Positions 1 through 64,000 of a stretch of DNA of 64,000 nt are shown here, one piece after another. The DNA comes from a virus. Lineage: Duplodnaviria > Heunggongvirae > Uroviricota > Caudoviricetes. Below the pieces are notes generated by a model. It saw only the letters and a program-made list of their open reading frames with translations. It ran no database searches and was not told where the DNA came from. Positions within the stretch are counted from its first letter, which is position 1. Every line of letters begins with the position of its first letter. The stretch is from the IMG/VR virus record IMGVR_UViG_3300023371_000083. The stretch is one strand, 5' to 3'. The translations under genes and the position numbers were made by a program.

Positions 1-41
1 GAAAAAGCATTGGGCATTATGGAAAAAATTCTAAAAAATAA

Positions 42-70
42 TTGACTAAATTTTTTATTATAAATATAAT
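42..70 (+). promoter_or_regulatory. sigma70-like promoter (TTGACT-17 nt-TATAAT) with upstream CTAAAAAATA motif
   Basis: Direct read: TTGACT at 42-47, TATAAT at 65-70, 17-nt spacer. Preceded by the A-tract motif shared with the other early promoters. Confidence 0.5.
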
Positions 71-117
71 AATGAAGAACAGTATTTTTTAGTTTAGGTA
101 TACGGAGAGGTGATCCT

Positions 118-1047
118 ATGTACTATAATGAATTGATAAAAAAGAAATATTTAGAAAATTCACAGGAAAATAACGCAAATTATGCAGATAAATTATTTTC
201 TTTTTATGCAAGAATAGAAGAAGAGTTCGGTAAAGATTTAGCTGTATTTTCCAAAGAAGAAATTATAGATACATATTCTAAAATTTCATCTTTAAGTACT
301 TTAAGGAGACACCAATCTGTTTTAAGAAATTATACATCTTTTTATTTATCTGAAACTCATAATCAGGAAAACCAGAATGAATATGATAATATATTGGACG
401 ATGAATTGGTACAGATAATCAAATCAAATGCAAATAATAGAATGTATATCTCTAAATGGCAGCTCATGGAAATTTTAGAAGATCTGCCAAACGCTGTAGA
501 TAAATTTCTTGTATTGGCACTATATGAAGGTATTAAAGGTGATAATTTTGAAGATATCATCATGATGAAAATGAGTGATATCAATGAAAGAAACAATACA
601 ATTAAACTTTATAGTGGTAACACTATTAAAGTTAGTAGCACATTGGTACTTTTAGCGCAAGAAGCTTACTCGCAGAAATACTATAAAGGGATGCAGTCTT
701 CATTTACTATCTCATCAAAACCAGTAACACTTGATAAGAATGAATATGTTTTTAGGGTTAGAGCAAATTCAAAACTTACAGATAATGATACAGAAAAGAA
801 ATCTGCAAGAGTATATCAGCGTTTGCTTGCAATTAAAAAATATTTGGGAAATAATGATTTTTCATTATCAAGGATCATGAAGAGTGGTTATGTATATGAA
901 TTAAAGAAAATAAAGAGTCAATTTCCGGAATGTGCATGGGAAGATATGTTAGAAAAACCAGGCGTATATGATTTAACAATCAGATTTGGTTTAAATGCGA
1001 AAAAATATTATAATACTATCTGGTTATTAAAAGAATATTTAGATTAA
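118..1047 (+). CDS. hypothetical protein (N-terminal part weakly resembles a phage-integrase SAM-like DNA-binding domain; no catalytic motifs seen)
   Basis: Intact 309-aa ORF downstream of a strong promoter with TAA stop. Similarity is by eye only. Confidence 0.45.
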   Translation: MYYNELIKKKYLENSQENNANYADKLFSFYARIEEEFGKDLAVFSKEEIIDTYSKISSLSTLRRHQSVLRNYTSFYLSETHNQENQNEYDNILDDELVQIIKSNANNRMYISKWQLMEILEDLPNAVDKFLVLALYEGIKGDNFEDIIMMKMSDINERNNTIKLYSGNTIKVSSTLVLLAQEAYSQKYYKGMQSSFTISSKPVTLDKNEYVFRVRANSKLTDNDTEKKSARVYQRLLAIKKYLGNNDFSLSRIMKSGYVYELKKIKSQFPECAWEDMLEKPGVYDLTIRFGLNAKKYYNTIWLLKEYLD

Positions 1048-1087
1048 TAATAGGTGTACCAGTAAAGGTACACCTTTTTATTTTCAC

Positions 1088-1235
1088 AGATTAAACTAAA
1101 AAATATTGTTGACAGATTTATACAAAAAGTTTATAATTAATTTAGACTAAAAAATCTTGTTAATTTGTTGTGAAAAAATAGTGTAAAATTTTCTAAAAAG
1201 ACTATTGCAAAGATTCCGGTAAATGTTATAATAAG
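1088..1235 (+). promoter_or_regulatory. three tandem promoter-like elements (TTGACA-17-TATAAT at 1109-1137; weaker extended -10 element near 1160-1189; TTGCAA-16-TATAAT at 1205-1232)
   Basis: Direct read of -35/-10 hexamers. Each is preceded by a variant of the CTAAAAA(A)TATTGTTGAC motif. Confidence 0.45.
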
Positions 1236-1250
1236 TGCGAAATAGAACAA

Positions 1251-1559
1251 GTGTTCGATAAGGGAGGGATGTTAATGAAAAAACATATGAAAGAAATGGT
1301 GAAAAACCTTCTTGAAGAATTTTCAGAAAATGGAATGTCGTTGATCATAAACGTATTTTCAGATTTAGTTAATTTCTCTTATAGTGGCGATATAGAGTTG
1401 ATTCAAGACTCTGAAGATATGCTTATGGTCAATACTGTAGAATCATGTTTAAGTTTGAATTTTACTGATAATATGACTATTGAAGAATATGAGACAGAAT
1501 ATTCAAAAGCTATTTTATTAAAAAATACATATTCTTCTATAGAAATTTCTGGGGTATAA
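1251..1559 (+). CDS. hypothetical acidic protein
   Basis: ORF with a GGGAGGG ribosome-binding site (RBS) upstream. Codon usage is consistent with neighbours. Confidence 0.4.
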   Translation: MFDKGGMLMKKHMKEMVKNLLEEFSENGMSLIINVFSDLVNFSYSGDIELIQDSEDMLMVNTVESCLSLNFTDNMTIEEYETEYSKAILLKNTYSSIEISGV

Positions 1560-1613
1560 TCCCCAATTTTTTTAAGAAATTCTAAAATAAAAAATATTGT
1601 TGGAGGTGATTGT

Positions 1614-2738
1614 ATGAAAAATTTTGATTATGCTGCCACGAATCCTAAAATAGACGATGAGATCATTGATATTATTTCTGAAGTATTAAAAACAAATAAT
1701 GGTAATCCATCTGCTGTTTATAAAATTGGCAGAAATGCAAAAGAGATTATGGAAAATGCGAGAAGAAATGTTGCGGATATATTCGGATGCCAGCCAGAGG
1801 AAATTATTTTTACATCAGGTGGATCTGAAGCAAACAATATGGCTATTAAGGGTGTTGTGTTTGCGTCTACAAACAAAAGAAAGCACATTATTACAACAAA
1901 AATGGAACATAAAGCTATTCTTGAAACATGTGAATTTCTTGAAAAACACGGTTTTGCAGAAGTTACATATCTCGAACCGGGCAATATGGAATATATTACT
2001 CCCTGCCAATTAGAAGATGCGATTACAGAAGATACAGTGCTGATTTCTATTATGAGTGTTAACAACGAAGTTGGTATTACAAATCCAATATATAGATTAT
2101 CAGAAGTTGCACACAAACACGGGATACTGTTTCACACAGATGCCGTACAATTTTCTCGTGTCGGTGTTCCTATAGTATGGAAATTAGGAGTAGATTTAAT
2201 GTCTATATCTGGTCATAAATTTGGAGCCCCAAAAGGTATTGGTGTTTTATATATAAAAACAGGAACACCTATTGAGCCATTAATTCATGGCGGCGGACAA
2301 GAGTTCGGTCTTAGGGCTGGCACAGAAAATATTGCTTATATTGTTGCGTTAGGTGAAGCAATAAAAAAATTACCCAAATATGATTTTGCAGAACAATTTA
2401 ACCAAACAATTCGTCTTCGCAGGAAATTAAAAGATGCGTTTAAAGATGATATTAAATTTGCCAGTGAAAATAGCGATATTGCTGGTATTTTAAATTTTGC
2501 GATCAAAGGTGTCCCGGCATCTGAATTACAGGCATTTCTTGATATGAATGATATCTGTACATCTATTGGATCTGCATGTAGTTCTGGCGACCCTAAAGCC
2601 TCTCATGTTTTAGAGGCATTAAACATTCCGGAAATAGAAATCCATAATTATATGAGAGTATCAATTTCTGAAACGACAACAGATGATGAGATTGAAGAAT
2701 TTATTTCGTTATTAAAATTTTACACATCTATGAGATAA
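1614..2738 (+). CDS. cysteine desulfurase (class V aminotransferase, NifS/IscS family)
   Basis: Motifs TSGGSEANNMAIKG and SGHKFGAPKGIGVLY (PLP-lysine SGHK), plus the C-terminal active-site Cys region SACSSG. RBS GGAGGTGA. Confidence 0.8.
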   Translation: MKNFDYAATNPKIDDEIIDIISEVLKTNNGNPSAVYKIGRNAKEIMENARRNVADIFGCQPEEIIFTSGGSEANNMAIKGVVFASTNKRKHIITTKMEHKAILETCEFLEKHGFAEVTYLEPGNMEYITPCQLEDAITEDTVLISIMSVNNEVGITNPIYRLSEVAHKHGILFHTDAVQFSRVGVPIVWKLGVDLMSISGHKFGAPKGIGVLYIKTGTPIEPLIHGGGQEFGLRAGTENIAYIVALGEAIKKLPKYDFAEQFNQTIRLRRKLKDAFKDDIKFASENSDIAGILNFAIKGVPASELQAFLDMNDICTSIGSACSSGDPKASHVLEALNIPEIEIHNYMRVSISETTTDDEIEEFISLLKFYTSMR

Positions 2739-2754
2739 CAAGGAGTATAGAACA

Positions 2755-3006
2755 ATGAAGAAAAAAGATATCGTAGCAATCAACAAAGCAAAACAGAAAA
2801 AATTAAGTGAAATGTCCACAAAAGCACTTGATGTAGTGACAGCGACCATTATGCAATTAACAGCTGTAAACGGAGAGATTGATGAAACAGTCAATGATAT
2901 TAATGCTACTGTTGACGACTTAACAAATACAAAAACTGAATTAACAAGTCAGAAATCTAAAAACGAAACAATCATTAGTAAGTTTAAAAATTTAATTGGT
3001 GAATAA
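2755..3006 (+). CDS. hypothetical coiled-coil protein
   Basis: ORF with RBS AAGGAG. Confidence 0.4.
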   Translation: MKKKDIVAINKAKQKKLSEMSTKALDVVTATIMQLTAVNGEIDETVNDINATVDDLTNTKTELTSQKSKNETIISKFKNLIGE

Positions 3007-3112
3007 GAGGGTGATATGAATGGCTGAAACATGTTATGTGGCAGTCGTTTGTATGGCTGTTATTGTTTCTATCACATTGGATTTATTGAAAAAGGTTATG
3101 AAGAGGTAAACA

Positions 3113-3394
3113 ATGAGGTACATAGAAAATATTGTAATCGGAACACCGGTCGCATCACCAGAGAGTATGTTTGCCATAGATGATGCCGACTGGAAAAATG
3201 TAGAAGAAGAAAAAACATATTTTACAGAAGACAGATTTTTACCCAAAATTCTTGTGGATCTTGGTATTTATCCTTCCATTAGCGAGATTAGAAGAAATAG
3301 AAAAGACTTAGTTGTAACACTAGATAATGTTTGCTTTATTGATAAATTAAAAGTGAGCAAAAAACGAACAGTTTACATTCTGGTAGGAAAGTGA
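3113..3394 (+). CDS. hypothetical protein
   Basis: ORF track only. Confidence 0.35.
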   Translation: MRYIENIVIGTPVASPESMFAIDDADWKNVEEEKTYFTEDRFLPKILVDLGIYPSISEIRRNRKDLVVTLDNVCFIDKLKVSKKRTVYILVGK

Positions 3395-3409
3395 AAAGAG
3401 GTATCATAG

Positions 3410-3640
3410 ATGAAATTTGTTAGACCTAATTGTGAGAAATGTGTACATTCAGAAGTTTGTGGCAAAAAAGTTGATGTTGATATTTTAAAAAATGATATGG
3501 AACAAATGAAATATTTTTCTAATAAAGAATATCTACAGAAGTTGTCAATTTTCAGCGTAAAAATTGAGTGTAGACATTATCTCGATGTCACAAAAGTTGC
3601 CACAGCTTTAACTTCTAAAGAAGGTGTTGCGAATGTCTGA
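3410..3640 (+). CDS. hypothetical protein
   Basis: ORF with RBS AAGAGGT. Confidence 0.35.
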   Translation: MKFVRPNCEKCVHSEVCGKKVDVDILKNDMEQMKYFSNKEYLQKLSIFSVKIECRHYLDVTKVATALTSKEGVANV

Positions 3641-3779
3641 GTTATGCAAAGAATGCTTCATTGATATTTGGCAACTTTCCGATGAAGAAATTAATCAAAT
3701 TGTAATGAGTGATGACATTTATTTGTGTGAAGGTTGTGGAGAAGTAAAAGAATATGTATTAGAAATGCGTGGTGATTAA
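3633..3779 (+). CDS. small CxxC...CxxC zinc-ribbon protein (48 aa; not in ORF track)
   Basis: ATG overlaps the previous stop (ATGTCTGA). The reading frame is clean up to a TAA that overlaps the next ATG. Confidence 0.3.
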   Translation: MSELCKECFIDIWQLSDEEINQIVMSDDIYLCEGCGEVKEYVLEMRGD

Positions 3780-4271
3780 ATGAAGGTTGTATTTTTAGAT
3801 GTTGATGGTGTTTTAAACTGTGGTGAATCAAAATCAAGATGTGGTTGTTTTATTGGTATTGACGATAGCAGGGTAAAGCTTTTAAAAGAAATTATAGAAA
3901 AGACTGATGCAAAAATTGTATTAGTGTCTACATGGAAATTTGGATGGGAACCCATTGATAAAGAGGCAATGGACAGAGGTGGTATATACCTTGACAAAAA
4001 AATGAAAAGACAAGGGTTAACAATTATAGATAAAACATACGACAGAGGATGGAATAGAGGTCAAGGTATCAATCAGTACCTCGAAAAACATCCAGGGATC
4101 ACCTCTTGGATTATTCTTGATGATGAAACTTTTGAATATGAAGAAGAGGGGGTAATCTCCCATCTTGTTAAAACAAGTTTTTATAATGATGGTTTACAAG
4201 AAACTCATGTAAAAGATGCTATCGCAAGGTTAAATGAAAGTGATGGCACAAAAATTGAAAAGGGAGCTTGA
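3780..4271 (+). CDS. HAD-superfamily hydrolase (DxDGVLN motif; possibly polynucleotide 3'-phosphatase-like)
   Basis: N-terminal FLDVDGVLN motif I, followed by a VSTW motif-II-like region. Confidence 0.5.
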   Translation: MKVVFLDVDGVLNCGESKSRCGCFIGIDDSRVKLLKEIIEKTDAKIVLVSTWKFGWEPIDKEAMDRGGIYLDKKMKRQGLTIIDKTYDRGWNRGQGINQYLEKHPGITSWIILDDETFEYEEEGVISHLVKTSFYNDGLQETHVKDAIARLNESDGTKIEKGA

Positions 4272-4528
4272 TAGATATGATAATTATTGAATTTATCACT
4301 AAATCTATTAAGATTGTGTGCTGGTGCATAGCTAGATTTATTGTATGGATTGTAACAGCAAGAGATTGTAGACACTGTAAATATGGCAAACTGGAATCTT
4401 GTTATGCAGATGATTATTATAAATGCAAAAAAGCAGATTCGGAAACAAATTCCATGTACGACTACACACAAAATGTTATGGACTGTAAAAATAGTATTCT
4501 GAGAAAAAATTTCGAAAGAAAAAATTGA
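4268..4528 (+). CDS. hypothetical Cys-rich protein
   Basis: ORF track; start overlaps the previous stop. Confidence 0.35.
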   Translation: MIDMIIIEFITKSIKIVCWCIARFIVWIVTARDCRHCKYGKLESCYADDYYKCKKADSETNSMYDYTQNVMDCKNSILRKNFERKN

Positions 4529-4566
4529 TATAACTCATAATTGCAATAACTGAGAGGAGGAATTAT

Positions 4567-4968
4567 ATGTTGACATTTCCGTTTTTCTTAATCGTTTGTA
4601 TGTTGTTTTTGCATGTGGTAGATGACTATTATCTTCAGGGTATTCTTGCAAGCATGAAGCAGCGTGATTGGTGGTTAAAAAATACACCGGAAGATAAACA
4701 ATGTCTTTATTGTAAAGATTATTTAATGGCATTAGGAATGCACAGTTTTAGTTGGACATTTATGATTATGTTACCATTAACTTTTTATTATCTGATCAAT
4801 GATGGCGTATGGTTTCCAATGCTATATGTAATCAACACTATTATCCATTTTATTGTTGATGATACAAAAGCAAATAAAAAACGCATTAATCTTATTGAAG
4901 ATCAGACAATACATATTGGTCAAATCTTATTAACTTGGATTTGGTGTTATGTGATGTATGGAATGTAA
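4567..4968 (+). CDS. hypothetical membrane protein
   Basis: Hydrophobic segments. RBS GAGGAGG. Confidence 0.4.
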   Translation: MLTFPFFLIVCMLFLHVVDDYYLQGILASMKQRDWWLKNTPEDKQCLYCKDYLMALGMHSFSWTFMIMLPLTFYYLINDGVWFPMLYVINTIIHFIVDDTKANKKRINLIEDQTIHIGQILLTWIWCYVMYGM

Positions 4969-4980
4969 GGAGATGGGCTG

Positions 4981-5268
4981 ATGAGTAAAATTAAACCTGT
5001 TGAGGGGTATATATACTTTACTGAAACACAGCTTGTTAAATTAGAACATGCAATTGGATTTGATTTTCAATTAGTTAAAAATAATAAATTTATTTCTACT
5101 AGAAATTATTTTTCTTGCGAAAGAGTGGACGAAGATTGGGAATACTTATCCGCTGTTGGATATGCAAAACGTATCAACAGAGGAAAAAGGTTCCCTATTT
5201 ATACAGTGACAAGAAAAGGGAAAAACTTTATACAGCGAGTGACAAATGTAAAAATTATTGATGCGTAA
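4981..5268 (+). CDS. hypothetical protein
   Basis: ORF track. Confidence 0.4.
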   Translation: MSKIKPVEGYIYFTETQLVKLEHAIGFDFQLVKNNKFISTRNYFSCERVDEDWEYLSAVGYAKRINRGKRFPIYTVTRKGKNFIQRVTNVKIIDA

Positions 5269-5282
5269 CTTGAGGTGTTTAT

Positions 5283-5705
5283 ATGGAAAAGTTTAGTTTT
5301 AAGCAAGAAATAACCGCAGAACAATTGTTGGACTCTATTAGATGTGTTCATTCAATGTCTACATGCAACATTAAAAAAGTGTTTGGTGTACATATTGATT
5401 TTTTAGATAAAGATAGTTACACAAAATATGTTGTAGATAATTTTTCCACAAAAGAAATTATAGAAAAGGTAACAAAATGGCAAGAAGATAGGGTTTTTAA
5501 TAAAGATGATATTGTGTTGAATTTCGCATCTCAAAAGCTCTATATAGTTACATATATCGATGATTATAAAATCAAATTGATTGGATCTGATGGTGATACT
5601 CAATCTCATGATGCAAAAACCTTTTCTAAATGGTTTACAAAAACAGGTAATAAATGTAAATTAGAAAAATTTTTAATGAAAACATTAAAGGAAGATGGTG
5701 AGTAA
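5283..5705 (+). CDS. hypothetical protein
   Basis: ORF track. Confidence 0.4.
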   Translation: MEKFSFKQEITAEQLLDSIRCVHSMSTCNIKKVFGVHIDFLDKDSYTKYVVDNFSTKEIIEKVTKWQEDRVFNKDDIVLNFASQKLYIVTYIDDYKIKLIGSDGDTQSHDAKTFSKWFTKTGNKCKLEKFLMKTLKEDGE

Positions 5706-5707
5706 AC

Positions 5708-6136
5708 ATGTATAAACAGATTATTATTGCCAGAAAAGATTTGAATATGTCGCCAGGAAAATTAGCAGCACAGGTTGCTCATGGTAGTATGGCGTTTTTA
5801 ACAAACAGAATCAAAGAGGTTGCAAGAAGAGATTATATGGATGGTTATTATCTTGCAACACTGGCTTTTAATGATGAATTGTTCGACAACTGGATTAATG
5901 CATCTTTCACCAAAACAGTATTAAAAGCAAAAAATAAAAATCAATTATTAAAAGCAAAAACAATGGCTGAAGAATTAGGCATGAAAGAAGGAATCGATTT
6001 TTTCTGTATTTATGATAATTGCCTAACAGAGCTTGAGCCAGAAGAAGATGGCAGGACGCTAACTGTTATCGGGTTTAAACCTATGGATATAGAAATCATT
6101 GATCAGATTGGTAAGAAATATCAGTTGTATATATAA
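5708..6136 (+). CDS. peptidyl-tRNA hydrolase, PTH2 family-like
   Basis: N-terminal IIARKDLNMSPGKLAAQVAHGS resembles the PTH2 signature (VVRxDLxMxxGKIAAQxxH). Length about 140 aa fits the family. Confidence 0.55.
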   Translation: MYKQIIIARKDLNMSPGKLAAQVAHGSMAFLTNRIKEVARRDYMDGYYLATLAFNDELFDNWINASFTKTVLKAKNKNQLLKAKTMAEELGMKEGIDFFCIYDNCLTELEPEEDGRTLTVIGFKPMDIEIIDQIGKKYQLYI

Positions 6137-6170
6137 GAAGTATTGGAACGGAATATTGGGGAGTGATTAA

Positions 6171-7385
6171 ATGTTTGAATTAACAGGAAAATATAATACG
6201 GCTAAAGTATTTACTAACAATATTGAGCCAGAAGCAATCTCTCAGATTATCGAACTCTGCAACCAGGAATTTGTAAAAGAAAGCAAAATAAGAATTATGC
6301 CAGATGTTCATGCTGGTGCTGGCTGTACTGTTGGCACCACAATGACAGTCAAAGATAAGGTTGTCCCTAATTTGGTTGGTGTAGATATAGGCTGTGGCAT
6401 GTTGACAACAGCGATTGCAGAAAAAGAAATTGACTTAGCAAAACTAGATAAGTTGATTCATGATAAGATTCCGGCAGGATTTAATATCAGAAAGAAAAAA
6501 CATGATTATTTACGATATACAGACCTCACAAATTTAAGATGTATCGACCATGTAGATATGACAAGAGCAGAGCTGAGTCTAGGAACGCTTGGGGGCGGTA
6601 ATCACTTTATTGAAGCAGATCGTGACGATGATGGAAATATCTATATTGTCATTCATTCTGGAAGCCGACGCCTTGGTCTTGAAGTTGCAAAGTATTATCA
6701 AGAAGAAGCGTATAGATACCTTAACGGCTCTACAAAAGAAGATGCTGAGAAATTAATTGCAAAACTGAAATCTGAAGGTAGACATAGAGAGATCGAATCC
6801 GAGTTGGCAAAATTAAAGAATGTTAAACGAACCAGCGTTCCAAAACACCTTGCTTATCTGGAAGGAAAGTTATTACAGGATTATATTTGGGATATGAACA
6901 TTGTTCAGAAATATGCAATGTGGAATCGCTGTGCAATGATGGATGAAATCATTGATGGCATGAATTTGACAGATATTGGTTCTTTTACAACTATTCACAA
7001 CTATATTGCACCTGAAGGCGGAGACAGAATTATCTTGCGTAAAGGCGCTGTGGCAGCGTATGAAGGTGAATGGTTATTAATTCCTATTAATATGAGAGAT
7101 GGTAGTTTGATTTGTGAAGGCAAAAGTAATCCAGAATGGAACTATTCTGCTCCTCATGGTGCTGGTCGTATTATGAGTAGAAGTCAAGCGAAATCTACTT
7201 TTAAAATGGATGATTACATTGCAGAAATGAAAGATGTATATACAACTTCTGTTTCTACAGACACTTTAGATGAATGTCCTATGGCATACAAGAATATGCA
7301 GGAAATCATTGATAATATCGGTGATACGGTAAATGTGTTGAAAGTAATTAAACCGATTTATAATTTCAAAGCTGGTGGAGAGTAA
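6171..7385 (+). CDS. rtcB: RtcB-family RNA ligase (3'-phosphate/5'-OH ligase)
   Basis: Motifs MPDVHAGAGCTVG, GGGNHFIE and APHGAGR match RtcB metal-binding and GMP-binding signatures. Confidence 0.85.
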   Translation: MFELTGKYNTAKVFTNNIEPEAISQIIELCNQEFVKESKIRIMPDVHAGAGCTVGTTMTVKDKVVPNLVGVDIGCGMLTTAIAEKEIDLAKLDKLIHDKIPAGFNIRKKKHDYLRYTDLTNLRCIDHVDMTRAELSLGTLGGGNHFIEADRDDDGNIYIVIHSGSRRLGLEVAKYYQEEAYRYLNGSTKEDAEKLIAKLKSEGRHREIESELAKLKNVKRTSVPKHLAYLEGKLLQDYIWDMNIVQKYAMWNRCAMMDEIIDGMNLTDIGSFTTIHNYIAPEGGDRIILRKGAVAAYEGEWLLIPINMRDGSLICEGKSNPEWNYSAPHGAGRIMSRSQAKSTFKMDDYIAEMKDVYTTSVSTDTLDECPMAYKNMQEIIDNIGDTVNVLKVIKPIYNFKAGGE

Positions 7386-7400
7386 AGGAAAGGTGTCTCA

Positions 7401-7754
7401 ATGTTTCGGAAAATATTTACAGGCAAAAACAGCAGCACAGTGGTAGTCGATGGCAAAACTTATGAAGTCGAAGGCAATAACATTATGATTCGCAACGGCA
7501 AAATTATTGTTGATGGTAAAGTAATCAATGATGAAAAAGTCGGTGTTTCTAAAGTGATTGTTACAGGAAATTGCGAAAGCATTAATTGCGATGGCTCTGT
7601 AGAAATAAACGGCGATTCTGGCAGGGTTAAATGTGGAGGTAGTTGTCATATTGGTGGAAATGTCACTGGTGGTGTTTTTGCTGGTGGATCTGTAACCTGT
7701 GGAAATATTGAAGGCGATGTTCTTTCCAGTGGAAGTGTAATAGCTAAAGGATGA
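7401..7754 (+). CDS. bactofilin-like / polymer-forming Gly-rich beta-helical protein
   Basis: Repetitive V/G-rich segments (GxVxGxV...), typical of a bactofilin domain. Confidence 0.4.
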   Translation: MFRKIFTGKNSSTVVVDGKTYEVEGNNIMIRNGKIIVDGKVINDEKVGVSKVIVTGNCESINCDGSVEINGDSGRVKCGGSCHIGGNVTGGVFAGGSVTCGNIEGDVLSSGSVIAKG

Positions 7755-7776
7755 TATAAATGAAAGAAGTGATATA

Positions 7777-8157
7777 ATGAAAAATTTTAGAGCATTTGCT
7801 GATGAAAATTATGATTATTATGAATTAACAGAAAACTTGGGTTACAACAATTCTGGATACGGCATTCATAAATATCTTCTTCCAAAAGGTGCAATTTTTG
7901 TACATGATAAGCACGATCAAGTACATGGTTCTATTGCAGATGGTTGTTTAACGCTTTGTTGGACTCCAGATGGTAATTGTTATGGATGTTTGGGAGGCGA
8001 AGGGTTACATTTACACGCAGCATTCAAGAGAACATCTATGTTTAAATTAGTAAAAAAAGGAAAAAGCGCAATGATTGCAGAGGTTGAACATGTAATCGAG
8101 GATTTAGAGAAAAAATTGGAAGAAGCAAAAGAGAAATTAAAAGAAATGAGGGAATAA
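7777..8157 (+). CDS. hypothetical protein with C-terminal coiled coil
   Basis: ORF track. Confidence 0.4.
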   Translation: MKNFRAFADENYDYYELTENLGYNNSGYGIHKYLLPKGAIFVHDKHDQVHGSIADGCLTLCWTPDGNCYGCLGGEGLHLHAAFKRTSMFKLVKKGKSAMIAEVEHVIEDLEKKLEEAKEKLKEMRE

Positions 8158-8158
8158 A

Positions 8159-9274
8159 ATGTCATACATTTATCAACGCCCTTTACATGGGAAAAGCATT
8201 GGAGTGGTTTTTGGCTCTTTTGCACCATTACATAAAGGTCATATTGATTTAATTATGAAGGCTAAAAAAGAAAATGATGGTGGATGTATCGTTATTGTAT
8301 GTGGTTATGATGGCGACAAAGGTGAACCTATCATTCCCCACAATAAAAGATACAGATATGTAAGAGAATATTTTAAAGACGATGAAATGGTTGCGGTGTT
8401 CCCTGTAAACGATACAAAAATTGGGGCAAATGCGTATCCAGATGGATGGGAAGTCTGGCTAAAAGAATTTTTTAATATCTGGAATGTTGCTGTGACACCG
8501 GTATCAAAAGAAGCAAAAAGAGTATGGTATGTCGGAGATCCTAATTATCATTTTGACCTTGAGAAACGTGGTGAATGTGCAATTCTCGTAAATAGAATGC
8601 TAAATCCAATTTCAGCAACAATGATTAGAGCTAATCCTTATAAATATTGGGATATGATGGCTTATACATTTCACGGAGCATTTAGTCACAACATTCTAAT
8701 TACTGGTACTGCAAGTGAAGGGAAAACAACATTAGTAAAAGATTTGGGTAAATATTTTAATACAACATATAGTCATGAGATGCCAAGAGATTATATGGAG
8801 GAAATGTGCGTTCATGATACCGAATTAGACGCAGTTGATTTTCTCTCTTTTCTTCAGGGGCAATACAATCTGAATCGTAAAATGATTAATTCCCCATTAA
8901 ATAAAGGCGTATTTTTTGCAGATACAGATGCTCTGGTAACGCAAATGTATGCAAAATATTATGCTATGGATGATACATGTAAAATGACAAAAGATGATTA
9001 TTATATGGTGGTCTCTCATGTCGCACATGCATTAACTAAACGCAGTAGATGGGACAAGATTTTTGTTTTAATTCCTCATGGTAATTTTGTGAATGATAAT
9101 TCACGCTATATGGAGCATAGCGGTATGAAAGAAAGGATGGAATTGTATAAAATTCTTGAATCTTTTCTTATTGCTCATGGGTTAATGGAAAAGGTAACAA
9201 TTTTAACAGGAGATTATTATGAGAACTATCTTGCAATTAAGGAATATACGGAAGGGGTGTTAAATCATGGGTAA
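8159..9274 (+). CDS. nadR: NadR-like bifunctional NMN adenylyltransferase / ribosylnicotinamide kinase
   Basis: N-terminal nucleotidyltransferase motif GSFAPLHKGH (HxGH), followed by the P-loop GTASEGKTT of the kinase domain. Confidence 0.65.
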   Translation: MSYIYQRPLHGKSIGVVFGSFAPLHKGHIDLIMKAKKENDGGCIVIVCGYDGDKGEPIIPHNKRYRYVREYFKDDEMVAVFPVNDTKIGANAYPDGWEVWLKEFFNIWNVAVTPVSKEAKRVWYVGDPNYHFDLEKRGECAILVNRMLNPISATMIRANPYKYWDMMAYTFHGAFSHNILITGTASEGKTTLVKDLGKYFNTTYSHEMPRDYMEEMCVHDTELDAVDFLSFLQGQYNLNRKMINSPLNKGVFFADTDALVTQMYAKYYAMDDTCKMTKDDYYMVVSHVAHALTKRSRWDKIFVLIPHGNFVNDNSRYMEHSGMKERMELYKILESFLIAHGLMEKVTILTGDYYENYLAIKEYTEGVLNHG

Positions 9275-9986
9275 AACAAAAGATATCTTAAAAAGTGAAT
9301 TTGTTAATGGTTATACAACCTTTGATAAATTATTTATGGGGATCATGGTATTAATGCAAATCATTGTTTTTGCAATTACTCCTGATTCGCCTATTGCGAT
9401 TATCGCCGGCATTAGTGGTGTGATTTCTGTTGTGCTTTGTGCTAAAGGAAAAATTTCCTTTTATTTTATTGGCTTCATTCAGACGATTACATATTTAATT
9501 CTGTCTTGGCAGAATCGATTTTATGGAGAAGTAATTGAAAATGTATTTTACCTTGTAACAATGGTGTGGGGAATTTTTATTTGGAAAAAACACTTGAATA
9601 CAGATGATAGTGGTTCTACACAGGTTGACGCTTTGAAATTTACACCAAATCAATGGATTGCATCTAGTGTATTAATTATTATTGCCACCATTGTTATGGG
9701 GTGGATGCTTACAAAGATTGGGAGCAATCAGGCATATACAGATGCAGCAACAAATGTAATTGCGATTTTTGCTCAATTATTAATGGTAAAAAGATATAGA
9801 GAGCAGTGGCTGTTCTGGATTGTAATTGATGTACTTTGCATTAAACTATGGGCTGTAGCAGGAAACTGGTCTATGGTAGCAATGTATATTGGATGGACGG
9901 CAAATTGTATTTATGGTTGGAAAAACTGGAGTGAATCTGTATCTTATAGAAACGATGAAAAACTAATGGTGATTAGGGAGGTATAA
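9267..9986 (+). CDS. pnuC: PnuC-like nicotinamide riboside transporter
   Basis: Multi-TM protein of 239 aa. Overlaps nadR by 8 nt, matching the classic nadR-pnuC pairing. Confidence 0.55.
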   Translation: MGKTKDILKSEFVNGYTTFDKLFMGIMVLMQIIVFAITPDSPIAIIAGISGVISVVLCAKGKISFYFIGFIQTITYLILSWQNRFYGEVIENVFYLVTMVWGIFIWKKHLNTDDSGSTQVDALKFTPNQWIASSVLIIIATIVMGWMLTKIGSNQAYTDAATNVIAIFAQLLMVKRYREQWLFWIVIDVLCIKLWAVAGNWSMVAMYIGWTANCIYGWKNWSESVSYRNDEKLMVIREV

Positions 9987-9987
9987 C

Positions 9988-10566
9988 ATGAAGCTAACTG
10001 TAAACTACATCAAAAATTGTAAGCCGGTAGATTCAAGATTACTGGAAAAGATTGATGAAATTTTAGATGAAATTTCAACATTAGATAATGAAACTAATCC
10101 AGAAGAATATTTTGGATTTGAATTAAATGGTATTAAATATGATGTATTTCAAATCGATCAAACAAGATGGAGTGATGAAGGAAAATATCAGTATAGACAG
10201 GATCTGTATCAGTTAGTGTCTTATGATGATTCTATCAGACCTTATGTTTGCGACAAAAGTATTGTAAACTGTTTTAATTGTTTCTTTGAAGTAGCTGTAA
10301 CACGGTCTGGATCGTACTTTAGCGACTATATGTATTGGTATGAGAAACCAGTTATGAAATTCGGTAAAATAAAACATATTCCTGAAGTAGTAATTCCTGA
10401 ACATGATGAATATGAACTAACAGAAACATACATTATTGATTGCAGAATGTGTGATAAATTAAATGAAACAGGTGATGCATGTAAAGTGTACGGAAGTGAT
10501 CCGAAAATTGCAACAGAAAAATGTACGACAGATGGCTTTAAAGAATACTATGTAAATATTGAATGA
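9988..10566 (+). CDS. hypothetical Cys-rich protein
   Basis: ORF track. Confidence 0.4.
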   Translation: MKLTVNYIKNCKPVDSRLLEKIDEILDEISTLDNETNPEEYFGFELNGIKYDVFQIDQTRWSDEGKYQYRQDLYQLVSYDDSIRPYVCDKSIVNCFNCFFEVAVTRSGSYFSDYMYWYEKPVMKFGKIKHIPEVVIPEHDEYELTETYIIDCRMCDKLNETGDACKVYGSDPKIATEKCTTDGFKEYYVNIE

Positions 10567-11281
10567 GGTGAAGCTATTGAAAAAAAGACCGTTAAATAAA
10601 GGGAACCGTGTTGTTGTAATCAGTGACTGTAATAGCTATGGTGAACATGGGAAAATTATTGATGATTCTTGCGCTTATAGCGGGCATCATTATAGGCATG
10701 TAAAAGTTCGCCTTGATAATGGTAAAAGCTCTAACTATAATATTGGATCTTTGATTCATGAAGATGAATACAATGATAAAGGATATATAAAAGCAGAGGG
10801 GGAAGATATTATGACAAATAATTACGAATATGTTGCTAGAGTACAGTTGATGGAAGATGCATATAAAAGGGATTATTACTTTGCATTGTATCCAGGAGAT
10901 GTAGAAAAGGTTTCTGAATATAAGCCCGGCGAAGAAATTGATACAATGGTAATTGTAAACGCTAGGGGAGAAAGCAAGAGACAGATTGCATTTGTAAAAG
11001 AGATTATCTCAGCCGCTGAATATGGTAAAGATGTAACAGCGCAGGTTGTAGGGGTTGTTAATATGCATCCTTATTACCATAGAAAACATACAGAAAGTGT
11101 TGTGGCAGCAATTGAAAAACAGAGAGCTGTTATTGAGGCTGCACTGCAGGCAGAAATTGCAAAAAGAAAAACGATTGAGTATTATGAAAAAATCGCAAAA
11201 GAATATCCTGAAATTGGTGATATGGTCAAAGATCTAAAAGCTCTGGAAGAACAAAAAGACAAGGTAATCACTAATGGTTAA
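10559..11281 (+). CDS. hypothetical protein
   Basis: ORF track. Confidence 0.4.
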   Translation: MNEVKLLKKRPLNKGNRVVVISDCNSYGEHGKIIDDSCAYSGHHYRHVKVRLDNGKSSNYNIGSLIHEDEYNDKGYIKAEGEDIMTNNYEYVARVQLMEDAYKRDYYFALYPGDVEKVSEYKPGEEIDTMVIVNARGESKRQIAFVKEIISAAEYGKDVTAQVVGVVNMHPYYHRKHTESVVAAIEKQRAVIEAALQAEIAKRKTIEYYEKIAKEYPEIGDMVKDLKALEEQKDKVITNG

Positions 11282-11513
11282 ATTGTTATATAAACCAACG
11301 GCTTTTAAATGTAGTTGTAGTAACTGCGGTGCGGTACTACAATTTGAATATACTGATGAAAAAAAGGTGTTTGATATGTATTCTGGAGAATATTATATAG
11401 TAACATGTCCAAACTGCTGCGCAGATGTGAAAACCAGAGATAATTCAGATGATTATAGAACACCAATTTTTCTAAAAGATTCTGATATTAAAAAGGAGGA
11501 AGAAAATGAATAA
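11274..11513 (+). CDS. small zinc-ribbon protein
   Basis: CxxC...CxxC pattern. Confidence 0.35.
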   Translation: MVKLLYKPTAFKCSCSNCGAVLQFEYTDEKKVFDMYSGEYYIVTCPNCCADVKTRDNSDDYRTPIFLKDSDIKKEEENE

Positions 11514-11736
11514 CCCTCTATTAAAAACAAAACTAACGGGAAAAGAAAAATCGAAATTGTATGATTGTATAGATAAGAACGGAAAATTATATATTTCCAT
11601 CAGCGAAGATGATGTATGTATGATTAATACGGATACGGATACAAGAGTAGTTTCATTTGGAGCATTAACACCTGAATTGATGCAGGATATTCTTAGATTT
11701 TGTGGTATATATTGCAAAGTTGATAATGCAACTTAA
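11506..11736 (+). CDS. hypothetical protein
   Basis: ORF track. Confidence 0.35.
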   Translation: MNNPLLKTKLTGKEKSKLYDCIDKNGKLYISISEDDVCMINTDTDTRVVSFGALTPELMQDILRFCGIYCKVDNAT

Positions 11737-11744
11737 AATAATTC

Positions 11745-11790
11745 TAAACTAAAAAATATTGTTGACCGTGGGACATACAAATGCTATAAT
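11745..11790 (+). promoter_or_regulatory. sigma70-like promoter (TTGACC-17-TATAAT) with AAACTAAAAAATATTGTTGAC motif
   Basis: Direct read: TTGACC at 11762-11767 and TATAAT at 11785-11790. Confidence 0.5.
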
Positions 11791-11831
11791 AAATATGTAA
11801 CCCAAACAAAACATTTTTTTTAATCACTATT

Positions 11832-11871
11832 AAACTAAAAAATATTGTCAGGGGGTAAAACTATTTATACT
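11832..11871 (+). promoter_or_regulatory. promoter-like element (TTGTCA ... TATACT) with the same upstream motif
   Basis: Direct read. Second copy of the motif, 87 nt downstream of the first. Confidence 0.4.
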
Positions 11872-12075
11872 CATGATGAACCTCCCCTGTGTTTTTTGAG
11901 AGAGTTTTCATGTGAGAAATGTAATGCATTTCAATCGTATGACTCAGATGAATGTAAATGGTTAGATTATGGCACTTATAGTGTGAAAGTCACAAAATGC
12001 AAGCAGTGCGGATGTGTGCATGTGATTCGCTATGAGGAGTCGTCAGGGTTATATGTAAACACAGATGGACGGTAG
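11845..12075 (+). CDS. questionable small Cys-rich ORF (TTG start inside the promoter; ends in TAG with in-frame continuation to TAA near 12111)
   Basis: ORF track only; start overlaps the promoter element. Confidence 0.2.
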   Translation: MSGGKTIYTHDEPPLCFLREFSCEKCNAFQSYDSDECKWLDYGTYSVKVTKCKQCGCVHVIRYEESSGLYVNTDGR

Positions 12076-12139
12076 TACGATTATTAGAAAGGAAGAAAAG
12101 GAAATGAGTAATTAGTTCAGCAGATTAAATGCAGTCGGA

Positions 12140-12700
12140 ATGAGTGAAAAAGAAAAGATTAAAAATAATCTAACTTATATCGACTGGGCTTCTGTTTGGG
12201 GTGAGATGAAAAAAATCTACCCAGACGCTAATTATGAAATTCACAGAAACCAAGATTTTAGACCTTGGTTTGATGATGGTAGATCCGGCTGGGTAACAGT
12301 TACTGTATCTGTACCTTACGAAGAAGGTAAAATTGTATCCCATACTGTTGATCTTCCAATCATGGACTTTAAAAACAAATCCATCGATGCAGAGAAAATT
12401 ACATCATTTGATGCAAATAAATCCTGGCAAAGATGTTTGGTAAAAGCGTGTGCAATGCATGGTTTAGGTCTGTATGTATACGCAAAACTGGAAGATACAG
12501 AAGAAAATATGGAAATTCTAAAACTTAGAAGTGAATGTATGCAACTGATTTCTGCAAAAGCAAAAGACTCAAAAGATGAAGTAGCAAGAATTTGTATTGA
12601 AGCAGATCCAGAGGCGAATGGCGACCCTAGATTAATGAATGATGTAGAAACTCTGAGAGCGCTAGCAAGAAGGCTAAAAGCAATCAGGGCAAAGAAATAA
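12140..12700 (+). CDS. Sak/Rad52-like single-strand annealing protein (DUF1071-like)
   Basis: YIDWASVWGEMKKIYPDANYEI and the C-terminal HGLGLYVYA resemble the Sak family. A better-RBS ATG at about 12104 is in frame but requires reading TAG at codon 4. Confidence 0.5.
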   Translation: MSEKEKIKNNLTYIDWASVWGEMKKIYPDANYEIHRNQDFRPWFDDGRSGWVTVTVSVPYEEGKIVSHTVDLPIMDFKNKSIDAEKITSFDANKSWQRCLVKACAMHGLGLYVYAKLEDTEENMEILKLRSECMQLISAKAKDSKDEVARICIEADPEANGDPRLMNDVETLRALARRLKAIRAKK

Positions 12701-12714
12701 TGGAGGTTTAATTT

Positions 12715-13080
12715 ATGTTTTCTAATGGAGCTTATGCAACAATTTGGGAAGTAAAAGAAGCGGAAAAATATTGCGATGTAAGAATTAGTACAAGCAAAAA
12801 AGTTGGAGATAAAAAATATGAACAGGATTTTTCTGCAAATGTAAGATTTGTCGGCAATGCCAAAGAAGTTGTTAGAGGCATGAAAGAAAAAGACAGAATT
12901 AAAATCATCAACTGTGGTGTAAGTAATCAGTATAACAAAGAGAAAAAACAGCTGTACACAAATTATGTTGTTTTTGAATGTGAGAATGTTACTGGTGGTA
13001 CAACAACACCAGCTGTAAAACCAGCAAAAGATGATTATAAGCCACTGGAACCTATTACAGATGAAGATCTGCCATTTTAA
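12715..13080 (+). CDS. ssb: single-stranded DNA-binding protein (short OB-fold SSB)
   Basis: C-terminal acidic tail DEDLPF is diagnostic of SSB. RBS GGAGG. Confidence 0.65.
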   Translation: MFSNGAYATIWEVKEAEKYCDVRISTSKKVGDKKYEQDFSANVRFVGNAKEVVRGMKEKDRIKIINCGVSNQYNKEKKQLYTNYVVFECENVTGGTTTPAVKPAKDDYKPLEPITDEDLPF

Positions 13081-13102
13081 TTGATGAAAGGGGGAAATTT
13101 GT

Positions 13103-13693
13103 GTGAGCGATATCGCTGCAAATTATGAAAGATACCTTAACCTTTGGCGTTCAGTAAAAAGAGACGGTATCAATGAGGTTATTAATTTTATTGAGAAATC
13201 AGATATGAAAACGGCTCCAGCAAGCACAAGATTTCACTCTGATTTCGAAGGCGGTTTACTTGAACATAGTTTAAATGTATATGACTGCTTGGTCGCAAAA
13301 AAAGAAGCCCCAATCTGGAAAGATAAATTAAAAGATGTTTCTGAAGAAGCAATGATTATCACTGCATTGGGTCATGATTTTTGTAAATTGTATTTTTACA
13401 AAGAAGGTACAAGAAATGTAAAAAATGAGGATACAGGAAAATGGGAAAAAGTACCTTTTTATTCCATTGAAGATAAGTATCCACTCGGTCATGGTTCTAA
13501 GAGTGTTATTTTCTTGCAGATGTTTATGAAATTAACAATGGAAGAAATCATGGCAATTAATTGGCATATGGGGTTCTCAGTTCCTAAAGAAGAATATTCA
13601 TCCGTTGGAAAAGCGTTTGAAAAATATCCTCTTGCTCTGGCACTGCACGAGGCGGATCTGGAAGCTACTAATCTGCTTGAAGCAGATGGCTAA
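13103..13693 (+). CDS. HD-domain phosphohydrolase
   Basis: H...HD motif (LEHSLNV ... ALGHDFCK). Confidence 0.55.
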   Translation: MSDIAANYERYLNLWRSVKRDGINEVINFIEKSDMKTAPASTRFHSDFEGGLLEHSLNVYDCLVAKKEAPIWKDKLKDVSEEAMIITALGHDFCKLYFYKEGTRNVKNEDTGKWEKVPFYSIEDKYPLGHGSKSVIFLQMFMKLTMEEIMAINWHMGFSVPKEEYSSVGKAFEKYPLALALHEADLEATNLLEADG

Positions 13694-14162
13694 AGAATAT
13701 ACATGTGGATTTAAATATTGCTCACATGAAAATAAAAAAGTGCCAGAGGGTGAGGCAATAAAGTCCGGTACAAGGTATTTCCATAAAGATTGTTTACGAG
13801 TAAGAGATAATATGGATGCTGTAAAACGTATTTATTATGAAAATATTAGTAATACGGTTGTTATAGCACAATTGGTAAAAGTCATTCAAACCATTGTAAT
13901 CAACAAAGGTGTTGATTCTGAATTTCTGTTATTTGCAATTAAATATGCAGTCGCAAAAAAAATGACAATTAGAAGCCCATACGGATTACATTATTTAATT
14001 GATAATGCAATGATAAAAAATGCGTGGAACGCAAAACAAGCAAAAGAAGAAAAACAGAAAATTACTGAATTAGCTAAGTTACAACCGAGAGAATCTGAAG
14101 TGACTTTTACAGTTGCAAAAAGAAAAAAAGAAGGTTTTGATAGTATTTTTGGAGGTGGTTAA
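13686..14162 (+). CDS. hypothetical protein
   Basis: In-frame ATG at 13686 overlapping the upstream stop (ATGGCTAA). The ORF track's 13605 start is probably too early. Confidence 0.4.
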   Translation: MAKEYTCGFKYCSHENKKVPEGEAIKSGTRYFHKDCLRVRDNMDAVKRIYYENISNTVVIAQLVKVIQTIVINKGVDSEFLLFAIKYAVAKKMTIRSPYGLHYLIDNAMIKNAWNAKQAKEEKQKITELAKLQPRESEVTFTVAKRKKEGFDSIFGGG

Positions 14163-15513
14163 TTTGGATACAAGAGAAATTTGTGATATTCAGGCGGAAA
14201 GCGGTGTCATTGCAACTTTGGTTTATCATCCAGAATATATCCTTCATTCAGAATATTTAAAAGCCGGGTATTTTTCAAGTAAGGATAATGGTTGTATCTA
14301 CTGGGCGATTAATGAACTGTTTAAAAGAGGCATTGATAATATTGATGCTTTCAACATTTCAAATATGATTGCCAGTCATCCTGCGGTGCAAAGAACAATT
14401 GATCAATATAATATGCCAGCAATTCAAGAATTTATTGATATGTGTGATGAAGTTGCTAGACACAGCATCGAAGAATACACAATGCTGGCAAAAGCTGTTA
14501 CAACATATGCTTTCAAAAGAGATTTGATGAAATTAACAACTGAAGTTGAAGCCAACTGCAGAAATAGGGCAATTGGTTTAGGAGAATTAAATGATGTTGT
14601 TTTTAAAAAATTAAATTCTCTAACAGAAAAATATATCGTATCAAGTGAAATTAAAATGTTTGGTGATTCTTCAGAATTCTTATGGGAAGAAATCTGCGAT
14701 AGAAGAAACGACAGTGGTACTTATGGTATACCTTCTAAGTATGAATCACTGAATGAATATTACACATATGAGCCTGGGGAGCTTGTTGTGGTACAGGCAA
14801 AGTATAAGCAAGGTAAAAGTGTTTTCCTGCTAAACGAAACTGTACATAAATTAAAAAACGGTGTGCCAACACTTGTTGTAGATACAGAAATGTCTGACAG
14901 ATTGTATATGGAACGTCTAGTGTCACATGTTTCTGGTATTGAAGTTAAGCGAATTAAAAATGGTAGATATACACCAGAAGAAGGAGAACGTATTAGAGAA
15001 GCGAGAGAATGGATTAAAAAACAGCCATTTGTTCATATCTACGATCCAGATATGACAGATGAAAAACTTTATTCTATTTGCAAAATTCTTAAATATAAAA
15101 TGGACTTACAGTTTGTTGTATATGATTACATCAAAAGTAACGAAACATCTTCTTCTGATAATTACAATATTCTTGGTGCGAAATGTGATTTTCTTAAAAA
15201 CAATATTGCCGGTGATTTAAACTTGGCTGTTTTATCTGCGTGCCAGCTAAACAGAAATGGTGAAGTTGCCGACTCTATGAAAATCAACAGATACCTTTCC
15301 GTTGGTATTAAATGGTTTATTAAAACACAAGAACAAATTATGCGTGATGGTTCTGACTGTGGTAATGCTGGATTAAAAATCTATGTAAATAGACTTGGAC
15401 AGCAGATGCCAGAGGATGACGAGTTTGTGTATATCGACTTCTTTTTTGAAGGAGACACGATGAATATTACAGAGGCAAAACAACATTTAGACGAAGAAAC
15501 TCCGTTTGATTAA
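14113..15513 (+). CDS. dnaB: DnaB-like replicative helicase
   Basis: DnaB N-terminal-like region followed by a RecA-like domain. A TTG at 14164 with RBS GGAGGTGG is a likelier start than the track's 14113. Confidence 0.6.
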   Translation: MQKEKKKVLIVFLEVVNLDTREICDIQAESGVIATLVYHPEYILHSEYLKAGYFSSKDNGCIYWAINELFKRGIDNIDAFNISNMIASHPAVQRTIDQYNMPAIQEFIDMCDEVARHSIEEYTMLAKAVTTYAFKRDLMKLTTEVEANCRNRAIGLGELNDVVFKKLNSLTEKYIVSSEIKMFGDSSEFLWEEICDRRNDSGTYGIPSKYESLNEYYTYEPGELVVVQAKYKQGKSVFLLNETVHKLKNGVPTLVVDTEMSDRLYMERLVSHVSGIEVKRIKNGRYTPEEGERIREAREWIKKQPFVHIYDPDMTDEKLYSICKILKYKMDLQFVVYDYIKSNETSSSDNYNILGAKCDFLKNNIAGDLNLAVLSACQLNRNGEVADSMKINRYLSVGIKWFIKTQEQIMRDGSDCGNAGLKIYVNRLGQQMPEDDEFVYIDFFFEGDTMNITEAKQHLDEETPFD

Positions 15514-16536
15514 TTGAGAGAGGGTGGTGAGATGACGGCGTATGATCCTAATGTATTAGAGGAAATTGAAAAAAATGTAGATTTACTTGAATATGTTTCC
15601 CGAAATATAGAAATGCGTCAGCAGGGGGCTGAGTATTTTGGAAGCTGTCCACTTCATGTTGATAAAACGCCGTCTTTCTCAATTACGCCATCTAAAAATA
15701 AATTTTATTGCTTTTCCTGTGGTAATGGTGGCGGAATTATATCTTTTTTGATGAAGTATGAGCAAATGTCTTTTGACGATGCGGTTCAAAAAGCAGCTAA
15801 ACTTGGAAACATTGATATGAGTAAAATGTGTCAATCACAGACAGTTGCATTCCTGAGAAACATCAAAAAACATAAAGCGAAAAAGACTTGTGTTACACAT
15901 GACGAAGTTGCAATTACCGAATGGAATAAATATATGGTCGGAGAAGTAACGGAATGGATTTCAGAGGGGATCAGACAAGAAGAGATTGATTATTTTGAAA
16001 TTAGAATTGACAACAAAACTAATCGTATTGTTTATCCTGTAAAAGATATTAATGGGAAATTAATAAACATTAAGGGCAGGACACGTTTTCCCAATTATAA
16101 ACTTTTTAATATTGCTAAATATATCAATTATTTTAAAGTTGGCTGTTTAGATTATTTTCAGTGTCTGGACAAGACAAAAGAGTTTGTTTACGAGAAAAAT
16201 GAAATTATTATTTTTGAATCAATCAAAAGTGTAATGAAGTGTTTCGGCTGGGGGTATAAAAACTGTGCATCTGCAGAAAACCATACAATGTCTGATGAGC
16301 AAATCAGATTATTGATTAGATTAAGAGTAGATGTTGTATTGGCATACGATAAAGACGTTGACTATTTTTCAAAAGAAGTTTGGAAGCAAATTGAAAAACT
16401 GAAAAAATTTACAAATGTTTATATCATTGAAGATAAAGGTAATTTATTGGGGAGTAAAGATGAAAAGAACTCTCCTGCAGATCTTGGGGAAGATGTGTGG
16501 GAAAAATTATATGAAAAGAAGCGAAGGATTATATGA
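15514..16536 (+). CDS. dnaG: DNA primase (DnaG-like, zinc-binding CHC2 + TOPRIM)
   Basis: CPLHVDKTPSFSI...FYCFSCG zinc ribbon, followed by a TOPRIM-like region. Confidence 0.75.
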   Translation: MREGGEMTAYDPNVLEEIEKNVDLLEYVSRNIEMRQQGAEYFGSCPLHVDKTPSFSITPSKNKFYCFSCGNGGGIISFLMKYEQMSFDDAVQKAAKLGNIDMSKMCQSQTVAFLRNIKKHKAKKTCVTHDEVAITEWNKYMVGEVTEWISEGIRQEEIDYFEIRIDNKTNRIVYPVKDINGKLINIKGRTRFPNYKLFNIAKYINYFKVGCLDYFQCLDKTKEFVYEKNEIIIFESIKSVMKCFGWGYKNCASAENHTMSDEQIRLLIRLRVDVVLAYDKDVDYFSKEVWKQIEKLKKFTNVYIIEDKGNLLGSKDEKNSPADLGEDVWEKLYEKKRRII

Positions 16537-17327
16537 GCAGATATAAAAATAAATTAGACGAAATGACATGGAGCTTTAGTAGAGTTCATTCATATGAAAC
16601 TTGCCCATATCAATTCTATCTGAACTATGTTGCCAAAAATAAGTACGGCATCAGTAATTTCTACGCTGAATTAGGGCATTTCATGCATGAAGTGTTAGAG
16701 AAGGTGTTACGAAAAGAGTTGAAGTTAGAAGATGCTGCGACATATTTTGTAAACAACTTGGATGCTAATATTTCTAATTTTGTAAAACAATCAACAATGG
16801 ATAGATCAATTGACGCCTGTATTGACTATCTGGCTGAAACAGATTTAGAAATGTTAGATGGTTTTGAAATAGTAGGGGTTGAACTTAAATGTCGTTACAG
16901 CCTTCAAGAAGAGATAGATTATATTGGGTTCATTGACTTATTAATTAAGCATAAAGAAGAAGGATATTATGTGATTGTCGATCATAAATCGTCTGGATAT
17001 CCACTTAAAAAGAATGGCGAAGTATTAAAAAACGAAGAAGAGAATTTTAAATCATATAAAAGACAAATTTATCTTTATAGTAAATACGTTTTTGAAAAAT
17101 ATGGCGAATATCCAAAAGAATTATGGTGGAATCATTTTAAGGTAAATAAAGTAGTAAAAATTCCATTTGACTTAGATGAATATCATGAAGCCCAGAATTG
17201 GTTTATGGAAACGATTGCAAATATTTATAAAGATGAAGACTTTTTGCCTAATATGAGTTATATGCAATGCAACGTGTTATGTGACTTCAGAGAGGAGTGT
17301 GAATATCAGTTATATGGTAATGATTAA
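16533..17327 (+). CDS. PD-(D/E)XK nuclease, Cas4/RecB-like with 4-Cys cluster
   Basis: N-terminal Cys (CPYQFYL), VIVDHKS (D-x-K motif), and a C-terminal CNVLCDFREEC cluster. Confidence 0.6.
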   Translation: MSRYKNKLDEMTWSFSRVHSYETCPYQFYLNYVAKNKYGISNFYAELGHFMHEVLEKVLRKELKLEDAATYFVNNLDANISNFVKQSTMDRSIDACIDYLAETDLEMLDGFEIVGVELKCRYSLQEEIDYIGFIDLLIKHKEEGYYVIVDHKSSGYPLKKNGEVLKNEEENFKSYKRQIYLYSKYVFEKYGEYPKELWWNHFKVNKVVKIPFDLDEYHEAQNWFMETIANIYKDEDFLPNMSYMQCNVLCDFREECEYQLYGND

Positions 17328-20300
17328 TCAAGAAATGGTCGGCAAAACTTATACACCATATCATGTTCACACAGACCTCTCTACCGGGGTCACTAATGTA
17401 GATAGTGTAACTAAATATAAAGATTACATTGCAAGAGCAAAAGAATTAGGCATGAAGGCATTTGCTTTTTCAGAACACGGATCTGTATTCGAGTGGCTCC
17501 ATAAAAAAGAAGCAATCGAGGAAGCTGGAATGAAATACATCCATGCTGCTGAGGTATATCTTACAGAAACATATGAAGAAAAAATTAGAGATAATTACCA
17601 TTGTGTTCTTATTGCAAAAAACTTTGATGGCTTCAAAGAAATTAATAAGTTAATTTCAAAATCTTTCTTAAAAGAACATTATTATTATTCTCCAAGAATT
17701 TTAATCGATGATGTTATTAATACATCTGAAAATGTAATTATTACATCTGCGTGTCTCGGCGGTGTTTTTGGAAAAGGTACAAGCAGTGCAAAAGAAAAAA
17801 TGCTTTGTTTTGCAATTGCGAATAAAGATAGATTTTTCTTAGAAGTACAGCATCACAACATTGATAAACAAAAAGAATATAATAAACTTCTGTATCAGAT
17901 CAGCAAAGAATATGGAATTAGATTAATTGCTGGCACTGATACACATTCTTTAGATGATAAACATGCAAGAGGCAGGGTAATTTTACAGAAAGCAACTGAT
18001 ACATTTTTCTCTGATGAAGAGGGTTGGGATTTAACTTTTAAAAGTTATGATGAGCTTGTTGAAGCATATTATAAACAAAATGTATTACCAGAAGATGTAT
18101 TTATGAAAGCCATTGAAAACACAAATGTTATGGCAGATATGGTAGAAGAATTTACATTGGACAGAAGCACGAAATATCCGAAAATTTATGAAAATTCAAA
18201 AGAGATATTTGAGCAAAAAGTCAGAGAAGCTTGTAAAAATCATAAATACATTCAACAGCGTTATACACAGGAAGAAATTGATAAGTTCATTAAAGAAGAG
18301 CTTGAAGTATATGAAAAAACAGAGTCTATCGACTTTATGCTTCTTGAAAACCATAAAAAAGAATGGGAAACAGAGAATGGTATCCAGAGAGGTTATGGTA
18401 GAGGTTCTGTATCTGGTAGCATGATTGCTTATGCGCTTGGTATTACAGAAATGGATTCCAAAAAATTTGGTCTTAACTTTTTCCGCTTCCAGAATCCAGA
18501 CCGTGTTACTAACTGTGATATTGATGTGGATTATAGTGAAAAAGATAGGGAAAAGGTAAAAACATTTATTCTTAGAGATCATATGAATCTGGATAATCTT
18601 CGTTCTTGCGACATTATCACATTTAACACAATTGCGCTCAAAGGTTCTATCAAATATGTTGGTAAAGCCCTTGATTATCCAATTGAAATTACACAGGCAC
18701 TATCAAATGGTGTGTATCTTGATGAAGAGGGTAAAGAAACAGTTGCACCTGAAATTAGAAAAGCATATCCCGATATTTTTGAGTATGTAGACATTGTAAA
18801 AGGCACAGTTATTTCTATTGGCACTCATGCAAGCGGCGTTGTAGTAAGTGACCTTGAAATTGACGAAATGTTTGGTACATGCAGTGTAAAAGATTCTGAA
18901 TATCCAGTCTCAATGATTAACATGAAAGAACTCGATGCTCTGATGTATGTTAAATTAGATATCCTTGGTCTTGATAACATCGGTGTAATTAATGAAACAT
19001 GTAGAATTCTTGGAATTGATCGTTTAAACCCAGATAATACTGACCTGAATGACGAAAATGTTTGGAAAAGTATCAGGGAAGATACGACGCTCATTTTTCA
19101 ATGGGAATCAGAGTCAGCACAATCTTATTTAAAAAGATTTATGTCTGATAAAACAATTCAAAAAGTAAAGAAACGAAATGAAGATTTTTCCTATATCAAA
19201 TGGTTTTCATTTGGTAATGGTCTACTGAGACCTGCGTGTGCCAGCTACAGAGATTCCGTTGCGAGTGGTGAGTTTTATCAGAATGGTTTAAAAGAGCTCG
19301 ATGATTTTCTTGCCCCAACTATGGGACATGTAACTATGCAGGAAGATATTATGCAATTTCTTGTAAGATTTTGTGAATACACTCAAGCAGAATCCGATAC
19401 AGTACGTCGAGGTATTGCAAAAAAATATGGTACTGAAAAGTTTCTACCTGAAATTGAAGAGCGATTTACGAGTCATGCGACAGACGCATATGAATTAAAA
19501 ACTGATGAATGTTCTGAAATTATCAAGCCGTTTTTGCAGGTAATTTTAGATGCATCAAAATATTCTTTTTCTTGGAATCACTCTGATGCATATAGCTGTG
19601 TAGGATATATTTGTGGATATTTAAGATATTATTATCCATTAGAATTTATTACTGCAGCGATGAATGTATTTAGATCAAAGGTAGAAAAAATCGGGAATAT
19701 CGTTAAATATTCAAAAAAATCAAATGTTGAATTAATGCCTATTCGATTCAGATATTCAAAATCAGATTATATGTTTGATAAAGATAACAACACAATTTAT
19801 AAAGGCGTATTTTCTGTAAAAAGTGTAAACGAACAAGTATCTGATGATTTATATGCTCTTCGTGATATGAAATTTGATAACTTTATGGAATTAATTACAT
19901 ATTGCAAAATGAATTTTCCCATTAAATTTAATCAGATTGAGGCATTAATTAAACTTGAGTATTTTAAAGAGTTTGGAGAAATTCCATATCTTTTAACATG
20001 TTTAAATGTTTTTAAAGTATACCACAAAAGATCTACATTAAAAAAAGAAGAAGTTCGGGATCTTGGTATCTCTTATGATGAAATCAAAAAGTTTTGCGGA
20101 AAAGAAACAGCGAAACAGTATTCACAAGTTGATATGAGTTGTTTTATGAATTTGGTTGTCCAAAAGCAATATACACACAGAGAAGTGACCATCGGTGAGA
20201 TTTTATCTTATCAAGATAAATATCTTGGATATATTGATTTTGCTGATTCCAAATATTCCAAATTCGTTCTTATCGAGAAAGTTGATACAAAATTTTCCCC

Positions 20301-20550
20301 TAAATTAACTGCGTATACATTATCTAAAGGTAAGAGGATTCCTTTAAAAATCAGTAAAACACAATTTAGAAAAAACCAGGTAAACGAGGGTGATGTTGTT
20401 CAGATTCTGAATTGGGAAAAGAATGTAAGACGAGTAAAAGATAGTAATGGAGAATGGTCTGCTATTCCGAATGAGTATGACTGGTGGCTTACAAACTACC
20501 GGATTGTTGATAACATCAAAAAATATGATTCAAAAGAAGAGGAGGTGTAA
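17281..20550 (+). CDS. dnaE: DNA polymerase III alpha-like (DnaE/PolC family, N-terminal PHP domain)
   Basis: PHP motifs YHVHTDLS and FAFSEHGS. 1089 aa with no internal stops. The likely true start is the ATG near 17314. Confidence 0.75.
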   Translation: MTSERSVNISYMVMINQEMVGKTYTPYHVHTDLSTGVTNVDSVTKYKDYIARAKELGMKAFAFSEHGSVFEWLHKKEAIEEAGMKYIHAAEVYLTETYEEKIRDNYHCVLIAKNFDGFKEINKLISKSFLKEHYYYSPRILIDDVINTSENVIITSACLGGVFGKGTSSAKEKMLCFAIANKDRFFLEVQHHNIDKQKEYNKLLYQISKEYGIRLIAGTDTHSLDDKHARGRVILQKATDTFFSDEEGWDLTFKSYDELVEAYYKQNVLPEDVFMKAIENTNVMADMVEEFTLDRSTKYPKIYENSKEIFEQKVREACKNHKYIQQRYTQEEIDKFIKEELEVYEKTESIDFMLLENHKKEWETENGIQRGYGRGSVSGSMIAYALGITEMDSKKFGLNFFRFQNPDRVTNCDIDVDYSEKDREKVKTFILRDHMNLDNLRSCDIITFNTIALKGSIKYVGKALDYPIEITQALSNGVYLDEEGKETVAPEIRKAYPDIFEYVDIVKGTVISIGTHASGVVVSDLEIDEMFGTCSVKDSEYPVSMINMKELDALMYVKLDILGLDNIGVINETCRILGIDRLNPDNTDLNDENVWKSIREDTTLIFQWESESAQSYLKRFMSDKTIQKVKKRNEDFSYIKWFSFGNGLLRPACASYRDSVASGEFYQNGLKELDDFLAPTMGHVTMQEDIMQFLVRFCEYTQAESDTVRRGIAKKYGTEKFLPEIEERFTSHATDAYELKTDECSEIIKPFLQVILDASKYSFSWNHSDAYSCVGYICGYLRYYYPLEFITAAMNVFRSKVEKIGNIVKYSKKSNVELMPIRFRYSKSDYMFDKDNNTIYKGVFSVKSVNEQVSDDLYALRDMKFDNFMELITYCKMNFPIKFNQIEALIKLEYFKEFGEIPYLLTCLNVFKVYHKRSTLKKEEVRDLGISYDEIKKFCGKETAKQYSQVDMSCFMNLVVQKQYTHREVTIGEILSYQDKYLGYIDFADSKYSKFVLIEKVDTKFSPKLTAYTLSKGKRIPLKISKTQFRKNQVNEGDVVQILNWEKNVRRVKDSNGEWSAIPNEYDWWLTNYRIVDNIKKYDSKEEEV

Positions 20551-21251
20551 TGGTGAATAAATACGTGATCACAGATGGTATTAGATATATTGCAAAAAAT
20601 AAAGCTGGTTCCTATGTTCCTGAACATGATGCAAGCAAAGCTTTAATTCTTTCTAAAGGTGATGCAGAAAAGATTTATTATAATAATTTAGCAAAACCCC
20701 TGAGAAAAGTTTTTAGATTGTCAAAAGACGCAGTTCCAACAATAAAATCTTCAGAAAGTACAAAAATTGAAGATACAGCGATTGAAGACAAAAAGGTTAT
20801 CGAATGTAAGCCAGATATAAAAACAACAGATGCAATCATTAAGCAGGATGCGAGTAAAAAAGAAATAAAATACACCAAGCATTATGATACAAAATGCGGG
20901 CTTGATGATGAATTAACAACACAGATTGTTCAGGTAGTAGAGATATTTAAGAGTGCTGCAACAAAAAAAGCTGATCTACAATCAAAATTAGATAAAGTAG
21001 AAAAAGAAATTGTTGATATCAACCATTACATTGAATTCAAATCTTTGAATGCATGTGATGGATATAATGCCTACAGAATGTTGCGGGACAGATTAACAAA
21101 ACGAAGAAAATTAAAAAATGAATTAAAGGTTGCAGAAATTCTTGCAAAAGGAATTTTCACAACTTCCGATATTACAGATATTGAGAAAGTTATTAGTTCT
21201 TTCGATAAAAATCAATATCGTCCTAGAGTTCTCAGTGATTTATTTGAATAA
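20550..21251 (+). CDS. hypothetical coiled-coil protein
   Basis: ORF track. Confidence 0.4.
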   Translation: MVNKYVITDGIRYIAKNKAGSYVPEHDASKALILSKGDAEKIYYNNLAKPLRKVFRLSKDAVPTIKSSESTKIEDTAIEDKKVIECKPDIKTTDAIIKQDASKKEIKYTKHYDTKCGLDDELTTQIVQVVEIFKSAATKKADLQSKLDKVEKEIVDINHYIEFKSLNACDGYNAYRMLRDRLTKRRKLKNELKVAEILAKGIFTTSDITDIEKVISSFDKNQYRPRVLSDLFE

Positions 21252-21262
21252 GGAGGATTATC

Positions 21263-21817
21263 ATGAGGGAAGTTTATAAAGTTAAAAAAGGTGACATTGT
21301 TCGACTGGTAAAAGCAAATACATTTGATTATGTGGAACATCCTTATATTGCACATTTTATCAATAAAAATTTTGAAGTCGTTGATGTAAATAAATATAGA
21401 ATTACTGTGCTAAGAGATAACACAAAAATCGAATGTTATGCCGAATATTTTTATGATTATTTTAAAGTAGTAAAACCTGCAAAAGTAAAAGAAGAAACCG
21501 AAACAAATAAAAAGCAAACCAAAGTATCCAACGAGAAACCCGTTGAAAAGAAAACAGAAAATAAAAAATGGACTGATTGGACAACAATTAAAATTTTCGG
21601 TGAGGATTATGCATATAAAACTGATGGTAAAACAGTTATTCTGCGTAATGGTGGTTGTAAGGGTGTAAGCAAATGCCATGATGAGGATGAATTTAATTTA
21701 ACAAAAGGTCTTGAAATTGCATTTAATAGGCTGGTAGCTATGAGAACAGAAAAAGCCATTAATGATGCAAGGGCGGATCTTGATAAAAAAGTAAAAGTAA
21801 AGAAGAGAACTGTATGA
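21263..21817 (+). CDS. hypothetical protein
   Basis: ORF with RBS AAGGAGG. This is the last TAG-free gene before the recoded block begins. Confidence 0.4.
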   Translation: MREVYKVKKGDIVRLVKANTFDYVEHPYIAHFINKNFEVVDVNKYRITVLRDNTKIECYAEYFYDYFKVVKPAKVKEETETNKKQTKVSNEKPVEKKTENKKWTDWTTIKIFGEDYAYKTDGKTVILRNGGCKGVSKCHDEDEFNLTKGLEIAFNRLVAMRTEKAINDARADLDKKVKVKKRTV

Positions 21818-22071
21818 GAAAAAACTTTACATGCTTAAATTGTTTTTCAGAATTTGATGATTGGGCGGAAGTCGTCGAGTCTCATGGCTTCGATACTCCG
21901 CCATATGAAACACAATAGGTTTGCCCATAGTGTCACGATAATAATATTGTTACAGCTGTATATTGTGATTTATGCTTACAGCCTATTCATGGCAAATACA
22001 TTGTCACAGTTGATGGTGATACAATTTGTGACAACTGTTTTGTAAAAAGGGATGTGGAAGATCTAATATGA
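21814..22071 (+). CDS. zinc-ribbon protein with two in-frame TAG codons (21916, 21928)
   Basis: ATG overlaps the previous TGA. CLNC...CP[TAG]C...CDLC...CDNC reads as a contiguous 4x CxxC protein only if TAG is translated. Ends with a TGA that overlaps the next ATG. Confidence 0.45.
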
Positions 22072-22643
22072 AAAATACATTGGTTGTAAATTTAGTTGGT
22101 GGACAAGGTTCTGGGAAATCTACAATGATGGCTCATTTATTTGCATAGTTAAAATGGAATAATATTGACTGTGAAATGTGCAGCGAATTTGCAAAGGAGC
22201 TTGTTTGGGAAAATCGACAAGAAACATTTAAAGATGAGCTTTATATCTTTGCAAAACAGAATCATAGATTATTTAGATGTAACGGAAAAGTAGATGTAAT
22301 TATCACCGATAGACCTTTAATCATGTCTATTGCGTATAACCGGTACTATGGAGACCAAACGGATTATTTTTGGAATGCAGCATACGAAAGTATTGTTTAT
22401 GAAACATTTAACAAATAGAAAAACCTCAACATTTTTTTGAATAGAGTAAAACCTTTTAATCCAAATGGAAGAAACGAAAATGAAGAGGATGCTAAAAAAT
22501 TTGATGAATATTTTAAAGCCTCTCTTGAAGACCTTCGGCTTCCGTACCATGAATTTGATGGTGATTCCAACAGCGTTGAGGAAATAGGCGAGATGATTAT
22601 TGGGTTAATAAAGAGAGGTGAAACAAATGATTCAGAACATTAA
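22068..22643 (+). CDS. P-loop deoxynucleoside/nucleotide kinase-like protein with in-frame TAGs (22146, 22416)
   Basis: Walker A GGQGSGKST, followed by TAG, then ORF 22176 (DRP motif) and ORF 22437, all in one frame. Final stop is TAA. Confidence 0.55.
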
Positions 22644-22768
22644 TTCATTAGAAAATAATGCTAAGTACATTTATATTGGCAACAATAAATTTGTGAAAAT
22701 CTAGTTTGATCGACAAATGGCTGAAAAACTCGCAAATGGCATTAAGGAGATTAAAGTTAATGCCGGAT
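22627..22768 (+). CDS. small ORF with in-frame TAG (overlaps end of previous gene)
   Basis: RBS AGAGAGGTGA + ATG; 43 codons; TAG at 22702. Confidence 0.2.
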
Positions 22769-22782
22769 AAGGGGTTGATTGA

Positions 22783-23259
22783 ATGAATAAAAAAATTATT
22801 TATTGTTTTATAGCCTTTACATTTGTATTAACTTATACAGTATATGGTTGGTCTAAAAGCAATAAAGAAAACCTAGAAGAAATAGATAGGTTAAGTGCTA
22901 TGGTGGCGATTCAGCAAGAAAAAATTGATGAGTTGGAAAAAGAATTAAATATCACAACAGAAAAAAAGCCACAGAAAAAACATTTAGGTAAGTTTGAATT
23001 ATCTTTTTATTCTAAGGAGCAGTTTCCAAATTCTCCGACTGCAACAGGTGTAATGCCAGTTGTTGGAAGAACAATTGCTGTTGATCCATCTGTGATTCCA
23101 TAGGGGACAGCAGTTGAAATTGATGGATTTGGTATTAGATATGCCGAAGATACTGGCGGGGCGATTAAAGGCAATAAAATTGATGTATTTGTACAGACAA
23201 CTGCAGAGGCTCGTCAGCTTGGCAGAAAATTTAATGTTGATGTATGGACAGTTGAATAA
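22783..23259 (+). CDS. membrane-anchored 3D-domain (MltA/YuiC-like) cell-wall protein with in-frame TAG at 23101
   Basis: IAVDPSVIP[TAG]GTAVEIDGFGIRYAEDTGGAIKGNKIDVFV matches the 3D-domain consensus across the TAG. Confidence 0.65.
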
Positions 23260-23279
23260 CAGAAAGGAAGAGCAACAGT

Positions 23280-24008
23280 ATGGGAAAGGTTTAGATTCAT
23301 CCATTTACAACAAAAAAACCAATCACAATGATTGGATATATGGCTGGTGTGTGTTATGGAACAGATGTATCTGACGATGAAAAGAATTACAAAAGAGGTA
23401 TTGATTGTCTAAAATCGCAGCATGGCAGAACATGGGAATTTCCAACAGTATAGATGACGATTGAAGGGTACTCTGCAAGAGTTATGAGAGAAATTTATAC
23501 TCATATTGGTGGATCTCCTTCTCGTCTGCAAGCAAGTACAAGATATATTAATTACTCTGATTTTGACTATTTTACCCCTCCTTCTATTGAAGCTAATCCA
23601 GTAGCAAAAATTATTTATGATTCAACAATTATGAATAATATTATGGCTGGATTAAACGAACTAGAAGAAATGGGTATCCCTAAAGAAGATTCTGCTAATG
23701 CACTACCTCTTGGTATGGAATCTGTTATGGTCGGCAAATATAATTTTAGAACGCTGGCGGATATGTCACATCAAAGAAAATGTGTAAGAGCGTACCATGA
23801 ATTCAGAGGATGGTTTAATGATTTAGAAAATTCTTTATCTGAATATTCTGAAGAGTGGGCATATCTTGTAAAAGAACATTTTATGCCTAAATGTGAACAT
23901 CTGTTACATTGTCCAGAAAGATTTTCTTGTGGTAAATATCCTCCTAAAAATGTTGTTATGGAACTGATTGCACAGTGGAAAAAACAACAGGAGGCAAAAT
24001 CAGAATGA
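23280..24008 (+). CDS. thyX: FAD-dependent thymidylate synthase ThyX with in-frame TAGs (23292, 23451)
   Basis: AGVCYGTD...QHGRTWEFPTV[TAG]MTIEGYSAR...THIGGSPSRLQASTRY matches ThyX blocks. RBS AAAGGAAGAG. Confidence 0.65.
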
Positions 24009-24526
24009 AAAAATCATTAATTTTACTTGTCGGAAAATCTGGTTCCGGTAAAACGACAATCGCAGAATAGCTTGAAAAGAATTATGGACTAACAATGCTT
24101 GAATCATATACAACAAGGCAACCCAGGTACGAGGGTGAAAGAGGACATATTTTTGTTACAAAAGAGGAATTTGAAAAAATGCCTAACAAAGTGGCGCACA
24201 CATTTTTTGATGGAAATGATTATTGGGCAACACAAGAACAATGTGATGAATCAGATGTCTATGTGATCGATCCTGATGGCATCAAAACATTTAAAAGAAT
24301 TTATAATAGCCCAAGACCATACAAAATTGTTTATTTAAAAATAAGTCCGATTGTTAGATTTTGGCGAATGACAAAACGTGGTGATGGCGTAATGAAATCA
24401 ATTAGACGTATTATGCATGACCATAAGAAATTTGGAAAATTTGAAAATGAGTTTGGCGTAAAAATTATTAAAAGAGACCCTGTTTGGAGCATTGCCAAAC
24501 AAATTCATGAAATGAGGTCATTATGA
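24005..24526 (+). CDS. guanylate kinase-like P-loop kinase with in-frame TAG at 24068
   Basis: LVGKSGSGKTTIAE[TAG]LEKNYGL...LESYTTRQPRYEGERGHIF: a guanylate-kinase-like P-loop plus the S-TTR-PR-GE-G motif. RBS GGAGG. Confidence 0.6.
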
Positions 24527-24978
24527 TGAAATATTCTACAGTTGTGTAGATTTCACATCCATATGGCGGATTAAAGGAAAACGAGGATATTGTGGCTGAG
24601 TTAATTATTGAACTCAGTCGCAAATTCCCGGAGTATTTATTTATCTCGCCAATCCACGCTTTTTCTTTCACATACAAAACAGAAAAGAAATATCAAGACG
24701 GTCTTGATAAATGTTTATGGTTGTTAGATCAGTGTGATGAAATGTGGGTTTTTGGCAAATATAGAGAAAGCATTGGATGTATGGCTGAAATCGAATATTG
24801 TAATGAGCATCATATTTATTATCAAGCAATCAATGACAATTGTTTAAAAATCATGGCAGAACCAAGAAAGTGCTGTGATTGTGGATTGATGGAAATAGAT
24901 GAGCAATATGCAATTTGCAATAAAAGTTTTGTAAGTCAGATTTATGAAAAGGTTTGTGGTAAACATGGACAAGAATAA
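24523..24978 (+). CDS. hypothetical protein (nucleoside 2-deoxyribosyltransferase-like/DUF4406-like?) with TAG at 24547
   Basis: ATG overlaps the previous TGA. The frame is continuous through the TAG into ORF 24592. Confidence 0.35.
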
Positions 24979-25129
24979 AAAATTATTGCTTGAGTTGATT
25001 TGTGATAGACAGATTGCATTATTATTACAAGACAGTACAAATTATGAATCTGCAAAATATAAGCAATTAGAGAAACTGAAAGTATATGTCAAAGATATTA
25101 AGGAGGGTGTTGCTATTGAAGGTAATTAA
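24944..25129 (+). CDS. hypothetical small protein
   Basis: ORF track; its 3' end overlaps the nrdD start. Confidence 0.3.
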   Translation: MKRFVVNMDKNKKLLLELICDRQIALLLQDSTNYESAKYKQLEKLKVYVKDIKEGVAIEGN

Positions 25130-27356
25130 AAGAAACGGTACAGAAATGTAGTTTGATTCAAATAAGATTAAAATAGCGATTTTAAAAGCATTTGTTGATG
25201 TAGATGGTGAAGAAAGCCAGTATGCAAAAGACAAGGCGAGAGATATTGCTAATTATATCGCATCTTTAAATAAAACAATGTCTGTAGAAGAAATCCAAAA
25301 TATCGTTGAAGAAAAACTGATGGCTAGCAATAGAAAAGATGTAGCCAGAGCATATGTTCGATACAGATAGATGAGAGATATGGCAAGATCCCAGTACGAT
25401 GGTTTTATGCAAGCCATTAGGGAAAAGGTTGAAGCTTCAAATGTTCAAAATCAAAACGCCAATGTAGATGAACATTCTTTTGGTGGCAGAACCGGCGAGG
25501 CAACAGACACAATGATGAAAAAGTATGCTCTTGACTATTGTGTGTCAAAAATGGCTAGAGACAACCATCTGAATAATATTATTTACATTCATGATCTGAA
25601 TTCTTATGCCGTAGGCATGCATAACTGCCTGTCAGTACCTTTAGATGATTTGCTGAAAAATGGGTTTAACACAAGACAGACTGATGTACGTCCTGCAAAT
25701 TCTGTTAATACAGCATTTCAGCTTGTAGCAGTGTTATTCCAGTTGCAATCACTAATGCAGTTTGGCGGCGTGTCCGCTACCCATATTGACCATACAATGG
25801 TTCCTTATGTGAGAAAGAGTTTTTATAAACATCTAATGGATGGTTTTAAGTATATTGAGGGCGTAGCAGAGCCTAGAAAATATATGTATCAAGAAAACGC
25901 TGATGAATTTTGGACTCAATACACTGATATTGATGACAAGGATTTAAAAGCAGCGCATCCTAAAGCATACCAATACGCAATGGATATGACGACAAAAGAG
26001 ACATATCAGGCAGTTGAAGGTATGTAGCATAACCTCAATACACTGCAGAGTAGATCTGGTAATCAGCTTCCATTTAGTTCTGTGAATTACGGCACGTGTA
26101 CTCTACCAGAAGGCAGAATGGTAACAAAAGCGTTGTTAGAAGTATCAATCAATGGTATCGGCAAACTACATAGAACGTCTGTGTTCCCTTGTGGTATTTT
26201 CCAGTGTATGAAAGGCGTAAATAGAAAACCTGGCGATCCTAACTACGATTTGTTCCAATTGGCATTAAAATCTACAGCACAGAGACTGTATCCCAATTAT
26301 GCCAATGTGGATTGGAGTAATAACGCAGGATACGATATTAATGACCCTAGAACATATTTTAGTACAATGGGTTGTCGTACAGCCAACCTGTTCGACATTA
26401 ATGGCTTAGGTCAGCTTAAAGATGGTAGAGGCAACATCTGTCCTGTAACAATCATTATGCCTACATTGGCTATGATGGCAAAAGAACTGTACGAAGACCA
26501 GACTTACGATACACATGCTAATATTGTAGATATTTTCTTATACATTCTCGACCAAAAAATTCATGAGGCAAAAGATATGCTTATTGAACGATTTGAGTGG
26601 ATTTGTAAACAGAATCCAAAATCTGCAAAATTCATGTATGAAAATAATCTAATGGCTGGTTATGTTCCAGAAGAAGGAATTAGAAGCGCTTTAAAACATG
26701 GCACCCTAGCTTTAGGTCAGTTAGGTCTTGCGGAAACACTGCAGATTCTAATTGGTTGTGACCATACAACAAAAGAAGGTATGGATTTGGCAAAACAGAT
26801 TGAGCAGTTATTCAAAGATAGATGTGCTGAGTTCAAACAAGAATATCAACTGAATTTTGGTGTTTATTATTCTCCAGCAGAAAATCTTTGTCATACAGCA
26901 ATGAGAAAATTCCAAGAACAATATGGCGTGATTGAAAAAGTATCTGATAAAGATTATTTTACAAACTCTATGCATATTCCTGTATGGCATAAAATGACAC
27001 CATTTGAAAAGATTGATTTAGAAGCGCAGTTAACAGGATACTCTAGTGCTGGATGTATTACATATGTAGAACTTGAATCTTCAGTAAAACATAACATCGA
27101 GGCACTTGAAACACTTGTTAATTATGCAATGGATCAGGATATTCCTTATTTTGCAATTAATGTTCCCAATGATACATGTTTAGATTGTGGTTATTGCGAT
27201 GAAATTAATGATGTTTGCCCCATGTGCGGAAGCAAAAGAATTCAGCGTTTACGTAGAGTAACTGGTTATTTAACAAATGATTACAAAACAGCATTTAATT
27301 ATGGCAAACAACAAGAAGTTGAAATGAGAGAAAAGCATAGTGGGGTATCCGTATGA
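25116..27356 (+). CDS. nrdD: anaerobic ribonucleoside-triphosphate reductase NrdD (class III) with three in-frame TAGs (25149, 25368, 26025)
   Basis: ATP-cone VIKRNGTEM[TAG]FDSNKIKI...AYVRYR[TAG]...; core ...EGM[TAG]HNLNTLQSRSGNQLPFSSVNYG; C-terminal Zn ribbon and glycyl-radical RVTGYL motif. TTG start follows RBS AGGAGG. Confidence 0.8.
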
Positions 27357-27898
27357 GAATTATAGATATTACAACATGCAGTGTTGCTGATGGTTTAGGG
27401 TTCCGTTTGGTAATTTGGTGTGCTGGATGTGAACATCATTGTGAAGGATGTCATAATCCTGAATCATGGGATTGTAACGCTGGACACAAACTAACAGATA
27501 AAGACCTTGATACAATATTTGATCAACTAGAATTTGATTATATTAAAGGAATCACATTTAGCGGAGGAGATCCTTTGCATCCACAAAATGTAGAGCAAGT
27601 TTATAGACTCTGCAGAGTGATTAAAGAAAATTATCCGGATAAAACAATTTGGATATATACAGGATATAAATTTGAGAACATTTATTACGAACCTGGTTGT
27701 TTTATGACTCAAGATTGTAATCCAGCAAGGGATCTTAGAAACGAAGTGCTGAAATATATCGATGTGCTTGTTGATGGCGAATTCGTTCACGACAGAAGAA
27801 ATGTAACAATTGCTTTTCGAGGTAGCGATAATCAAAGACTAATTGATGTTCCAAAATCATTAAAGGCGTGGAAAGCAGTTATTTATGAGCAGGAGTAA
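27353..27898 (+). CDS. nrdG: anaerobic RNR activating protein NrdG (radical SAM)
   Basis: Cys cluster CAGCEHHCEGCHN. Length and position immediately after nrdD fit NrdG. Confidence 0.75.
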   Translation: MRIIDITTCSVADGLGFRLVIWCAGCEHHCEGCHNPESWDCNAGHKLTDKDLDTIFDQLEFDYIKGITFSGGDPLHPQNVEQVYRLCRVIKENYPDKTIWIYTGYKFENIYYEPGCFMTQDCNPARDLRNEVLKYIDVLVDGEFVHDRRNVTIAFRGSDNQRLIDVPKSLKAWKAVIYEQE

Positions 27899-27929
27899 CA
27901 TCCTGCTCTCTATTAAAAGAGGTAGTCTT

Positions 27930-28547
27930 ATGGGAAAAGAATTGAGTTTAAGAAATTAGAATCTTGTTATCGGAGTGATGCTCCTTTGGGGTTTTATTGT
28001 AAATGTATTTACATGTGCATTTGGTGGAGAATATTTTGCTTCAATTAGTCCAGTGAAATTATTAATAGGGTATTTTATTACAGCCATTATTGGTATTTGT
28101 ATGAGCGCATTTTCAGAAAATCCGTTTGTAAGTTTCATTGGTTATAACTTGGTTGTATTACCTATCGGCGCTGTATTAAGTGTTACATTACAAGATGTTG
28201 CAAAACTAACAATCCTTATGGCGTTTGGTGCAACTGCGTGCATGACATGCTTAATGATGATAGCAGCAACATTGAAACCGCAATTGTTTTTATCAATGGG
28301 TAGAATTCTGTTTATGAGTTTGCTTTTTGTAATTATAATTGAGCTTCTAATGGTCGTGTTTTGCGGTGTATCTCCAACAATAATTGACTTTGTTGTGATT
28401 GCTTTGTTCTGTTTATATGTAGGATATGATTGGGCAAAGGCGCAAGAGATGCCAAAAACATTGGATAATGCGGTAGATAGTGTTGTTGGACTGTATTTGG
28501 ATATTGTAAATATTTTTATCAGACTCATTGATATTATGGAAGATTAA
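27930..28547 (+). CDS. BI-1/YccA-family (TMBIM) membrane protein with TAG at 27957
   Basis: Seven-TM-like hydrophobic profile. C-terminal GYDWAKAQEM...GLYLDIVNIFIRLI matches the Bax-inhibitor/YccA family. Confidence 0.5.
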
Positions 28548-28559
28548 GGAGTGCCTTGC

Positions 28560-28805
28560 ATGATAAACAAAAAAACTTGGGAAGAATTTAGAGATTCTGG
28601 AATGTTATGGTAGATCAATATGATTCTGCATATCTTTGGATGGTCAATTGTAGTTGAATTAGAAGATAAAAAAATAATAAATGCATATCCGGCAAGGGTA
28701 AAATTTAGGGGATTTTCCGAAGAGAATAATACAGAAGGATATAGAAAAGTAAGCAAATATATGTATGAAAACATTAATGAGATTTTAGAAGAAGCAGAAA
28801 ACTAA
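28560..28805 (+). CDS. hypothetical protein with TAG at 28611
   Basis: RBS AAGGAG + ATG at 28560, in frame with ORF 28620. Confidence 0.35.
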
Positions 28806-28816
28806 GGATTGATTAA

Positions 28817-30094
28817 ATGAAAACAGTAATCAAAATATTTGAGCAATTAAAAAACACCTCTGGCAAAAAAGATAAAGAGGCAATTATTGAAACCAATAAG
28901 GATAATGAATTATTCAAAGAATGTCTGGTATTTCTGTTAGACGATAATGTGACTACAGGTATCGCAAAAAAATCCTTGCAAAAGAACATCAAATGCGACG
29001 GCGACATTATGTTATTAGTATCTTGGCAAGATTGTATGTCTTATTTAAAAGAAAATAATACTGGTAAAGATTACGACATTTTAGTTGCACAAGGTTTTGT
29101 AAAATTCCAAGATGAAGCAGATAGATGGTTTTATGAAGGTATGATTACCAAAACACTTAAAATTGGTTGCGATAAAGCAATTGTCAATAAAGTGATTCCA
29201 CAATTAATTCCAGATTGGAAAGTTCAGCTAGGTTCTTCGTTTGAAAAATTGAGATTGAAAGATAACGAAAAATTCTTTTTAAGTAAAAAAATGAATGGAC
29301 ATAGAGGATCATTTTATGAAGGCAAATTTATTTCTCGCCAAGGTAAAGAAATATCTGGTTTACAACATATCATTGACGATATTGAAAAACTATATCTTAG
29401 TACATACTTTATCGACGGCGAATTGATAAGGAAAAATGTAGAGAATCTTGATGATAACGAGAATTTCAGAATCACATCGAGTATTTTAAATTCTGATACA
29501 GAAGATAAATCTGACATTGAGTTTGTAATTTTTGATATTTTTCCAGCAGATACAATTGTTGGCAATCATACTATCGAAAATTATAGTGAACGGAAAAAGC
29601 GGATGAAAGATTTAGAGTATCTTTTTCAACATAATAATATTCGTAACTTGAAAATTGTCGAAATGGTGTATGAAGGTACAGATCCTAATCAAATTCATAA
29701 ATGGCTAAAATATGCTGTAGATAATGACTGGGAAGGGATTATGCTAAACAAGGATGTTCCTTATGTGTTTAAACGCACAACGAATGTTATAAAAATCAAA
29801 CAGTTTTTATCCATAGATTTAAGAATCATCGGGTATGAAGAAGGTCAAGGAAAAAACGAAGGAAAGCTTGGAGCTTTTGTTGTTGATTATAAAGGCAATA
29901 AAGTTGAAATTGGCGGTGGATACTCAGATGAAGAGCGTGCAACCTTTTGGGAACACAGGGATGAGATGATTGGAAAAATCATAGAAATTAAATATAAAGG
30001 TGAATCCCAAAATAAAAGGAGTGGGTTAAAGAGTCTTCAGTTTGCAGATTTTGTCTGCATCAGAAACGATAAAAATGACCCTAGTTACAACTAA
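28817..30094 (+). CDS. ATP-dependent DNA (or RNA) ligase, nucleotidyltransferase superfamily
   Basis: KMNGHRG (KxDG-like motif I) ... EGIMLNK ... KIK (motif V-like). Confidence 0.55.
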   Translation: MKTVIKIFEQLKNTSGKKDKEAIIETNKDNELFKECLVFLLDDNVTTGIAKKSLQKNIKCDGDIMLLVSWQDCMSYLKENNTGKDYDILVAQGFVKFQDEADRWFYEGMITKTLKIGCDKAIVNKVIPQLIPDWKVQLGSSFEKLRLKDNEKFFLSKKMNGHRGSFYEGKFISRQGKEISGLQHIIDDIEKLYLSTYFIDGELIRKNVENLDDNENFRITSSILNSDTEDKSDIEFVIFDIFPADTIVGNHTIENYSERKKRMKDLEYLFQHNNIRNLKIVEMVYEGTDPNQIHKWLKYAVDNDWEGIMLNKDVPYVFKRTTNVIKIKQFLSIDLRIIGYEEGQGKNEGKLGAFVVDYKGNKVEIGGGYSDEERATFWEHRDEMIGKIIEIKYKGESQNKRSGLKSLQFADFVCIRNDKNDPSYN

Positions 30095-30108
30095 GAGGTG
30101 ATAGTTAT

Positions 30109-30816
30109 ATGAGTCGAATATTTGTGACGGGCGATACACACGGAGATTTTTTCCATATATAGAATTTCTGTCTTGATAATAATACTAGCATAGACGACAT
30201 TATGATTGTTTGTGGCGATGCTTGCATAAATTTTTATCTTGATAAAAGAGATGACAGACTTAAAGAAAGAATAGCTGGAATACCAATAACATTTCTAATT
30301 GTGCATGGAAACCATGAAGAACGAGCTTGGAATGTTAAGGGTTATAAACTGAAAGAACATAAAATTGGAACAGATAATTATGTGTATGGATATAGCGAAG
30401 AAAAATATCCAAATATAATTTTTGTTCAAGATTTTCATATTGAAACATTGAACGGAAAAAGATTTATGTTCCTTGGTGGTGCTTATTCTGTAGATAAATT
30501 CTATAGATTAGCAATGAACTGGTACTGGTTTGAATCTGAGCAAATGCCAGAAGAGGAAATGCTAGAGGTCTTAAAATTTGTCACAAGCGTAAGTAATTTC
30601 GATTATGTTGTGTCACATACATGTCCGTATAAATATATTCCAACAGAGGCGTTTTTGCCATCGATTAACCAGAATACAGTTGATCAGAGTACAGAATATT
30701 TCTTAGATGAAGTTGATGATTTAATTCAATACAAACAATGGTATTGTGGGCATTGGCATATCAAAAAAGAAATTCAAAAATTAAAATTCTTATTTGACGA
30801 TATTATTGAAATTTAA
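30109..30816 (+). CDS. calcineurin-like metallophosphoesterase with TAG at 30160
   Basis: VTGDTHGDFFHI[TAG]...CGDA...VHGNHEE phosphoesterase motifs. RBS AAGAGGTGA. Confidence 0.55.
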
Positions 30817-30825
30817 GGTGATTAC

Positions 30826-31191
30826 ATGGATAAGCAGGAAAGAATAACCCAGTTAAAACAAGAAATACGTGAAAAAGAAAAAGAATTACATAAACTCGAA
30901 AAAGAGATTAATACAGAATTTTTACCTCAATTCGTAGGAAAGTATTTCAAAAGTAAAAATGATTTTTATTACTTAAAAGTATGTGAATATGATGAAGAGT
31001 TAAATTTGCTAAAAGGTTGGGGAATAACGATAGATAAAGACTGGAATAAAAACAATTTATACACAGCAGAATATTTATCATTTATGCATTACCATCTTTT
31101 TGACGACAAAACTGAAATCAGCGAAAAAGATTTCGGTGTTGTTTTAAATATATACATCAATTCAATTAAAACAAGTATAGAAAAGGGGTGA
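30826..31191 (+). CDS. hypothetical protein
   Basis: ORF track. Confidence 0.4.
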   Translation: MDKQERITQLKQEIREKEKELHKLEKEINTEFLPQFVGKYFKSKNDFYYLKVCEYDEELNLLKGWGITIDKDWNKNNLYTAEYLSFMHYHLFDDKTEISEKDFGVVLNIYINSIKTSIEKG

Positions 31192-31195
31192 AAAT

Positions 31196-31393
31196 ATGGT
31201 TACGTTTTTAGGATTCATGGCTATCGCTAGTGGCATTGTTTTGAGGGCATAGCTCACAATCGATCATCATTGTTCTGACAGAGACAAACTAGAACTTAAA
31301 GACATTGCAGGTTATATGGTAATCGCAGGTGTCGCTATCATCTTAATTAATACATGGATTGCAAAGCCAGTGATAATTTGGTTGGGAGGTTAA
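31196..31393 (+). CDS. small membrane protein with TAG at 31250
   Basis: RBS AAGGGGTGA; two hydrophobic segments flank the TAG. Confidence 0.3.
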
Positions 31394-31394
31394 T

Positions 31395-31559
31395 ATGAAC
31401 CCGGTAGTTATTTTAATAGTTATATTAGTTGCTATTGTTATTTGGCTCTGTTTATCCAAAAAGTTTGTTTGGATTGGGGATAAATTATATAACATGTTTA
31501 GCGACACAAGAGATATTTTGAGCGAAGAGTTTGATAAAGAAAAGGAGAACAAAAAATGA
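31395..31559 (+). CDS. small single-TM protein
   Basis: RBS GGGAGGT + ATG; stop overlaps the next ATG. Confidence 0.3.
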   Translation: MNPVVILIVILVAIVIWLCLSKKFVWIGDKLYNMFSDTRDILSEEFDKEKENKK

Positions 31560-32467
31560 TGTATGATTACGAAGCGTATGAAAAAGAAAGAGAAGAAAAA
31601 CGAAAAAAAGTCAAAAAAGGTCTGATTGGTGGCGGTGTTGTTGCATTTGTTTTACTGATCGGTATTGGTTGTGCCGCTGCATGTATCGAAAAAATTCCAA
31701 ACGGCTATTGTGGTGTTCAGTACTCCATGAACGGTGGTATTAAAGATGAAGTTCTAACACAGGGTTGGCATTTCGTATCTCCTTTTGTGCATGTTAAAGA
31801 ATTTACAGTTGCCAATGAACAGCTGGTAATGTCTAAGGATGCGAGAGATGGCAGTGAATCTGATGATAGCTTTAATGTGGCAACAGCAGACGACGCAAGC
31901 ATTGCAATCAGCTTCAGAATGGAATATGCATTTATTCAGGATGAACTTCCTGATACATTCAAGAGATACCGTGGCATGAGTGGTGAAGATATTGTTAATA
32001 ACCGTGTAAGAGGTATTCTGAAATCTAAAATTTCTGAAGTAACAACTAACTATACAATGATGGATATTTACTCCGGCAATCGTAGTGAAATCAACAGAAA
32101 AATTCTGAATCATCTGAACGAAGAATTTAAAGATACATATGGTATTACAGTAATCAATGCAGATATTATTGATGTACATCCAGATGCACAGCTACAGCAG
32201 ACAATTGATAATCGTGTAAAAGCACTGCAGCAGAAACAAGAGGCTCAGGCTAAACAAGAAACAGCAAAAGTAGAAGCCGAAACAGAACTGATCAAAGCTA
32301 AGAATGCGGCTGATATTGAAATCACAAAAGCAAAGGCTGAAGCAGAAGCCAACAGAGTTATCTCTGAAAGTATTACACAGGGTCTGATTGATATGAAAAA
32401 TGCAGAAGCAAGAATGCAGCATGGCTGGGTAACAATTAAGGGCGCAAATACTGTTGTAACAAAATAA
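31556..32467 (+). CDS. SPFH/band-7 (stomatin/HflK/C-like) membrane protein with C-terminal coiled coil
   Basis: N-terminal TM, then a TQGWHFVSPF...SPFH-like core and an EA/K-rich coiled coil. Confidence 0.6.
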   Translation: MMYDYEAYEKEREEKRKKVKKGLIGGGVVAFVLLIGIGCAAACIEKIPNGYCGVQYSMNGGIKDEVLTQGWHFVSPFVHVKEFTVANEQLVMSKDARDGSESDDSFNVATADDASIAISFRMEYAFIQDELPDTFKRYRGMSGEDIVNNRVRGILKSKISEVTTNYTMMDIYSGNRSEINRKILNHLNEEFKDTYGITVINADIIDVHPDAQLQQTIDNRVKALQQKQEAQAKQETAKVEAETELIKAKNAADIEITKAKAEAEANRVISESITQGLIDMKNAEARMQHGWVTIKGANTVVTK

Positions 32468-32468
32468 A

Positions 32469-32798
32469 TTGGAACGAATGGGCGGGGTTCATTCTCCGCC
32501 CTATTGGAGAAGTAGTATGAAAAAAGAAGATTTTGAATTTATCAAACTGGATGAAAAATATAAAGACTATTGGTTCAAGGTAAAAGATAGATCTGTGTCT
32601 GAGGCAGTTTTAACTGAACGATATATGGAGCAATCTATGGTTTGTGTATCTGAGGTTGTTTATTCTGTTCACGATGATGTTTTAGGTGTAAAGCAGCTAT
32701 TTCCATTTAGCTTTTATGTATTACCAGTGCAAGATGAAGAATTGAAAAAAATAATTTTTTCTTTAATTGATGATATTAAAAAGGAAGAAGTGAAATAA
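32469..32798 (+). CDS. hypothetical protein
   Basis: ORF track. Confidence 0.35.
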   Translation: MERMGGVHSPPYWRSSMKKEDFEFIKLDEKYKDYWFKVKDRSVSEAVLTERYMEQSMVCVSEVVYSVHDDVLGVKQLFPFSFYVLPVQDEELKKIIFSLIDDIKKEEVK

Positions 32799-33713
32799 AT
32801 GCAATTTTGTAGCAAAGAAGATATTAAAGATTATATTGAAACAAGAAAAGCAGATATCAAAAAATCCGTTCAAAAAAATACCAGCATGGGATTTGATGTT
32901 CCCACACTGGCGATTATTCAAGTCGGTAGCAATCCTGCATCTAACAAATATGTAAATGGCAAAATTAAGGATTGCGAAGAAGTTGGAATGAAAGCTGTAT
33001 TACATAAATTTAATGAAGACATTGAACCTGTAGATTTTGGAACAGAGATTATTAAAATCATGCATGATGAAATGATTCATGGTGTAATTATCCAGAAACC
33101 ACTGCCCGAAAAATTAGAAAAATATTTTGATAAGTTTGTAAAAATGATTCCAAAGAAAAAGGATGTCGATGGATTTAGAAAAGATACTGAGTTCGATCCT
33201 TGTACTCCTAAAGGAGTGGTGGATTATATTGAAAGCAGACAGGGTAAAGACTGGCTGACAGGTAAAGATGTTGTCATTATCAATCGTACAGAATTGGTTG
33301 GTAGGCCACTTGCAAAAATGATGTTGGATAGAAATGCGACAGTTACTGTTTGTCATAGTAAAACAGAGCGTCTGCGGAATCATTGCCAGTATGCAGACAT
33401 TGTTGTGAGTGCTATTGGCAAACCTAAAATTTTAATTAGAGACTATGTTAAGCATGACAGTGTATGTTTTGATGTAGGAATTAGTTTTGATGAAAACGGA
33501 AAAATGTGTGGCGATTTTGACAGAGATAACGTAATGAAAATAACAGATTATTGCACACCTGTTCCTGGCGGCGTCGGTTTACTGACAAGAATTGCTCTTG
33601 TAGAAAATGTATTAAAAGCATATGAAAATCAGAAGTATAGAGCAAGTATGATTCCTAATGCAGAAAAGGATGAAAACAATGTGGGGAATTACAAGTCTTA
33701 TGAGAGAAAATAA
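32799..33713 (+). CDS. folD: bifunctional 5,10-methylene-THF dehydrogenase/cyclohydrolase FolD
   Basis: [18 protein letters not shown]...IIQKPLP...[14 protein letters not shown]...VPGGVGLLT are FolD signature blocks. Confidence 0.75.
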
Positions 33714-33960
33714 TCACACTGGAGCCAACGAAATTGATACATATATTTCAGAAGTAAATAGTCAGGATAACTTTATTGCTGAAGTTAATTCTTTGCCGAT
33801 GCCGGAAAGTTATCCTCACGAAAATGATAGATTTTACATTCCAGAAGAATATAAAAATATGACTAGCAAACAATTAAAAAATGCTAAAAAAGCATGGGAA
33901 AATTATTTTAAAGAAAGAGAAAAAATGAGGGAATCATTATTTGGAGAAGGAGCAACTACC

Positions 33961-34401
33961 ATGAATAAAAAAGAAATTAAAATTAAATATTTTACAGATG
34001 AAATCGAAAAGCTTCGCTATATTGATGGAAAATCTGATTGGATTGATCTTAGAGCAGCAGAAGATGTTTCAATTAGTGCTGGTGAATTTAAACTAATCCC
34101 TCTTGGTGTGGCAATGCAATTACCAGAAGGTTACGAAGCACATATTGTTCCTCGTAGTTCTACATTTAAAAATTTTGGCGTGATTCAGACAAATCACATG
34201 GGCGTTGTTGATGAAACATATTGCGGCGATAATGATCAGTGGTTTATGCCTGTATATGCGGCGAGAGATACTGTAATTAAAACAAACGACAGGGTTTGCC
34301 AGTTTAGAATTGTAGAACATCAGCCAGCGATTGATTTTATTGAAGTTGAAGAGCTGGGAAATGATGACAGAGGCGGTCATGGCAGTACAGGCAAGCAGTA
34401 A
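33961..34401 (+). CDS. dut: dUTP diphosphatase (trimeric dUTPase); possible N-terminal extension from the ATG at about 33700
   Basis: IVPRSS, YCGD and C-terminal RGGHGSTG motifs. Good RBS GGAGAAGGAG before MNKKEIK. Confidence 0.7.
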
Positions 34402-34413
34402 GAGGTGATATTG

Positions 34414-34707
34414 TTGATTAAAAGAGCATATGCAAGACATCTTGCTGATAAATATAATTAGAATATAGAGAGTCTGATTATCGAAGCAGCAAACATGGGT
34501 AAATATGAAATTGAGTATATTGTACCAATTCCTTCTGATAAACCTTGGTGTAAGTATGACTATCAAGATAAGGCATATCAATTAGCACACAATATTGAAA
34601 AAAATGGATATCAAGTTGAAGTGAGATGTGAAGAAATCGCCGCAACAAATACAATCGGTAAAAGTGTATACACATCCATATCATATATTTTAAAAATTAA
34701 ATGGTGA
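34414..34707 (+). CDS. hypothetical protein with TAG at 34459
   Basis: TTG start follows RBS GAGGTGA; in frame with ORF 34495. Confidence 0.3.
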
Positions 34708-34711
34708 TATT

Positions 34712-34846
34712 ATGAAAAAAGAATAGCCGGAAAAAGAAACATTAATAGAAGAATTCTTGCGTGTAAATAATATTACAACTCAGGAAGACTTGGAAGAATA
34801 GATCAAAAACCATAAAACTATAAATATAGCTTTGTTTACCAAATAA
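34712..34846 (+). CDS. small ORF with two in-frame TAGs, ending in TAA just before a terminator
   Basis: Direct read; 45 codons. Confidence 0.25.
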
Positions 34847-34851
34847 ATAAA

Positions 34852-34890
34852 AAGAGTGGCTATTTTTAGGTAGCCACTTTTTTTTATGCA
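34852..34890 (+). terminator. rho-independent terminator (GAGTGGCTA...TAGCCACTTTTTTTT)
   Basis: Perfect stem followed by a T-run; closes the plus-strand operon. Confidence 0.55.
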
Positions 34891-34941
34891 AAAAATATGT
34901 TATTATAAATGATAAATGTTTTTTTAGATAAGGAGTGAGTT

Positions 34942-35103
34942 ATGTTAAATAATAAAGATATGAACGAGCTAGAAAGACAGCGTTATTATATGAATATCGT
35001 TAAAGAGAAAGTGGCTCAAAAAAGTCGAGAACTTGGTAGACCACTTTTCATGACAGTTAAAACCTTCGGCTGTCAGATGAACAATACTAACATGATATTG
35101 TAA
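34942..35103 (+). pseudogene. miaB: 5' fragment (53 codons) of a miaB-like tRNA methylthiotransferase gene with its own promoter-like sequence and RBS AAGGAG
   Basis: ...GRPLFMTVKTFGCQMNNTN matches the MiaB N-terminal MTTase motif (TYGCQMNxxDSE region), then stops abruptly 12 nt from the recombinase stop codon. Confidence 0.5.
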
Positions 35104-35130
35104 ACCTTGATATATCAACGATATAAGAAG
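35090..35130. other. candidate attP/att core (perfect palindrome TTGATATATCAA overlapping the recombinase stop)
   Basis: Position lies between the miaB fragment and the serine recombinase; palindrome read directly. Confidence 0.25.
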
Positions 35131-36770
35131 TTCTGTGTTAAGCCATTCTTAAATTTAATTGCCAAAACTGTGCTGTTATCACCCACAGAAACATAATCAA
35201 TAACATTATTGAAGAAATCTTGTAGTTGTTTTTCATCAACATTCACGGCTAATTCTTGATAGGAAATTTCTTTTCCTCTGCCGAGTTCCCAGTCGATGAT
35301 ACATCTATCAAGTAATTTATTGTCAACCAGTGGAAGCATTGCATCTTTATTCTGATTTGCTGCATGTATCTGCTGGTTGATTTCATTTAATTCAGCAGTT
35401 AATTTTGTTCTTTTTTCGAGATAATCTCTTTCAGGCATACTGTCATCAGAAAACAGATATAAATCATCCAACCTTTTTAAAGCTCTCTCGATTTTTTCTT
35501 GACGCTGTTTAAATACTTCTGTGTCAGAATATTCAGTATTATGACTGACTGTGATAAGTTTATTCGGCTTGTAACCACATTTTAAAACTTCTTTTATATC
35601 CTCGATACTCTGTTGACTGATATATGCAACATCTTTGAAGGCTTTACCAGATAGTAATCTTTCTTCTAAGTTAGTAAAGTCTTTACTGTTTTGAATGGTA
35701 ATCATATTACTCATATAATTTAAAATGAAATTACCAAGATATGTATCCGTGATAGCGCCTTTACTCATACAGGTATTACCGTGCATTCTGTTAGAGCATC
35801 TATAAGAAGAAGGGTGGTATCCATTTTTTCTTTTAGTATCTTTGTGTGCAGATGTGCCTCCGCCACATAATCCACATTTTAATAAACCGCTAAAAGAATG
35901 TGTATGACCGCCCACAATTCTTCGTCTGCATGGTTCAGCTCTTTTTTGAAGAATTGCATTCACTTTATCAAACTGTTCTTGTGAAATAATTGCTTCATGA
36001 TTATTTGGTACAATGACCCATTCTTCTTCTGGTCTAATCTTACCTCTACCACTTTCTTGGTAGTTGTATCTTAGTGTACCAATGTAGAAGGGGTTTCTTA
36101 GCGTCTGTGTGATGGATTTAGCATACCAGTTACCATTTCTCTTGGTTGGAATCTTTCGTTCATTTAAGAGCCTTGCAATGCGTAATACGGATGGTTCTCT
36201 TTCGTATTCATCAAAAATCATTTGTACAATCTTCTTTTCATCTTCATCAACAACTGGATACATGCTTTCTGGATCAAATTTGTATCCTAATGGAGCCGCT
36301 GTGCCATTCCATTTACCTTCTTTGGCTCGTGAAATCATTGTTGCTCTTACTCTGACTGCAGTCATTTCTCGTTCCAACTGAGCAAATGTCATGATGATAT
36401 TCAACATTGCTCGACCCATAGGTGTGTCTGTCTGAAAATTATCAGTCTTACTTACAAACTGAATATCTAAATCTTCAAACTCATCCCACATTTTTGCGAA
36501 GTCACCAATGTTTCTAGAAATTCTATCTAGTTTCCAAACTACAACATGAGAAAATTCTTTATTTCTCAACCTTTGCATCATACTCTGAAAAGCGGGACGA
36601 TCTGTATTCTTAGCAGAATACCCAGCATCTTCAAAAATTTCATAATCTTTGACACCAAGAACAATCTCACAATAATTGATTAAATCTTTTTTCTGCATTG
36701 GAAGTGAATCTTTATCTGCTTGATAAATTGTACTTACTCGTACATAGATTGCTGCTTTACTGTTTTTAAT
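35115..36770 (-). CDS. large serine recombinase (integrase); N-terminus extends upstream of the track's M to include the catalytic YVRVST; probable non-ATG (ATT) start after RBS AAAGGAGGT
   Basis: Resolvase domain (AAIYVRVST found by extending the frame), recombinase domain, Cys-rich zinc ribbon, coiled coil. Stop is TGA. Confidence 0.85.
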   Translation of the reverse strand: MKNSKAAIYVRVSTIYQADKDSLPMQKKDLINYCEIVLGVKDYEIFEDAGYSAKNTDRPAFQSMMQRLRNKEFSHVVVWKLDRISRNIGDFAKMWDEFEDLDIQFVSKTDNFQTDTPMGRAMLNIIMTFAQLEREMTAVRVRATMISRAKEGKWNGTAAPLGYKFDPESMYPVVDEDEKKIVQMIFDEYEREPSVLRIARLLNERKIPTKRNGNWYAKSITQTLRNPFYIGTLRYNYQESGRGKIRPEEEWVIVPNNHEAIISQEQFDKVNAILQKRAEPCRRRIVGGHTHSFSGLLKCGLCGGGTSAHKDTKRKNGYHPSSYRCSNRMHGNTCMSKGAITDTYLGNFILNYMSNMITIQNSKDFTNLEERLLSGKAFKDVAYISQQSIEDIKEVLKCGYKPNKLITVSHNTEYSDTEVFKQRQEKIERALKRLDDLYLFSDDSMPERDYLEKRTKLTAELNEINQQIHAANQNKDAMLPLVDNKLLDRCIIDWELGRGKEISYQELAVNVDEKQLQDFFNNVIDYVSVGDNSTVLAIKFKNGLTQNFLYR

Positions 36771-37003
36771 AATAATACCTCCTTTTAATCGTCAGCAAAC
36801 AACATACCTTTTGCATTAATAAAAGCACTCCTTATACTTTCATTGTAACAAGATGGTGTTTTGCTGTATAGTACAAAATTTTTTGATAATAACATATTTT
36901 TTGCATAAAAAGTTTCTATAATGTAAATAAATATCCATATATTACCGCTTGTAAATTTAAGGAAGCCATACTACACTTATATTAAGAGAAAGGGGAGAGA
37001 ATA

Positions 37004-37228
37004 ATGGCTAGAAGACCTAAAGAATACAAAACGACTGAACAAAAAATTATGGATGTAGTAAATGAAATTCAGATAACTGAAGAACATTTAACTGAATTAA
37101 AAAATCAGAAAAAATTATTAGAAAGAGATTTAGAACAAGAAAAAATTGATGTACTATTAATGTCAATTAAAAATAAAAATATTTCTATTGACAAAGCAAA
37201 AGAAATTATTGATAATATGCAAGAGTAA
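37004..37228 (+). CDS. small coiled-coil protein (74 aa) between integrase and lysis genes
   Basis: RBS AAAGGGGAGAG; followed by a terminator. Confidence 0.4.
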   Translation: MARRPKEYKTTEQKIMDVVNEIQITEEHLTELKNQKKLLERDLEQEKIDVLLMSIKNKNISIDKAKEIIDNMQE

Positions 37229-37265
37229 CATCCACAGTTATTCCATCTTTCTAAATCCAAGAATT

Positions 37266-37292
37266 GCCCGCTATTTGCGGGCTTTTCTATTT
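37266..37292 (+). terminator. rho-independent terminator (GCCCGCTATTTGCGGGC + T-run)
   Basis: Direct read. Confidence 0.5.
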
Positions 37293-37294
37293 GT

Positions 37295-37328
37295 AAAAAA
37301 ATAGGGAGGCATAGATAATGCACTCCCT
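37295..37328 (-). terminator. rho-independent terminator closing the minus-strand late operon (AGGGAG...CTCCCT + T7)
   Basis: Direct read on the minus strand, immediately after the endolysin stop. Confidence 0.5.
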
Positions 37329-37340
37329 AAATTCTTTATA

Positions 37341-38063
37341 TTATTTCTTTTTATCTAAAATAGGTGTACCACCTTTATTAGAAATATTGTAACCGAATAT
37401 TGCACCAATGTCTCTGGTTTTAATATATGTATAACCATCTTTATTAATCATTTCGACAGTATACTCTTCGCCATCAACAATAATATTTTCTCTTACAATC
37501 ACTTCATCGTCCTCCTTATATTTTTCAGGAATTTCAATTTCCCAGTAATATTTTTGCTGTTTTATGAAGCGATCCCAAGGCATTTTAGAACAAATTTCTT
37601 TTTTATTATAAGGATCGTTAATAAGAACATTGTCACCATCCATTGCATAACAAAGAATATAATGTCCAGAAGATGTAAAATCGCCTTTTCCAGCAACTGC
37701 AATAATCCAATTGCCATTCTCTAACGATTTTCTAACTTCTTTGTGAACAGATGCGTTTGGTTTATTATAACAGTTAGCACTGTTCATCATTCTACATTTT
37801 ATTCCATACTCAGCCATCTGTGGTTTGAAATAAGCGTAGTATGTACCTTGTTTTAATGCTTTATATCCATGTGATTTAGACCATTCAGCAGTATCGATAG
37901 GTGTTACTGTTTTGCCGGTTATTGAAGAAATAACCATAGCAGAACAAGTAATCCCACATCCTTCTGCTTTAATGGTTGTCTGTTCTCCTTTGGTAGAGTA
38001 ATCATGGTTTGCCCATTTTGGATCTGTCTGATAATACATCACAGGTCTGCCTAATTTATTCAT
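37341..38063 (-). CDS. endolysin: C39-like/NlpC-type cysteine peptidase domain plus C-terminal cell-wall-binding repeat domain
   Basis: YQTDPKWANHDY...GCGITCSAMV...GHYIL peptidase signature. Start at MNKLGR follows RBS GGAGGTG. Sits last in the late operon. Confidence 0.6.
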   Translation of the reverse strand: MNKLGRPVMYYQTDPKWANHDYSTKGEQTTIKAEGCGITCSAMVISSITGKTVTPIDTAEWSKSHGYKALKQGTYYAYFKPQMAEYGIKCRMMNSANCYNKPNASVHKEVRKSLENGNWIIAVAGKGDFTSSGHYILCYAMDGDNVLINDPYNKKEICSKMPWDRFIKQQKYYWEIEIPEKYKEDDEVIVRENIIVDGEEYTVEMINKDGYTYIKTRDIGAIFGYNISNKGGTPILDKKK

Positions 38064-38101
38064 TGGTTTCACCTCCAAACAATAAAAAAAGAACAGGGGG
38101 G

Positions 38102-38428
38102 TTAACCCTGTTCAATAATGTCTGTTTTTAACTCGGCATCTGTATTAGAAATATCAATACGAAGTTCTGTGACAGCACGTTTAATATAAGCTTTAACTTC
38201 TTTTTCATCAAAAGTGATTTTATATTTATTCAGAAATTCCACCATTGCATCCCAAACCTACTGTGCTTTATCTTCTATTTCGCCAGTGATATGTAACTCA
38301 TTCGCTGCAGAAACCAGTGTTTTTGCAACTTTTAAAATTACTGTTCCTTTCAGCATAGGAATCCAATATTTCTTACTAAAGAATACAATACAAATAATTA
38401 ATAATTCAAAAATCCATGTAATATCCAT
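38102..38428 (-). CDS. holin-like small membrane protein with in-frame TAG at 38258
   Basis: RBS AAGGAGG; N-terminal TM; 108 codons ending TAA. Immediately upstream of the endolysin. Confidence 0.45.
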
Positions 38429-38446
38429 TTTCGATGCCTCCTTATA

Positions 38447-38788
38447 TTAGAAATTAGGGTAATCATTACTTACTTCTGCCATCTCTTCGTAAATAAAATC
38501 GTCACCATATTTCTTTTTCATTTCATTGATATTCTTCAGTCTTTCCATTTCAATATCCACTCTATCTTTCTGTTTACATCTAAAAGCATAGCACATTAAT
38601 GCAATTGCACCTAAAATACAAACATATTTAATGAGATCAGGAAGGGCAGAGTAGTCTCCAGATTCTGTCATTGCTCTCGTACACCAATGAATAAACCAAG
38701 CGACACCAATCATTACTCCGCCAACTAAAACTTTAGAATACTCTTTTTTTCTTTTTGGTTTAACTGCAGTAGTTTTTTTGGTAGCCAT
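38447..38788 (-). CDS. two-TM membrane protein (holin/antiholin candidate)
   Basis: Two hydrophobic helices and a charged C-terminus. RBS GGTGGTGAAAC. Confidence 0.45.
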   Translation of the reverse strand: MATKKTTAVKPKRKKEYSKVLVGGVMIGVAWFIHWCTRAMTESGDYSALPDLIKYVCILGAIALMCYAFRCKQKDRVDIEMERLKNINEMKKKYGDDFIYEEMAEVSNDYPNF

Positions 38789-38802
38789 GTTTCACCACCT
38801 CA

Positions 38803-39378
38803 TTCTTCAAATTCATCAACTACAGACCATGTATAAATTTCTGGCTGAACAATGTTTTGAACAAAACTATTGCCATTGACCGCAAACTATTCTTCAACCA
38901 ATCCTTCCAAAGCATCCAGCTCCATAGCTGTAATCTTTTTAGTTTTATGATGCAAACGATATGCTCTCATTATTTTATCTTTTAATTCTGCACGAATTCT
39001 TTTTTGATTGCGTTCTTCACTTTCTGCAAAACGCTGGTCTGTTTTTCTTTGATTTTCTTGCATCATCCTAGACAATTCTGTAAGCTGTGTGGCTAATTGA
39101 GTATTAGCATCAATAAGTTGTTTTTGAATTTCAAATGATTGCTCACGGTCATGTTTACGATTATCTTCATATGCACAAATTCTGTCATGATCCGATAACA
39201 ACATATTCAGTAACTCATCTTTCCGTTTTCTCGTCTGATACCAAGAATCCCAAAGACCTTTGATATCTTTTCTGTTTGATAAAAACCACCCAATCACAAC
39301 TCCTAAAATAATCAAACTAACAAGAAGAGTAGAAGAGGGGATTCTATCTATATAATCAATTAATTCGGTAAGTGTCAT
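38803..39378 (-). CDS. membrane-anchored coiled-coil protein; ORF-track stop at 38887 is TAG with a 28-codon in-frame extension to TGA
   Basis: Direct read of the extension ...LVEE[TAG]FAVNGNSFVQNIVQPEIYTWSVVDEFEE*. Confidence 0.35.
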
Positions 39379-39443
39379 TTTCTCACCGCCTTTTCCTCCG
39401 AAAGTGTTGCAATCATATAAAGCCTCGCTTTCTACAAAATTAC

Positions 39444-40265
39444 TTATTGTTTTCTAAGCTTATCTCGAATCTTTTTTTCAGAATCATATATGTTAATATA
39501 ATGTGTGCCAAGAATTTTAGGGATACGATTTATTTGAGAAATCAGTTCTTCTAATTCAGCGATATCCAGACTACATTTATGATCTGTACCTTCCATAGTT
39601 TTGTCTAATGTAATATGTCTTTCAATAATATCTGCACCTTTAATAACAGAAATCAGAGTAGGCAGCGTATCAATTTCATGACCGCTATATCCAATTGCTA
39701 AAGTGGGGTACATGTTTTTTAATCTTGTAATAACATTTAAATCCAACTCATCGTCAGCACATGGGTAAGTACTATTACAATGTAAAATACCAAGTAAATT
39801 ATCTAAGTTATATATTGCATTTAAAACTTCTGGTTCAGTGCTCATCCCATCAGAAATAATAACAGGAATACCCCAATCATTAATGGCATGGATTAATTCC
39901 ATGTCTGTAATACATGCACTTGGAATCTTGATAAAAGGTATATCATAACTATATTGCTTCATAAATTCAACACTATTTACATCCCATACACTAACAGTCC
40001 ACTTAATACCAATTTTTTGACAAAACTGATTAATAATATCGTATTCTGTTTTACCAAATTCAATTGACTTTTTATATTCAAGATAAGTCATTTCTTCACC
40101 TTTCCAGATGCGTTTAACATTTTTTTGATGTTCAGGAACACAAAAGTCTGGATCACGCTTCTGAAACTTTACAACATCAACACCACATCGTTTTGCTTCT
40201 TGAATTAACTGTAGTGCTGTGTATAATTCTCCGTTATGATTAATTCCAATTTCTCCAATAAACAT
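39444..40265 (-). CDS. NeuB-family nonulosonic-acid (Neu5Ac/KDN-9-phosphate-type) synthase, lacking C-terminal SAF domain
   Basis: FIGEIGINHNGEL...GVDVVKFQ is the NeuB/SpsE signature. Confidence 0.65.
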   Translation of the reverse strand: MFIGEIGINHNGELYTALQLIQEAKRCGVDVVKFQKRDPDFCVPEHQKNVKRIWKGEEMTYLEYKKSIEFGKTEYDIINQFCQKIGIKWTVSVWDVNSVEFMKQYSYDIPFIKIPSACITDMELIHAINDWGIPVIISDGMSTEPEVLNAIYNLDNLLGILHCNSTYPCADDELDLNVITRLKNMYPTLAIGYSGHEIDTLPTLISVIKGADIIERHITLDKTMEGTDHKCSLDIAELEELISQINRIPKILGTHYINIYDSEKKIRDKLRKQ

Positions 40266-40267
40266 AT

Positions 40268-40915
40268 TTAAAACTCCTCTTTAATCCTTACAATATCGTC
40301 TAGTTCAATTGTAGAACTTTCAATAATGACTAAATCTGTAATGGCTTTTACTTGATGAATTGTGCCAGCCGGAATTCTGATAGTGTCACCAATATTTATA
40401 CGAAACTCTTTTCCGTCTACTTTGGCAATCCCAACACCTTCAACAACATGCCATGTCTCATGTTTTTTAACATGATATTGTAGAGATATATTTAATCCTG
40501 CATCAATATGCAATCTTTTCATTGCATAGTTTTTAGTGATGTCCAGTAAATACTCTTTACCCCAACGCTTGTTGATTACAGTTAAACTTTCGGCATCATC
40601 TTTAGATATCAAATAATTTGCATTACAACCCTTATCATCTATGTAAACATCTGCAGCGGGTTTGCCAAATCTCAGTTCATGCTATTTTACACCCCAATCA
40701 GATAATTGTTGCGTTGTAAGATCGAACCAATCAATTCCAGTTTCTGTGCCACGAGCAGTATAATAAACCACTTTATTTCCGTTATCATACAAAGTGTTTG
40801 CCATTTGTATCATATCCATATATGGTTTTGCGTCCGCATAATTTTCTTCTTGACTACAGATAGTTCCATCAATATCAAAAATGTACTTTAGAGGTTTCGT
40901 ATTTGAATTTTGCAT
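40268..40915 (-). CDS. HAD-IIIA phosphatase (KdsC/nonulosonate-9-P phosphatase-like) fused to a C-terminal cupin domain; in-frame TAG at 40682
   Basis: FDIDGTI (motif I) ... YYTAR ... [TAG]HELRFGKPAADVYIDDK (motifs III/IV) span the TAG, followed by a small cupin beta-barrel. RBS AAGGAGG before M19. Confidence 0.6.
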
Positions 40916-41543
40916 ATTCGTAATCCTCCTTTGTATCAATATCGATGGTTTGTTCTTCGGGAATTTCAATCAGTGCCAAATCGTCTTTCAGCATATATCC
41001 ATCTAATTTAAATAATTCTTTATTAAAAATATGGAAGCAATGTGCGGCTTGATATAATGGATCAATTTCTTTTGTGGTTAATTTTTGATAATCAATATCC
41101 GTTTTAACATTGATATCTTTATCCCAAAGCCAGTTTTGAAATCTTTTAACGCTTGTGCCATATTCTTTTTTGCTCGCTAAGAATTGGCCGATTGATGAAA
41201 TAATAGTTTGTGGTGTTAGAAAAATGAGGCATGGATTTAGAAACATTAAGTATTTTTCTGGTACGCCAAGAATGTCTTTAAAAATAAATCGTAATGGAGT
41301 TTCTGCTTCTGCTGTAGCAGGGTGACGAATAATAATTTGTACATTTGGATATTTTTTAGCAATATCAATTAACTCTTTGTCACAAACCAAGACATATGTA
41401 TTTAGACCATAATAACTTTTAATATAATCCAGTTTCTTACAACAGATTTCAAACATACAAGTATCACCAATTGGTAAAGTCTGTTTGTTTGGTAATCTCT
41501 GACTACTCAATCTTGCTGGCACAAAAATTCCTACATGTTTCAA
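40875..41543 (-). CDS. CMP-sugar synthetase (acylneuraminate/KDO cytidylyltransferase family)
   Basis: N-terminal PARLSSQRLPNKQ matches the NeuA/KdsB signature. Confidence 0.6.
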   Translation of the reverse strand: MKHVGIFVPARLSSQRLPNKQTLPIGDTCMFEICCKKLDYIKSYYGLNTYVLVCDKELIDIAKKYPNVQIIIRHPATAEAETPLRFIFKDILGVPEKYLMFLNPCLIFLTPQTIISSIGQFLASKKEYGTSVKRFQNWLWDKDINVKTDIDYQKLTTKEIDPLYQAAHCFHIFNKELFKLDGYMLKDDLALIEIPEEQTIDIDTKEDYEYAKFKYETSKVHF

Positions 41544-42358
41544 TATAAAATACCTCCTTTTTCTCGTGTGTATCTCCCGCCACTATTATTGCAATAAAAA
41601 CACGGCATATCAGATGTAAACTCTGCAGAAGTTACACTTTTTACAAAATCTAAATATTTTTTAGATGATAGCATTTCGGATAATTTGCTTTCTTTTAAAT
41701 CACCTAAAATATATTTTTTTTGATTTTCACAATCGTTTCTCACATTACAGCATGGGCTAACTGTCCCATCATAATTAATTCCAATAAAATAAATAGGCTC
41801 ATAACACGGAGCCTCTCTTTTTATCTTAGAATATTCTGTTAAATTACCTCCACGATCAGAAATATTTGCTGTTTCTAACCATGAGTAATAATAGAGAATT
41901 GTTTTCTCATTGTATCTACCTACAAAATAATGGTCATATTCAATGATATCTGAAACATTCCATTTTTGTAATTGTTGCAAAACAAAATCTCTGCCTTTAT
42001 AATCGTAATCCATAATAGTTAATTCATCGACTAACATTGTTTGAAGAATTTGCTCATTAATATAATCGCCATTCGTGTTTGACACAATTGTTGTATCAGG
42101 AAAATAATGTTTTATTAATTGCATTGCATCACGCAATTCTTCGTGATTTGAAAATGGCTCATTATAACGTGAAAATGAAAATTTTCCTTCATATCCATTA
42201 ACTTTTAATTCTTGGAGGAGAGTGGTAAACACATTATAATTAAGCCATTCAATTTTACTTTTGCGGTCTATATAACTATTTGGACACCAGTTGCATTTGC
42301 GATTGCAATAAGAAAATAATTCTATTTCCACCAATCTAAGTTTTGAAATAATATCCAT
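41540..42358 (-). CDS. radical SAM protein (CxxxCxxC: CNRKCNWC) with C-terminal Cys-rich (SPASM-like) region
   Basis: Direct motif read. The true start MDIISK follows the upstream TAA by 1 nt. Confidence 0.6.
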   Translation of the reverse strand: MDIISKLRLVEIELFSYCNRKCNWCPNSYIDRKSKIEWLNYNVFTTLLQELKVNGYEGKFSFSRYNEPFSNHEELRDAMQLIKHYFPDTTIVSNTNGDYINEQILQTMLVDELTIMDYDYKGRDFVLQQLQKWNVSDIIEYDHYFVGRYNEKTILYYYSWLETANISDRGGNLTEYSKIKREAPCYEPIYFIGINYDGTVSPCCNVRNDCENQKKYILGDLKESKLSEMLSSKKYLDFVKSVTSAEFTSDMPCFYCNNSGGRYTREKGGILY

Positions 42359-42359
42359 T

Positions 42360-43055
42360 TTATTCAAATCCTTTTATCCATTGATTAAATGCTGTTTCAT
42401 CGTTAATATATTTACTAGGTGTAACATCTTGATAATTATAAAAATTTTCAGATAATTGACGTTGATAATTCATGGTTGCATTTATCAATTCACCTACATA
42501 CTAAGTTGTATATTGTATAGTATATTTATCTACTAACAAACACCCTATATTTTTAGGCGGGATATAATTCACTACAGAATCAAGATATAAATAGCGATAT
42601 GATAATGGCGAAGATAATTTTAAAGATTGATAATAATCCATAAGATTCTATACACAGTCATTAGATATGATACATAAAACTTTATAGTCAGGAGATAATT
42701 CGCCATCATCCATTAAAAACCTTAAAGCAGCAACACGATGTCTACCTTCATACACATAAAAACATCCTTTATTTTCTATAGGGTAAACACAAAGAGGGAA
42801 GTACATTCCTTTAGATAGTATCTCTTCACCAAAAGCTTTTTGCTTTTCTTTATATTTTTTTATAAACGGATTATCAATATTTTGGCTCCATATATCTTTG
42901 TCATTGTCAAGAGGGTCTGGAAATAAATATTGGATACTTATAAACTTGAAATCTAATATATTGCTGCGTATAAGGGGGCGTAAGGCATAATATATATAAT
43001 CCGAATGATATATTTTAGAAAATTGCTCTACAGAACAATTAATTCTAGTCAACAA
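42360..43055 (-). CDS. ParB/sulfiredoxin-like nuclease-domain protein; 135-aa ORF-track part ends in TAG (42648) and continues in frame through a second TAG (42501) to TAA at 42360
   Basis: YEGRHRVAALR ParB motif. The extension has no RBS of its own and ends exactly at the next gene's start. Confidence 0.45.
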
Positions 43056-43069
43056 AATATCATCTCCTA

Positions 43070-43225
43070 TTATACTATTTTATTACCATTAGAGTCATAC
43101 CCTAACGCCGTTAAAAGATGTAGTACATCTAATAAAAACTCATCAGGCACTAATTTCACTTCAGTATTATTTTTATCACAAGTTCTCAGTCCTGCTTTTA
43201 CTAATCTAAAATATAATTCTGCCAT
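43070..43225 (-). CDS. small protein (51 aa), TAATG-coupled to upstream gene
   Basis: Direct read; RBS GGAGGT. Confidence 0.3.
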   Translation of the reverse strand: MAELYFRLVKAGLRTCDKNNTEVKLVPDEFLLDVLHLLTALGYDSNGNKIV

Positions 43226-43557
43226 TATTCATTACCTCCAGACTTATTTATAAATGCTTCATAAATAGTAGCTTGAGCTTCCATAATAATTAAATTGTCT
43301 GCTTTTTGAGACTCATATTGTTCTGCTATAGCCTCCATGATAACTAAAATGTTTGAGGGTTCTTGAAGTAAAGATTCAATACTAGATAATTTATCTAATA
43401 CAGTATTATCTTCGCTCTTTAATCCAATATCTATAAATTCACCTTCTACATATTTTTTATGAAGAACATCAAGTCCTGTTTCTACTACATTCTCGTGGAA
43501 TCCAGGATCACTAGCTATAAGAACACAGATATCATTTTCATCTAATATAGCATACAT
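43225..43557 (-). CDS. hypothetical acidic protein (tail-fiber chaperone candidate)
   Basis: ORF track; sits downstream of a tail fiber gene. Confidence 0.35.
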   Translation of the reverse strand: MYAILDENDICVLIASDPGFHENVVETGLDVLHKKYVEGEFIDIGLKSEDNTVLDKLSSIESLLQEPSNILVIMEAIAEQYESQKADNLIIMEAQATIYEAFINKSGGNE

Positions 43558-43604
43558 AATTCATGATACCTCCTTTAATAATATATACGATAAGAACTAT
43601 TACT

Positions 43605-44474
43605 CTATAGTTTCACAATATAAGGTATACCATCCACAGTTCTAATACATCCTTGACTAACTAAATAATTATAAAGATAGTAGTCATTCTGTGTCCATAG
43701 TTCAGTTCTATCTAATCTAGGAGCTGGATTTAATTCTGCAGCATCTCCGTAACCATAAGACTTCAAAGAATTTGCTATATATAACTCTGTAGTTACAGTT
43801 CTTTTGAAACCCATAATTCTGCAACGAACATTCTGTATATCGAAGTCAGCTCCACTCGATGGCGTACCATAAGTGTTTACTATCATCGCAAGCTTGAAAG
43901 TTTGACCCGCATAACTGTTACCAAGCCCATAATTAGTATATATTTTATCATATGTTTTTGAAGTACCGGCGGCTATATTACTCAAACTTTCCAATGAAAA
44001 CATAGGGGAAAAATTCCCAGCACTATCTACTGTACCAGCATGAAATCTGAGAACTCCAGGGTTACTTCCTACATGAGTGTACTTACAGTCAACTCTTATT
44101 CCGCAAGTATCTGCAAGTATTTGAATGTCACCCAATACGACATATCCAGTATCTTGATTACATCTTGTGGCGGTAGATAAAAAATTAAATGTCTGACTTG
44201 CAGTTTTCACCAAATAATCATCAGCTCTCTTTAGTGGAGCAACATTTGCAGATATATTATTAATTAAAGTGTTTGCAGCCTCTACTTTAGTTTTTACAGT
44301 TGCCAAATCATTTTTAACACTAGATATATCATTTTTAACTCCAGATACATCAGTTCTCACATTAGACACATCAGTTTTAACTCCTGATACATTTGTGTTA
44401 ACTTCTTGTAATGTAGTTTGTTTCGCCATATCCATACTAGGATCTAAATCAAACTCATTTATTTTAGAAGACAT
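43605..44474 (-). CDS. tail fiber-like protein with N-terminal heptad (T-D-V-S-x-V-K/R) repeats
   Basis: Six or more heptads VSGVKTDVSNVRTDVSGVKNDISSVKNDLATVKTKV, then a beta-rich C-terminal domain. Confidence 0.5.
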   Translation of the reverse strand: MSSKINEFDLDPSMDMAKQTTLQEVNTNVSGVKTDVSNVRTDVSGVKNDISSVKNDLATVKTKVEAANTLINNISANVAPLKRADDYLVKTASQTFNFLSTATRCNQDTGYVVLGDIQILADTCGIRVDCKYTHVGSNPGVLRFHAGTVDSAGNFSPMFSLESLSNIAAGTSKTYDKIYTNYGLGNSYAGQTFKLAMIVNTYGTPSSGADFDIQNVRCRIMGFKRTVTTELYIANSLKSYGYGDAAELNPAPRLDRTELWTQNDYYLYNYLVSQGCIRTVDGIPYIVKL

Positions 44475-44544
44475 TTTTCATTCCTCCTTTTTAAAATAAA
44501 AGAGGGTAGTTAACCCTCATGAAATTTTATTGTGTTTAGTTAAA

Positions 44545-44697
44545 TCACTCAGCGTAATCTTCGCCAGTGATTTCTTTGTATTCTTTTTTTGTCAGAGAAT
44601 TCTTTTCGCCATTTTCAACTCTGATTACAAACTCATCTTTTGTTTTTACTCCTGCTTCATACAGGCGTTTCATACTCTCAATGATTTTAGTATTCAT
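44545..44697 (-). CDS. XkdX-like small phage protein (50 aa)
   Basis: KRLYEAGVKTKDEFVIRVENGEKNSLTKKEYKEITGEDY resembles the PBSX XkdX family. Confidence 0.5.
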   Translation of the reverse strand: MNTKIIESMKRLYEAGVKTKDEFVIRVENGEKNSLTKKEYKEITGEDYAE

Positions 44698-44882
44698 TAC
44701 AGAACACCTTCTTCCATTAACATTGCTGTATATTCATCAATTGCAGCATTTGCGATTTCTTCGTTTGTCTTTGACACCATAGCCTCGATACGATCTAACT
44801 GAGAAAGCTCAATAACTATTTCTTGTTTTACATCCACCCATTCTCCATTTTCATACTTTTTACCAAGTGGATTGAAATTCAC
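44697..44882 (-). CDS. hypothetical protein (XkdW-position)
   Basis: ORF track. Confidence 0.35.
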   Translation of the reverse strand: MNFNPLGKKYENGEWVDVKQEIVIELSQLDRIEAMVSKTNEEIANAAIDEYTAMLMEEGVL

Positions 44883-45100
44883 ATCAACGCAGAAAGTGCA
44901 CAGGTAGTTGTTGTGCTGTCGGAAGTAAGTGTTGTGATAATCCGCTGGACGGATTTAATGCAGGTTGCTGTAACTCCTACATTAAGAGTATTATTTAAAT
45001 TATTGACCTTTCCTAAAATTTCTTCAGATGTACTCTGCATAGCAACTCCATCAAAAACAGAATCATCAAGAGATCCAGCCATAATTTTTGAAGAACCCAT
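44879..45100 (-). CDS. hypothetical Ser/Thr-rich protein
   Basis: RBS AAAGGAG. Confidence 0.35.
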   Translation of the reverse strand: MGSSKIMAGSLDDSVFDGVAMQSTSEEILGKVNNLNNTLNVGVTATCIKSVQRIITTLTSDSTTTTCALSALM

Positions 45101-45185
45101 ATCAATTCTCCTTTCTTAATATAAAAAAGAGGGATTGATATTAATCAACCACCTCTAAAATATTATAAATGTTCATTTATTGTAA

Positions 45186-45287
45186 TTATTTATCCAGTTC
45201 GCTTTGAACTGTTTCTCTCCACTTTGCAGGCACATCATTAATGGTTTTAAGACCTTTTTTAATTAAATTAACATATAGTTTTACCAT
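45186..45287 (-). CDS. XkdX-like small protein (33 aa), TAATG-coupled
   Basis: MVKLYVNLIKKGLKTINDVPAKWRETVQSEL; RBS AGGAGGTG. Confidence 0.4.
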   Translation of the reverse strand: MVKLYVNLIKKGLKTINDVPAKWRETVQSELDK

Positions 45288-45706
45288 TATTCTGCACCTC
45301 CTAAAATAATTTCTGCTAATTCAGCAACAGCTAACTGTGTGTCAACAGACTCCTGTGCGATACTGGCAAGTTTTGTTTCAGAATATGTTCTCTGTGCCAT
45401 AGAAACAAAAATTCTTTTTTCAACAACAGCTTCTGTTTTCTCTGTAGCTTTTTGGATTTCTACTTCTTTTTTTACTAACTCAGCACGAATTGTATAACCT
45501 GTATGAATTGCTTTACTACCATCATCGCCAATAATAACAATAGATCCACAATTATCTTCTGTAAATACTGAATCAAGTTCATCCATACTAAAACTGTCAT
45601 TAAAAATAAAAGTTAATGTATCACGATTAATACCTTGTATATATTTTAATTCACCTGTCACTAAGATAGGTGTTAATTCTACTGCATTTGTTAATACAAT
45701 TTTCAT
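45287..45706 (-). CDS. hypothetical structural protein
   Basis: ORF track. Confidence 0.4.
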   Translation of the reverse strand: MKIVLTNAVELTPILVTGELKYIQGINRDTLTFIFNDSFSMDELDSVFTEDNCGSIVIIGDDGSKAIHTGYTIRAELVKKEVEIQKATEKTEAVVEKRIFVSMAQRTYSETKLASIAQESVDTQLAVAELAEIILGGAE

Positions 45707-45725
45707 GTTTGTTTACCTCCTTTTA

Positions 45726-46952
45726 TTAACCTAAGAATTTAATGATAACTGCACCAGGTTGTCCATTTGCACCATGACTTGAACCAGAAGCATTACCAGA
45801 ACCGCCATTGCCACCTGTACCATAAGAACCAATAGAACAGCCACCAGATTGTCCAGATGCTAAATTTCCGTATGATGTACCTACAGCACTACCTCTATTG
45901 AGACGCGTACCTACAAACTGAGCACCTGTGCCACCCTTACCACCTGCAACGGAGTATAAATTACCAAAAGATGTAGTTCCTCCTTGTTCGCCATTATAGC
46001 CACTTATATAAGTCGCAGATGAAACTTGTACATCTTTTTTCATACCTCTTACCCCTGCGGCGCCTATAGTAATTGTATATGATGCACCTTTTGATAAAGT
46101 TGTAGTATATAAAGCACCAGAACCACCACCAGCACCACCATTTGCGCCTGCATATGTGGATTTATCAGAAGTTACTCTAATACCACCAGCACCGCCTCCA
46201 CCACCACCATGTAATTCGATGGAGTACTGACCATCATCTGGTACAGTGAATGTGCCATTGGAAGTAAAAGTCCATGTATACCCAACAGGGGTGTCCGCAG
46301 ATGAGAAAAACTTCCTTGCTACATTATCTACACCAACATGACTAACTTTTATTTTTCTAGAAACATTGTTTATACCTGTCTATTTTTTTTTAACTTTTCT
46401 AGACACACCAGTTGATGTATGTACAGTGATTGTTGTGCTATTTAAAAAATATGGTATATTAGCATCACACCATTCCTTTGTTGGTTCATTCCCAGAACCG
46501 AAACAAGCAGTTAAATCAATCAACATTGGCTCTTTTCTATAAGTAACTGCAGAAGTATTTACTACGAAGTTTCTAAACACCCATGTTCCACTCACATCTG
46601 TAAATGCTTTTGTGTTTGATGTCATTTCCCAATTGTCGGTTTTCTAATGATATGCCCATACTGACAGACAATTTGCGTCAGAAGCCCAGTATTCAAATCT
46701 ACCATCGCTAAATGTTGAGTTTACTGGTGCTTTAACCATACATCGAATGTAATAAATATGGTTAACAACAGGTGCATTTAACATAACAGTGAAATGAGAG
46801 TCGCCACTAGCAACCGGAAATACAAACTCTTCATATGCATTCACAGATGGTAAAGTCGCACCACTTTTAGTCCAAGCAGAAGGTTGGGGAAGTAAATTGG
46901 TGAGTCCAATTTGAATCTCTGATGTACTACTAACATACATTCCTTTAGCCAT
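45726..46952 (-). CDS. glycine-rich tail fiber/structural protein (about 408 aa) with in-frame TAGs at 46380 and 46644
   Basis: ORFs 46644..46952, 46380..46625 and 45726..46043 are all in one frame, joined by TAGs. C-terminal GGGGGAGG / GTGGNGGSGNASGSS runs. RBS AAGGCGGTGAG. Confidence 0.5.
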
Positions 46953-46964
46953 GTTCTCACCGCC

Positions 46965-48302
46965 TTATTCGTACACCAGATGGATACAACCGTTGGCAAG
47001 GGCAGAGCCTGCACCGATATCTGTTGTGCCTTTGGTGATGTTGTGTTCACCGTAGATGTTGTAACTTTTTGCACTTCCATCAATAACATCATATAAAAAC
47101 ATAGAATTTTCTAACTAACCAGAAGCGTGATTGGTCAGAACCAAAGAACGTCTGTTATTATTATCGAATTTTACATCATATGCAACGGCATAAGTCTGTC
47201 CATTGTAACTACCGAACAAACCTAAACCATCAGATACAAATAAATCCCCGCCTCTCAGCGTTCCGCCTTCGGTTGTAAAGATTTCTTTCCAACCTGTCCA
47301 TGTAATATTACCATTTGCTGTGTAGTGTTCAGCGAACCATCTTCTGCTAGTGTTTGCCGCTTCTAATGTTAAAGATGTTCTGCTATCCATAGACTTATAA
47401 ATAATACAAGTTGCTGTTGTTGTGGGATATTGACTCGCATTATTGGAAGATGTAACATGAAACATTAACATTGAATTGTTCGGTAAAGACGCCATAATAC
47501 CATCAATTGTTTCTTCACCTACAGTAATACCAATCTGCTCAAGGGATGTGTATGTTTTTAAATTTGAATCCATCACTCTATCTAATGGCAAACTATCTTT
47601 TCTAATACTGCGACCAGACATATACTCTTCTGTTTCATTAGTTTCAATTTGTTTAAACACTTCCATTGTAATTGTTGTTCCAATAGAAACACCTTCAGTT
47701 AAAACAACTTTCATACCAGAAACCACAAAGTCAGAATTTTTATGTAATACCAGTTGACCTTGATATACTTTTAATACATCAATTGCATCATCAAATGTAT
47801 CAAAGGGAACAATAAATTCTCTTTGTCCATCTTCTACTGCAACTAAAGTATCAATCATATATACCATTTTGCCATTAATGGGAATTTTATTAATTTCATT
47901 ATCAACATACTCTTTGGTAGTTACAGTTTCTGCTAATCTATCTAATGGCATTGTGCCAACGCCAATATTAACACCAGATAATGCTGATTCTTCATCTGCA
48001 CTAACTACGGCTTTAAACACAATGATATCAATTGTTCTGCCCGCAGGAACACCTTCAAGCAAAATAACTTTTGTACCATCGATAATCTAATCATCTACAG
48101 CAGATAATTTCATACGACCTGAAAAAACCATAACTGTGTCTTTTGAGTAGTCAAATGTCTGCATTGGAATTATAAATTCTGTTTGACCATTGAATTCTGC
48201 GGTGTGTCGAAAATCGTATTTTACTAAGTTACCACTGGTAGCAAGAATTTGTTTTTTAATTTTTTGAATCTCAACGAGATTCTTAAAAGCATCAATACTC
48301 AC
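46965..48302 (-). CDS. tail fiber-like protein with tandem about 60-aa repeats and in-frame TAGs at 47115 and 48087
   Basis: The repeat ...GQLVLHKNSDFVVSGMKVVLTEG aligns with ...GRMKLSAVDD[TAG]IIDGTKVILLEG across the TAG. RBS AAAGGAGGT. Confidence 0.5.
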
Positions 48303-48334
48303 ATTAACTTACCTCCTTTATAAATAAAAAAGAC

Positions 48335-49558
48335 TCAAATAATCATTTCTGAGCCATACTCAAAGTTTTGGTTATTAAAACGTGTTTCAGTATCTTTTCT
48401 CTTGTATAAAACATAAATACCACTTTCATCATATACAGTAAACTCAGATGTGATCACGCCATTAATGTGAGAATTGTCAGTTAAAACATATTTAGCAACT
48501 ACAATAGATTCATCGGAGGCTAAATGTGCTTGCAAAGTATATACAGGTTCAATATCAGTAAATACAACAACCACATCTTCTCTTTCAAAATAATGTTGAT
48601 AAATCCATTGTTGAACACTCTTGCCAGTAGCATCTTTTACATAAGCAGCTCTTGTTTCTGGGTACATGGGAGTGTATTCGCCATCACTGTTTTTTGTTTT
48701 CATTAAAATTCTACCATCTTCTTGTAGGTGTAACCATAAGCCGCCTTCTTCTAAGTTTGACATAGGGTTTTCGCCATAAGAAACTTGTAGTAAAATTTTC
48801 ATTTTAACCCAATATGTAGATCCATCAATAGGGCGAGTATTAATATTGGGCTGCAAACAATACCACATAAAACCATCACAGGAAACCATATGATATTGTT
48901 CGTATTCAATATTATTTACCCATTCACCTCTAGGGGATAAGCCTAAACCAGTGTCACCAGTATCACCTTTGTCACCTTTATCGCCTTTTAATGCGGCAAG
49001 CTGTTCAGGTGTAAAGTCTTCATATCTAAAAGGTTCACCTTTATCGCCTTTATCACCTTTGTCACCTTTATCGCCTTTCATGGAGATTTGAAGATATTTG
49101 TCTGGTGTTTCAATAGGTGTTTCTCCGGCAACAATACCATCACCATATACTAAAAAGTATTGTCTGATTCCATCTACAGGATATCTCACAACATCAAATT
49201 TATTTAATAAATCATCACCATTAGCAGTAGAGGACATTGTAGGAGTCCAGTCGCCTTTCAGATTACCAATTCTGAAAATTTTGTCTTGGATATTATCATA
49301 AAAATATCTTTCTACAGCTACGATTGAGTGATACATTGTCATTAGTTTATCTGCATTAATAATGCATTCCATTAAACTGGGGTTTGCATTTAGCAGTTCA
49401 ATTGCTGAAGCTGTTTGCCCACCAGCAATTAATGAATTATACTGAGCAATCAGATTTACTTCAGATGCAGAGGGATCTCTCCAAGCAACATTTTTACTGA
49501 CTTGCTCTGGAAATTGCGTATGCGTTAAATCAGGATAAGTTACGCTCAATTCCGTCAA
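48335..49558 (-). CDS. collagen-like repeat (GDKGDKGDKGDKGE, Gly-X-Y) tail fiber protein
   Basis: Two blocks of G-D-K triplets. Start TTG/TTG after RBS AAAGGAG. Confidence 0.55.
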   Translation of the reverse strand: MTELSVTYPDLTHTQFPEQVSKNVAWRDPSASEVNLIAQYNSLIAGGQTASAIELLNANPSLMECIINADKLMTMYHSIVAVERYFYDNIQDKIFRIGNLKGDWTPTMSSTANGDDLLNKFDVVRYPVDGIRQYFLVYGDGIVAGETPIETPDKYLQISMKGDKGDKGDKGDKGEPFRYEDFTPEQLAALKGDKGDKGDTGDTGLGLSPRGEWVNNIEYEQYHMVSCDGFMWYCLQPNINTRPIDGSTYWVKMKILLQVSYGENPMSNLEEGGLWLHLQEDGRILMKTKNSDGEYTPMYPETRAAYVKDATGKSVQQWIYQHYFEREDVVVVFTDIEPVYTLQAHLASDESIVVAKYVLTDNSHINGVITSEFTVYDESGIYVLYKRKDTETRFNNQNFEYGSEMII

Positions 49559-49560
49559 CT

Positions 49561-49597
49561 CCTTTATATAAAAATACCCAGCAGTTTTTTCTGCTGG
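49561..49597 (-). terminator. intra-operon rho-independent terminator (CCCAGCAG-A6-CTGCTGGG + T-run) after the Tal/RBP gene
   Basis: Direct read on the minus strand. Confidence 0.45.
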
Positions 49598-49609
49598 GAT
49601 GTATTAATA

Positions 49610-51500
49610 TTAAATAGTCGCAAATTTACCAGTGCCATTATTATAATAATATCGTTGTTCAACACGATCATATAAACAAGCAATACCACGATAATCAATC
49701 ATTGGTAAATAATCTCTAATTAAAATGTCATTATCATATATTTTACAAGAATATAGTCTGCCAACAAATCCATGACCATCACCACCATCAGGTTGATTGT
49801 CTCTAAACAATCGTAATTCACATGTTGCATCAAATGGGATGTATTGATGTTCTCCGATAACAATATTGTCAAAACTAATTTGATTTTTATTAGCATCCAC
49901 AATATGCCGCCCAATCATATTATATTGGAATGTGATATCTGATTGTTCGCCATAAGATGATAGCATTGAATGTGGTGCTATATTTACATTTTGAGAATAT
50001 ATACAGAACGCTTGTCTGCATTCATTATTTCGTGATGAAAATAATGTATAATAGCCAATAGCGTCTTGTTGTAAAATTTCATAGTTAAATACAACTCGAG
50101 TATTTTCGTCTGGTACAAATCCAGTATTGATATATTGATTACCATCACACGTTAAATAATTTACTGGAATCGAATCAGATTGGTTTGAATAAAAACTTCC
50201 TGTGCCTTGATTATAATAATACTGTTTTGTTACACAATCATATAAACAAACAATTCCATTTCCATCTTGAGCAGGAATATAATCTCTTACAAGGGTACTA
50301 TTATGGTCATAAATTGCCATATTGTATAATTTTGCTGGTAAAAACTCACCAGCACGACCATTATTATTTAGTGCAAAAATATAAAGTGGATTTGCAGTTC
50401 TTACGCCAGTATCATTAGTGCCAGTTTGACCAGAACATATTATATTATTATTGATAATTAATGTAATATTATTTGCAAATGTTTGTAGTGCAATACAATA
50501 TTTCGTATCAATAGTTTCGCCATTAGATGGTATATTTAAATATCCGCCATCGCCAAGTCCAAATTGATATAAATAGTTATACTGATTGTATTGATAAGGA
50601 AATCCCCAAAAGAACTGTTGTCCAAATTGCTCTGCATCTCTTGCACCAACAATCATACCTTGATATAGGCTAGGGTATTCAATATTTAACCTTGCCATAT
50701 ACCCATTTGGAACGGAAAGGTTAGTATTAATATATTGTGTTCCAGTTGAACCAATATATTTTAATGATTGCATACCAATTGGCGCTGCAACAAACTTTCC
50801 AGATCCTTGGTTATAGTAATATTTTTGTTCAACACGGTCATACACACAAGCAACATCATTTTCATCTAATGCTGGAATGAAATCACGAATTAAGACATTT
50901 TTATTATATAGTTTACAACCAAAAAATCTGATTTTTGAAAACTCGTTAACAGAACCATTATCATTGTCTGCAAAAATAACAATATTGTGTGGGCAAGTAA
51001 ATTGAGTTGCTGTGCTGGTAAAAGCAACAGTATCATTAAAATACACATTATTGTTATCTAAATTTAATGCAACATTATATCGTGTATTAACACCTGTATA
51101 ACATGCTGCAGCTGTAGGTTCTAGTTTGTTTGAACCACGGCAACAATAATATTTGCCATCATTACTAAATCCGACATACAATGCATTTTCATTATGTACA
51201 ACTCTAGAACCAAGAACCATATTATATTTGCTAATACATTCAATTGGTGTGAAATCAATGTTGTATGTAATATTTTCACTTGGTTTAACGCCAGTATCAA
51301 TCTATTGTTGACCAGTTGATTCGATAAATGCAATTTGTCTGACTTTTGCATCTTGGTATACAAATTGTCCGTTGCCTTTATTATAATGAAATTTTCTATT
51401 TACCTTGTCATATAAACATGGAATATTATTTATATCTAACACTGGAATAAAATCACGAACTAAAATATCATTATCATAAATTTGACAACCAAATAATCTC
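49610..51500 (-). repeat. four diverged tandem DNA/protein repeats (about 450-600 nt each) inside the Tal/RBP gene
   Basis: Nucleotide blocks near 49610-49680, 50180-50250, 50795-50860 and 51360-51425 are about 70% identical (...attataataatactgtt...catataaacaa...). Confidence 0.5.
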
Positions 51501-53449
51501 ATAGTAGAGAACAAACTAGCAGTACCATTCAAAACTTCTGCAAATAAAATTAGTGGTGCTACGCCATCAAATGTAACATATTCATGTGTAATTTTCTTAT
51601 CGTTGAATAAAACTACATTTTTGTTGTGGTCTACAATATGTCGATTATGTGGAACAGTATCAATAAAAATACCGGTATCATTATAAAAATTACTACGAAA
51701 TTGACCATTTGGATTTCTCCATAAGGCGAACTCATTTGTATGTGGAGATGAAGTACGAGATGAATAAACAGCACCCCAAGAACTAGGATCAACCGTATAT
51801 TGAAAATCTATTACAACTCTTGTATTAGAATTTGGAGTATACTCTGTATCAATATATTGACTGCCAGTAGACTCGATAAATGGTATCTCTTCATAAATAC
51901 CAATAATTTCATTTGTACTTAAACTATAATAAGGATAAAATTCTTCCATAGTAACATTCATTGTGCCATTTGGATGATCAGAAGAAATATTTTTAATAAT
52001 CCAATCTTTAATTTCGCCAGATTCACTATATTTAAATCTCACTTTTTCATTTCCTTGTAACCAAGGGATATACACCATATCTAAAGTAACTGTACAACCA
52101 ATACGAGATGATAAATATGTTTCATGTTCAGCTCTTGCGACACAATCATCTACAGCTTGAATATCATCGTACTCTCCGCCCTGAAATGATTTTAATCGTT
52201 CTCCAATTTTTTCAATCGCAAAAGGGGAATCTGGTGCTATTGTATATGAAATATGATCACAATGATGTTTTTTCACATCTGCTTTTTTTTCGTCAAGAGT
52301 AGGTTTTGTATTTCTTAATTTATTAACAGCCTGAATTTGCCATTGTCCTAAAGCATACATAGAATTTCTTCTGTATCTGAAAACAAAAGTAGAATTTGCA
52401 ACAAAGAAATTTGCTTCAATTGCTTCTTCTAGGCTATTTGTAATATTATATAAACCAACCAACACTTCTTCAGATGATTCGTCTTTTTTATTCTAAATCG
52501 CAATTTTTGATCCAGCGTTTGAATTAATGAATGGCATTTTAACTGCAAATTTTGTGCTTGTAGGTAAACTACCATCATCATTTAAAGCGAGTCCTTTGAA
52601 ATGTGCGGAGTATGTGTTTAAAGTAACATCATACTCACAAATTTCTGTATGATAATCTGTATCTAAGCATTTACCCCAAACCTTACTTACATTTCTAATG
52701 TCTTTCAAAACGCCATTATCAACTTCAGAAACATATAAATTTTGCAAAATATTGTTGTCTAAAACAATAGGATCGGACTCTTCCATAGGAATTTGTTTAC
52801 AAATAAATGTACCATCGGTATCAAAATACATTTCATAAGAAGGGTAAAGGTCTCTGAGTTTTGTTAAAATTGTCCACACAGTATCTGTCGCACTAAATTC
52901 TAAATCATAAGGAACAAGTTGTGGCATGTCTGCAATATTATATCTCGTAAAAGGAGAGAAGGTTGTTAATACATAAATCATTGCATCACGTACACTAACA
53001 TTTTCCTCAGCCTTAATTACAACCTCTAAATCTTCTAAACTGCCATCAACATCACCATTTAATTTACAGACCAAATCAGAGCAATTTACTTGTAGAATTC
53101 TTGTTTGTGGATTATAAGAATAATCTGTCATAACAAAAATACCTTTGTCATACCATAAAACATCCTCGTGAAAAGGTACTTGTACACCAAAGAAAATTTT
53201 TACATATTGATCAATCCAAAGCAATCTGTCTTCTGAAATGCCAACATTTTTATTGATAACACCTAATGTCATACTCAATGTATTTCTAATATCAGAATCA
53301 ACATTAGTTGAAATACTTCCAGATATATATTCATGCTTCATCTCATAAATTGTTTGAAATTTATCATTCAATAATAAAATCTTTACATGCAATATTTTTT
53401 GCGGAAATTTTAAAGCATCAATATCAATTTGGGTAGGGTAATAAGCCAT
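49610..53449 (-). CDS. giant tail-associated protein (Tal N-domain + tandem-repeat receptor-binding region, about 1280 codons) with in-frame TAGs at 52493 and 51302
   Basis: ORFs 52493..53449, 51302..52465 and 49610..51220 share one frame and are joined by TAGs. About 150-aa modules repeat four or more times (FIESTGSQYIDT...CLYDxVxxKYYYNxGxGxF). Confidence 0.55.
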
Positions 53450-54348
53450 TAATTACCCACCTCCAAAAATTCAACAAATCCATTATAATATAGATCTTCA
53501 TTACTATTTACATCGCCAACTTCAACGAAATTTACTGTTGTATGCACTAAGTCGGGATGACCATTTGTTGCTTCATTAATAGTATCAATTGCAGATGCTA
53601 GATAGATTCGACCATCATAGAATTTAACAATTTTAGTTCTTTGATTGTCAATGAAATCTCTAAACGCTTTTCTATATCTCCATCCATTATCGACATCCCA
53701 TTGACATGTATTTCTATTTAATTCAATCATAGCACCAGTCACAGAGAATTTATCATATCTTGACTGACCATAATAATAAACATAAGGGTATTTAGAATTC
53801 ACTGGTTCAATCATTGTAGATTTAATTTGTCTAGTCAGATTATCACTAGCGAAATCCAAAATTACTTGATATGTATTTGTTTTATCTACAATAAAGCAAC
53901 CATCAAATTCTACATCAACACTAATTGTTTGATAAGAACCTTCAACGCCATTAACAATAGGGACAGCAGCATACTCATATGTTGTATTTGATGCTACAAC
54001 CACATCATTAAAGAAGAAATCAAAGTCAGCTTCTGTTTTTACAGGGAATGTGTAAAGAGTAGACCATTTATAATCATCAACTTTTCTCTTTTTAATTACC
54101 ATGTCACTAATAGAAGCGAGTGTAAAACCAACATTACCAGCTAAAATATTGTTTTGGAATTTCGCATTCATTAATGTTGTATGACCCCATGTTGGAATAT
54201 TTGTGTCTGCCGGAGCAGAAACATCTGAATCCATCTACACTTCATCAAACACGGCATTAGTAATTTCTACATATTCCGTAGATTGTGGGGAAATAGGTGT
54301 TGCGTCTAAAGATGAGGCATAACTAACAAATCCTCCTAAAAACATCAT
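53449..54348 (-). CDS. siphovirus tail family protein (Dit-like) with in-frame TAG at 54235
   Basis: MMFLGGFVSYASS... runs in frame through the TAG into MDSDVS.... The ATGATG overlaps the upstream TGA. Confidence 0.45.
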
Positions 54349-55508
54349 TCTACATCACTTCCTTCCACAATTTCTTCAATGAGTTCTTCAGGATTAGATG
54401 GTTCTGGTATATTAACATCATTATTTTCTGGAATTTCTAATGGTGTAATAACTAAATCAAATAAACCATTTACATGTCGAACATAAATATGAACCTGCTG
54501 ATCCCCAATTAAAGGGGAAATACGATTACTTACTTGTCTATATTTTAACTGCTCAGAACCAACATAATGGAATGTAGTTAACTCCGCATAATATTTTACT
54601 TCTCCAGAATCATCAAAAGTCCCATAATTCCATGTAATTATTGCTTTTACTGATTTCATATTAAATGTAATCATTTTTGTGAAGTCTGGAATATTGCTTA
54701 ACCTCATATCCCATGTGAAATTTTTAGCAGAAAAACCAGAATCCCAATATACTGTCTCTCCATTTAAAAGACTAATTTTTTCATCATCAATATAAACCAA
54801 TTCTGATTCATCAATATTAGAATCGCCTTCTACTAAAACATAATGTGCAGACAGTCTGACACTACCTTCTTCTGCAATATTATCTGCTCTAAATGCTAAG
54901 AACATGTCTGGCTTTAAATAATCACACAGTACTTCAATAAAACCAGTATCAATCTCCATACCATGAACTGTTTCGCCAGTTGCACGAAGATAAAATGTAT
55001 TATCATCCACCAAACCTGTCACTCTTGTTATCATAGAGTCGCCAGAATATTTATAACCAGAATTATAAACAACGGTTGTTTGATTTGAAGCATAAAGGGT
55101 GACAATATATTCGTTTAGCAGCTCTCCATTTTCTTGAGAGTAATGTAATTCTGCATCAATATATGAACTTCTAATAGTTAATCCGTTTGTCACATTTGAA
55201 AAAGTAAATATTGGTGTCGCAAGACACTGAACGATAATAATATTACTCAATGGACTTTCAATATTTTCGTGATCAAACACAGATACTTGAACATTATAAG
55301 TAACACCATTTTGCAAAGTATTTGCGGGGATTGTCACATATGTTGTCATCGCATCATTTTTTTGATCATATACGATTGCATTAGTCGTGTTGTTTTTTAC
55401 AATAACTCTATTTGCAAAAATCTGAGAACCGTTATATGTGAACTGCAGTATATGGTTAAGTGTTGCATCAAAAGGTACTGAGTTTAATAAAATAGGGGAG
55501 ACCGCCAT
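54345..55508 (-). CDS. tail structural protein (387 aa)
   Basis: ORF with RBS AAGGCGGTGA. Confidence 0.4.
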   Translation of the reverse strand: MAVSPILLNSVPFDATLNHILQFTYNGSQIFANRVIVKNNTTNAIVYDQKNDAMTTYVTIPANTLQNGVTYNVQVSVFDHENIESPLSNIIIVQCLATPIFTFSNVTNGLTIRSSYIDAELHYSQENGELLNEYIVTLYASNQTTVVYNSGYKYSGDSMITRVTGLVDDNTFYLRATGETVHGMEIDTGFIEVLCDYLKPDMFLAFRADNIAEEGSVRLSAHYVLVEGDSNIDESELVYIDDEKISLLNGETVYWDSGFSAKNFTWDMRLSNIPDFTKMITFNMKSVKAIITWNYGTFDDSGEVKYYAELTTFHYVGSEQLKYRQVSNRISPLIGDQQVHIYVRHVNGLFDLVITPLEIPENNDVNIPEPSNPEELIEEIVEGSDVE

Positions 55509-55541
55509 TTAATAATCACCGCCTTATCTGTTTGGATATAT

Positions 55542-55775
55542 CTATAAATCATCTGGGTTTGTTTTGCCTTGTGGAAACAATACATGTACTGTTTCATTTA
55601 TTGCAAATGTAAATCCAGATTTAATTTCGTAATTTGCATCATAAATTTGAACTTTATATTTACCATTTGGTAAAACTCCAATGATTCGACCACGTTTTGT
55701 TATATCAAAGTTAAATTTTGTTTCTTGAATAATAATATTAAACGCATCAATCACTTTTTGTGTTTCAGGAGACAT
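55542..55775 (-). CDS. small structural-region protein; ends in TAG followed by 5 codons and TAA
   Basis: RBS GGAGGTGG before MSPETQ. Confidence 0.35.
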   Translation of the reverse strand: MSPETQKVIDAFNIIIQETKFNFDITKRGRIIGVLPNGKYKVQIYDANYEIKSGFTFAINETVHVLFPQGKTNPDDL

Positions 55776-55784
55776 AATCCACCT

Positions 55785-55817
55785 CCATATAAAAAGGAGA
55801 GGGGTCAACCTCTCCTT
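55785..55817 (-). terminator. rho-independent terminator (AAGGAGAGG-loop-CCTCTCCTT + T-run)
   Basis: Direct read on the minus strand. Confidence 0.4.
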
Positions 55818-57576
55818 ATCGTGTACTCATATACTGTTTGGCTAAATTAGGCAGATTCTGAATATCTCTAATAAAGCCACTTACATCTTGAACATTAGGT
55901 AATGCAATAGAATCAATATGATAAGAGTTCTGAATTGTACTAGATGGTCTAGGCACAATTGCACCACCGATTGTTTCCATAACAACTTTTTTAATATTTT
56001 CAGCAGGATTTATACCAAAATTCCAAAGATTTTTGGTAACATCTGCTGGTATTACAGAGCCGCCTTTGGCAATACGAACATACCTACCTTCATCTGGCTC
56101 AATGACAAATTCTGCACCTTTTTCATCGATATTATAAATATCAGATTTAAGATTTAAACCGCCTTTGGCTTTTTTCTTTTTCTTATCATCAGTTTTAATA
56201 ACCTGAGACCCATCAGTGCCACCAGAATATCCGTTTTGATTACGAATACTTTCAGCTTGACTGTGAGCTGCTGCCATGCCAGCTGTATCACCTTTAGCTT
56301 TTGCATCATTATATGCCTTTTGTGCAGCTTTAATTCCGTCAGAGTCTGACTGAGAGATTGTTGTAGAAACGCCGTTGCTACCATTAACGGTAACAGAGCC
56401 GCCTCCGCCACCGCCACCACTGCTAGGTCGACCGCCATTTCCACTACCACCAGATGATCCAGAACCACTAACGCTGATATTGACATTCATTCCTTCTTGG
56501 AATTCACTTTTTAATCCATTTGTAGCATCTGTTAATTCTCCAGTAGCATCTGTGTTGTCTTCAAGATTATCACTATTACCATGGATAGCATCTGTGTTTC
56601 CAGTTAAATTGGTTGAGTTTTTGTCTATATTTTTACTAGATTCTCTTAACTCTCTAACTTGTTCTTCGGTATACGCATTCGCTTCTTGTTTAGTAATAGT
56701 TTTACCAGTGTTGGGGTCAGTGTATTTTATTGTTGTCCAATAAGTTTCCCCACTATCACTATAACCATCGCTGACTACTTGCTTATTCCACCCAGACAAG
56801 TCTTCCCCTTTAGAAGATACTGATTTTTTAGTTCCATCAGGGTCGTAATGACCTCCACCAGATAATTGAACAAGTTTTTTCGCTTCTTCTGCTGTTAGTA
56901 CACCACTATCAATAAGTTTTTGTACCTCTTTTTGGTTTGAAGCATCTAGACCCCAAATAGATTTTGTTGTACCAATAATACCAGCTACAGGGGCTCCACC
57001 ATAAGCATCACTACGACTGTTTTCGTGGAATACAGTGCTATATCCATCAGCACCAATTCTATTGTAATCCTTGCCATCAACTAAAGGTCTTAATGTGCCA
57101 TCCAGATATTGTGCTCGTACAGCATCAGCCAATTCATGAAGGCGATCCATTAGTTCTGTATTGCCTTGTGCTTTTGCTGTATTCCAAGCTGCTTGTAGTT
57201 GTTTAACATAAGCCTGATCTTCAGGAGACATCATACTGTCATTGAAGTTTTCTAGTGTTCCAGAGACTATGCCTTCTATAATCTCTTCTTGCTCTAGAAT
57301 AGGTACTTCAAAATTACTAATTGCGTACGCCAAATCATCTAAAGCGTAAATCATATTACCAATTTTAACAGTATTTTCATCAACGCTGACGCTATTGCCA
57401 TCTAAAGAATCAATATTTTCAAATATTGAACCAAGCTGATCAGATGTTAAAGTATTGTTTTCGCCAATTGCTTTGGCAAGATACTCATCACCAATAATAC
57501 TGCGGATTAGTATCGATATGTTTCTCTGCAGTATCAATAATGTCTTGAGTTTTTTTGCTATTGTTATATAATGCAC
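55816..57576 (-). CDS. tail protein (586-aa frame) with Gly-rich linker; 5' end overlaps the TMP 3' end in another frame, so the start is uncertain
   Basis: Coding-like sequence begins right at the TMP stop (IIGDEYLAKAIGENN...) with no canonical start until MIYALDD. Confidence 0.4.
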   Translation of the reverse strand: MHYITIAKKLKTLLILQRNISILIRSIIGDEYLAKAIGENNTLTSDQLGSIFENIDSLDGNSVSVDENTVKIGNMIYALDDLAYAISNFEVPILEQEEIIEGIVSGTLENFNDSMMSPEDQAYVKQLQAAWNTAKAQGNTELMDRLHELADAVRAQYLDGTLRPLVDGKDYNRIGADGYSTVFHENSRSDAYGGAPVAGIIGTTKSIWGLDASNQKEVQKLIDSGVLTAEEAKKLVQLSGGGHYDPDGTKKSVSSKGEDLSGWNKQVVSDGYSDSGETYWTTIKYTDPNTGKTITKQEANAYTEEQVRELRESSKNIDKNSTNLTGNTDAIHGNSDNLEDNTDATGELTDATNGLKSEFQEGMNVNISVSGSGSSGGSGNGGRPSSGGGGGGGSVTVNGSNGVSTTISQSDSDGIKAAQKAYNDAKAKGDTAGMAAAHSQAESIRNQNGYSGGTDGSQVIKTDDKKKKKAKGGLNLKSDIYNIDEKGAEFVIEPDEGRYVRIAKGGSVIPADVTKNLWNFGINPAENIKKVVMETIGGAIVPRPSSTIQNSYHIDSIALPNVQDVSGFIRDIQNLPNLAKQYMSTR

Positions 57577-60500
57577 CAGTTAATTCAACTGTTTCAGTTT
57601 TAAATGCTGTGCCCCATAAATTATCTGAAGGAGGAGTAGTATATTTATTATCAATTTTTGTGCTAGTAAACTTACCGTTTTCATCTTTCGCATCAATACG
57701 ATAAGTGCCACCTTTAGTATAAATATAGTCTCCTACCTGGGCTTGAGAGGGTGCTTTGCCATCTCGCTGAACATACCAATGTTTTCTTGTTGTTTGTCCG
57801 CTTTGACCAGCATGTAGTGCTGCATCATCCATAGCAATGTACATCTGCATCATTGCTTGGAATAATTTCATTGTTTGCTGATAACTCTCATTAGTCTTCT
57901 TGTTTAACTCTTCTGTTAAATCAAAAATATCTTGTTGGATATCAAAATAATTATCTTTGAAATCTTTATAAACATCGATACGGTCATTTAAGATATCAGA
58001 TTCCCAATCTGCGCCTAAAAGTTGTTCTGCAATTAAGGCATTTTGATATTTTTCAAATAACTCAGGAATTTCAGACCATTTTTCCTGTAATTTCTCTAAT
58101 GCTTCTTTTTGCTCTTCAAGTTTAGAAATAGTTTCTTCATATCTTAAATCAGATAAAGCCTCTTCTGCTTCACGAATTGCGTCCTCATCAGCCTCATAAA
58201 TAAAGCCTAAACCTTTTCTCAATACTCTACGAGTCTTTTGAGAATTAGCTTTATCCAATGCGGCTTGGGCTTTTTGCAGGTCTAACGCTTCTCTGCGTTC
58301 TTCGTTAGCTTTGTTTAAAGCATCAATTTCTTCATCAATTTTTTTCGCTCTTTCATCAAGCAAATCATTGATTGCAGATAAAACAGAATCTTGATCTTCT
58401 TGCTCAAGTTCTTTGATTTCGATTTCTTTTTCAATACGAGCTTCATAATAAGACATGTATGCCTTCATTAGCGCTTTGATTTCATCTTTTTTGCCTTCAA
58501 AATCATCTTTTGCAAGTTGTCCAAGACGTTTTAGTGAACGAATCATTAAATCCTCATAATGAGCAATAGAGTCGCCCATAGTAGATTCGCTATCATTTAA
58601 AAGATCAATTAATATTTCAATATCATCAATTGTTGAATCAAAGTGTTTTTTCTCCAACTCTTCTATGGATTTCTTTGTTTCAAGAATAGAGTAGGAGAGC
58701 TCCGTCCATTGTTCGGCAGAATCTTTATTAGCATCATTTAATTCATAAGTTTCATCAATGATTTTTTCATACTTTTTAATCTGATCCTCAGACAAAGTAT
58801 TTAAACGCTCAATGTTATTGATTTTTAGATGGTCTGTTTTTGGGTCATATGTAACATTAAATCCGCCAGCTCGCAATTCAGCAACTTTATTTGCAATTTC
58901 CTTGTCTCTTGCATTATTTAATGCGTCTAGGGCATCTTTTTGCTCTTGATATAAACCAATCAGCTTGTCTTGTAACGCTATTTGCTCTGAAATATCGTCT
59001 GTATGCTCATATGCCTGATTTAGGTGTGTAATTTTTAATTCAACATCTTCTACAGCGTCAGATAAATCTTTAAATTTATCAATATCTGCTTGATAAGGAT
59101 CTGAAGACGAACCGCCTCCAGATTTACCACCGCCAACAGGAGCAGCATAATCTACCTTTGTTACAGCATTATTAATAGCACTACTAATATTTTGTGCTAA
59201 ATAATCCACAGTAGACATTCCAGACCTTTCTGCTTGTCTGGCAACTTTTCTTTGATTTGCTTTGCTAACAAGTTCTGCAGCAACACCAGCATTTACAGCA
59301 AGAGTTTTTAGTGCAGTTATTTGTTGGCTAAAATCTAAGCCTTGATTATTGGTTTGAATCATCTGAATCTGTAATTGATATAACATATCTCTTGTTACAC
59401 CAATCGCAGAATTTTCTTGAGCAAATTTTACAATTGATTCATCTGTTATTTTTGTTAGGTCTTGTGATGCTAACCATGCACTAGCTTTTGCTTGTGCTAA
59501 AGCATAATTCGCAACTTCAACGGCGTTTAATGCACCTTCTTGTTCTAACCAAGCAACTGTTGCATCATAATTATCTTCTGTGATATTTTTTAATGCTTCT
59601 GAATCATAAAAATATGCTGTGGCAAGATCATTAAATGCTTGTTGACATTTATTTATATCATTAGGAGAATTTGATATTACTTTTAAGAAATTATCATACT
59701 CTTTTGTGTAGCCTTTAAATTTTTCCGCAAATCCAGCATCAATTAAAGAGTTATAATCAAAACCTTCTCCATCTGCAACATCTTTGTAAATAGCATGGAA
59801 TGCTTTTAATTCATCAGATGCTGTGCTTAGATTTTTGATATCTCCTTCAACGCTAATTTCAATAGGGCTGCTTTCAATATCATCTTTTAACTCATAATAG
59901 TTTTCGTGTAGATTATGAGTTTCATTAGCTACAGACTCTGCGTCAATAATAGCATTTTCGCCTTCAAATACCGCACCAATTTGTAAGTTTCTATAATCAT
60001 CAGCGCCGTTTAATACTTCATTAGCATAATTCTCTAATTCTTCTGGTGTTAAAACGCCAACATAATTACCATTTTTATCAACAATGATAGGTGTGAAGTT
60101 AATTGCTTTTGTTCCATCTTTATTGCTATATGTAGATGTATATACAGTAGCAGATCCTTCTCCGGCATCTGTCCAACCTTTTTTAGCCAATTCTTTAGCA
60201 TCAATAACAGGTCGATTTGTTAAGTCAACATTTCCGCCTTGACCAATTTGTGATAATCTTTCTTCAATTGCAGCGGTAGAATCACCCAATGCTGCATCAT
60301 AAGACACAATAGATTTATCTAAAGTATCCATGCCAGATTCATAAATTGCCTGAAGTTCTTTTAATACTCTTTCATACGCAGTTCCTTCAAAAGCCCCGCT
60401 TTCAAGGGCGTTTGTTACCATTTCGTAAGAACTAGCATATTTAGTATATTGTTGAATTGCACTATCACGATAAGAACCCATTGAAGCCATATAATCAGCT

Positions 60501-61333
60501 TCTTGTTGTACCAATTTAATATATTCAGAACTATTTTTATCTGTGTCAGCAATTTGTTTACGAAGATCATTCAAATATTGAATATCATTTTTTGCGGTTT
60601 GTGCAATGCCTTCAATATTACTTTTAGCAGTATCTGCGTCACCGCCATAAACTAAATCACCGTCTGAAAGAGCATCGCCAACACCAAATAATTGGCTTAA
60701 CACAAGTCTCTGCTGTTCAATTTTTAGTAAGCGCTCTTGATAATCAAGTTGACGTTCTAAATATCCAAGATGTTTATTTTCAGCACTTGTACGATTTGAT
60801 TTTCCATTTAATTCATCGTACTCATTTTTCAGTGATTCTACTTTTCCAGTTAATTCATCTACAATTTCTTGCTGTTCTTCTGCTGTGATATTAACTTTAT
60901 CAAAGATGTAAATTGCACCTTCAATAGCAAGAGACGCTGCAAGCATAACACCCATATTTCCGGCAGCCTTTAAAATATTCTTTCCGAAATTTTTCAGCGT
61001 TACATTGGCACCATTAACAGAATTCATTAATTTTGAATCTGATAACGACTTACGATTTGTTGATGTTAAATATTTTTCAATTGATTTAGATGCGTCCCCA
61101 AACTCTGAGGCAATCTTAGATGGATCTTCGCCACCAAGATATCTTGTAATAATACCATTTGCAACATCTTTGCTAATTGTTGTTTTTCCACCAGTGAAAA
61201 AGCCTTTTAGGTCTTTTACCGAACAATTGACTTTTATATTATTGTCAAGATATAATATAAAATAGAGAGTAGGTGGAATTATGAAAAAAGATATATTTTT
61301 AAATACACAAATTTGCACCGTATGCGGATGCAT
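57488..61333 (-). CDS. tape measure protein, C-terminal 1281-aa part (long coiled-coil region)
   Basis: Very long alpha-helical/coiled-coil ORF typical of a TMP; stop TGA. Confidence 0.7.
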   Translation of the reverse strand: MHPHTVQICVFKNISFFIIPPTLYFILYLDNNIKVNCSVKDLKGFFTGGKTTISKDVANGIITRYLGGEDPSKIASEFGDASKSIEKYLTSTNRKSLSDSKLMNSVNGANVTLKNFGKNILKAAGNMGVMLAASLAIEGAIYIFDKVNITAEEQQEIVDELTGKVESLKNEYDELNGKSNRTSAENKHLGYLERQLDYQERLLKIEQQRLVLSQLFGVGDALSDGDLVYGGDADTAKSNIEGIAQTAKNDIQYLNDLRKQIADTDKNSSEYIKLVQQEADYMASMGSYRDSAIQQYTKYASSYEMVTNALESGAFEGTAYERVLKELQAIYESGMDTLDKSIVSYDAALGDSTAAIEERLSQIGQGGNVDLTNRPVIDAKELAKKGWTDAGEGSATVYTSTYSNKDGTKAINFTPIIVDKNGNYVGVLTPEELENYANEVLNGADDYRNLQIGAVFEGENAIIDAESVANETHNLHENYYELKDDIESSPIEISVEGDIKNLSTASDELKAFHAIYKDVADGEGFDYNSLIDAGFAEKFKGYTKEYDNFLKVISNSPNDINKCQQAFNDLATAYFYDSEALKNITEDNYDATVAWLEQEGALNAVEVANYALAQAKASAWLASQDLTKITDESIVKFAQENSAIGVTRDMLYQLQIQMIQTNNQGLDFSQQITALKTLAVNAGVAAELVSKANQRKVARQAERSGMSTVDYLAQNISSAINNAVTKVDYAAPVGGGKSGGGSSSDPYQADIDKFKDLSDAVEDVELKITHLNQAYEHTDDISEQIALQDKLIGLYQEQKDALDALNNARDKEIANKVAELRAGGFNVTYDPKTDHLKINNIERLNTLSEDQIKKYEKIIDETYELNDANKDSAEQWTELSYSILETKKSIEELEKKHFDSTIDDIEILIDLLNDSESTMGDSIAHYEDLMIRSLKRLGQLAKDDFEGKKDEIKALMKAYMSYYEARIEKEIEIKELEQEDQDSVLSAINDLLDERAKKIDEEIDALNKANEERREALDLQKAQAALDKANSQKTRRVLRKGLGFIYEADEDAIREAEEALSDLRYEETISKLEEQKEALEKLQEKWSEIPELFEKYQNALIAEQLLGADWESDILNDRIDVYKDFKDNYFDIQQDIFDLTEELNKKTNESYQQTMKLFQAMMQMYIAMDDAALHAGQSGQTTRKHWYVQRDGKAPSQAQVGDYIYTKGGTYRIDAKDENGKFTSTKIDNKYTTPPSDNLWGTAFKTETVELTGALYNNSKKTQDIIDTAEKHIDTNPQYYW

Positions 61334-61766
61334 ATCCGAAGGGGCTGGCGACAGGCAATGTTATTATTGCAATGGCAAAACAGCCGTGTTAGAAGGAATT
61401 AATTTCTGGAATTTTGATGGTCATCGTGGAGATCTTGTTTTAACAACACAAGAAGATAGAGATAAAATTAGATTAAATTTCCAGCCAAAAGAAATGTATG
61501 ACCAAAGGGCATGGTTATGTCGTGAACACTATGAAGAATCTTGGCATAAGTTTGGAATTCCAGATGATATTTGGGGTACAAAATATCAAAATATAATAAC
61601 CGAATATAATCCAGATGTAATTCCTGCTCAATGTCCTCATTGCACCAGCTACTTCACAACAAAAATATCAACTGGTAGTAAACTATTCTCTGTTGGCTTA
61701 TTTGGTCTTGCATCAAATAAAGTAGGGAAACAATGGTATTGCCACACTTGTAAAACTTATTTCTAA
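61281..61766 (+). CDS. zinc-ribbon (N- and C-terminal CxxC pairs) protein on the opposite strand, inside the TMP interruption
   Basis: ORF with RBS GAGAGTAGGTGGA. Confidence 0.4.
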   Translation: MKKDIFLNTQICTVCGCISEGAGDRQCYYCNGKTAVLEGINFWNFDGHRGDLVLTTQEDRDKIRLNFQPKEMYDQRAWLCREHYEESWHKFGIPDDIWGTKYQNIITEYNPDVIPAQCPHCTSYFTTKISTGSKLFSVGLFGLASNKVGKQWYCHTCKTYF

Positions 61767-61824
61767 GGTGATGACCAATGAAATTGAATCAGAATATAGC
61801 AAATTTAATCTATGAATATGTTTC

Positions 61825-61974
61825 GCAAAGTTAAAGAATTTTTTAATAATATAACAGAAAAACAACAAAATATTATTTGTGGTGTTTCTGGTGTTATATT
61901 TGCCTTAATTATGGCAAAACTTTGTGAGATTATAGGTATTTGGATGTCTGAAATTTTCTTTTTATAAAATAGTG
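61825..61974 (+). CDS. small single-TM protein (49 aa)
   Basis: Direct read; followed by the hairpin GCAGGGGAGCAATCCTCTGC and a T-run. Confidence 0.3.
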
Positions 61975-62047
61975 CAGGGGAGCAATCCTCTGCTTTTGCT
62001 TTTCTTGACAATTTGTAGAAGCAAACTACAATTATTTTTTTTATCAA

Positions 62048-62399
62048 TTCTATACTACTTCTGTGATCGGATTCACTTGCTTAATTAGGCGAGTATAGAA
62101 CCATACACATCAAAAATAAAAATCTATGTATGGCAGTCCCGACTGTACCTCATACTCTTTCGAGCAAACTCCCATGCAGTCTGTGTGCCTTCCCGTTTAA
62201 CATATTTTCCGACATGTTACAACTACAAAAATGCAGAAGGGGCTTGGTGGCGGACTAGCGTATTATTCCAGCTTTTAGCATTATTTTTTAGCATGAGCCA
62301 AACACTTTGCTTTTTTCTGTGTTTCCACGACATTCACACTTACCCGTTAAGATTATGTTGTAGTGAAAGTGTTGTTAACGCCTCCCCGCAGTTTGAGAG
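62048..62399. other. 350-nt non-coding, GC-richer structured region between TMP segments (possible ncRNA/intron-like element)
   Basis: No ORF of any size; base composition differs from the flanking DNA; several local hairpins. Confidence 0.25.
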
Positions 62400-64000
62400 T
62401 TAATACGACATGGAGTTACCCCCATGAAGGGCATATACGATTGTAATACCAATACCTTTATAGGCTAGGAAAGAACCAGCAGCGGCAGACATTACTGTAG
62501 GCAATAAGCCTGCAGTTTTTACTAACGCTGTTAATAATTCTAACATTGTTGTTAATCCAGAAATAATTGTTTTAACACTATCTGAATTAACTGTTTCTGC
62601 CCAGAATTCTTCCATTGTTGCTCTTAGAATTTGGACTCTACCATTGATGGAATCTACAATTGCTTCGTTTTCACGCATAGCAGATCCTTCATCATCAGCA
62701 ATAGTTTCTAAAACTTCATCAATTGTTTCCCAGTTTTGTAGTAAGGAAGCAACTGCGTTAGCTCTGTTCTTACCAGCAATTAATTCTAGTAATCCGGCAC
62801 GATCAATGTCACTCATTTTCTCAAATGCTTGACCTAATCCTTTAGCAATTTCAGCTGTTGATTTAAAATCGCCAGAACTTGTTAAGATATCAAAGCCACC
62901 CAAACCATCAACATTTGTTAATGCTTTAATTTGAGCTCTCATTTTTGCAGTGGATGTAACCATACCATCTGTAGATTCACCCATCTGTTCAATTTCAGAT
63001 TTAACACCACGAATACGCAGTGAGAAAATTTTCAATGCAGAACCAGTTACTTCTGTGTCCTGTAATGCTTCATTCATTGCAGTACCCAGAGCGATAGATT
63101 CGGCAAATGTATTATTTGCTACGGCTAATGCTGAAGCGGAACGCTCCAGAACCTCACCAATACCCGCAGAGCTGATGGAGAAGTTATTACCAACTTCATT
63201 ATATGCGTCAATGATACTGATAGAGTCTTTTGCCTCAATATCAAAAGCCCTCATTGCAGTAATCATATCTTTGGTAGCGGTATTAATATCAATACCATCA
63301 CCAACATTTACATATACTGCAGCATTTTTTGCTAATTCGCCAGCGTATTCAATACTTTCACCTAATCTTAACCAGTCGGCTGCAGAATTTCTTAATTCTA
63401 CATTTGTGCTAGCAATTTCTTTTGCAGTTTGGGCTGTTTCTAATCTAAAAGATTCGTATGTTGATTCAGTTTCATCAGATACTTTACGAACTTCAACCAT
63501 TGCAGCATCCATGCTTCTCAATGCTTCAAATCCGTATCTGCCGATGTTAATAACTTCATATAAACTACCGAAGGACAGTAAGTATCTTAATACTTCACGC
63601 CATTTGCCAGCCAAGTTATCAACAAATTGACTTAAACGATTGATGGATTGACCTGTTGCTCTTGTTGTAGCAGTAACTGTTTTTGTTAACTTGCCCATTG
63701 ATGCTGTTAACTGAATTACTTCATTGTTCGCATCTTTAATTTGAGCAGTCCATTTCATAGTGCCAGAAGCTTTGCTTCCAGAAAAACCAGTAGACAGGAT
63801 TTCACCATATTGATTTGCTAAAGCCTTTAATTCATTTTCGGCTTCATCTAAAGTGTCTACGTTGACATCTAAAATTACTGTATCTTTTCTTTCTAGTAAT
63901 TCTAAAATTTCAACAATTTCTTTAACTCTACTTTCTACATAGAATTTCGCTTCATCAAGTTCTTGTTTATTAACATATCCACCTGAAAGTGTATTTTTTA
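62400..64000 (-). CDS. tape measure protein, N-terminal part (TP901-family core region); frame is open to the window edge, so the gene is partial
   Basis: ...GIGEVLERSASALAVANNTFAESIALGTAMNEALQ matches the TP901 TMP core. The frame is open from 63998 down to TAA at 62400. Confidence 0.7.
   Translation of the reverse strand, partial: KNTLSGGYVNKQELDEAKFYVESRVKEIVEILELLERKDTVILDVNVDTLDEAENELKALANQYGEILSTGFSGSKASGTMKWTAQIKDANNEVIQLTASMGKLTKTVTATTRATGQSINRLSQFVDNLAGKWREVLRYLLSFGSLYEVINIGRYGFEALRSMDAAMVEVRKVSDETESTYESFRLETAQTAKEIASTNVELRNSAADWLRLGESIEYAGELAKNAAVYVNVGDGIDINTATKDMITAMRAFDIEAKDSISIIDAYNEVGNNFSISSAGIGEVLERSASALAVANNTFAESIALGTAMNEALQDTEVTGSALKIFSLRIRGVKSEIEQMGESTDGMVTSTAKMRAQIKALTNVDGLGGFDILTSSGDFKSTAEIAKGLGQAFEKMSDIDRAGLLELIAGKNRANAVASLLQNWETIDEVLETIADDEGSAMRENEAIVDSINGRVQILRATMEEFWAETVNSDSVKTIISGLTTMLELLTALVKTAGLLPTVMSAAAGSFLAYKGIGITIVYALHGGNSMSY

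Follow-up and report, generated by a model that had tools for sequence, protein, structure and literature searches.

The E. coli supF (su3+) mutation is a laboratory amber suppressor, a tRNA-Tyr(CUA) that inserts tyrosine at UAG against RF1. For phages with recoded stop codons, Borges et al. (bioRxiv 10.1101/2021.08.26.457843) advanced the hypothesis that recoded stops are limited to late and lysis genes and that the integrase keeps the standard code. In the phAss-1/'Phassvirus' gut phages (PMC10607447), genomes of 136 kb contain three tRNA-Sup(CTA) genes and TAG interrupts 41 ORFs, and a survey of 180 phage suppressor tRNAs predicted the Tyr isotype for 1.1% of them (Kienbeck et al. 2024, PMC10879173). 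Here we analysed a stretch of 64,000 nucleotides (the window; IMG/VR record IMGVR_UViG_3300023371_000083), which is half of a ~129-kb temperate SPbeta-like gut phage whose genes run in two divergent arms. A gating model of this kind has been published before, and what differs here is the amino acid, as TAG appears from sequence comparison to stand for tyrosine and not for the glutamine that gene callers usually assume.

Results

At the level of a broad group, with protein identities of 26-45%, the gene content assigns the phage to the SPbeta-like phages: a YonO-like protein of 860-881 aa with a DHDGD motif has tblastn matches to SPbeta-like Bacillus phages, and Pfam recognised YonJ_CC, YonG_N, YonB, YomU, YomV and YomW on neighbouring genes. 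Among cultured phages, the nearest relatives have hosts in Clostridioides, Thomasclavelia and Enterocloster, and this phage itself probably infects one of the gut Clostridia; megablast of positions 14000-34000 against a phage collection gave no matching record. No TAG is used in the recombinases or across the initial ~53 kb of the plus-strand arm, where the early, RNA-repair and replication genes lie; sense TAG occupies the last 13 kb of this arm (nucleotide metabolism) and the entire other arm, in which a YonO-like late RNA polymerase gene with seven TAGs is followed by ClpP, terminase, tail genes, a sugar cluster and a putative holin.

The 31 tightly packed plus-strand genes between 118 and 21817 (Table 1) end in TAA (23) or TGA (8) and contain no in-frame TAG. 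Within their 20.8 kb 223 TAGs occur off frame, so the depletion is frame-specific. Zero TAG stands against 378 Tyr codons in this block and 31 against 660 further downstream (31 of 691 Tyr plus TAG), a split at which ~16 TAGs would be expected in the early block (Fisher p=1.3e-6). The first-pass annotation, made from the sequence alone, had described every ORF here as TAG-free and ended by TAA or TGA; this holds for the 31 genes of the main chain, with two probable exceptions. One, a possible case, is a small CxxC-rich ORF in the largest early gap, which contains two TAGs and is either terminated by TAG or translated across both. The other is Sak, already suspected in that annotation, which probably starts at 12104 and then carries a TAG at codon 4, since this start gives the longer SSAP_Sak (Pfam) match (profile 2-129, 101 bits) compared with the TAG-avoiding start at 12140 (18-129, 98.1 bits). 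The identities proposed for the replication genes were borne out by Pfam for DnaB, primase and Sak, and for the 1089-aa DnaE by tblastn matches that are annotated phage DNA polymerase III alpha genes.

Recoding had been said to begin abruptly at 21.8 kb, and the first sense TAG does lie at 21916, in a gene that overlaps the preceding stop (ATGA, 21814-21817); the TAG-free block, however, is larger than the window suggests and runs ~31 kb further left on flanking contigs, ~53 kb in total. A simple scan found neither promoter nor terminator at the boundary. The nearest strong promoter-like site is that at 11762-11790, whose -35 element is overlain by a 16-nt motif, AACTAAAAAATATTGT (11747-11762), with a second copy at 11833-11848. 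Because the genes overlap and neither signal was found, 21.8 kb is no visible transcription-unit boundary, and any gating there would consequently be translational, within one co-directional gene string.

After 21814, TAG is carried by 12 of 19 plus-strand genes (1.36 TAG per kb) and 10 of 27 minus-strand genes (0.52 per kb), compared with 0 per kb in the early block, and the largest tail genes have no in-frame TAG; with 22 of 46 genes affected, the earlier statement that almost every gene here contains TAG was too strong. The TAG share of Tyr codons is 3-15%. In the 21.8-34.7 kb block, TAG is concentrated in the first 40 codons (12 of 17 TAGs vs 25 of 198 Tyr codons; p=4e-7), a clustering that partly depends on starts picked by gene packing, and only 5 of the 12 N-terminal TAGs lie within a Pfam domain. 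Three minus-strand TAGs (in 38800-39378, 43575-44474 and 55524-55808) are situated 5-28 codons ahead of a TAA or TGA and might serve as leaky stops. TAA terminates 54 of the 77 genes in the window and interrupts none, by which genetic code 29 (TAA and TAG as Tyr, Mesodinium) was rejected.

Table 1 Position and content of features in the window.
Feature	Position	Strand	Remarks
TAG-free block	118..21817	+	MrpR-like tyrosine recombinase, cysteine desulfurase-like protein, HAD_SAK_2, PTH2, RtcB, NadR-like protein, PnuC, Sak, DnaB, primase, PD-(D/E)XK nuclease (all Pfam), DnaE (tblastn)
Promoter-like site TTGACC-17-TGcTATAAT	11762..11790	+	11/12 positions match
Small CxxC...CxxC ORF	11845..12111	+	TAG at 12073-12075 and 12085-12087; weak Zn-ribbon match only
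Sak single-strand annealing protein	12104..12700	+	With start 12104, TAG at codon 4 (12113-12115); alternative start 12140
TAG-containing distal part of plus-strand arm	21814..34707	+	19 genes, 17 sense TAG in 12 genes: Zn-ribbon protein, two P-loop kinases, 3D-domain protein, ThyX, DUF7768, NrdD, NrdG, Bax1-I, ligase, metallophosphatase, SPFH, FolD, dUTPase-like protein
Anaerobic ribonucleotide reductase NrdD, 756 aa	25086..27356	+	TAG codons 22, 95, 314 (25149, 25368, 26025)
Large serine recombinase (integrase)	35115..36776	-	TAG-free; Resolvase, Recombinase, Zn_ribbon_recom domains
Peptidase_C39_2-like protein, candidate endolysin	37341..38078	-	TAG-free
Putative holin	38102..38428	-	N-terminal transmembrane segment; TAG codon 57 (38258-38260)
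HAD phosphatase-cupin fusion	40268..40969	-	NeuB/cytidylyltransferase sugar cluster; TAG codon 96 (40682-40684)
Two tail/fibre proteins, 408 and 445 aa	45726..48302	-	Two sense TAG each
Baseplate or fibre protein, 1279 aa	49610..53449	-	DUF5048; TAG codons 319, 716 (52493, 51302)
Tail protein, two overlapping ORFs (1281 and 586 aa)	55816..61333	-	TAG-free

Several lines of evidence support the first-pass claim that TAG is read through downstream of 21.8 kb. Pfam domains cross TAGs in NrdD (three), ThyX, AAA_28 (two), 3D, guanylate kinase and metallophosphatase, and TAGs also fall within the conserved domains of HAD, TerL-like and ClpP proteins; in NrdD, the ATP-cone (residues 12-98) and NRDD (124-751, E=6e-141) together cover all three. 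When TAG is counted as sense instead of using code 11, the coding fraction of 21.8-34.7 kb rises from 79% to 97% and the median gene gap shrinks from 76 to 3 nt, restoring coding density and packing. TAG is never needed as a stop, genes are interrupted by TAG only and never by TAA or TGA, and the same sequence was found in more than 20 independent assemblies from different samples.

On the minus strand, the serine recombinase is TAG-free as had been stated, and its length of ~551-553 aa is reached only from an ATT (36770-36776) following the RBS AAAGGAGGT. This ATT is probably the start codon, as translation from ATG 36698 loses the catalytic 'YVRVST' motif and the upstream extension brings back the catalytic Ser motif together with position 1 of the Resolvase profile. 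The gene named as the holin does carry a TAG, with its identity as a holin suggested by a Holin_LLH match below the Pfam cutoff (20.8 bits, cutoff 24.9; E=5e-4). The 1279-aa protein is split into three separate ORFs under code 11 and contains four internal repeats, STGSQYIDT, STGQQ[TAG]IDT, STGTQYINT and CDGNQYINT. In other assemblies, the two overlapping tail ORFs at 55816-61333 form a single gene of 1839 aa; the window lacks 2 nt at ~57508, at the place where the ends of the source contig were joined, and this deletion is a real assembly artefact.

The alignments place sense TAG where homologs have tyrosine. Y occupies the TAG column in 111 of 118 homologs for YonJ codon 330, in 22 of 22 for TerL-like codon 236, in five of five standard-code homologs for ClpP codon 37 and in three of three for both the PD-(D/E)XK and HNH columns; at TerL-like codon 41 six homologs have Y and two F, and the single homolog of the 408-aa tail/fibre protein has Y at codon 191. 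In the HAD phosphatase, the alignment with PDB 9iqw_A crosses the TAG with Tyr at that place ('GLKYHNL'), and in a GIY-YIG protein TAG replaces the Y of the 'YIG' motif, where a paralog also has Y. For NrdD codon 314 the column holds Y 47, I 34, V 25, L 12, F 6 and Q 0, and among the matches listed for this column Y is found in six of eight (five 'EGxYHNLN', one 'EALYHNLN'). Uninformative or non-Tyr columns are NrdD codons 22 and 95, and other residues occur in an 85-aa protein (S and V), YuiC (I) and a beta-CASP protein (F). Overall, Y leads in at least 10 of the informative TAG columns and Q in none.

The window contains no tRNA genes. A tRNA array on the same contig, ~27 kb past its right end, holds as its second gene a CUA-anticodon RNA directly downstream of tRNA-Gln(UUG), and no further tRNA was found outside the array in the rest of the genome; the genome hence possesses a candidate gene for the suppressor machinery on which the first-pass reading hinged. 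In three sister strains (L081, L082 and L102) this gene is a tRNA(CUA) of 86-87 nt that reaches 44.3 bits against the Rfam tRNA model and has A73 and a long variable arm; in the anticodon arm it differs from the phage tRNA-Tyr(GUA) only by G34C. Isotype HMMs built from the tRNAs of this phage family scored it 31.6 bits for Tyr, 16.6 for Trp and 13.8 for Leu, with no match for Gln. On the window's own contig, the same slot holds an RNA of 84 nt that folds, at minimum energy, into a cloverleaf with CUA as its anticodon and that shows four compensatory pair changes relative to the canonical form; the Tyr HMM alone matches it (12 bits), its folding energy is unremarkable (z=-0.5), and it was missed by ARAGORN, even at relaxed settings, and by Rfam (E<=10). 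Both forms have the loop CUCUAAA (7 nt, U33, purine 37), a variable-arm hairpin and discriminator A, and they differ in the T-loop, which is UUCGAUU in the sister strains (type A) and the non-canonical GGCAGUA in the window's strain (type B). The latter RNA could be defective or charged with another amino acid. We infer that the decoder is a phage-encoded CUA tRNA derived from tRNA-Tyr, a natural supF-like suppressor with predicted Tyr charging, for which the Tyr residues at the aligned protein positions speak indirectly.

The array, ClpP and an HU-like gene lie behind a perfect (12/12) sigma-70 consensus promoter, which answers the question of promoter class raised with the first-pass annotation, and this promoter has the same 16-nt motif as the early promoters. 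The suppressor is for this reason more likely expressed early than late. An Rfam scan reported no theta/HDV-like ribozyme beside the tRNAs, although Rfam 15 may hold no theta-ribozyme model, and scanning the genome contigs with the tRNA anticodon arm for a prophage or host gave chance matches only.

Discussion

Taken as a whole, we consider it likely that the genes are partitioned by TAG, that TAG is read as Tyr by the phage CUA tRNA and that middle and late expression is delayed as a result, with both the timing and the Tyr insertion inferred from the genome. TAG-free genes would be translated at once by host ribosomes. Genes with TAG would yield full-length protein only if enough charged suppressor, transcribed with ClpP and the HU-like gene from the sigma-70 promoter, competes with release factor 1, and this would delay the virion and lysis genes as well as middle functions and the late RNA polymerase. 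In a lysogen, TAG-containing genes would stay silent despite leaky transcription, and a TAG in the first 40 codons would mean that failed reading releases just a short peptide. The first-pass proposal of TAG gating with independent early genes is supported in its read-through, its TAG-free early and recombinase genes and the tRNA-like CUA gene, but the suppressor promoter is of the early type and any delay could thus be short. A more elaborate version is offered tentatively, as a possibility we would not yet favour: an amber-to-tyrosine code with a tRNA-Tyr(CUA) whose commonest allele is structurally aberrant, in which the code switch would lie upstream of the transcriptional one because the YonO-like polymerase, with its seven TAGs, depends on a working suppressor, and in which N-terminal TAGs would serve as cheap translational gates on middle genes.

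The most serious alternative, although an unlikely one, accepts the same recoding without adaptive gating: once a suppressor existed, Tyr codons would drift to TAG wherever this is tolerated and TAG would be purged only from genes needed before the suppressor builds up, and the partition would reflect a passive constraint and be no timer or lysogeny switch. The low TAG share among Tyr codons and the early-type suppressor promoter agree with this, as do two observations that count against gating, namely a TAG boundary that lies inside an apparently continuous gene string, off any transcription-unit edge, and the lack of TAG in about half of the late genes. TAG stops are moreover already few (7%) in standard-code relatives, which fits the drift route of Borges et al. 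The N-terminal clustering at 21.8-34.7 kb and the seven TAGs in the late polymerase gene are, however, unexpected under neutrality and together fit selection for early, cheap abortion of translation.

That TAG encodes Gln as in ordinary code 15, with a Gln-type suppressor like those of the crAss-like, Lak and phAss-1 phages and an unchanged regulatory logic, is very improbable. PMC9523058 presents Gln as the sole TAG reassignment experimentally validated in phages, public gene callers translate TAG of this lineage as Q, tRNA-Gln(UUG) adjoins the CUA RNA and NrdD codon 95 is Q in eight homologs. Against this, the Q in database proteins sits on TAG in the DNA, no informative column has Q on top, and the CUA tRNA combines a long variable arm with the lack of a Gln HMM match. 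We give hardly any credence to in-frame TAGs as real stops in split, decaying or assembly-damaged genes beside an intact or recently imported standard-code block: many code 11 fragments keep start codons, three TAGs are near C-termini and one true artefact exists (~57508), but domains and internal repeats continue across TAGs, interruptions are exclusively by TAG and recur identically in the independent assemblies, and an imported block should have TAG stops (31% in phage pCD1602_4, 7% in related loci) and has none.

The amber-to-tyrosine reading has consequences for annotation, as pipelines either split this lineage's genes (code 11) or render TAG as Gln (code 15-aware). If TAG is Tyr, the recoded database proteins of this lineage all carry Tyr-to-Gln errors, also at catalytic or motif residues (the Y of GIY-YIG, for example); Gln (or Trp) would then not be the limit of amber reassignment in phages, and a new code could arise from a phage tRNA-Tyr by a single base change in its anticodon. 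The recoded late RNA polymerase and the N-terminal TAGs offer mutable targets for the old idea of a lysis timer or lysogeny guard, and the compact natural Tyr amber suppressor (predicted; Bacillota) with its odd T-loop variant could serve genetic-code work.

With SPbeta, the phage shares the YonO-like polymerase, the YonJ, YonG, YonB, YomU, YomV and YomW families, a DnaE-type polymerase, a large serine recombinase and long divergent arms, and it differs in the low protein identity, the tRNA array and the TAG recoding; to our knowledge, neither of the latter two occurs in SPbeta itself. The putative decoder resembles supF in its tRNA-Tyr body, the G34 to C change giving the CUA anticodon, the long variable arm and A73, but is a natural phage-borne gene used genome-wide, with a degenerate T-loop in the window strain's copy. 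The Tyr figure of Kienbeck et al. is a tRNAscan isotype call alone, without protein-level evidence or a described genome. phAss-1, which is absent among the 20 DnaE tblastn matches listed, is similar in genome size, in its large tRNA set and in having TAG in about a quarter to half of its ORFs, yet in phAss-1 the TAGs coincide with conserved Gln and the reported suppressor is of the Gln type (PMC10607447). Common to the phages of Borges et al. (Garnet, Topaz prophages, crAss-like, Lak, Agate) and the phage described here are a restriction of TAG to later-acting genes, including structural genes and a putative holin, integrase and replication genes in standard code, a suppressor tRNA of their own (a candidate in the present phage), relatives low in TAG stops and a proposed role in lysis timing and the lysogeny switch. 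The present phage, which is ~129 kb in size, SPbeta-like and temperate and has a large serine recombinase, departs from them in that TAG aligns with Tyr in place of Gln, the putative decoder resembles tRNA-Tyr and has a long variable arm, the gene for the late RNA polymerase is itself recoded and TAGs cluster N-terminally in one block.

Phage identity and genome layout

Based on Pfam and tblastn matches, the phage is assigned to the SPbeta-like temperate phages. Exact-protein look-ups placed the window on circular-looking contigs of approximately 129.3 kb that come from several metagenomes. The window matches JGI contig Ga0257077_10000703 at 100% identity, and the genome was closed by walking along the window's contig. 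Pfam assigned neighbouring genes to the SPbeta families YonJ, YonG, YonB, YomU, YomV and YomW. The replication genes encode DnaB, primase, a single-strand annealing protein (Sak) and a PD-(D/E)XK nuclease (all by Pfam) as well as DnaE, which tblastn identified with 45% identity to Clostridioides phage pCD1602_4. NrdD/NrdG, ThyX, ligase, FolD and a dUTPase-like protein make up nucleotide metabolism and its neighbours, while integration, candidate lysis and virion functions comprise a large serine recombinase, a C39-like peptidase, a weak holin match, a NeuB sugar cluster and tail genes. The early block additionally encodes a NadR-like NMN adenylyltransferase/ribosylnicotinamide kinase together with a PnuC transporter, which give the phage a pair of genes for NAD salvage.

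The genome is laid out in two long divergent arms. In the plus-strand arm the promoter-proximal ~53 kb are free of TAG and recoding is confined to the final 13 kb; in the other arm recoding sets in with the first genes, among them a YonO-like polymerase with seven TAGs, a DHDGD motif and tblastn matches to SPbeta-like phages.

Megablast of window 14-34 kb against GenBank phages gave no match, and walks through IMG/VR returned mostly distant relatives or nothing. Since an exact search with the suppressor anticodon arm yielded no match in IMG/VR and three chance matches in GTDB genomes, neither a host nor a prophage was found.

Coordinates of features in the window and in other loci (L-numbers; same phage, sister strains or relatives)
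Feature	Sequence	Coordinates (strand)
Plus-strand genes	window	118-34707 (+)
Minus-strand genes	window	35115-63758 (-)
TAG-free early genes	window	118-21817 (+)
NAD salvage pair	window	8159-9986
CxxC-rich ORF	window	11845-12111
Small ORF 3' of the 11.77-kb promoter, possible ATT start 6 nt after AGGGGGT	window	11863 (+)
Serine recombinase	window	35115-36776 (-)
Overlap of tail ORFs	window	57488-57576
16-nt motif	window	79-94 (-), 1094-1109, 1145-1160, 1585-1600, 11747-11762, 11833-11848
16-nt motif	L095	5119, 9201, 9220, 9307
16-nt motif	L097	12562, 12784, 17006, 19583
Homing-endonuclease genes	L095	10626-11276
Homing-endonuclease genes	L043	245-970, 4661-5221
Homing-endonuclease gene	L008	405-1004
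ArfA-like ORF	L043	5330-5464
ArfA-like ORF	L095	16541-16675
RNA-repair/rescue set	window	3780-4271, 5708-6136, 6171-7385
RNA-repair/rescue set	L099	3188-4216, 5548-6417
RNA-repair/rescue set	L043	1177-2814, 3082-3355

Distribution of TAG

The partition of TAG between the two blocks is established by sequence analysis. As the first-pass annotation had proposed, the 31 main-chain early genes contain no in-frame TAG and end exclusively in TAA or TGA, with 223 off-frame TAGs in the same 20.8 kb. In the closed genome this block extends over ~53 kb, beginning at the divergent control region and ending at window position 21817; no more than one small gene in it stops with TAG. The lack of TAG stops also matters as evidence, given that TAG terminates 31% of long ORFs in pCD1602_4 and 7% in related metagenomic loci. 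Downstream, the plus-strand genes of 21.8-34.7 kb hold 17 sense TAGs in 12 of 19 genes (1.36 per kb) and the minus-strand genes 14 in 10 of 27 (0.52 per kb). Relative to Tyr codons, TAG amounts to 0 per 378 in the early block and 31 per 691 downstream (Fisher p=1.3e-6). The statement that almost every downstream gene carries TAG was therefore too strong, the true count being 22 of 46, and the TAG-bearing holin is a putative one, matched below the Pfam threshold. A Sak start at 12104, which would make TAG codon 4, was suspected as an exception among the early genes and is very likely; the CxxC-rich ORF also has two TAGs. At the 21.8-kb boundary a simple scan found neither promoter nor terminator, and the genes overlap there by ATGA.

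In the serine recombinase, an ATT start is required for the catalytic serine to be included; its apparent start is one of three ATT codons located 5-11 nt after AAAGGAGGT.

Within 21.8-34.7 kb, 12 of 17 TAGs fall in the first 40 codons, whereas ordinary Tyr codons do so in 25 of 198 cases (p=4e-7); domain coverage confirms five of the 12 N-terminal TAGs.

Read-through and the amino acid at TAG

TAG is almost certainly read through downstream of the early block. The ATP-cone and catalytic domain of NrdD cross three TAGs (Pfam, E=6e-141), and single Pfam domains likewise span TAG in ThyX, two P-loop kinases, a 3D domain and a metallophosphatase. In the HAD phosphatase, TAG is crossed by a PDB alignment, and in a 1279-aa tail protein, split into three ORFs when TAG is a stop (code 11), the repeat unit extends over one TAG. 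With TAG as sense, the coding fraction of 21.8-34.7 kb is 97% and the median gene gap 3 nt, versus 79% and 76 nt under code 11; the shorter gap agrees with that of the early block, whose median is 11.5 nt.

Elsewhere among the tail genes, ORFs of 1281 and 586 aa overlap by 89 nt and form one 1839-aa gene in other assemblies, from which the window differs by a 2-nt (GT) deletion at about 57508. The deletion is probably an artefact of contig-end joining, because it lies 8-9 nt from a source contig end; a programmed frameshift was rejected, as the overlap falls at joined contig ends and is missing from other assemblies.

Contrary to expectation, the residue inserted is very probably tyrosine, judging from homologous columns: wherever TAG falls in a conserved column, the homologs show tyrosine. 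This applies to the YonJ-like protein (codon 330, Y in 111 of 118 homologs), the TerL-like protein (codon 236, Y 22/22; codon 41, Y 6 and F 2), ClpP (codon 37, Y in 5/5 standard-code homologs), a PD-(D/E)XK and an HNH endonuclease (Y 3/3 each), the HAD phosphatase (Y in PDB 9iqw), the tail protein, whose three paralogous repeats read QYIDT or QYINT, and a GIY-YIG endonuclease (Y of the 'YIG' motif and in a paralog). NrdD codon 314 aligns with Y 47, I 34, V 25, L 12, F 6 and Q 0; among the eight matches listed, six have Y (five 'EGxYHNLN', one 'EALYHNLN'). The other TAG columns are variable or hydrophobic, and Gln is nowhere the most frequent residue. A phmmer search of ThyX against PDB gave no match. 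Database proteins with Q at TAG sites are gene-caller output: the underlying DNA has TAG, and the loci are flagged as not translating to the listed protein.

The tRNA(CUA) and its surroundings

The first-pass annotation had called for a suppressor tRNA or release-factor gene. ARAGORN and Rfam (gathering and E-value modes) found no tRNA in the window, and a CUA tRNA-like gene was located ~27 kb past its right end. The minus-strand arm begins with the YonO-like RNA polymerase, a 304-aa protein, ClpP, an HU-like protein and the tRNA array, followed by Ro60/TROVE with two Y-RNA-like matches, more tRNAs, an ArfA-like peptide, YonJ and terminase.

In three sister-strain assemblies, the second tRNA of the array (type A; 86-87 nt) has a CUA anticodon, a long variable arm and discriminator A73, and reaches 44.3 bits with the tRNA model of Rfam. 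Its anticodon arm equals that of the phage tRNA-Tyr(GUA) with G34C as the only difference. Isotype HMMs, built on tRNAs from this phage family (~270 distinct sequences, 701 ARAGORN calls), gave 31.6 bits for Tyr, 16.6 for Trp as the next and no match for Gln. In the window's strain (six assemblies) this array position is occupied by another sequence of 84 nt (type B), linked to an adjoining GIY-YIG homing-endonuclease insertion and recognised neither by ARAGORN, relaxed thresholds included, nor by Rfam. At minimum energy it folds into a cloverleaf that presents CUA in a 7-nt loop and has a variable-arm hairpin plus A73; four compensatory double changes keep every acceptor and anticodon-stem pair, the T-loop is GGCAGUA, and Tyr alone matches among the isotype HMMs (12 bits). 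Folding z-scores of the tRNAs were uninformative. Tyrosine columns in place of L/S, together with isotype-HMM scores of 13.8 and 8.1 bits versus 31.6 for Tyr, argue against Leu or Ser identity of the long-arm suppressor. No release factor or aminoacyl-tRNA synthetase that might serve for recoding is present in the genome's Pfam lists, and these lists and tRNA scans revealed no further tRNA, release factor or synthetase gene in the rest of the genome. From the features of both RNAs and this lack of another decoder gene, the lineage clearly appears to encode a Tyr-type amber suppressor. That the phage CUA RNA decodes TAG in the window's own strain is probable, though we infer this for an aberrant allele.

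The one metagenome scan that was run returned only relatives of ≤61% identity with 15-22-tRNA arrays lacking a CUA tRNA. Relatives of 57-69% protein identity (L010-L042, L045-L058) carry up to 24 tRNA genes (15-24 in long loci spanning the array), none with a CUA anticodon, and TAG makes up ~7% of their stops; they resemble what published work proposes as the state before recoding.

Homing-endonuclease genes (two GIY-YIG, one HNH, one PD-(D/E)XK) are interspersed among the tRNA genes and vary between near-identical strains. No theta or HDV-like ribozyme beside the tRNAs matched Rfam, although Rfam 15 may hold no theta-ribozyme model. Between the array and YonJ, a 44-aa ORF, with exact copies on 21 contigs, matches Pfam ArfA via the KGKGSYKRKEKH motif (28.1 bits, curated cutoff 25.5). 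ArfA is alternative ribosome-rescue factor A, which recruits RF2. The genome also encodes a dense RNA-repair and translation-rescue set (HAD_SAK_2, PTH2 peptidyl-tRNA hydrolase, RtcB ligase, RlaP nucleotidyltransferase, a Thg1-like enzyme and Ro60/TROVE, the Y-RNA-like (YrlA) matches of which are sub-threshold and lie within the array); peptidyl-tRNA drop-off at early UAGs or defence against anticodon nucleases are possible ties to recoding.

Promoters and a shared motif

A perfect TTGACA-17-TGnTATAAT promoter precedes the ClpP/HU/tRNA unit and carries the 16-nt motif AACTAAAAAATATTGT, which occurs seven times in the window against 0.57 expected, including promoter-like sites at 1094 and 11747. 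The motif either coincides with the -35 element of a consensus sigma-70 promoter or immediately precedes a ribosome-binding site, often behind a T-run, and may be an operator or 5'-UTR element common to the early operons and the suppressor operon. With a consensus promoter and this shared motif, the suppressor seems to share its regulation with the early promoters and to be accessible to host RNA polymerase.

Discussion

We infer temporal gating and a lysogeny safeguard, matching a published hypothesis. Early genes would be independent of the suppressor, and charged tRNA(CUA) would accumulate and progressively outcompete RF1, after which the middle enzymes, late polymerase, virion and lysis proteins could be completed; N-terminal TAGs would keep failed translation attempts cheap. 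A serious rival is passive, with TAG drifting in wherever tolerated, and we see an even chance that gating is adaptive rather than a passive constraint.

TAG-free integrases and replication modules beside recoded late and lysis genes, with suppressor tRNAs, were described by Borges et al. (bioRxiv 10.1101/2021.08.26.457843), together with the idea of recoding in lysis timing and the lysogeny switch; the first-pass pattern thus amounts to a sound rediscovery. Block-wise use of codes was reported in the Mgcod preprint, and a 136-kb phage group with TAG-to-Gln in PMC10607447. For TAG-to-Tyr in phages, the searchable literature text contained a single mention, by Kienbeck et al. (PMC10879173), who predicted a Tyr isotype in 1.1% of 180 phage suppressor tRNAs. 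What sets this phage apart from these systems, and makes it merit focused follow-up, is the probable reading of TAG as Tyr, along with the unusual suppressor allele, a late polymerase that is itself recoded and the clustering of TAG near N-termini.

Follow-up and report, generated by a model that had tools for sequence, protein, structure and literature searches.

A Pth2-type peptidyl-tRNA hydrolase gene beside an RtcB RNA ligase gene in a large uncultured phage of Clostridia

Phage T4 uses Pnkp and Rnl1 to repair tRNA that has been cut by the PrrC anticodon nuclease. Anti-phage systems that cut tRNA are many, including PrrC, RloC, Cas13, PARIS, some retrons and Schlafen-like nucleases, and the recovery of phages outside the T4 paradigm from such cutting is poorly documented. 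The T4 repair against PrrC is referred to in PMC9503650. In bacteria, RtcB2 and PrfH form a ribosome rescue and repair operon that was predicted by Burroughs and Aravind (PMC6514570) and has been shown experimentally (Tian et al. 2022, PMC9304027). For jumbo phages, section 3.4.9 of Iyer et al. 2021 (PMC7824862) proposes that RtcB or Rnl ligases repair nuclease-cut tRNAs, and the same paper proposes that a PTH2 of archaeo-eukaryotic type hydrolyses peptidyl-tRNA during rescue.

The DNA analysed here, a stretch of 64 kb (the window), comes from a large uncultured phage infecting gut or rumen Clostridia. Exact relatives of this phage assemble to approximately 107 kb and it is therefore not a jumbo phage; an exact copy of its RtcB is encoded on the contig ERZ27248436 k141_1105663, of 107.6 kb. 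No close relative of the window was found among GenBank phages, and neither tRNA genes nor matches to Rfam RNAs were found within it. Genes for integrase and recombinase are part of its repertoire.

Within a co-directional early-gene array on the + strand, the ORF at 5708-6136 is followed after 34 nt by the ORF at 6171-7385, each preceded by a Shine-Dalgarno-like sequence. The first-pass annotation had described these adjacent genes as encoding a PTH2-like peptidyl-tRNA hydrolase and an RtcB RNA ligase, with HMM confirmation to follow. Both profiles are matched far beyond chance, and the coordinates given for the two ORFs are exact.

The upstream ORF (5708..6136, +, 142 aa) covers positions 1-115 of the 115 in the Pfam profile PF01981 (PTH2), its full length, at 82 bits (E 4e-23, cutoff 23), and also matches the PHROG family phrog_1866. 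Its residues K18 (in GKLAAQVAHG), D103 (in IYDNCLTE) and T107 align with the catalytic Lys/Asp region of archaeal 1wn2 and 1rlk, in which the counterpart motifs are GKLAAQVAHG and IRDAGLTE; K18 and D103 are invariant across 29 homologues. The catalytic residues of S. solfataricus Pth2 are Lys18 and Asp86. An AF2 model (pLDDT 85, pTM 0.80) has the Pth2 fold: the best 14 matches in a Foldseek search against the PDB were all Pth2 or Bit1 at probability 1.0, with a target-normalised TM-score of 0.69-0.77 for 13 of these 14 and 0.47 for the NMR entry 1rzw. The protein falls below the cut-offs of the NCBIfam archaeal Pth2 equivalogs NF003314 (77 bits versus 126) and TIGR00283 (60.6 versus 82), and its helix 1 is followed by an insert of ~25 aa, at residues ~31-55. 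By sequence, we assign it to a divergent phage/bacterial clade with this insert and not to the archaeal orthologues. It looks catalytically intact, and is predicted to hydrolyse peptidyl- and N-acyl-aminoacyl-tRNA. Enzymes of the Pth2 family act on free peptidyl-tRNA, not on the ribosome, and hydrolyse N-blocked aminoacyl-tRNA in standard assays.

The downstream ORF (6171..7385, +, 404 aa) encodes a full-length RtcB 3'-phosphate/5'-OH RNA ligase, with 213 bits against PF01139 (RtcB; E 1e-62, cutoff 27) and 470 bits over residues 1-402 against phrog_1075, 'tRNA splicing ligase'. The motifs GVDIGCG, GGGNHF, VIHSGSR, TIHNY and PHGAGR are all present. With P. horikoshii D95, C98, N202/H203, H234, H329 and H404 as reference, every motif residue is kept, namely D45/H47, D72/C75, N144/H145, H162, H276 (placed by motif and not by HMMER alignment) and H329, the GMP-histidine within PHGAGR. 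The ligase thus has intact motifs and appears to be active, with GTP/Mn2+-dependent joining of 3'-P or 2',3'>P to 5'-OH ends being predicted. It shares 65-67% identity with RtcBs encoded on the chromosomes of Ruminococcus, Lachnospiraceae and Massiliimalia, and its 101 bits against the NCBIfam model TIGR03073 ('release_rtcB', the RtcB2 subfamily; cutoff 271.8) place it outside RtcB2.

Adjacency alone means little in a tightly packed co-directional array, and the pair had been read at first as a tRNA/translation rescue module. As regards a conserved two-gene module, that reading had to be dropped. Searches by tblastn with the window proteins found no RtcB within 6-10 kb of Pth2 at 79 IMG/VR and 11 genome loci, that is 90 Pth2 loci without RtcB, and no Pth2 at IMG/VR RtcB loci (0/12). 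Among GenBank phage records, RtcB is present in 677 and a detectable Pth2 of the window kind in 23; nearly all of the 677 are without such a Pth2, and in XacN1, EF1 and Astolliot, all GenBank phages, Pth2 occurs with no RtcB nearby. Across the loci compared, the pair is kept only in the window's own lineage (L099 and L100) and in mycobacterial prophages. Two diverged relatives, whose RtcBs are 87% and 74% identical to that of the window, keep the two genes within 1.4 kb, at distances of 1 nt and 1.3 kb; in both the gene order is opposite to that of the window, and in L100 an RNA 2'-phosphotransferase (Tpt1) lies between the two. The surrounding accessory genes differ. Outside phages, the closest RtcBs are chromosomal ones that lack Pth2, and therefore it was within the phage lineage that the two genes came to lie side by side. 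In the M. abscessus prophages prophiT49-2 and prophi86-1 (GenBank OQ417962 and MW584160) an RtcB-like ligase and Pth2 are encoded on the same strand, in the order tRNA array, tmRNA, RF-1-like, RtcB, one or two genes, Pth2. This pairing is independent of the window lineage. The two genes do not, then, make an obligate module, yet their link is not random.

A census of the Pth2 clade, comprising 33 non-redundant contexts (32 cluster representatives and the window), shows that Pth2 is recurrently linked to RNA repair genes. In at least 12 of the 33, a gene for RNA end healing or sealing is encoded no more than 3.5 kb from Pth2, a count that has no matched background. RtcB accounts for three contexts, the window included. 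The other neighbours of this kind are a Pnkp-like kinase-phosphoesterase-Rnl1 fusion (L012, L108), an Rnl2-like ligase (L072, and L050 together with an AAA_33 kinase and a phosphoesterase), a directly adjoining metallophosphoesterase (L114, L117, L041), RlaP (L075) and HAD_SAK_2 (the window, L012, L115). A small Zn-ribbon/coiled-coil protein and a phosphoesterase recur beside Pth2, and phage RtcB is found elsewhere beside tRNA and tmRNA genes (L090, L092, PegLeg). In the largest Pth2 cluster, which consists of 54 near-identical contigs, no ligase could be recognised within 6 kb. Genes for DNA ligases and further nucleic-acid enzymes are likewise found repeatedly near Pth2, and part of the enrichment may therefore reflect a shared 'nucleic-acid accessory' region.

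Three other genes of the window had been named as possible sources of additional end-healing steps. RtcB ligation requires no end healing, and only one of the three assignments was borne out. The ORF at 3780..4271 (+, 163 aa) encodes a stand-alone phosphatase-like protein that matches PF18143 (HAD_SAK_2; 87.6 bits, E 1e-24), the HAD domain of the 'Swiss army knife RNA repair proteins', a class reportedly defined by Burroughs and Aravind in 2016. Two unrelated contexts, L012 and L115, have a homologue at a distance of 1.1-1.2 kb from Pth2, and the window protein is probably an accessory of the RNA-repair theme. The ATP-dependent ligase at 28817-30094 is a DNA ligase (PF01068 and PF14743; phrog_114, 294 bits). 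The HD-like protein at 13103-13693 matches phrog_28876 'metal-dependent phosphohydrolase' (E 1e-40) and has no Pfam HD match even at E<=1; it lies within an SSAP-DnaB replication block that relatives keep at 80-82%, and a part in RNA end healing is unlikely. A calcineurin-like metallophosphoesterase at 30202..30816 (+, 204 aa; PF00149, phrog_1649) is a distant homologue, at 25-27% identity, of the phosphoesterases that adjoin Pth2 in L114 and L117, and its membership of the same module is doubtful because it lies 24 kb away.

Partners of RtcB known from other systems were also sought. The RtcA cyclase, RtcR, archease and Rsr Pfam families are absent from the ORFs from 3780 to 10566, as is any release-factor domain (PrfH, GGQ), and no Y RNA was matched by Rfam in the window. 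Seeds for the Pnkp-like, Rnl2-like and AAA_33 kinase proteins of related loci have no match in the window, whose only ATP-dependent ligase is the DNA ligase at 28817-30094, so that a heal-and-seal set of kinase, phosphatase or phosphoesterase and ATP-dependent RNA ligase is not complete within these 64 kb; HAD_SAK_2 and the metallophosphoesterase stand there without a cognate ligase or kinase. Two neighbouring ORFs were considered and rejected. The 140-aa ORF at 5283-5705 has no Pfam match at E<=1 and is not an archease. The 117-aa protein at 7401-7754, an all-beta solenoid without a PDB match, comes after Pth2 or RtcB in four contexts, and is no specific partner of either since it is also found in other phages that carry neither Pth2 nor genes for RNA repair. 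A consensus scan alone gave a perfect sigma-70-like promoter match (TTGACA-17-TATAAT, 1109..1137, +). The site, shortly downstream of a terminator-like hairpin (1052-1075), is a weak candidate for the start of a long + strand unit containing the HAD, Pth2, RtcB, NadR and PnuC genes, because promoter-like sites in total are not above shuffled expectation.

We propose that the window encodes a pair of active enzymes, expressed with the early and replication genes, that keeps the tRNA pool usable when translation comes under attack by RNA-cutting effectors, a reading for which we judge the case to be about evenly balanced. RtcB could directly reseal breaks with 2',3'-cyclic-phosphate and 5'-OH ends, for example anticodon-loop nicks made by metal-independent RNases, while tRNAs leaving stalled or aborted ribosomes would be freed by Pth2 of their peptide (or N-acyl-aminoacyl group) and could then be recharged. 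The two would thus address the same damaged-tRNA problem, acting in sequence with no obligate complex, and a host anti-phage nuclease may be the trigger. A role of the window pair in counter-defence is inferred. A reading as tRNA/translation rescue, the part of the first interpretation that fits the comparative context, is supported because the pair recurs and because Pth2 adjoins chemically varied RNA-repair genes. More tentatively, and with the balance of our judgement against it, Pth2 may be a dedicated part of RNA-repair cassettes in phages that has so far gone unrecognised, a functional counterpart of PrfH that strips the peptide from nuclease-damaged peptidyl-tRNA and so lets the ligase of the phage, be it RtcB, Pnkp-like Rnl1 or Rnl2, restore the tRNA.

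The two genes could instead be independent accessory neighbours. Pth2 would then boost hydrolase capacity during heavy phage translation, in which drop-off products sequester tRNA, and RtcB would carry out unrelated joining of RNA (or of DNA 3'-P/5'-OH ends), with neither coupling nor a defence trigger. Phage lambda fails on pth(rap) E. coli because bar minigenes lead to a build-up of peptidyl-tRNA; therefore Pth capacity can limit phage growth. The density and common direction of the array, the ligase-free surroundings of the 54-contig cluster and the absence of RtcB from most Pth2 loci and of Pth2 from most phages with RtcB are all as such an account expects. However, proximity outlasts the rearrangement of gene order in relatives, the mycobacterial prophages assembled the pair separately, and the repeated association of Pth2 with RNA-repair cassettes of three different chemistries would be difficult to account for if no function were shared. 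We consider independence unlikely, although it deserves serious weight.

Two further explanations were weighed. Pth2 might serve as an antidote to tRNA-acylating GNAT toxins (TacT, AtaT, ItaT) by stripping N-acetyl-amino acids, with RtcB dealing separately with nuclease damage. The activity of Pth2 on N-blocked aminoacyl-tRNA would suit this function, and bacterial Pth1 offers a precedent in that it detoxifies TacT-acetylated Gly-tRNA (PMC9241777). Nothing in the window or the related loci suggests GNAT toxins, however, and the genes that recur nearby encode enzymes for the healing and sealing of nucleic-acid ends instead of acyl-related ones, which leaves this explanation very improbable. We also find it very improbable that the pair repairs ribosomes in the manner of RtcB2-PrfH, with RtcB resealing decoding-centre rRNA cut by colicin-E3-like or CDI ribotoxins and Pth2 clearing the peptidyl-tRNA released from the dismantled ribosome; a lysogen might also gain protection from the toxins of competitors in this way. 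The working of RtcB2-PrfH itself, the integrase and recombinase genes of the phage and the RF-1-like GGQ protein and tmRNA of the mycobacterial prophage modules all point that way. Against them stand the score of the window RtcB, far below the RtcB2 cutoff, the absence of a PrfH gene, the established biochemistry of a family whose target is free peptidyl-tRNA and not the ribosome, and the orientation of both genes with those of lytic replication.

Taken alone, the window locus is one more well-preserved example, in an uncultured phage of Clostridia. If Pth2 does work with RNA ligases, backbone repair alone would be insufficient and clearance of the peptide would be a step under selection. The 'rescue then repair' logic of bacterial RtcB2-PrfH would extend to phages, and the window pair would offer concrete genes to test against tRNA-targeting defences. 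Were Pth2 indeed a dedicated cassette component, its links to cassettes of three unrelated ligation chemistries, together with the recurrent Zn-ribbon/coiled-coil protein and phosphoesterase, would outline a general 'release-then-reseal' counter-defence in phages of Firmicutes and Actinobacteria.

The idea of translation rescue restates a hypothesis already published in the part of Iyer et al. 2021 (PMC7824862) discussed above, and parallels the tested RtcB2-PrfH system. In the relevant passages of the former, the RtcB and PTH2 of jumbo phages are treated separately and without mention of physical linkage, whereas in the window they are adjacent, in a phage that is not jumbo and infects gut or rumen Clostridia. 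RtcB2-PrfH resembles the window in pairing an RtcB gene with the gene for a hydrolase of the peptidyl-tRNA ester bond, and resembles our proposal in that peptide release comes first and the cut RNA is then resealed, in response to ribotoxins. However, PrfH is a GGQ release factor that acts on the ribosome, while the window hydrolase is a Pth2 of unrelated fold for free peptidyl-tRNA; the window RtcB lies outside the RtcB2 subfamily; the window genes are phage-borne and not an obligate two-gene operon; and the substrate of RtcB2-PrfH is 16S rRNA, whereas in the window it is likely to be tRNA. With T4 Pnkp and Rnl1 the proposal shares the repair of nuclease-cut tRNA by phage-encoded enzymes, through which an abortive-infection defence is overcome. 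The chemistry differs, since T4 heals and seals with a kinase/3'-phosphatase followed by an ATP-dependent ligase, whereas RtcB uses GTP and Mn2+ for the direct joining of 3'-P and 5'-OH ends; T4 is not known to encode a Pth, and the window has no detected PNK or Rnl homologue. The M. abscessus prophages, like the window, bring together an RtcB-like ligase and Pth2, there one or two genes apart. They belong to an unrelated actinophage lineage with proteins ~30-33% identical to those of the window, and their module ends an array in which ~20 or more tRNA genes are accompanied by tmRNA and the RF-1-like gene, whereas in the window the pair stands without tRNA genes.

The window is phage DNA (GC ~33%) whose accessory, replication and nucleotide-metabolism genes occupy the + strand at ~0.1-34.7 kb; a serine recombinase, tail fibres and a tape-measure protein lie on the - strand from 35 kb. 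The + strand encodes an MrpR-like tyrosine recombinase, a class-V aminotransferase, HAD_SAK_2, Pth2, RtcB, a NadR-like protein, PnuC, Sak SSAP, DnaB, primase, a PD-(D/E)XK nuclease, Pol III alpha, a split NrdD, NrdG, DNA ligase, Band_7, FolD and dUTPase. A perfect match to a sigma-70-type promoter at 1109-1137 may drive this array, though the motif is weak evidence. Pth2 (5708-6136, + strand, 142 aa) matches the whole Pfam PTH2 profile at 82 bits against a cutoff of 23, and RtcB (6171-7385, + strand, 404 aa) scores 213 bits with Pfam RtcB and 470 bits with the phage family phrog_1075. The genes are 34 nt apart, each with its own ribosome-binding site. These matches therefore bear out the two adjacent genes, RtcB and PTH2-like, that the first-pass annotation had placed at these coordinates; it read them as a possible tRNA and translation rescue module.

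Both enzymes appear intact in sequence. RtcB keeps all motifs for the two metals and GTP of the Pyrococcus enzyme, including the GMP-accepting histidine (D72/C75, N144/H145, H162, H276 and H329). In Pth2, K18 (GKLAAQVAHG) and D103 (IYDNCLTE) align with the two catalytic residues of archaeal Pth2 structures and do not vary across 29 homologues, and the only significant PDB matches to its AlphaFold model (pLDDT 85, pTM 0.80) are Pth2 and Bit1. Its score falls under both NCBIfam equivalog cut-offs and, by sequence, it is not an archaeal orthologue. An insert of ~25 residues (~31-55) follows helix 1, a position that is hypervariable across the clade (0 to ~90 aa). When the inserts of the window, L064, L072, L074, L077, L081, L111 and L114 (Pth2 loci from other contigs) were compared, the long ones shared a conserved module, PQYYRHPDL...F(Y/F)YKP.NP..PYG...C, which might act as an adaptor that binds tRNA or the ribosome.

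The two genes are clearly not an obligate pair. No RtcB was found within 6 kb of Pth2 at any of 79 IMG/VR loci (Pth2 49-71% identical to that of the window) and no Pth2 at any of 12 RtcB loci; 11 genome loci and the GenBank phages XacN1, EF1 and Astolliot likewise lacked the pair. Among GenBank phage records, RtcB occurs in 677 and a detectable Pth2 of the window kind in 23. The proposal of a module thus fails as a strict one, but the linkage does not appear accidental, because relatives keep the pair, unrelated prophages also bring the two together and RNA-repair genes recur near Pth2. In L099, a diverged relative of the window phage (RtcB 87% identical), RtcB precedes Pth2 by 1 nt, the opposite order to the window, and in L100, another relative (74%), RtcB is followed by two small ORFs, an RNA 2'-phosphotransferase (Tpt1/KptA), one ORF and then Pth2. 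The two genes therefore stay together despite regional rearrangement, and the accessory genes around them differ: the window has NadR and PnuC, the relatives have PARG, DUF7666 and a SPASM protein. Moreover, in the M. abscessus prophages prophiT49-2 and prophi86-1, of an unrelated lineage, one or two genes separate RtcB from a Pth2-type hydrolase, and the pair closes a tRNA array that also contains a tmRNA and an RF-1-like gene. Further phage RtcBs also adjoin tRNA or tmRNA genes. On phage contigs found by RtcB similarity (L087 9343-9419, L092 8731-8808 and L090 7798-8154 are the stretches concerned), tRNAs with anticodon CTA, labelled tRNA-Pyl by ARAGORN, lie near RtcB, and on one contig RtcB is closely followed by a phage tmRNA. 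The CTA tRNAs are probably amber suppressors and hint at stop-codon recoding.

Clustering reduced the Pth2 loci to 32 non-redundant contexts, or 33 when the window is counted; their flanking ORFs, where at least 100 aa long, were scanned against Pfam, and matches were mapped by tblastn seeds. RNA end-healing or sealing genes of differing chemistries lie within 3.5 kb of Pth2 in at least 12 of the 33 contexts, a raw count with no matched background. They comprise RtcB (window, L099, L100); a Pnkp-like fusion of P-loop kinase, metallophosphoesterase and Rnl1 ligase (L012, L108); an Rnl2-like ligase, AAA_33 kinase and phosphoesterase immediately upstream of Pth2 (L050); an Rnl2-like ligase followed by a phosphoesterase fusion (L072); a phosphoesterase directly adjoining Pth2 (L114, L117, L041); the RNA-repair nucleotidyltransferase RlaP (L075); and HAD_SAK_2 (window, L012, L115). 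One Thg1 match is also present, and a second Tpt1 lies 4 kb from Pth2 in L071. DNA ligases and other nucleic-acid enzymes likewise recur near Pth2, so part of this signal may reflect a common accessory region. The clearest case of Pth2 within a heal-and-seal cassette is L012 (4280-9531, IMG/VR), where one strand carries HAD_SAK_2, a 188-aa ORF, a 117-aa protein, Pth2, a YAcAr SLOG-domain protein and the 739-aa Pnkp-like kinase-phosphoesterase-Rnl1 ligase.

Three further window genes had been offered as additional end-healing steps. The HAD protein (3780) is of the RNA-repair type (PF18143) and has homologues near Pth2 in two other contexts, but RtcB needs no end healing. The ATP-dependent ligase (28817) proved to be a DNA ligase, and the HD-like protein (13103) belongs to the replication block. 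Two small proteins also accompany these loci. In the largest Pth2 cluster (54 contigs), a gene directly upstream, overlapping the Pth2 start by 4 nt, encodes a ~150-aa protein that combines a Zn-ribbon-like motif of four Cys with a charged coiled-coil tail. Across the loci, this protein was noted at L078 5538-6008, L033 5523-6008, L072 4947-6008, L117 5433-5882 and L066 4595-5017. It matched no Pfam family; in L072 it is fused to a repair-type metallophosphoesterase, after the Rnl2-like RNA ligase, and it may be an uncharacterised RNA-repair accessory. For the 117-aa all-beta Gly/Cys-rich repeat protein at 7401-7754 (phrog_3163), the predicted structure is a small beta-solenoid (pLDDT 80) that matches nothing significantly in the PDB. 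Its gene comes after Pth2 or RtcB in four contexts (window, L099, L100 and L012), and it is also present in the phages L119 and L120, which have neither Pth2 nor RtcB.

At least 24 metagenomic contigs of this phage, the longest of 107.6 kb, carry the exact RtcB, and no close relative of the window was found among GenBank phages. The nearest RtcBs beyond this lineage (65-67% identity) are chromosomal, in Ruminococcus, Lachnospiraceae and Massiliimalia, and lie among typical bacterial genes (gyrase, DpaA and cellulase/dockerin, for example), with no Pth2 nearby. The window Pth2 falls in a large clade that has no name and numbers at least 3,484 clusters at 90% identity; its carriers are gut Firmicutes phages and prophages. 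Probably the phage gene pool supplied this Pth2, and an RtcB of host origin came to lie beside it. Pth2 homologues 53-56% identical to that of the window were also seen on Faecalibacterium MAG contigs (L109, L110, L113), in neighbourhoods that look ordinary chromosomal, with loci inferred from ORF lengths. A census of genome-derived loci, pooled rather than taken locus by locus, contains AI-2E transporters and purine-synthesis and iron-transport genes. If the Faecalibacterium chromosomal setting is correct, the clade is not confined to phages.

Downstream of RtcB by 0.8 kb, a NadR-like gene (8159-9274) encodes a bifunctional NMN adenylyltransferase/ribosylnicotinamide kinase with no HTH domain and overlaps the gene for the nicotinamide-riboside transporter PnuC (9267-9986). 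Together they form a complete NAD+ uptake-and-salvage route, which possibly counters NAD+-depleting defences. L099 and L100 have PARG_cat_microb in its place, and the Tpt1 also present in L100 uses NAD+. The class-V aminotransferase (1614-2738), for which Pfam gives the class only, we read as a NifS/IscS-like cysteine desulfurase; it may supply Fe-S clusters for NrdG or serve tRNA thiolation. An unrelated contig has a homologue with 44% identity at a distance of 3.4 kb from Pth2 (L107 4210-5379). The anaerobic ribonucleotide reductase NrdD is encoded by two ORFs 54 nt apart (25371-26027 and 26082-27356; Pfam profile positions 2-141 and 164-562). This division looks real and not like an error of sequencing, since a distant relative (L105 17623-17967 and 18076-19293, 27-30% identity) has the same arrangement. 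The phage has three recombinases: the MrpR-like tyrosine recombinase (118-1047), a second tyrosine recombinase just upstream of the window start (L095 871-1875) and the large serine recombinase at the strand-switch point (35115-36698). Together with the cumulative GC skew maximum at that point (~35 kb), these suggest a temperate or plasmid-like lifestyle.

In Iyer et al. 2021 (PMC7824862), phage RtcB and Rnl ligases were proposed to repair cleaved tRNAs, and phage PTH2 to hydrolyse peptidyl-tRNA in ribosome rescue. Moreover, the adjacent pair in mycobacterial prophages had already been labelled by GenBank annotators. The window locus therefore adds one more example to a type already described, here in a Clostridia phage that is not jumbo; how widely Pth2 is associated with RNA-repair cassettes may be new. 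We found no published experimental test of phage Pth2, or of phage RtcB as counter-defence.

Family, fold, catalytic residues and genomic association of the pair are matters of observation, and we give even odds to the two enzymes being functionally coupled in an RNA-damage response. The pair would be expressed together with the early and replication genes; RtcB would rejoin the 2',3'-cyclic-phosphate/5'-OH breaks left in tRNA by metal-independent RNases, Pth2 would release tRNAs held as peptidyl- or N-acyl-aminoacyl-tRNA once ribosomes stall or abort, and jointly they would restore the chargeable tRNA pool. Here we infer the substrates, which enzyme acts first and the defence that sets off the response. 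The main competing explanation, that the two are independent accessory genes and Pth2 a general booster of translation capacity, fits the many loci with one gene alone; set against the retained linkage, we think it rather unlikely. Smaller still are the chances that Pth2 counteracts toxins that acetylate tRNA, as bacterial Pth1 has been shown to do (PMC9241777), or that the pair has an rRNA-directed role like that of RtcB2.

For the coupled response, one of the closest known systems is bacterial RtcB2-PrfH, where experiments show that PrfH, a GGQ release-factor homologue, first frees the peptide from the damaged ribosome, after which RtcB2 mends the RNA (PMC9304027; predicted in PMC6514570). 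The same release-then-repair logic is proposed for the window pair; however, its RtcB lies outside the RtcB2 subfamily, and its hydrolase, Pth2, is an enzyme unrelated to PrfH.

Follow-up and report, generated by a model that had tools for sequence, protein, structure and literature searches.

The 64,000-nucleotide stretch of DNA considered here (the window) contains a gene for a bifunctional NadR-like protein that overlaps a downstream gene for a PnuC-type transporter (Table 1). Both open reading frames begin with ATG, and their positions were checked. They confirm a first-pass annotation of this DNA, which had placed a NadR (NMN adenylyltransferase plus nicotinamide riboside (NR) kinase) and an overlapping PnuC in this interval.

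Table 1. Coordinates of the nadR–pnuC pair, its subfeatures and the recombinase genes of the window
Feature	Position	Strand	Basis or detail
MrpR-like tyrosine recombinase	118-1047		
nadR-like gene, 371 aa, bifunctional NMN adenylyltransferase and ribosylnicotinamide kinase without N-terminal HTH	8159-9274	+	Pfam, PHROG, PDB, AF2
NMNAT domain, about residues 12-160	8192-8638	+	motif search, residue mapping
RNK (P-loop kinase) domain, about residues 177-353	8687-9217	+	mapped from L. lactis NadR coordinates (PMC7221760)
Coupling junction	9250-9274	+	Shine-Dalgarno, then ATGGGTAA; read directly from sequence
pnuC, 239 aa, Pnu-family NR facilitator, 7-TM core plus extra N-terminal TM	9267-9986	+	PF04973, TIGR01528, phrog_1880, 4QTN
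Large serine recombinase (integrase)	35115-36698		

Organization and phage context of the locus

The two genes share 8 nt, ATGGGTAA (9267-9274), within which the start of pnuC (9267) precedes the stop of nadR (9272-9274). The Shine-Dalgarno sequence of pnuC (GGAAGGGG, 9250-9257) is located inside the 3′ end of nadR. Because of the 8-nt overlap, this arrangement suggests that nadR and pnuC are translationally coupled. The same overlapping layout is found in two related loci (L012 and L005).

With respect to expression, the pair sits among early and replication genes in an extended run of genes on one strand and is separated from both flanking genes by gaps of 1 nt each. No terminator was found on either side of the pair, and promoter-like sites occurred at chance level, with no excess (49 versus 52 expected); a moron-type layout with its own promoter and terminator was rejected on these grounds. 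An RNA regulator such as a riboswitch of the NAD+-II/pnuC motif type was also rejected, as an Rfam search of the window returned no match and there is no intergenic space upstream of either nadR or pnuC. A conserved third component was considered as well and was rejected, since the small genes that immediately precede nadR in the window and in two related loci (L012 and L010) are non-homologous. Moreover, none of the seven neighboring genes in the window (0/7) was matched in any related locus. Genes for RtcB and PTH2 are located upstream of the pair.

The window itself is phage DNA, encoding DnaB, DnaG, a PolIII-alpha-like polymerase, NrdD/G, an ATP-dependent ligase, a large serine recombinase, a tail fiber and a tape measure protein. 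The nucleotide and cofactor genes of the phage include NrdDG, ThyX, FolD, dUTPase and a guanylate-kinase-like ORF, and no other NAD-pathway gene (NARP1, NARP2, Nampt, NadE, Nudix, macro or Sir2) was identified among the annotated ORFs of the window. The nearest polymerases are those of Clostridioides, Thomasclavelia and Bacillus phages, the closest being that of Clostridioides phage pCD1602_4. The phage is uncultured, has a length of about 107 kb and apparently infects gut Bacillota (low-GC). At the DNA level, the search for relatives among GenBank phages yielded a single match of 180 nt in RtcB, and none that is close. The GC content, GC3 and codon usage of nadR–pnuC match the rest of the phage, and a recent horizontal acquisition visible in composition was thus rejected. 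In a host search of cellular genomes, a single contig was found; it belongs to a metagenome-assembled genome (MAG) binned as Eubacteriales, carries a nadR–pnuC pair of 54% identity, and may represent either chromosome or phage.

The NadR-like protein

Pfam analysis of the 371-residue protein revealed a CTP_transf_like domain (residues 17-158, E 2e-9) followed by an AAA_28 domain (residues 179-353, E 7e-20), and the protein was assigned to phrog_3462 (E 1.5e-69). With the NMNAT domain beginning at residue 12, there is no space for an HTH domain. The protein did not reach the cutoffs that NCBIfam sets for its NadR equivalog models (215 versus 341 bits for TIGR01526, 116 versus 201 bits for NF005988), which were trained on canonical proteobacterial NadR; despite this, the profile match spans 321 of 325 positions. 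Among structures in the PDB, sequence matches were obtained to 6GYE (L. lactis NadR, E 1e-60) and 9X6F (Bas30_86, E 5e-24), as well as to 8X7F and 1LW7.

At the sequence level, the universal catalytic motifs of the protein are all intact. In the NMNAT domain, these consist of the HxGH motif (H25-K-G-H28), the nicotinamide-recognition region (Y93-P-D-G-W97) and the ISxTxxR motif (I151-S-A-T-M-I-R157), and residues H25, G27, H28, Y93, G96, W97, I151, T154 and R157 are invariant across 38 homologues. The RNK domain combines a Walker A motif (GTASEGKTT, residues 183-191), a Walker B motif (GVFFADT, residues 250-256, including D255) and a lid (residues 308-324). An AF2 model of the protein (pLDDT 89, pTM 0.85) displayed low pLDDT at lid residues 313-319, which fits the mobility expected of such a loop. 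The model superimposed over its full length on NadR structures only, with TM scores of 0.83-0.88 to 6GYF/6GZO and 0.75-0.82 to 1LW7/8X7F.

The PnuC transporter

The 239-residue product of the downstream gene matched the NMN_transporter family PF04973 (E 3e-45, 154.7 bits versus a curated cutoff of 27.3) and phrog_1880, and exceeded the cutoff of the TIGR01528 PnuC equivalog model (149.9 versus 42.45 bits). The domain content anticipated by the first-pass annotation for both proteins, namely CTP_transf_like with AAA_28 and NMN_transporter, was therefore recovered by Pfam. Residues 9-226 of the transporter align to residues 8-233 of the 244 in N. mucosa PnuC (4QTN, E 1e-36). A simple hydropathy scan, which does not resolve all helices, gave strong segments at residues 22-38, 43-79, 89-105, 131-147 and 182-198.

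Pnu transporters bind their ligand through a WxxW(x)3D/N motif in TM6 (PMC5749112), which in the window protein reads W181-LF-W184-IVI-D188. The Asp in the D/N position is the residue found in the thiamine transporter PnuT, whereas the N. mucosa and T5-like PnuC proteins have Asn. NR is the probable substrate, given how well the protein scores on TIGR01528 and the obligate linkage of its gene to that of an NR kinase.

Distribution, pairing and selection

At least 24 metagenome contigs, with lengths reaching 107 kb, carry the identical 1,828-nt nadR–pnuC pair in the same neighborhood. The clade of the window NadR is a distinct one, composed mostly of metagenomic sequences; its members share 59-75% identity and reside on phage-like contigs. 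In all 16 loci that were retrieved using NadR alone (25-100% identity), a same-strand PnuC adjoins NadR. Across 50,697 GenBank phage records, NadR-like proteins were found in 438 and PnuC-like proteins in 744, and the NadR/PnuC counts by host genus are nearly equal (Salmonella 171/172, Bacillus 24/24, Lactobacillus 18/18, Prevotella 15/15). Both nadR and pnuC are under purifying selection, with dN/dS values of 0.12-0.23.

Proposed role and alternative interpretations

The gene identities and the overlap given in the first-pass annotation are upheld, as is its proposal of a complete NR-to-NAD route in a phage. The pair is probably a translationally coupled NAD+ reconstitution module of the NARP3 type, with the activities and role of the window copy predicted from homology. 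In the mechanism we propose, the two genes would be expressed within the early and replication gene block of the phage, and PnuC would be inserted in the host membrane, allowing external NR to diffuse into the cell. The kinase domain of NadR would then convert NR to NMN, which would trap it in the cell, and the NMNAT domain would combine NMN with ATP to produce NAD+. During infection, this would refill NAD+ destroyed by host NADase defenses (SIR2, TIR or DSR-type), which would be possible because the route starts from an imported precursor and not from the host NAD pool. More generally, the pair could keep NAD+ high in an NAD-limited host, and in view of the serine integrase it may also be of benefit during lysogeny.

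The restoration of NAD+ against NAD-depleting defenses, also part of the first-pass annotation, has been demonstrated for a homologous pair, Bas30_86/87, which counters Sir2-HerA and DSR1, restores the NAD+ that these deplete and requires both genes (PMC13464706); for the window phage it is a prediction by homology. A general auxiliary metabolic module, supplying NAD+ for phage replication in NAD-auxotrophic or NAD-limited hosts independently of any NAD-depleting defense, is a possible but unlikely alternative. The closest characterized NadR is that of L. lactis, many gut and lactic Bacillota are NAD-auxotrophic or NAD-limited, and the phage is rich in other genes of nucleotide and cofactor metabolism; in addition, jumbo-phage surveys have read pnuC/nadR clusters as a means of independent NAD synthesis (PMC11662467). 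On the other hand, the phage enzymes seen in the window have no obvious need for NAD+, because the ligase is ATP-dependent, and the test of Bas30_86/87 revealed a benefit that was specific to defense, with little metabolic cost or effect otherwise (PMC13464706). The biochemistry is in any case the same as that of counter-defense, and supplying NAD+ in this way is hence compatible with it.

It seems improbable that the pair serves mainly to scavenge vitamin B3 for a lysogen or NAD-auxotrophic host in an integrase-bearing, possibly plasmid-like phage, that the Asp188 PnuC has a broadened or altered substrate range, or, in a looser version, that the pair forms a multi-target counter-defense island together with the upstream RtcB and PTH2.

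A lysogenic-conversion pair (moron), expressed from a prophage or plasmid state and conferring vitamin B3 (NR) salvage on the host, appears very improbable. Such a role could be suggested by the large serine recombinase and the MrpR-like tyrosine recombinase, by the Clostridioides phage origin of the nearest polymerase (pCD1602_4) and by the 54%-identical pair on the contig binned into the Eubacteriales MAG, but the window pair lacks a promoter or terminator of its own, appears to be coupled in translation to the unrelated phage genes that flank it within the same-strand early and replication block, and is fully ameliorated to the phage in composition, and the characterized homologues belong to virulent T5-like phages. 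Finally, there is almost no likelihood that the transporter imports another Pnu substrate such as thiamine, with NadR acting on host-derived NMN or NR only: although Asp188 resembles PnuT and not N. mucosa PnuC, and Pnu-family specificity is not reliably readable from sequence, the TIGR01528 score (150 bits against a cutoff of 42) and the full-length alignment to 4QTN (E 1e-36) argue for PnuC, the Asp variant is shared by Lactobacillus phage Semele, in which nadR and pnuC likewise overlap, and by all members of the window clade, always adjoining NadR, and translational coupling of a transporter to an NR kinase is functionally meaningful for NR only.

Comparison with known systems

The first-pass annotation held that the NAD-reconstitution pathways known from phages rely on different enzymes, a view that is now outdated. 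Phage NadR was discussed in 2022 as a counter to NADase effectors (PMC9503650), Osterman et al. (2024) predicted NadR–PnuC operons as a third phage NAD+ reconstitution pathway, and Yan et al. (Sci Adv, August 2026; PMC13464706) described NARP3, which consists of Bas30_86 (NadR-like) and Bas30_87 (PnuC-like) of Escherichia phage TrudiRoth. Theirs is the only such pair to have been tested experimentally; the work established NR import and the conversion of NR to NMN and NAD+, and provided structures (PDB 9X6F/9X6H). We identified 9X6F as Bas30_86 from the residues named in that study, all 20 of which match at an offset of +6.

Like NARP3, the window pair is phage-encoded, with adjacent same-strand genes and nadR upstream of pnuC, a NadR that lacks an HTH but contains NMNAT and RNK domains, and a predicted chemistry that leads from NR import through NMN to NAD+. 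Identity is nonetheless low, at about 30% over 277 aligned residues for NadR and about 30% for PnuC. The 8-nt overlap of the window genes contrasts with a 1-nt gap in the T5-like relative Bas28, and the window PnuC differs from that of NARP3 in keeping the extra N-terminal TM and in having Asp in place of Asn in the WxxWxxxD/N motif. The phages differ as well: that of the window carries an integrase and apparently infects gut Bacillota, whereas the NARP3 phage is virulent, T5-like and enterobacterial. Of the 20 Bas30_86 residues named by Yan et al., six are identical in the window NadR (F11, Y86, G89, W90, I141 and D275) and two are conservatively replaced (E80D and Y93W), whereas differences are seen at K10, S37, P84, F110, S112, D115, K163-K168 and E230. 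Several mutation-tested residues are not conserved in the window NadR, nor are the docking-derived residues of RNK 'site 1' (K163, R167, K168 and E230). The window pair is a distant new example of the NARP3 module; the interpretation is supported but already known, and the pair itself raises no new mechanism or question.

The same two families are also adjacent in Lak megaphages, Lactobacillus Herelleviridae (such as Semele and LP65), Bacillus phages Nate and Thrax, Enterococcus phages, Serratia phage BF and Vibrio phage ICP1. Lak-C1 provided the best GenBank phage match (43% and 45% identity), and none of the annotated phage NadR–PnuC pairs is close to that of the window at the DNA level. Gene order in Semele and Nate is reversed relative to the window, and Semele also has a Nudix hydrolase. 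NARP1 (Adps and Namat) and NARP2 (Nampt and Nmnat) lead to the same end result, the rebuilding of NAD+ by the infecting phage, but start from ADPR and nicotinamide or from nicotinamide and PRPP, and neither includes a transporter.

Turning to cellular proteins, N. mucosa PnuC (4QTN; 35% identity) aligns with the window PnuC from end to end, and the alignment takes in the N-terminal helix, a non-conserved element through which trimerization occurs. The GKIS, YGE, REQW and WxxW motifs are conserved, whereas Asp188 of the window protein corresponds to Asn. The best match to the window NadR in both sequence and structure is L. lactis NadR (6GYE/6GYF/6GZO; 36% identity), a biochemically proven NR kinase and NMNAT that likewise has no functional HTH regulator domain (Stetsenko et al., 2020; PMC7221760). 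The Walker A, Walker B and lid regions of the two proteins align, the difference being that the L. lactis enzyme is cellular and chromosomal whereas that of the window is phage-borne. The NARP3-type module thus extends well beyond the Enterobacteriaceae phages that are emphasized in the NARP3 study (PMC13464706): it is also present in gut phages of low-GC bacteria that form an abundant uncultured clade, in which NadR resembles the Lactococcus enzyme more closely than Bas30_86. The range over which the module is known becomes modestly wider as a result, and comparative or engineering studies gain a divergent sequence.

Gene identity and structure

The nadR-like and pnuC genes of the window were found in the six-frame ORF list at exactly the coordinates assigned in the first-pass annotation (see the table). 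Profile searches of both proteins bore out the domains proposed there (nucleotidyltransferase plus AAA_28; NMN_transporter), and with family scores, motifs, and fold they confirm the identification as NadR and PnuC. Specifically, NadR residues 17–158 comprise a cytidylyltransferase-like (HIGH nucleotidyltransferase) domain and residues 179–353 an AAA_28 P-loop kinase domain. The closest solved structure is that of Lactococcus lactis NadR (6GYE, E = 1e-60, 36% identity), a biochemically proven nicotinamide riboside (NR) kinase and NMN adenylyltransferase (PMC7221760), followed by 9X6F (E = 5e-24), Escherichia coli NadR (8X7F), and Haemophilus influenzae NadR (1LW7). We verified that 9X6F is Bas30_86, the NadR of the NARP3 pathway of Escherichia phage TrudiRoth, as 20/20 residues named in the NARP3 paper agree with its sequence at a +6 offset.

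The universal NadR catalytic signatures are intact in the window protein, including the nucleotidyltransferase motif (H25-K-G-H28), the nicotinamide-recognition region (Y93-P-D-G-W97), the I151-SATMI-R157 signature (151–157), Walker A (GTASEGKTT, 183–191), and Walker B (GVFFADT, 250–256); the lid (308–324) is also present, and all these positions are invariant across an alignment of 38 homologues. An AlphaFold2 model (pLDDT 89, pTM 0.85) is disordered solely at residues 1–3 and in the lid at 313–319, and its full-length superposition returned NadR structures only, with TM scores of 0.83–0.88 to L. lactis NadR and 0.75–0.82 to the H. influenzae and E. coli enzymes.

The 239-aa partner matches NMN_transporter/PnuC (PF04973, E = 3e-45), reaches 150 bits on TIGR01528 (cutoff 42), and aligns end to end with Neisseria mucosa PnuC (4QTN, E = 1e-36); the N-terminal helix through which trimerisation occurs, a non-conserved element, is part of the alignment.

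Features of the window
Feature	Position (nt)	Strand	Remarks
MrpR-like tyrosine recombinase	118–1047	+	left end of window
Class-V aminotransferase/cysteine-desulfurase-like (Aminotran_5)	1614–2738	+	early region
HAD_SAK_2 protein	3780–4271	+	early region
PTH2 peptidyl-tRNA hydrolase	5708–6136	+	same block as nadR, upstream
RtcB RNA ligase	6171–7385	+	same block as nadR, upstream
nadR-like	8159–9274	+	371 aa, ATG start
pnuC	9267–9986	+	239 aa, ATG start
ThyX-like ORF	23454–24008	+	profile positions 62–181 of 191 only; N-terminal part absent
NrdD, first part	25371–26027	+	profile positions 2–141
NrdD, C-terminal part	26082–27356	+	glycyl-radical domain
NrdG activase	27353–27898	+	after second NrdD ORF
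Bax1-inhibitor-like membrane protein	27975–28547	+	
Band_7/SPFH protein	31556–32467	+	
Bifunctional FolD (methylene-THF dehydrogenase/cyclohydrolase)	32799–33713	+	
Large serine recombinase	35115–36698	-	exactly at GC-skew and strand switch
NeuB	39444–40265	-	late region
Cupin/mannose-6-P-isomerase-like	40268–40612	-	late region
CTP_transf_3 cytidylyltransferase	40875–41543	-	late region
SPASM-domain protein	41540–42367	-	late region

Conserved pairing and proposed function

We fetched 16 loci by NadR similarity alone (25–100% identity), spanning Lak megaphages, IMG/VR and metagenome contigs, a T5-like BASEL phage, a Lactobacillus herellevirus, and a Bacillus siphovirus, and all 16 carry a same-strand PnuC homologue adjoining NadR. 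Of 50,697 GenBank phage records, 438 hold a NadR-like gene and 744 a PnuC-like gene, with near-identical counts per host genus (Salmonella 171/172, Bacillus 24/24, Lactobacillus 18/18, Prevotella 15/15, Erwinia 14/14). Neighbouring genes are not conserved across the related loci compared, so the module consists of exactly two genes. Both genes are under purifying selection (dN/dS 0.12–0.23 against relatives at 63–75% identity). The identical NadR protein is recorded in 31 metagenome-collection blocks; in four fetched loci (contigs up to 107 kb) it lies in the same gene neighbourhood, with zero nucleotide differences over the 1,828-nt pair. The surrounding NadR clade is mostly metagenomic (59–75% identity), and the members examined are on phage-like contigs.

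Taken together, homology, intact motifs, fold, and conserved coupling make a three-step salvage route most likely. External NR would enter by facilitated transport through PnuC, would be phosphorylated by the RNK domain of NadR to NMN, which is metabolically trapped, and would then be adenylated by the NMNAT domain to NAD+. Import of the precursor would let NAD+ be rebuilt even as host NADase effectors destroy it. The NadR steps have been demonstrated biochemically for L. lactis NadR (PMC7221760), and for Bas30_86/87 the steps were shown together with NR-dependent phage rescue from Sir2-HerA and DSR1 that needs both genes (PMC13464706). We thus judge the functional reading of the first-pass annotation, NR-to-NAD salvage against NAD-depleting defences, to be correct by homology to NARP3. 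The main rival reading, in which the pair serves as a general auxiliary function that raises NAD in hosts limited for it, invokes the same chemistry and is compatible with counter-defence.

With respect to substrate, the ligand-binding signature of the Pnu family, WxxW(x)3D/N (PMC5749112), reads W181-LF-W184-IVI-D188 in the window protein. The final Asp is shared with the thiamine transporter PnuT; Asn occupies this position in N. mucosa PnuC, T5-like Bas28_0091, and the PnuC of Bacillus phage Nate. Asp is common to the whole window-PnuC clade and also occurs in Lactobacillus phage Semele, where pnuC and nadR overlap, and is therefore a normal variant among NadR-linked PnuCs; it is not a strong argument against NR, the presumed substrate. 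Altered transporter specificity is unlikely, being disfavoured by the obligate linkage to NadR.

Expression context

The pnuC ATG (9267) lies within the final nadR codons, with the nadR stop at 9272–9274, giving an 8-nt overlap (junction sequence GGAAGGGGTGTTAAATCATGGGTAA) preceded by a Shine–Dalgarno sequence 9 nt 5′ of it. The pair is embedded in a densely packed plus-strand block, and its upstream (TAA-A-ATG) and downstream (TAA-C-ATG) junctions each have the Shine–Dalgarno sequence within the preceding gene. Promoter-like matches around the pair show no excess over chance, no flanking terminators were found, and an Rfam search gave no hit at all, hence no NAD riboswitch. These features argue for co-transcription with early and replication genes and against an independently expressed moron. 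A lysogenic-conversion role is unlikely given this operon structure. GC, GC3, and codon usage of both genes are indistinguishable from those of the remaining phage.

The phage and its other genes

Judged by its gene content, the window is phage DNA. It encodes a Sak annealing protein, DnaB helicase, DnaG-type primase, PD-(D/E)XK nuclease, PolIII-alpha-like DNA polymerase, ThyX, NrdD/NrdG, FolD, dUTPase, ATP-dependent DNA ligase, C39-like peptidase, XkdX, tail fibre, and tape measure, at ~33% GC throughout. No close DNA relative was present among the 50,697 GenBank phage records. The polymerase has its nearest relatives in Clostridioides phage pCD1602_4 and Thomasclavelia phages (45–46% identity), followed by large Bacillus siphoviruses, and the sole cellular-genome match to NadR comes from a contig in a Eubacteriales MAG bin; the host is thus most likely a gut low-GC Bacillota bacterium. 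That 26-kb contig (JAZTXP010000070.1; locus L005, 65–8713) carries overlapping nadR–pnuC 54%/63% identical to the window genes, with genes for an HD-domain phosphohydrolase and a GHMP kinase on its flanks; it may be chromosomal or derive from another phage that was binned with the MAG. The two recombinases and the pCD1602_4-like polymerase suggest a temperate or plasmid-like lifestyle for the ~107 kb phage.

PTH2 and RtcB lie two genes upstream of nadR. RtcB-type tRNA repair plausibly counters tRNA-cleaving defences, so this stretch may be a counter-defence cluster with differing targets. The segment at 39444–42367 resembles a gene cluster for the biosynthesis of a nonulosonic (sialic-like) acid, which may act in modifying the surface of the virion or the host with glycans. 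NrdD is split over two ORFs 55 nt apart, with no intron detected by Rfam, and the ThyX-like gene may be interrupted or its start mis-called. The Bax1-inhibitor-like, Band_7/SPFH, and FolD genes are unusual auxiliary genes in the replication-region block.

Comparison with known NadR–PnuC systems

The first-pass annotation held that the known phage pathways rely on other enzymes, a view now out of date. In 2022, a role for phage NadR in countering NADase effectors was discussed (PMC9503650). Osterman et al. (2024) noted that nadR in phages usually shares an operon with pnuC and may represent a further NAD+ reconstitution pathway, a 2024 survey reported pnuC/nadR clusters in gut jumbo phages (PMC11662467), and experimental validation came from Yan et al. 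(2026), who named the pair NARP3 (PMC13464706). Both proteins already belong to PHROG families with an auxiliary-metabolic-gene annotation, and the pair would hold no surprise for a specialist. What is specific here is lineage, namely a divergent copy in an uncultured, integrase-bearing ~107 kb phage that appears to infect gut Bacillota. The NARP3 operon was described as largely restricted to Enterobacteriaceae phages (PMC13464706); our data and existing GenBank annotations show a wider distribution.

The NMNAT domain starts at residue 12 of the window NadR, which therefore lacks an HTH regulator domain, as does Bas30_86, and the protein scores under the NCBIfam equivalog cutoffs for canonical NadR. 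The Semele module (L015, 1229–3637), with pnuC, overlapping nadR, and directly following Nudix hydrolase, is a three-gene variant that differs from both the window pair and Bas30. Relative to Bas30_86/87, the window copy is divergent (about 30% identity to the characterised proteins); 6/20 highlighted Bas30_86 residues are identical and 2/20 conservative, and conservation does not extend to the RNK "site 1" residues derived from docking.

Follow-up and report, generated by a model that had tools for sequence, protein, structure and literature searches.

In-frame TAG codons in an SPbeta-like phage point to a two-code genome with TAG read as tyrosine in middle and late genes

Why do conserved genes of a tailed phage carry in-frame TAG codons, and which amino acid is inserted at these positions? 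The question is raised by a window of 64 kb (64,000 nucleotides, the whole stretch of DNA analysed), in which a preliminary description had reported TAG codons inside conserved domains of at least 25 genes between positions 21814 and 54348. The window is half of a ~129-kb phage genome that we rebuilt whole (~129.2 kb, circular or permuted, SPbeta-like, 33% GC); the reconstruction is near-complete, with an 816-bp gap unread within one ORF. Genes were called with TAA and TGA as the only stops, which gave 186 genes in the whole genome, 117 of them ending in TAA and 69 in TGA. The SPbeta-like markers YonJ_CC, YonG_N, YonD_N, and YonB were identified by Pfam, the serine integrase corresponds to PHROG 95, and we infer that a YonO-like ORF encodes an RNA polymerase. 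None of the GenBank phages exceeded ~26% TerL identity. The phage is probably temperate and associated with gut Firmicutes.

An early block that avoids TAG

The first third of the window is occupied by the following features.

1..21817, + strand: early block, essentially without in-frame TAG, with no gene closed by TAG, and compatible with both codes
5708..6136, + strand: PTH2 peptidyl-tRNA hydrolase (Pfam PTH2, 82 bits), early and TAG-free
11845..12700, + strand: zinc-ribbon ORF and Sak-like annealing protein, carrying the ambiguous TAGs of the early block

The early block encodes an MrpR-like recombinase, a cysteine desulfurase-like protein, PTH2, RtcB, NadR, and PnuC, together with Sak, SSB, DnaB, a primase, an exonuclease, and PolIII-alpha. 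Its ambiguous TAGs lie close to the end of the small zinc-ribbon ORF (12073 and 12085) and at codon 4 of the Sak-like protein (12113); these could be genuine terminators, codons preceding the actual start, or sites of read-through. Genome-wide, the 78 in-frame TAGs are distributed very unevenly, with 8 in the 15,771 codons of early genes versus 70 in the 22,205 codons of middle and late genes (Fisher test; p = 1e-10). The 96 early genes contain 921 TAT/TAC codons besides these 8 TAGs, a TAG share of 0.9% of TAG+TAT+TAC versus 5.5-7.6% in middle and late genes. Out of frame, TAG density is alike in the three blocks (30.6, 33.7, and 35.0 per 1000 codons).

Genes interrupted by TAG

The TAG-bearing genes of the + strand begin where the early block ends.

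21814..22071, + strand: small Cys-rich protein, the first recoded gene; TAGs at 21916 and 21928
22125..22643, + strand: AAA_28/dNMP-kinase-like protein; TAGs at 22146 and 22416
22627..22770, + strand: 47-codon ORF of uncertain gene status; TAG at 22702
22783..23259, + strand: 3D-domain protein; TAG at 23101-23103 (VIP[TAG]GT); Pfam 3D at 96-157
23280..24008, + strand: ThyX; TAGs at 23292 and 23451; Pfam Thy1 at 11-182
24005..24526, + strand: guanylate-kinase-like protein; TAG at 24068; Pfam Guanylate_kin at 4-168
24523..24978, + strand: DUF7768/deoxyribosyltransferase-like protein, Pfam match below cutoff; TAG at 24547
25107..27356, + strand: NrdD anaerobic ribonucleotide reductase; TAGs at 25149, 25368, and 26025
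27930..28547, + strand: Bax1-I membrane protein; TAG at 27957; Pfam Bax1-I at 16-203
28560..28805, + strand: 81-aa protein with a full-length match to PHROG 16397; TAG at 28611
30109..30816, + strand: metallophosphatase; TAG at 30160; Pfam Metallophos at 3-218
31196..31393, + strand: small membrane protein; TAG at 31250

Those of the - strand include lysis and tail genes.

38102..38428, - strand: holin-like protein; TAG at 38258-38260
38800..39378, - strand: membrane/coiled-coil protein; TAG at 38887
40268..40915, - strand: HAD phosphatase-cupin fusion; TAG at 40682-40684
42360..43055, - strand: protein of unknown function with no family match; TAGs at 42648 and 42501
43575..44474, - strand: tail-fibre-region protein; TAG at 43605, ten codons ahead of TAA
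45726..46952, - strand: glycine-rich tail-fibre-like protein (PHROG tail fiber assembly); TAGs at 46644 and 46380
46965..48302, - strand: tail protein with two internal repeats; TAGs at 48087 and 47115
49610..53449, - strand: 1279-aa tail-associated/receptor-binding protein; TAGs at 52493 and 51302
53449..54348, - strand: protein in the Dit position; TAG at 54235; PHROG 27355 at residues 6-297
55524..55808, - strand: small tail-region protein, outside the interval first flagged; TAG at 55542, near its end

Of the 21 credible genes retained between 21814 and 54348, which together hold 30 in-frame TAGs, the + strand carries 12 (g35-g51, at 21.8-31.4 kb) and the - strand 9 (g64-g83, at 38.1-54.3 kb). 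Three dubious small ORFs (g58, g60, and g62) carry TAGs as well. The in-frame TAGs within conserved domains are real and many genes carry them, as first described; the original figure was a slight overcount.

Pfam domains run uninterrupted across TAGs in the metallophosphatase, the guanylate kinase, the 3D protein, ThyX, and NrdD, all of which had been singled out previously. The ATP-cone (5-91) and NRDD (117-744) domains of NrdD both cross TAGs, and the solved NrdD structure 8p23 aligns with residues 3-746 of the phage protein. The AAA_28 match (17-147) spans the second TAG (22416) of the dNMP-kinase-like protein, for which the PHROG match is a thymidylate kinase, and the TAG of the Bax1-I protein is N-terminal to the domain. 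On the - strand, homologs of the HAD phosphatase are full length across the TAG at 40682, and the holin-like assignment comes from the PHROG match across the TAG (1.6e-13), the Pfam Phage_holin_6_1 match being under the cutoff (20.8 bits). The tail protein previously given as a 1280-codon Tal/RBP has 1279 codons, two TAGs, a PHROG tail protein match, and Pfam DUF5048. The sole match of the protein in the Dit position, PHROG 27355 (unknown function), also spans its TAG, while the Pfam Gly_rich_2 match of the glycine-rich protein is under the cutoff. Domains and full-length homologs extend over the TAGs, and the early replication block avoids TAG; stop-codon recoding or suppression, the reading proposed initially, is well supported.

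Recoding does not stop with the flagged interval; structural genes past the end of the window are recoded too. It reaches its highest density close to the tRNA array, which lies on the recoded strand at its 5' end. Middle and late genes with about one to five TAGs each include those of nucleotide metabolism, lysis, tail, and head, homing endonucleases, and the YonO-like ORF. Some TAGs could still terminate translation: they are overrepresented near ORF ends, 11 of the 78, all within 12 codons of the end, could be true stops, and the one at 43605 might terminate its gene or have a dual use.

Could these codons be inactivating nonsense mutations in a decaying prophage, or assembly errors? Each is one step from TAT or TAC, which would fit. 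Nevertheless, only TAG is found and never TAA, which is equally one step away and favoured at 33% GC; no in-frame TAA or TGA interrupts the TAG-bearing genes, which contain no frameshifts. The TAG sites are identical among strains of 97-99.8% identity assembled independently (JGI, ENA, and Logan), which excludes sequencing error, the explanation that the preliminary description had left to be checked. Moreover, ~129.3-kb contigs recur in many samples and the early block is specifically spared. Decay or misassembly is thus extremely improbable.

The amino acid at TAG

Alignments with homologs indicate that TAG is translated as tyrosine in middle and late genes. The TAG column holds Y in 110 of 120 homologs of the HAD phosphatase (Q in none), in 116 of 120 for a YonJ-like phosphatase, in 31 of 32 at NrdD residue 307, and in 21 of 31 at NrdD residue 88, while residue 15 is variable. 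Three columns of the YonO-like ORF are invariant for Y (24/24, 24/24, and 25/25), whereas others, at 30% identity, hold I (24/24) or E (22/23). The 3D column is mixed among 149 homologs (L 90, Y 40, F 6, Q 0), with Y in all three of the closest ones (77, 67, and 65% identity). Y is also found at ThyX residue 58 (TAT in the three closest relatives) and in three relatives of the DUF7768-like protein; three relatives of the metallophosphatase have F. Variable columns with other residues show T (including ThyX residue 5), D/C (including the guanylate-kinase-like protein), or P/D/L. Within the 1279-aa tail protein, TAG 716 corresponds to Y in 3/3 paralogous modules (GxQ[TAG]IDT versus GxQYI(D/N)T), and TAG 72 of the two-repeat tail protein pairs with F in the paralogous repeat.

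Overall, Y is the majority residue at 18 of the 32 covered TAG sites, against a TAT/TAC background of ~4.5-5.5% (2,048 of ~38,000 codons), and the non-recoded sister phage L228 has Y at 14 of 16 TAG sites. TAG and TAT/TAC are exchanged reciprocally with the relatives L039, L087, L089, and L167. On these alignments, tyrosine is best described as having a third codon in TAG, which fills 5-15% of Tyr positions; termination falls to TAA and TGA, both recognised by RF2.

Glutamine, inserted through a Gln-type suppressor (code 15) as in crAss-like phages, Lak, and phAss-1, is the sole TAG reassignment reported for phages in the literature that we found (10.1101/2021.08.26.457843; PMC10607447; PMC9523058), and our literature search returned no report of TAG-to-Tyr in phages. 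The public ENA protein P0001, an automated annotation of this phage, already carries Gln at TAG, one NrdD site is Q in 7 of 31 homologs, and at variable residue 15 the closest one also carries Q. However, Q occurs in 0/32, 1/120 (P0001 itself), 0/120, and 0/149 homologs at conserved TAG columns, where Y dominates, and the only CUA tRNA of the clade is a class-II, Tyr-like one. In true code-15 relatives this pipeline does recover Q: for more distant phages (L116/L196 and the NrdD loci L004, L016, L031, and L033) it returned Q/K/E or invariant Q, showing that the method separates Tyr from Gln. A glutamine code is therefore highly improbable. The gene calls under translation table 15 that had been proposed as a check do restore ORF lengths, but place the wrong residue, Gln for Tyr, at every site.

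tRNAs and the putative decoder

A tRNA(CUA), the usual decoder, was not found in the ~129.2-kb genome by ARAGORN (introns allowed, relaxed thresholds), by a custom stem-loop scan, or by Rfam at the gathering cutoff and at E<=1. The tRNA-Tyr of the phage is a divergent class-II tRNA with a GUA anticodon, as is the type found in L087, and sits behind a terminator-like hairpin and an ultra-conserved leader of 65 nt (63/65 identical, versus 79% identity for the tRNAs themselves).

The sister lineage L039/L167 encodes a supF-like tRNA-Tyr(CUA). Its anticodon arm in L039, GCGGTCTCTAAAACCGT, is the tRNA-Tyr arm of L041 with a G34C change; the L039 tRNA is 61-65% identical to phage tRNA-Tyr genes and at most 43% to Leu/Ser tRNAs, and the L039/L167 tRNA is class II with A73 and G1-C72. 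These features mark it as a putative tyrosine-type suppressor, with predicted charging by tyrosine. No tRNA-Tyr(GUA) was found in L167, and no tRNA-Tyr at all in the non-recoded L228. Among accessory functions, the phage encodes an ArfA (27.9 bits, above the Pfam cutoff), whereas no gene for RF2, an RF1 inhibitor, or TyrRS was recognised. PTH2 is possibly an accessory to translation take-over.

ARAGORN labels the CUA tRNAs "Pyl." Pyrrolysine decoding finds no support: tRNA-Pyl and pylS/pylBCD are absent from the Pfam/PHROG annotations and TAG aligns with Tyr. More generally, the host itself might read TAG as Tyr or another residue such as pyrrolysine, with the phage following its code; the lack of a suppressor tRNA in the genome and the "Pyl" label would fit. 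This is very unlikely: avoidance of TAG in early genes would be pointless in such a host, no bacteria with amber reassignment are known (10.1101/2022.06.29.495998; PMC8629427 screen), and the L039 CUA tRNA derives from a class-II tRNA-Tyr, not from tRNA-Pyl, with TAG aligning with Tyr rather than Lys.

TAG could instead remain mostly a stop, with low-level read-through by near-cognate tRNA-Tyr attenuating or timing expression short of full reassignment. The genome lacks a cognate suppressor tRNA, and Tyr is the residue naturally inserted on UAG read-through; in yeast, 92% of insertions at UAG come from tRNA-Tyr(G-Psi-A), the chief natural suppressor (PMC4150775). Base +4 after TAG is skewed to A (34/78, versus 31% after TAT/TAC; p = 0.003), a skew that a role for sequence context would predict, and the enrichment of TAGs near ORF ends goes in the same direction. 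Yet a few per cent of read-through per TAG would give vanishing yields of major virion proteins, TerL, the portal, and the five-TAG YonO-like ORF; TAG swaps freely with TAT/TAC among relatives like a synonymous codon; and a sister phage has a dedicated tRNA-Tyr(CUA). Low-level read-through is thus an unlikely explanation.

Proposed model

We consider it very probable that this is a two-code phage, using the host standard code early and TAG as Tyr in middle and late genes, with a tyrosine-type tRNA as decoder. Early genes (recombinases, replication, and RNA repair) work under the standard code of the host. Middle and late expression would be gated by TAG translation, through a switch set by early functions; the same has been proposed for phages with TAG=Gln or TGA=Trp. 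The decoder would be of the tyrosine type, which in L039/L167 would be the phage-encoded supF-like tRNA-Tyr(CUA).

For the window phage, three sources of decoding can be put forward, tentatively and with about equal weight. The tRNA-Tyr(GUA) might read UAG by G34-G wobble, with RF1 neutralised or outcompeted; stalled ribosomes would then be cleared by the phage ArfA (RF2-dependent rescue) and PTH2. A tRNA-Tyr(CUA) might come in trans from the host or from a relative residing in the same cell. Or a non-canonical or post-transcriptionally altered phage tRNA might have escaped ARAGORN, Rfam, and the custom scan.

The usual inefficiency of G-G reading speaks against wobble decoding, as do the five TAGs of one ORF, which would have to be decoded efficiently.

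A natural UAG=Tyr code operating free of a cognate CUA tRNA, combining disabled or outcompeted RF1, a regulated and wobbling tRNA-Tyr(GUA), and cleanup by ArfA/RF2 and PTH2, seems rather unlikely. If true, it would offer a living example of the "ambiguous-intermediate" stage in codon reassignment, the L039/L167 lineage having fixed the next step, tRNA-Tyr(CUA), next to a non-recoded relative devoid of tRNA-Tyr.

Implications

The existence of a TAG=Tyr lineage would mean that co-option is open to other synthetase/tRNA pairs as well. When table 15 is selected on coding density, annotation pipelines silently put Gln at Tyr sites, and this error is carried into protein families, predicted structures, and metaproteomic searches, which it corrupts. 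The suppressor-less recoded genome, the sister with a CUA tRNA, and the non-recoded relative form a natural series on stop-codon capture, which bears on the long-standing question of ambiguous intermediates in code evolution. Genetic-code engineering in Firmicutes might find tools in the tRNA-Tyr variants and in any early factor that neutralises RF1.

Comparison with known systems

The classical Tyr-inserting amber suppressor supF is an E. coli tRNA-Tyr with a CUA anticodon made by a single G34C change. The L039/L167 tRNA has the same change, but is natural, phage-borne, and used genome-wide rather than a laboratory allele; the window phage, in contrast, has the GUA form only. Near-cognate read-through by tRNA-Tyr (G-Psi-A/QUA), described for TMV, yeast, and RF1-deficient E. 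coli, likewise places Tyr at UAG independently of a cognate suppressor, and would explain why the lineage ended with Tyr. In RF1-less E. coli, both Gln and Tyr are inserted at UAG (PMC6207430). These cases are low-efficiency leaks or engineered strains, whereas here ~70 codons in essential genes are concerned.

The closest parallels are the recoded gut phages (crAss-like, Lak, and phAss-1 with code 15; Jade, Agate, and Topaz with code 4), which also have in-frame stops in conserved genes, large genomes, similarly placed tRNA arrays, and a gut origin. In those phages the recoded stop does not terminate genes; here all called genes end in TAA or TGA, but the 11 near-end TAGs could be true stops. 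They share the TAG-free early genes and recoded late, structural, and lysis genes, a layout of dual-coded early and recoded late blocks described for recoded phages (bioRxiv 10.1101/2021.08.26.457843; 10.1101/2022.06.29.495998). The window phage differs from them in using Tyr instead of Gln, in having no CUA tRNA, RF2, or aaRS gene, and in recoding the nucleotide-metabolism "middle" genes too. A suppressor tRNA with matching anticodon is found in just 35-75% of reported recoded phages. Where the phage code departs from that of the host, Borges et al. saw two reassignments only, TAG=Gln and TGA=Trp; judging from the codon alignments, TAG=Tyr would extend the known phage codes beyond this largest survey that we found.

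The phage resembles Bacillus phage SPbeta in its Yon markers, large serine integrase, PolIII-alpha-type polymerase, and ~130-kb genome. SPbeta uses the standard code. Among structurally related phages, some have TAG=Gln, the window clade has Tyr, and at least the close sister L228 is non-recoded, which suggests more than one origin of recoding.

TAG codons within conserved genes of the window

The window has a GC content of 33%, and its genes switch strand, together with GC skew, at 34.4 to 34.7 kb. ORFs were called with TAA and TGA as the sole stops, giving the following layout.

Layout of the window
Position 1 to 21.8 kb, + strand: continuous replication and RNA-repair block (MrpR-like recombinase, cysteine-desulfurase-like protein, PTH2, RtcB, NadR, PnuC, Sak, SSB, DnaB, primase, exonuclease, PolIII-alpha), in-frame TAG essentially none
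21.8 to ~34.4 kb, + strand: middle genes, in-frame TAG frequent
~34.4-34.7 kb: strand junction, large serine integrase
From ~34.7 kb, - strand: remaining genes, in-frame TAG frequent

The preliminary description had counted at least 25 TAG-containing genes between 21814 and 54348. This was slightly high, as we find 30 TAGs in 21 credible genes in that interval, and its label of one gene as Dit was not confirmed. The in-frame TAGs themselves are confirmed by Pfam domains that span them (NRDD 117-744, ATP-cone 5-91, Thy1 11-182, 3D 96-157, Guanylate_kin 4-168, and Metallophos 3-218) and by the read-through NrdD product, which aligns end to end with the solved NrdD structure 8p23; the interpretation as recoding is thereby supported. 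A PDB search with ThyX gave nothing useful.

In the otherwise TAG-free early block, three TAGs lie at 12073-12115: a zinc-ribbon ORF has two at its end, and a Sak-like gene has the third as its codon 4. They may be stops, read-through sites, or positions 5' of the true start. This block is also abundant in RNA and cofactor genes, including the cysteine-desulfurase-like gene, RtcB ligase, NadR and PnuC, RlaP nucleotidyltransferase, and a Thg1-like gene (window 1614-2738, 6171-7385, and 8159-9986; fetched locus L083 3188-4216 and 5548-6417), a set that suggests a tRNA-repair or modification toolkit.

Distribution of TAG across the whole genome

The genome was extended past the window by exact-match and exact-protein look-ups, and the pieces were joined into 128,376 bp, with one 816-bp gap left inside a 795-aa ORF. 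The total agrees with several independent contigs of ~129.3 kb opened at different points, which implies a circular or circularly permuted genome. Samples that contain the phage include JGI 3300022660, 3300024269, 3300024272, and 3300031555 and ENA ERZ27248436 and ERZ28633344. Judged by its Pfam markers (YonJ_CC, YonG_N, YonD_N, and YonB), the phage is SPbeta-like. Among the GenBank phage records searched, no close relative of the clade turned up: megablast of 25 kb gave no match and tblastn with TerL gave nothing above 26% identity. An IMG/VR search with the tail protein returned no relatives, and a metagenome scan with the YonJ-like protein, which missed the phage's own contig, returned only relatives of ≤62% identity, whose tRNA arrays are large and lack a CUA tRNA. 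The host search in GTDB genomes likewise gave relatives of ≤61% identity only, some in Clostridia MAGs or genomes and others in MAGs labelled with the unlikely taxa Muribaculaceae, Treponema, and Odoribacter, the latter probably being mis-binned phage contigs.

Genome-wide, 186 genes end in TAA (117) or TGA (69) and contain 78 in-frame TAGs versus 2,048 TAT/TAC codons.

TAG usage by genome block: number of genes; TAG as a share of TAG+TAT+TAC; out-of-frame TAG per 1000 codons
Early block: 96; 0.9%; 30.6
Middle (+ strand): 21; 7.6%; 33.7
Leftward (- strand): 69; 5.5%; 35.0

In-frame TAG differs strongly between the early and the remaining genes (Fisher P = 1e-10). Since out-of-frame TAG density is equal across the blocks to within these values, the early depletion reflects selection on the reading frame rather than base composition. 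TAG density reaches its maximum, 10-15%, in the first operon of the leftward strand, where a YonO-like ORF with five TAGs and a ClpP-like gene occur together with homing endonucleases located within the tRNA array. The GIY-YIG and HNH endonuclease genes among the tRNAs show the highest densities, with 3-5 TAGs each (strain locus L077 392-970 and 4688-5221; window-equivalent 89333-90885). Eleven TAGs are so close to the ORF end (last 12 codons) that they could be real stops or serve both uses. Of four features of recoded phages, two are found in this genome, namely in-frame copies of one stop codon inside intact conserved genes and their concentration outside the early genes. For a third, non-use of the recoded stop for termination, all 186 ORFs close with TAA or TGA, these 11 TAGs being possible exceptions. 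The fourth, a suppressor tRNA, was not found.

The amino acid encoded by TAG

Alignment columns of homologs indicate that TAG very probably encodes tyrosine in this phage, rather than the glutamine that had been assumed. In a first sample of NrdD relatives from IMG/VR, several had in-frame TAGs facing an invariant glutamine, the classical code 15, and two TAG columns of the window NrdD held tyrosine in 23/23 and 15/23 relatives. Further columns are listed below.

Residues found in homologs at TAG sites of the window phage
NrdD residue 307: Y 31/32
NrdD residue 88: Y 21/31
YonJ-like phosphatase, ID[TAG]IVAGH: Y 116/120, the lone Q being the phage's own ENA translation
HAD, VK[TAG]HEL: Y 110/120, Q 0
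YonO-like ORF, three sites: Y 24/24, 24/24, and 25/25
3D domain: L 90, Y 40, Q 0; Y in the three closest homologs
Tail protein, paralogous modules: Y 3/3
Tail repeat, gene 46965-48302: F

Homologs covered 32 sites, where the predominant residue was tyrosine at 18 and TAG itself at 2. In recoded relatives with 60-87% protein identity (L039/L167, L087, and L089), TAGs exchange reciprocally: theirs face tyrosines of the window phage and its own face their tyrosines, the subject codons opposite TAG being TAT or TAC. Such an exchange is the pattern expected for synonymous codons. The non-recoded sister phage L228 (66% amino acid identity) has tyrosine at 14 of 16 TAG sites of the window phage. As a control, TAGs in L116 and L196, which share the structural module but are more distantly related, face Q, K, and E; the column method thus distinguishes Gln-type from Tyr-type recoding.

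Some sites do not fit, as two TAGs of the YonO-like ORF fall in columns where homologs at 30% identity conserve I and E, and several others lie in variable columns. Leucine, raised by the excess of L over Y in the 3D-domain column, was rejected because other conserved columns are specific for tyrosine. Genetic code 15, one of the codes with which the preliminary description had proposed to re-call the genes, therefore does not describe this phage, its TAG columns being of the Tyr type. That code has already left a mark in databases: the public ENA protein P0001 of this phage (locus L077 5552-6736) carries glutamine at the TAG (IDQIVAGH) where 116/120 homologs have tyrosine, and this is a mistranslation by code-15 default.

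In another NrdD relative (L006 10001-12203), five in-frame TAA codons in the last ~20 codons face N, K, N, Y/L/K, and K; these could result from a frameshift or a different recoding.

The tRNA array and the search for a suppressor

The recoded strand carries 13-14 tRNA genes as an array at its 5' end, where suppressor tRNAs of recoded phages are usually located (10.1101/2022.06.29.495998). No tRNA with a CUA anticodon was found in the genome pieces by ARAGORN (introns allowed; relaxed, 85% threshold), by Rfam (gathering and E ≤ 1), or by a custom scan for a CUA stem-loop and T-loop. The array includes a class II tRNA-Tyr(GUA) (L080 12849-12932 of the same genome, G34 at 12884), which the Rfam tRNA model misses even at E ≤ 1; its stem changes relative to the orthologue in L087 are compensatory, which argues that it is structurally constrained.

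Tyr-type tRNAs in four phages of the clade
Window phage: recoded, TAG=Tyr; tRNA-Tyr(GUA)
L087: recoded, TAG=Tyr; tRNA-Tyr(GUA)
L039/L167: recoded, TAG=Tyr; CUA tRNA, GUA form absent
L228: not recoded; no Tyr-type tRNA

In these four phages, the presence of a Tyr-type tRNA tracks TAG=Tyr recoding. The CUA tRNA of L039 belongs to class II and has G1-C72 and A73. Its anticodon arm matches the arm of a phage tRNA-Tyr apart from G34C, and its identity to phage tRNA-Tyr genes is 61-65%, versus ≤43% to Leu and Ser tRNAs. It resembles supF, a Tyr-derived amber suppressor. The sister L228 (Logan SRR33013277_21865) has a complete tRNA array devoid of tRNA-Tyr and a single in-frame TAG, aligned with one of the window phage. 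More broadly, 120 loci retrieved as IMG/VR matches to CGGTCTCTAAAACCG (L108-L227) carried 113 tRNAs with a CUA anticodon, of which 44 have long variable arms. Several have G73 and clearly resemble tRNA-Ser (L175, L173, L157, and L169), and, from these tRNA genes, other amber identities such as serine may occur in phages now called code 15.

The tRNA-Tyr(GUA) is preceded by a terminator-like hairpin, and the 65 nt directly 5' of it are identical at 63/65 positions between the window phage and L087 (L080 12784-12848, L087 1737-1801), the tRNAs themselves being 79% identical. This leader folds as a long hairpin with a 15-nt loop. None of the other fetched loci contained it, and its sole match in IMG/VR was the phage's own contig; a promoter scan did not flag it, and the sequences are too few for covariation as a structured RNA. 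Two independent contigs stop inside the tRNA-Tyr anticodon loop (L081 12849-12905, L082 12849-12886), and L081 then runs into 14 nt that match, in reverse complement, a stretch ~125 nt upstream. An inverted segment, a heterogeneous population, or an artefact of assembly could account for these breaks.

Hidden suppressors were sought in two other places. The tRNA-Thr(UGU) gene, intact in strain L077 (4118-4190), carries a 478-bp insertion in the window strain (L038 548-1026), which encodes a PD-(D/E)XK (PDDEXK_5) protein with an in-frame TAG and may be an intron or homing element. Maturation of the interrupted gene into a CUA tRNA was rejected, since no consistent fold was obtained and L077, devoid of the insertion, keeps its TAGs. 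Two matches to YrlA-like Y RNA, with tRNA-like fragments, lie after a TROVE/Ro60-like gene (L080 10001-11632, 11902-12006, and 12050-12176; E = 2e-3 and 1e-4, under Rfam gathering). These fragments were assigned to YrlA-like Y RNA rather than hidden tRNAs, and the locus looks like a phage Ro/Y-RNA module within the tRNA array.

Possible decoding routes and accessory genes

Three ways of decoding UAG in the window phage were weighed together, with roughly equal weight: near-cognate reading by tRNA-Tyr(GUA) with RF1 neutralised, a CUA tRNA provided in trans, and a phage tRNA that is edited or went undetected. Near-cognate reading is conceivable because natural UAG suppression in yeast is due mainly to tRNA-Tyr, with 92% of insertions through G-G wobble (PMC4150775), and because Escherichia coli devoid of RF1 inserts Gln and Tyr at UAG, its stalls being resolved via tmRNA, ArfA, and ArfB (PMC6207430). 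The phage carries an ArfA homologue, a 48-aa ORF with the core motif VKNKKGKGSYKRKEKH that passes the Pfam cutoff of 25.5 bits with a score of 27.9. It is flanked by tRNA-Leu(UAG) and the YonJ-like gene (L080 14148-14291 in the same genome, ~21 kb past the window end). ArfA acts via RF2, the release factor of TAA and TGA, and these RF2 codons close all 186 called genes of the window phage. A phage-borne RF2-dependent ribosome-rescue factor is unusual. The genome also encodes PTH2; genes for RF2, an RF1 inhibitor, or TyrRS were not recognised in it.

The YonO-like ORF (735-828 aa; window-equivalent 93331-95541; L086 5209-7695) occupies the position of SPbeta YonO, a single-subunit RNA polymerase. 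Its putative assignment comes only from this synteny and an SDHDGD motif, as Pfam gave no match, PDB nothing useful, and PHROG only matches of unknown function. Were it the late polymerase, transcription of late genes would also need TAG decoding.

Comparison with known recoded phages

Lak phages and TGA=Trp clades are among the known recoded phages. For TAG, glutamine was confirmed by proteomics in crAss-like phages (PMC9523058), and phAss-1 carries three Sup-CTA tRNAs (PMC10607447). Mgcod models codes 4 and 15 and a hypothetical TAA=Tyr only (10.1101/2022.06.29.495998), and a 2026 survey of jumbo phages used codes 15, 90, and 91, picked by coding density (PMC13037316). Full-text searches of the literature, in a collection that omits most subscription-journal papers, gave no description of a phage with TAG=Tyr. 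Tyrosine at TAG would contradict the generalisation of Borges et al. that phages differing from their host's code show only TAG=Gln and TGA=Trp, and would expose a systematic annotation error. The clade would also provide a natural three-step series for stop-codon capture, from no tRNA-Tyr and no recoding, through recoding with tRNA-Tyr(GUA), to recoding with a tRNA-Tyr(CUA).
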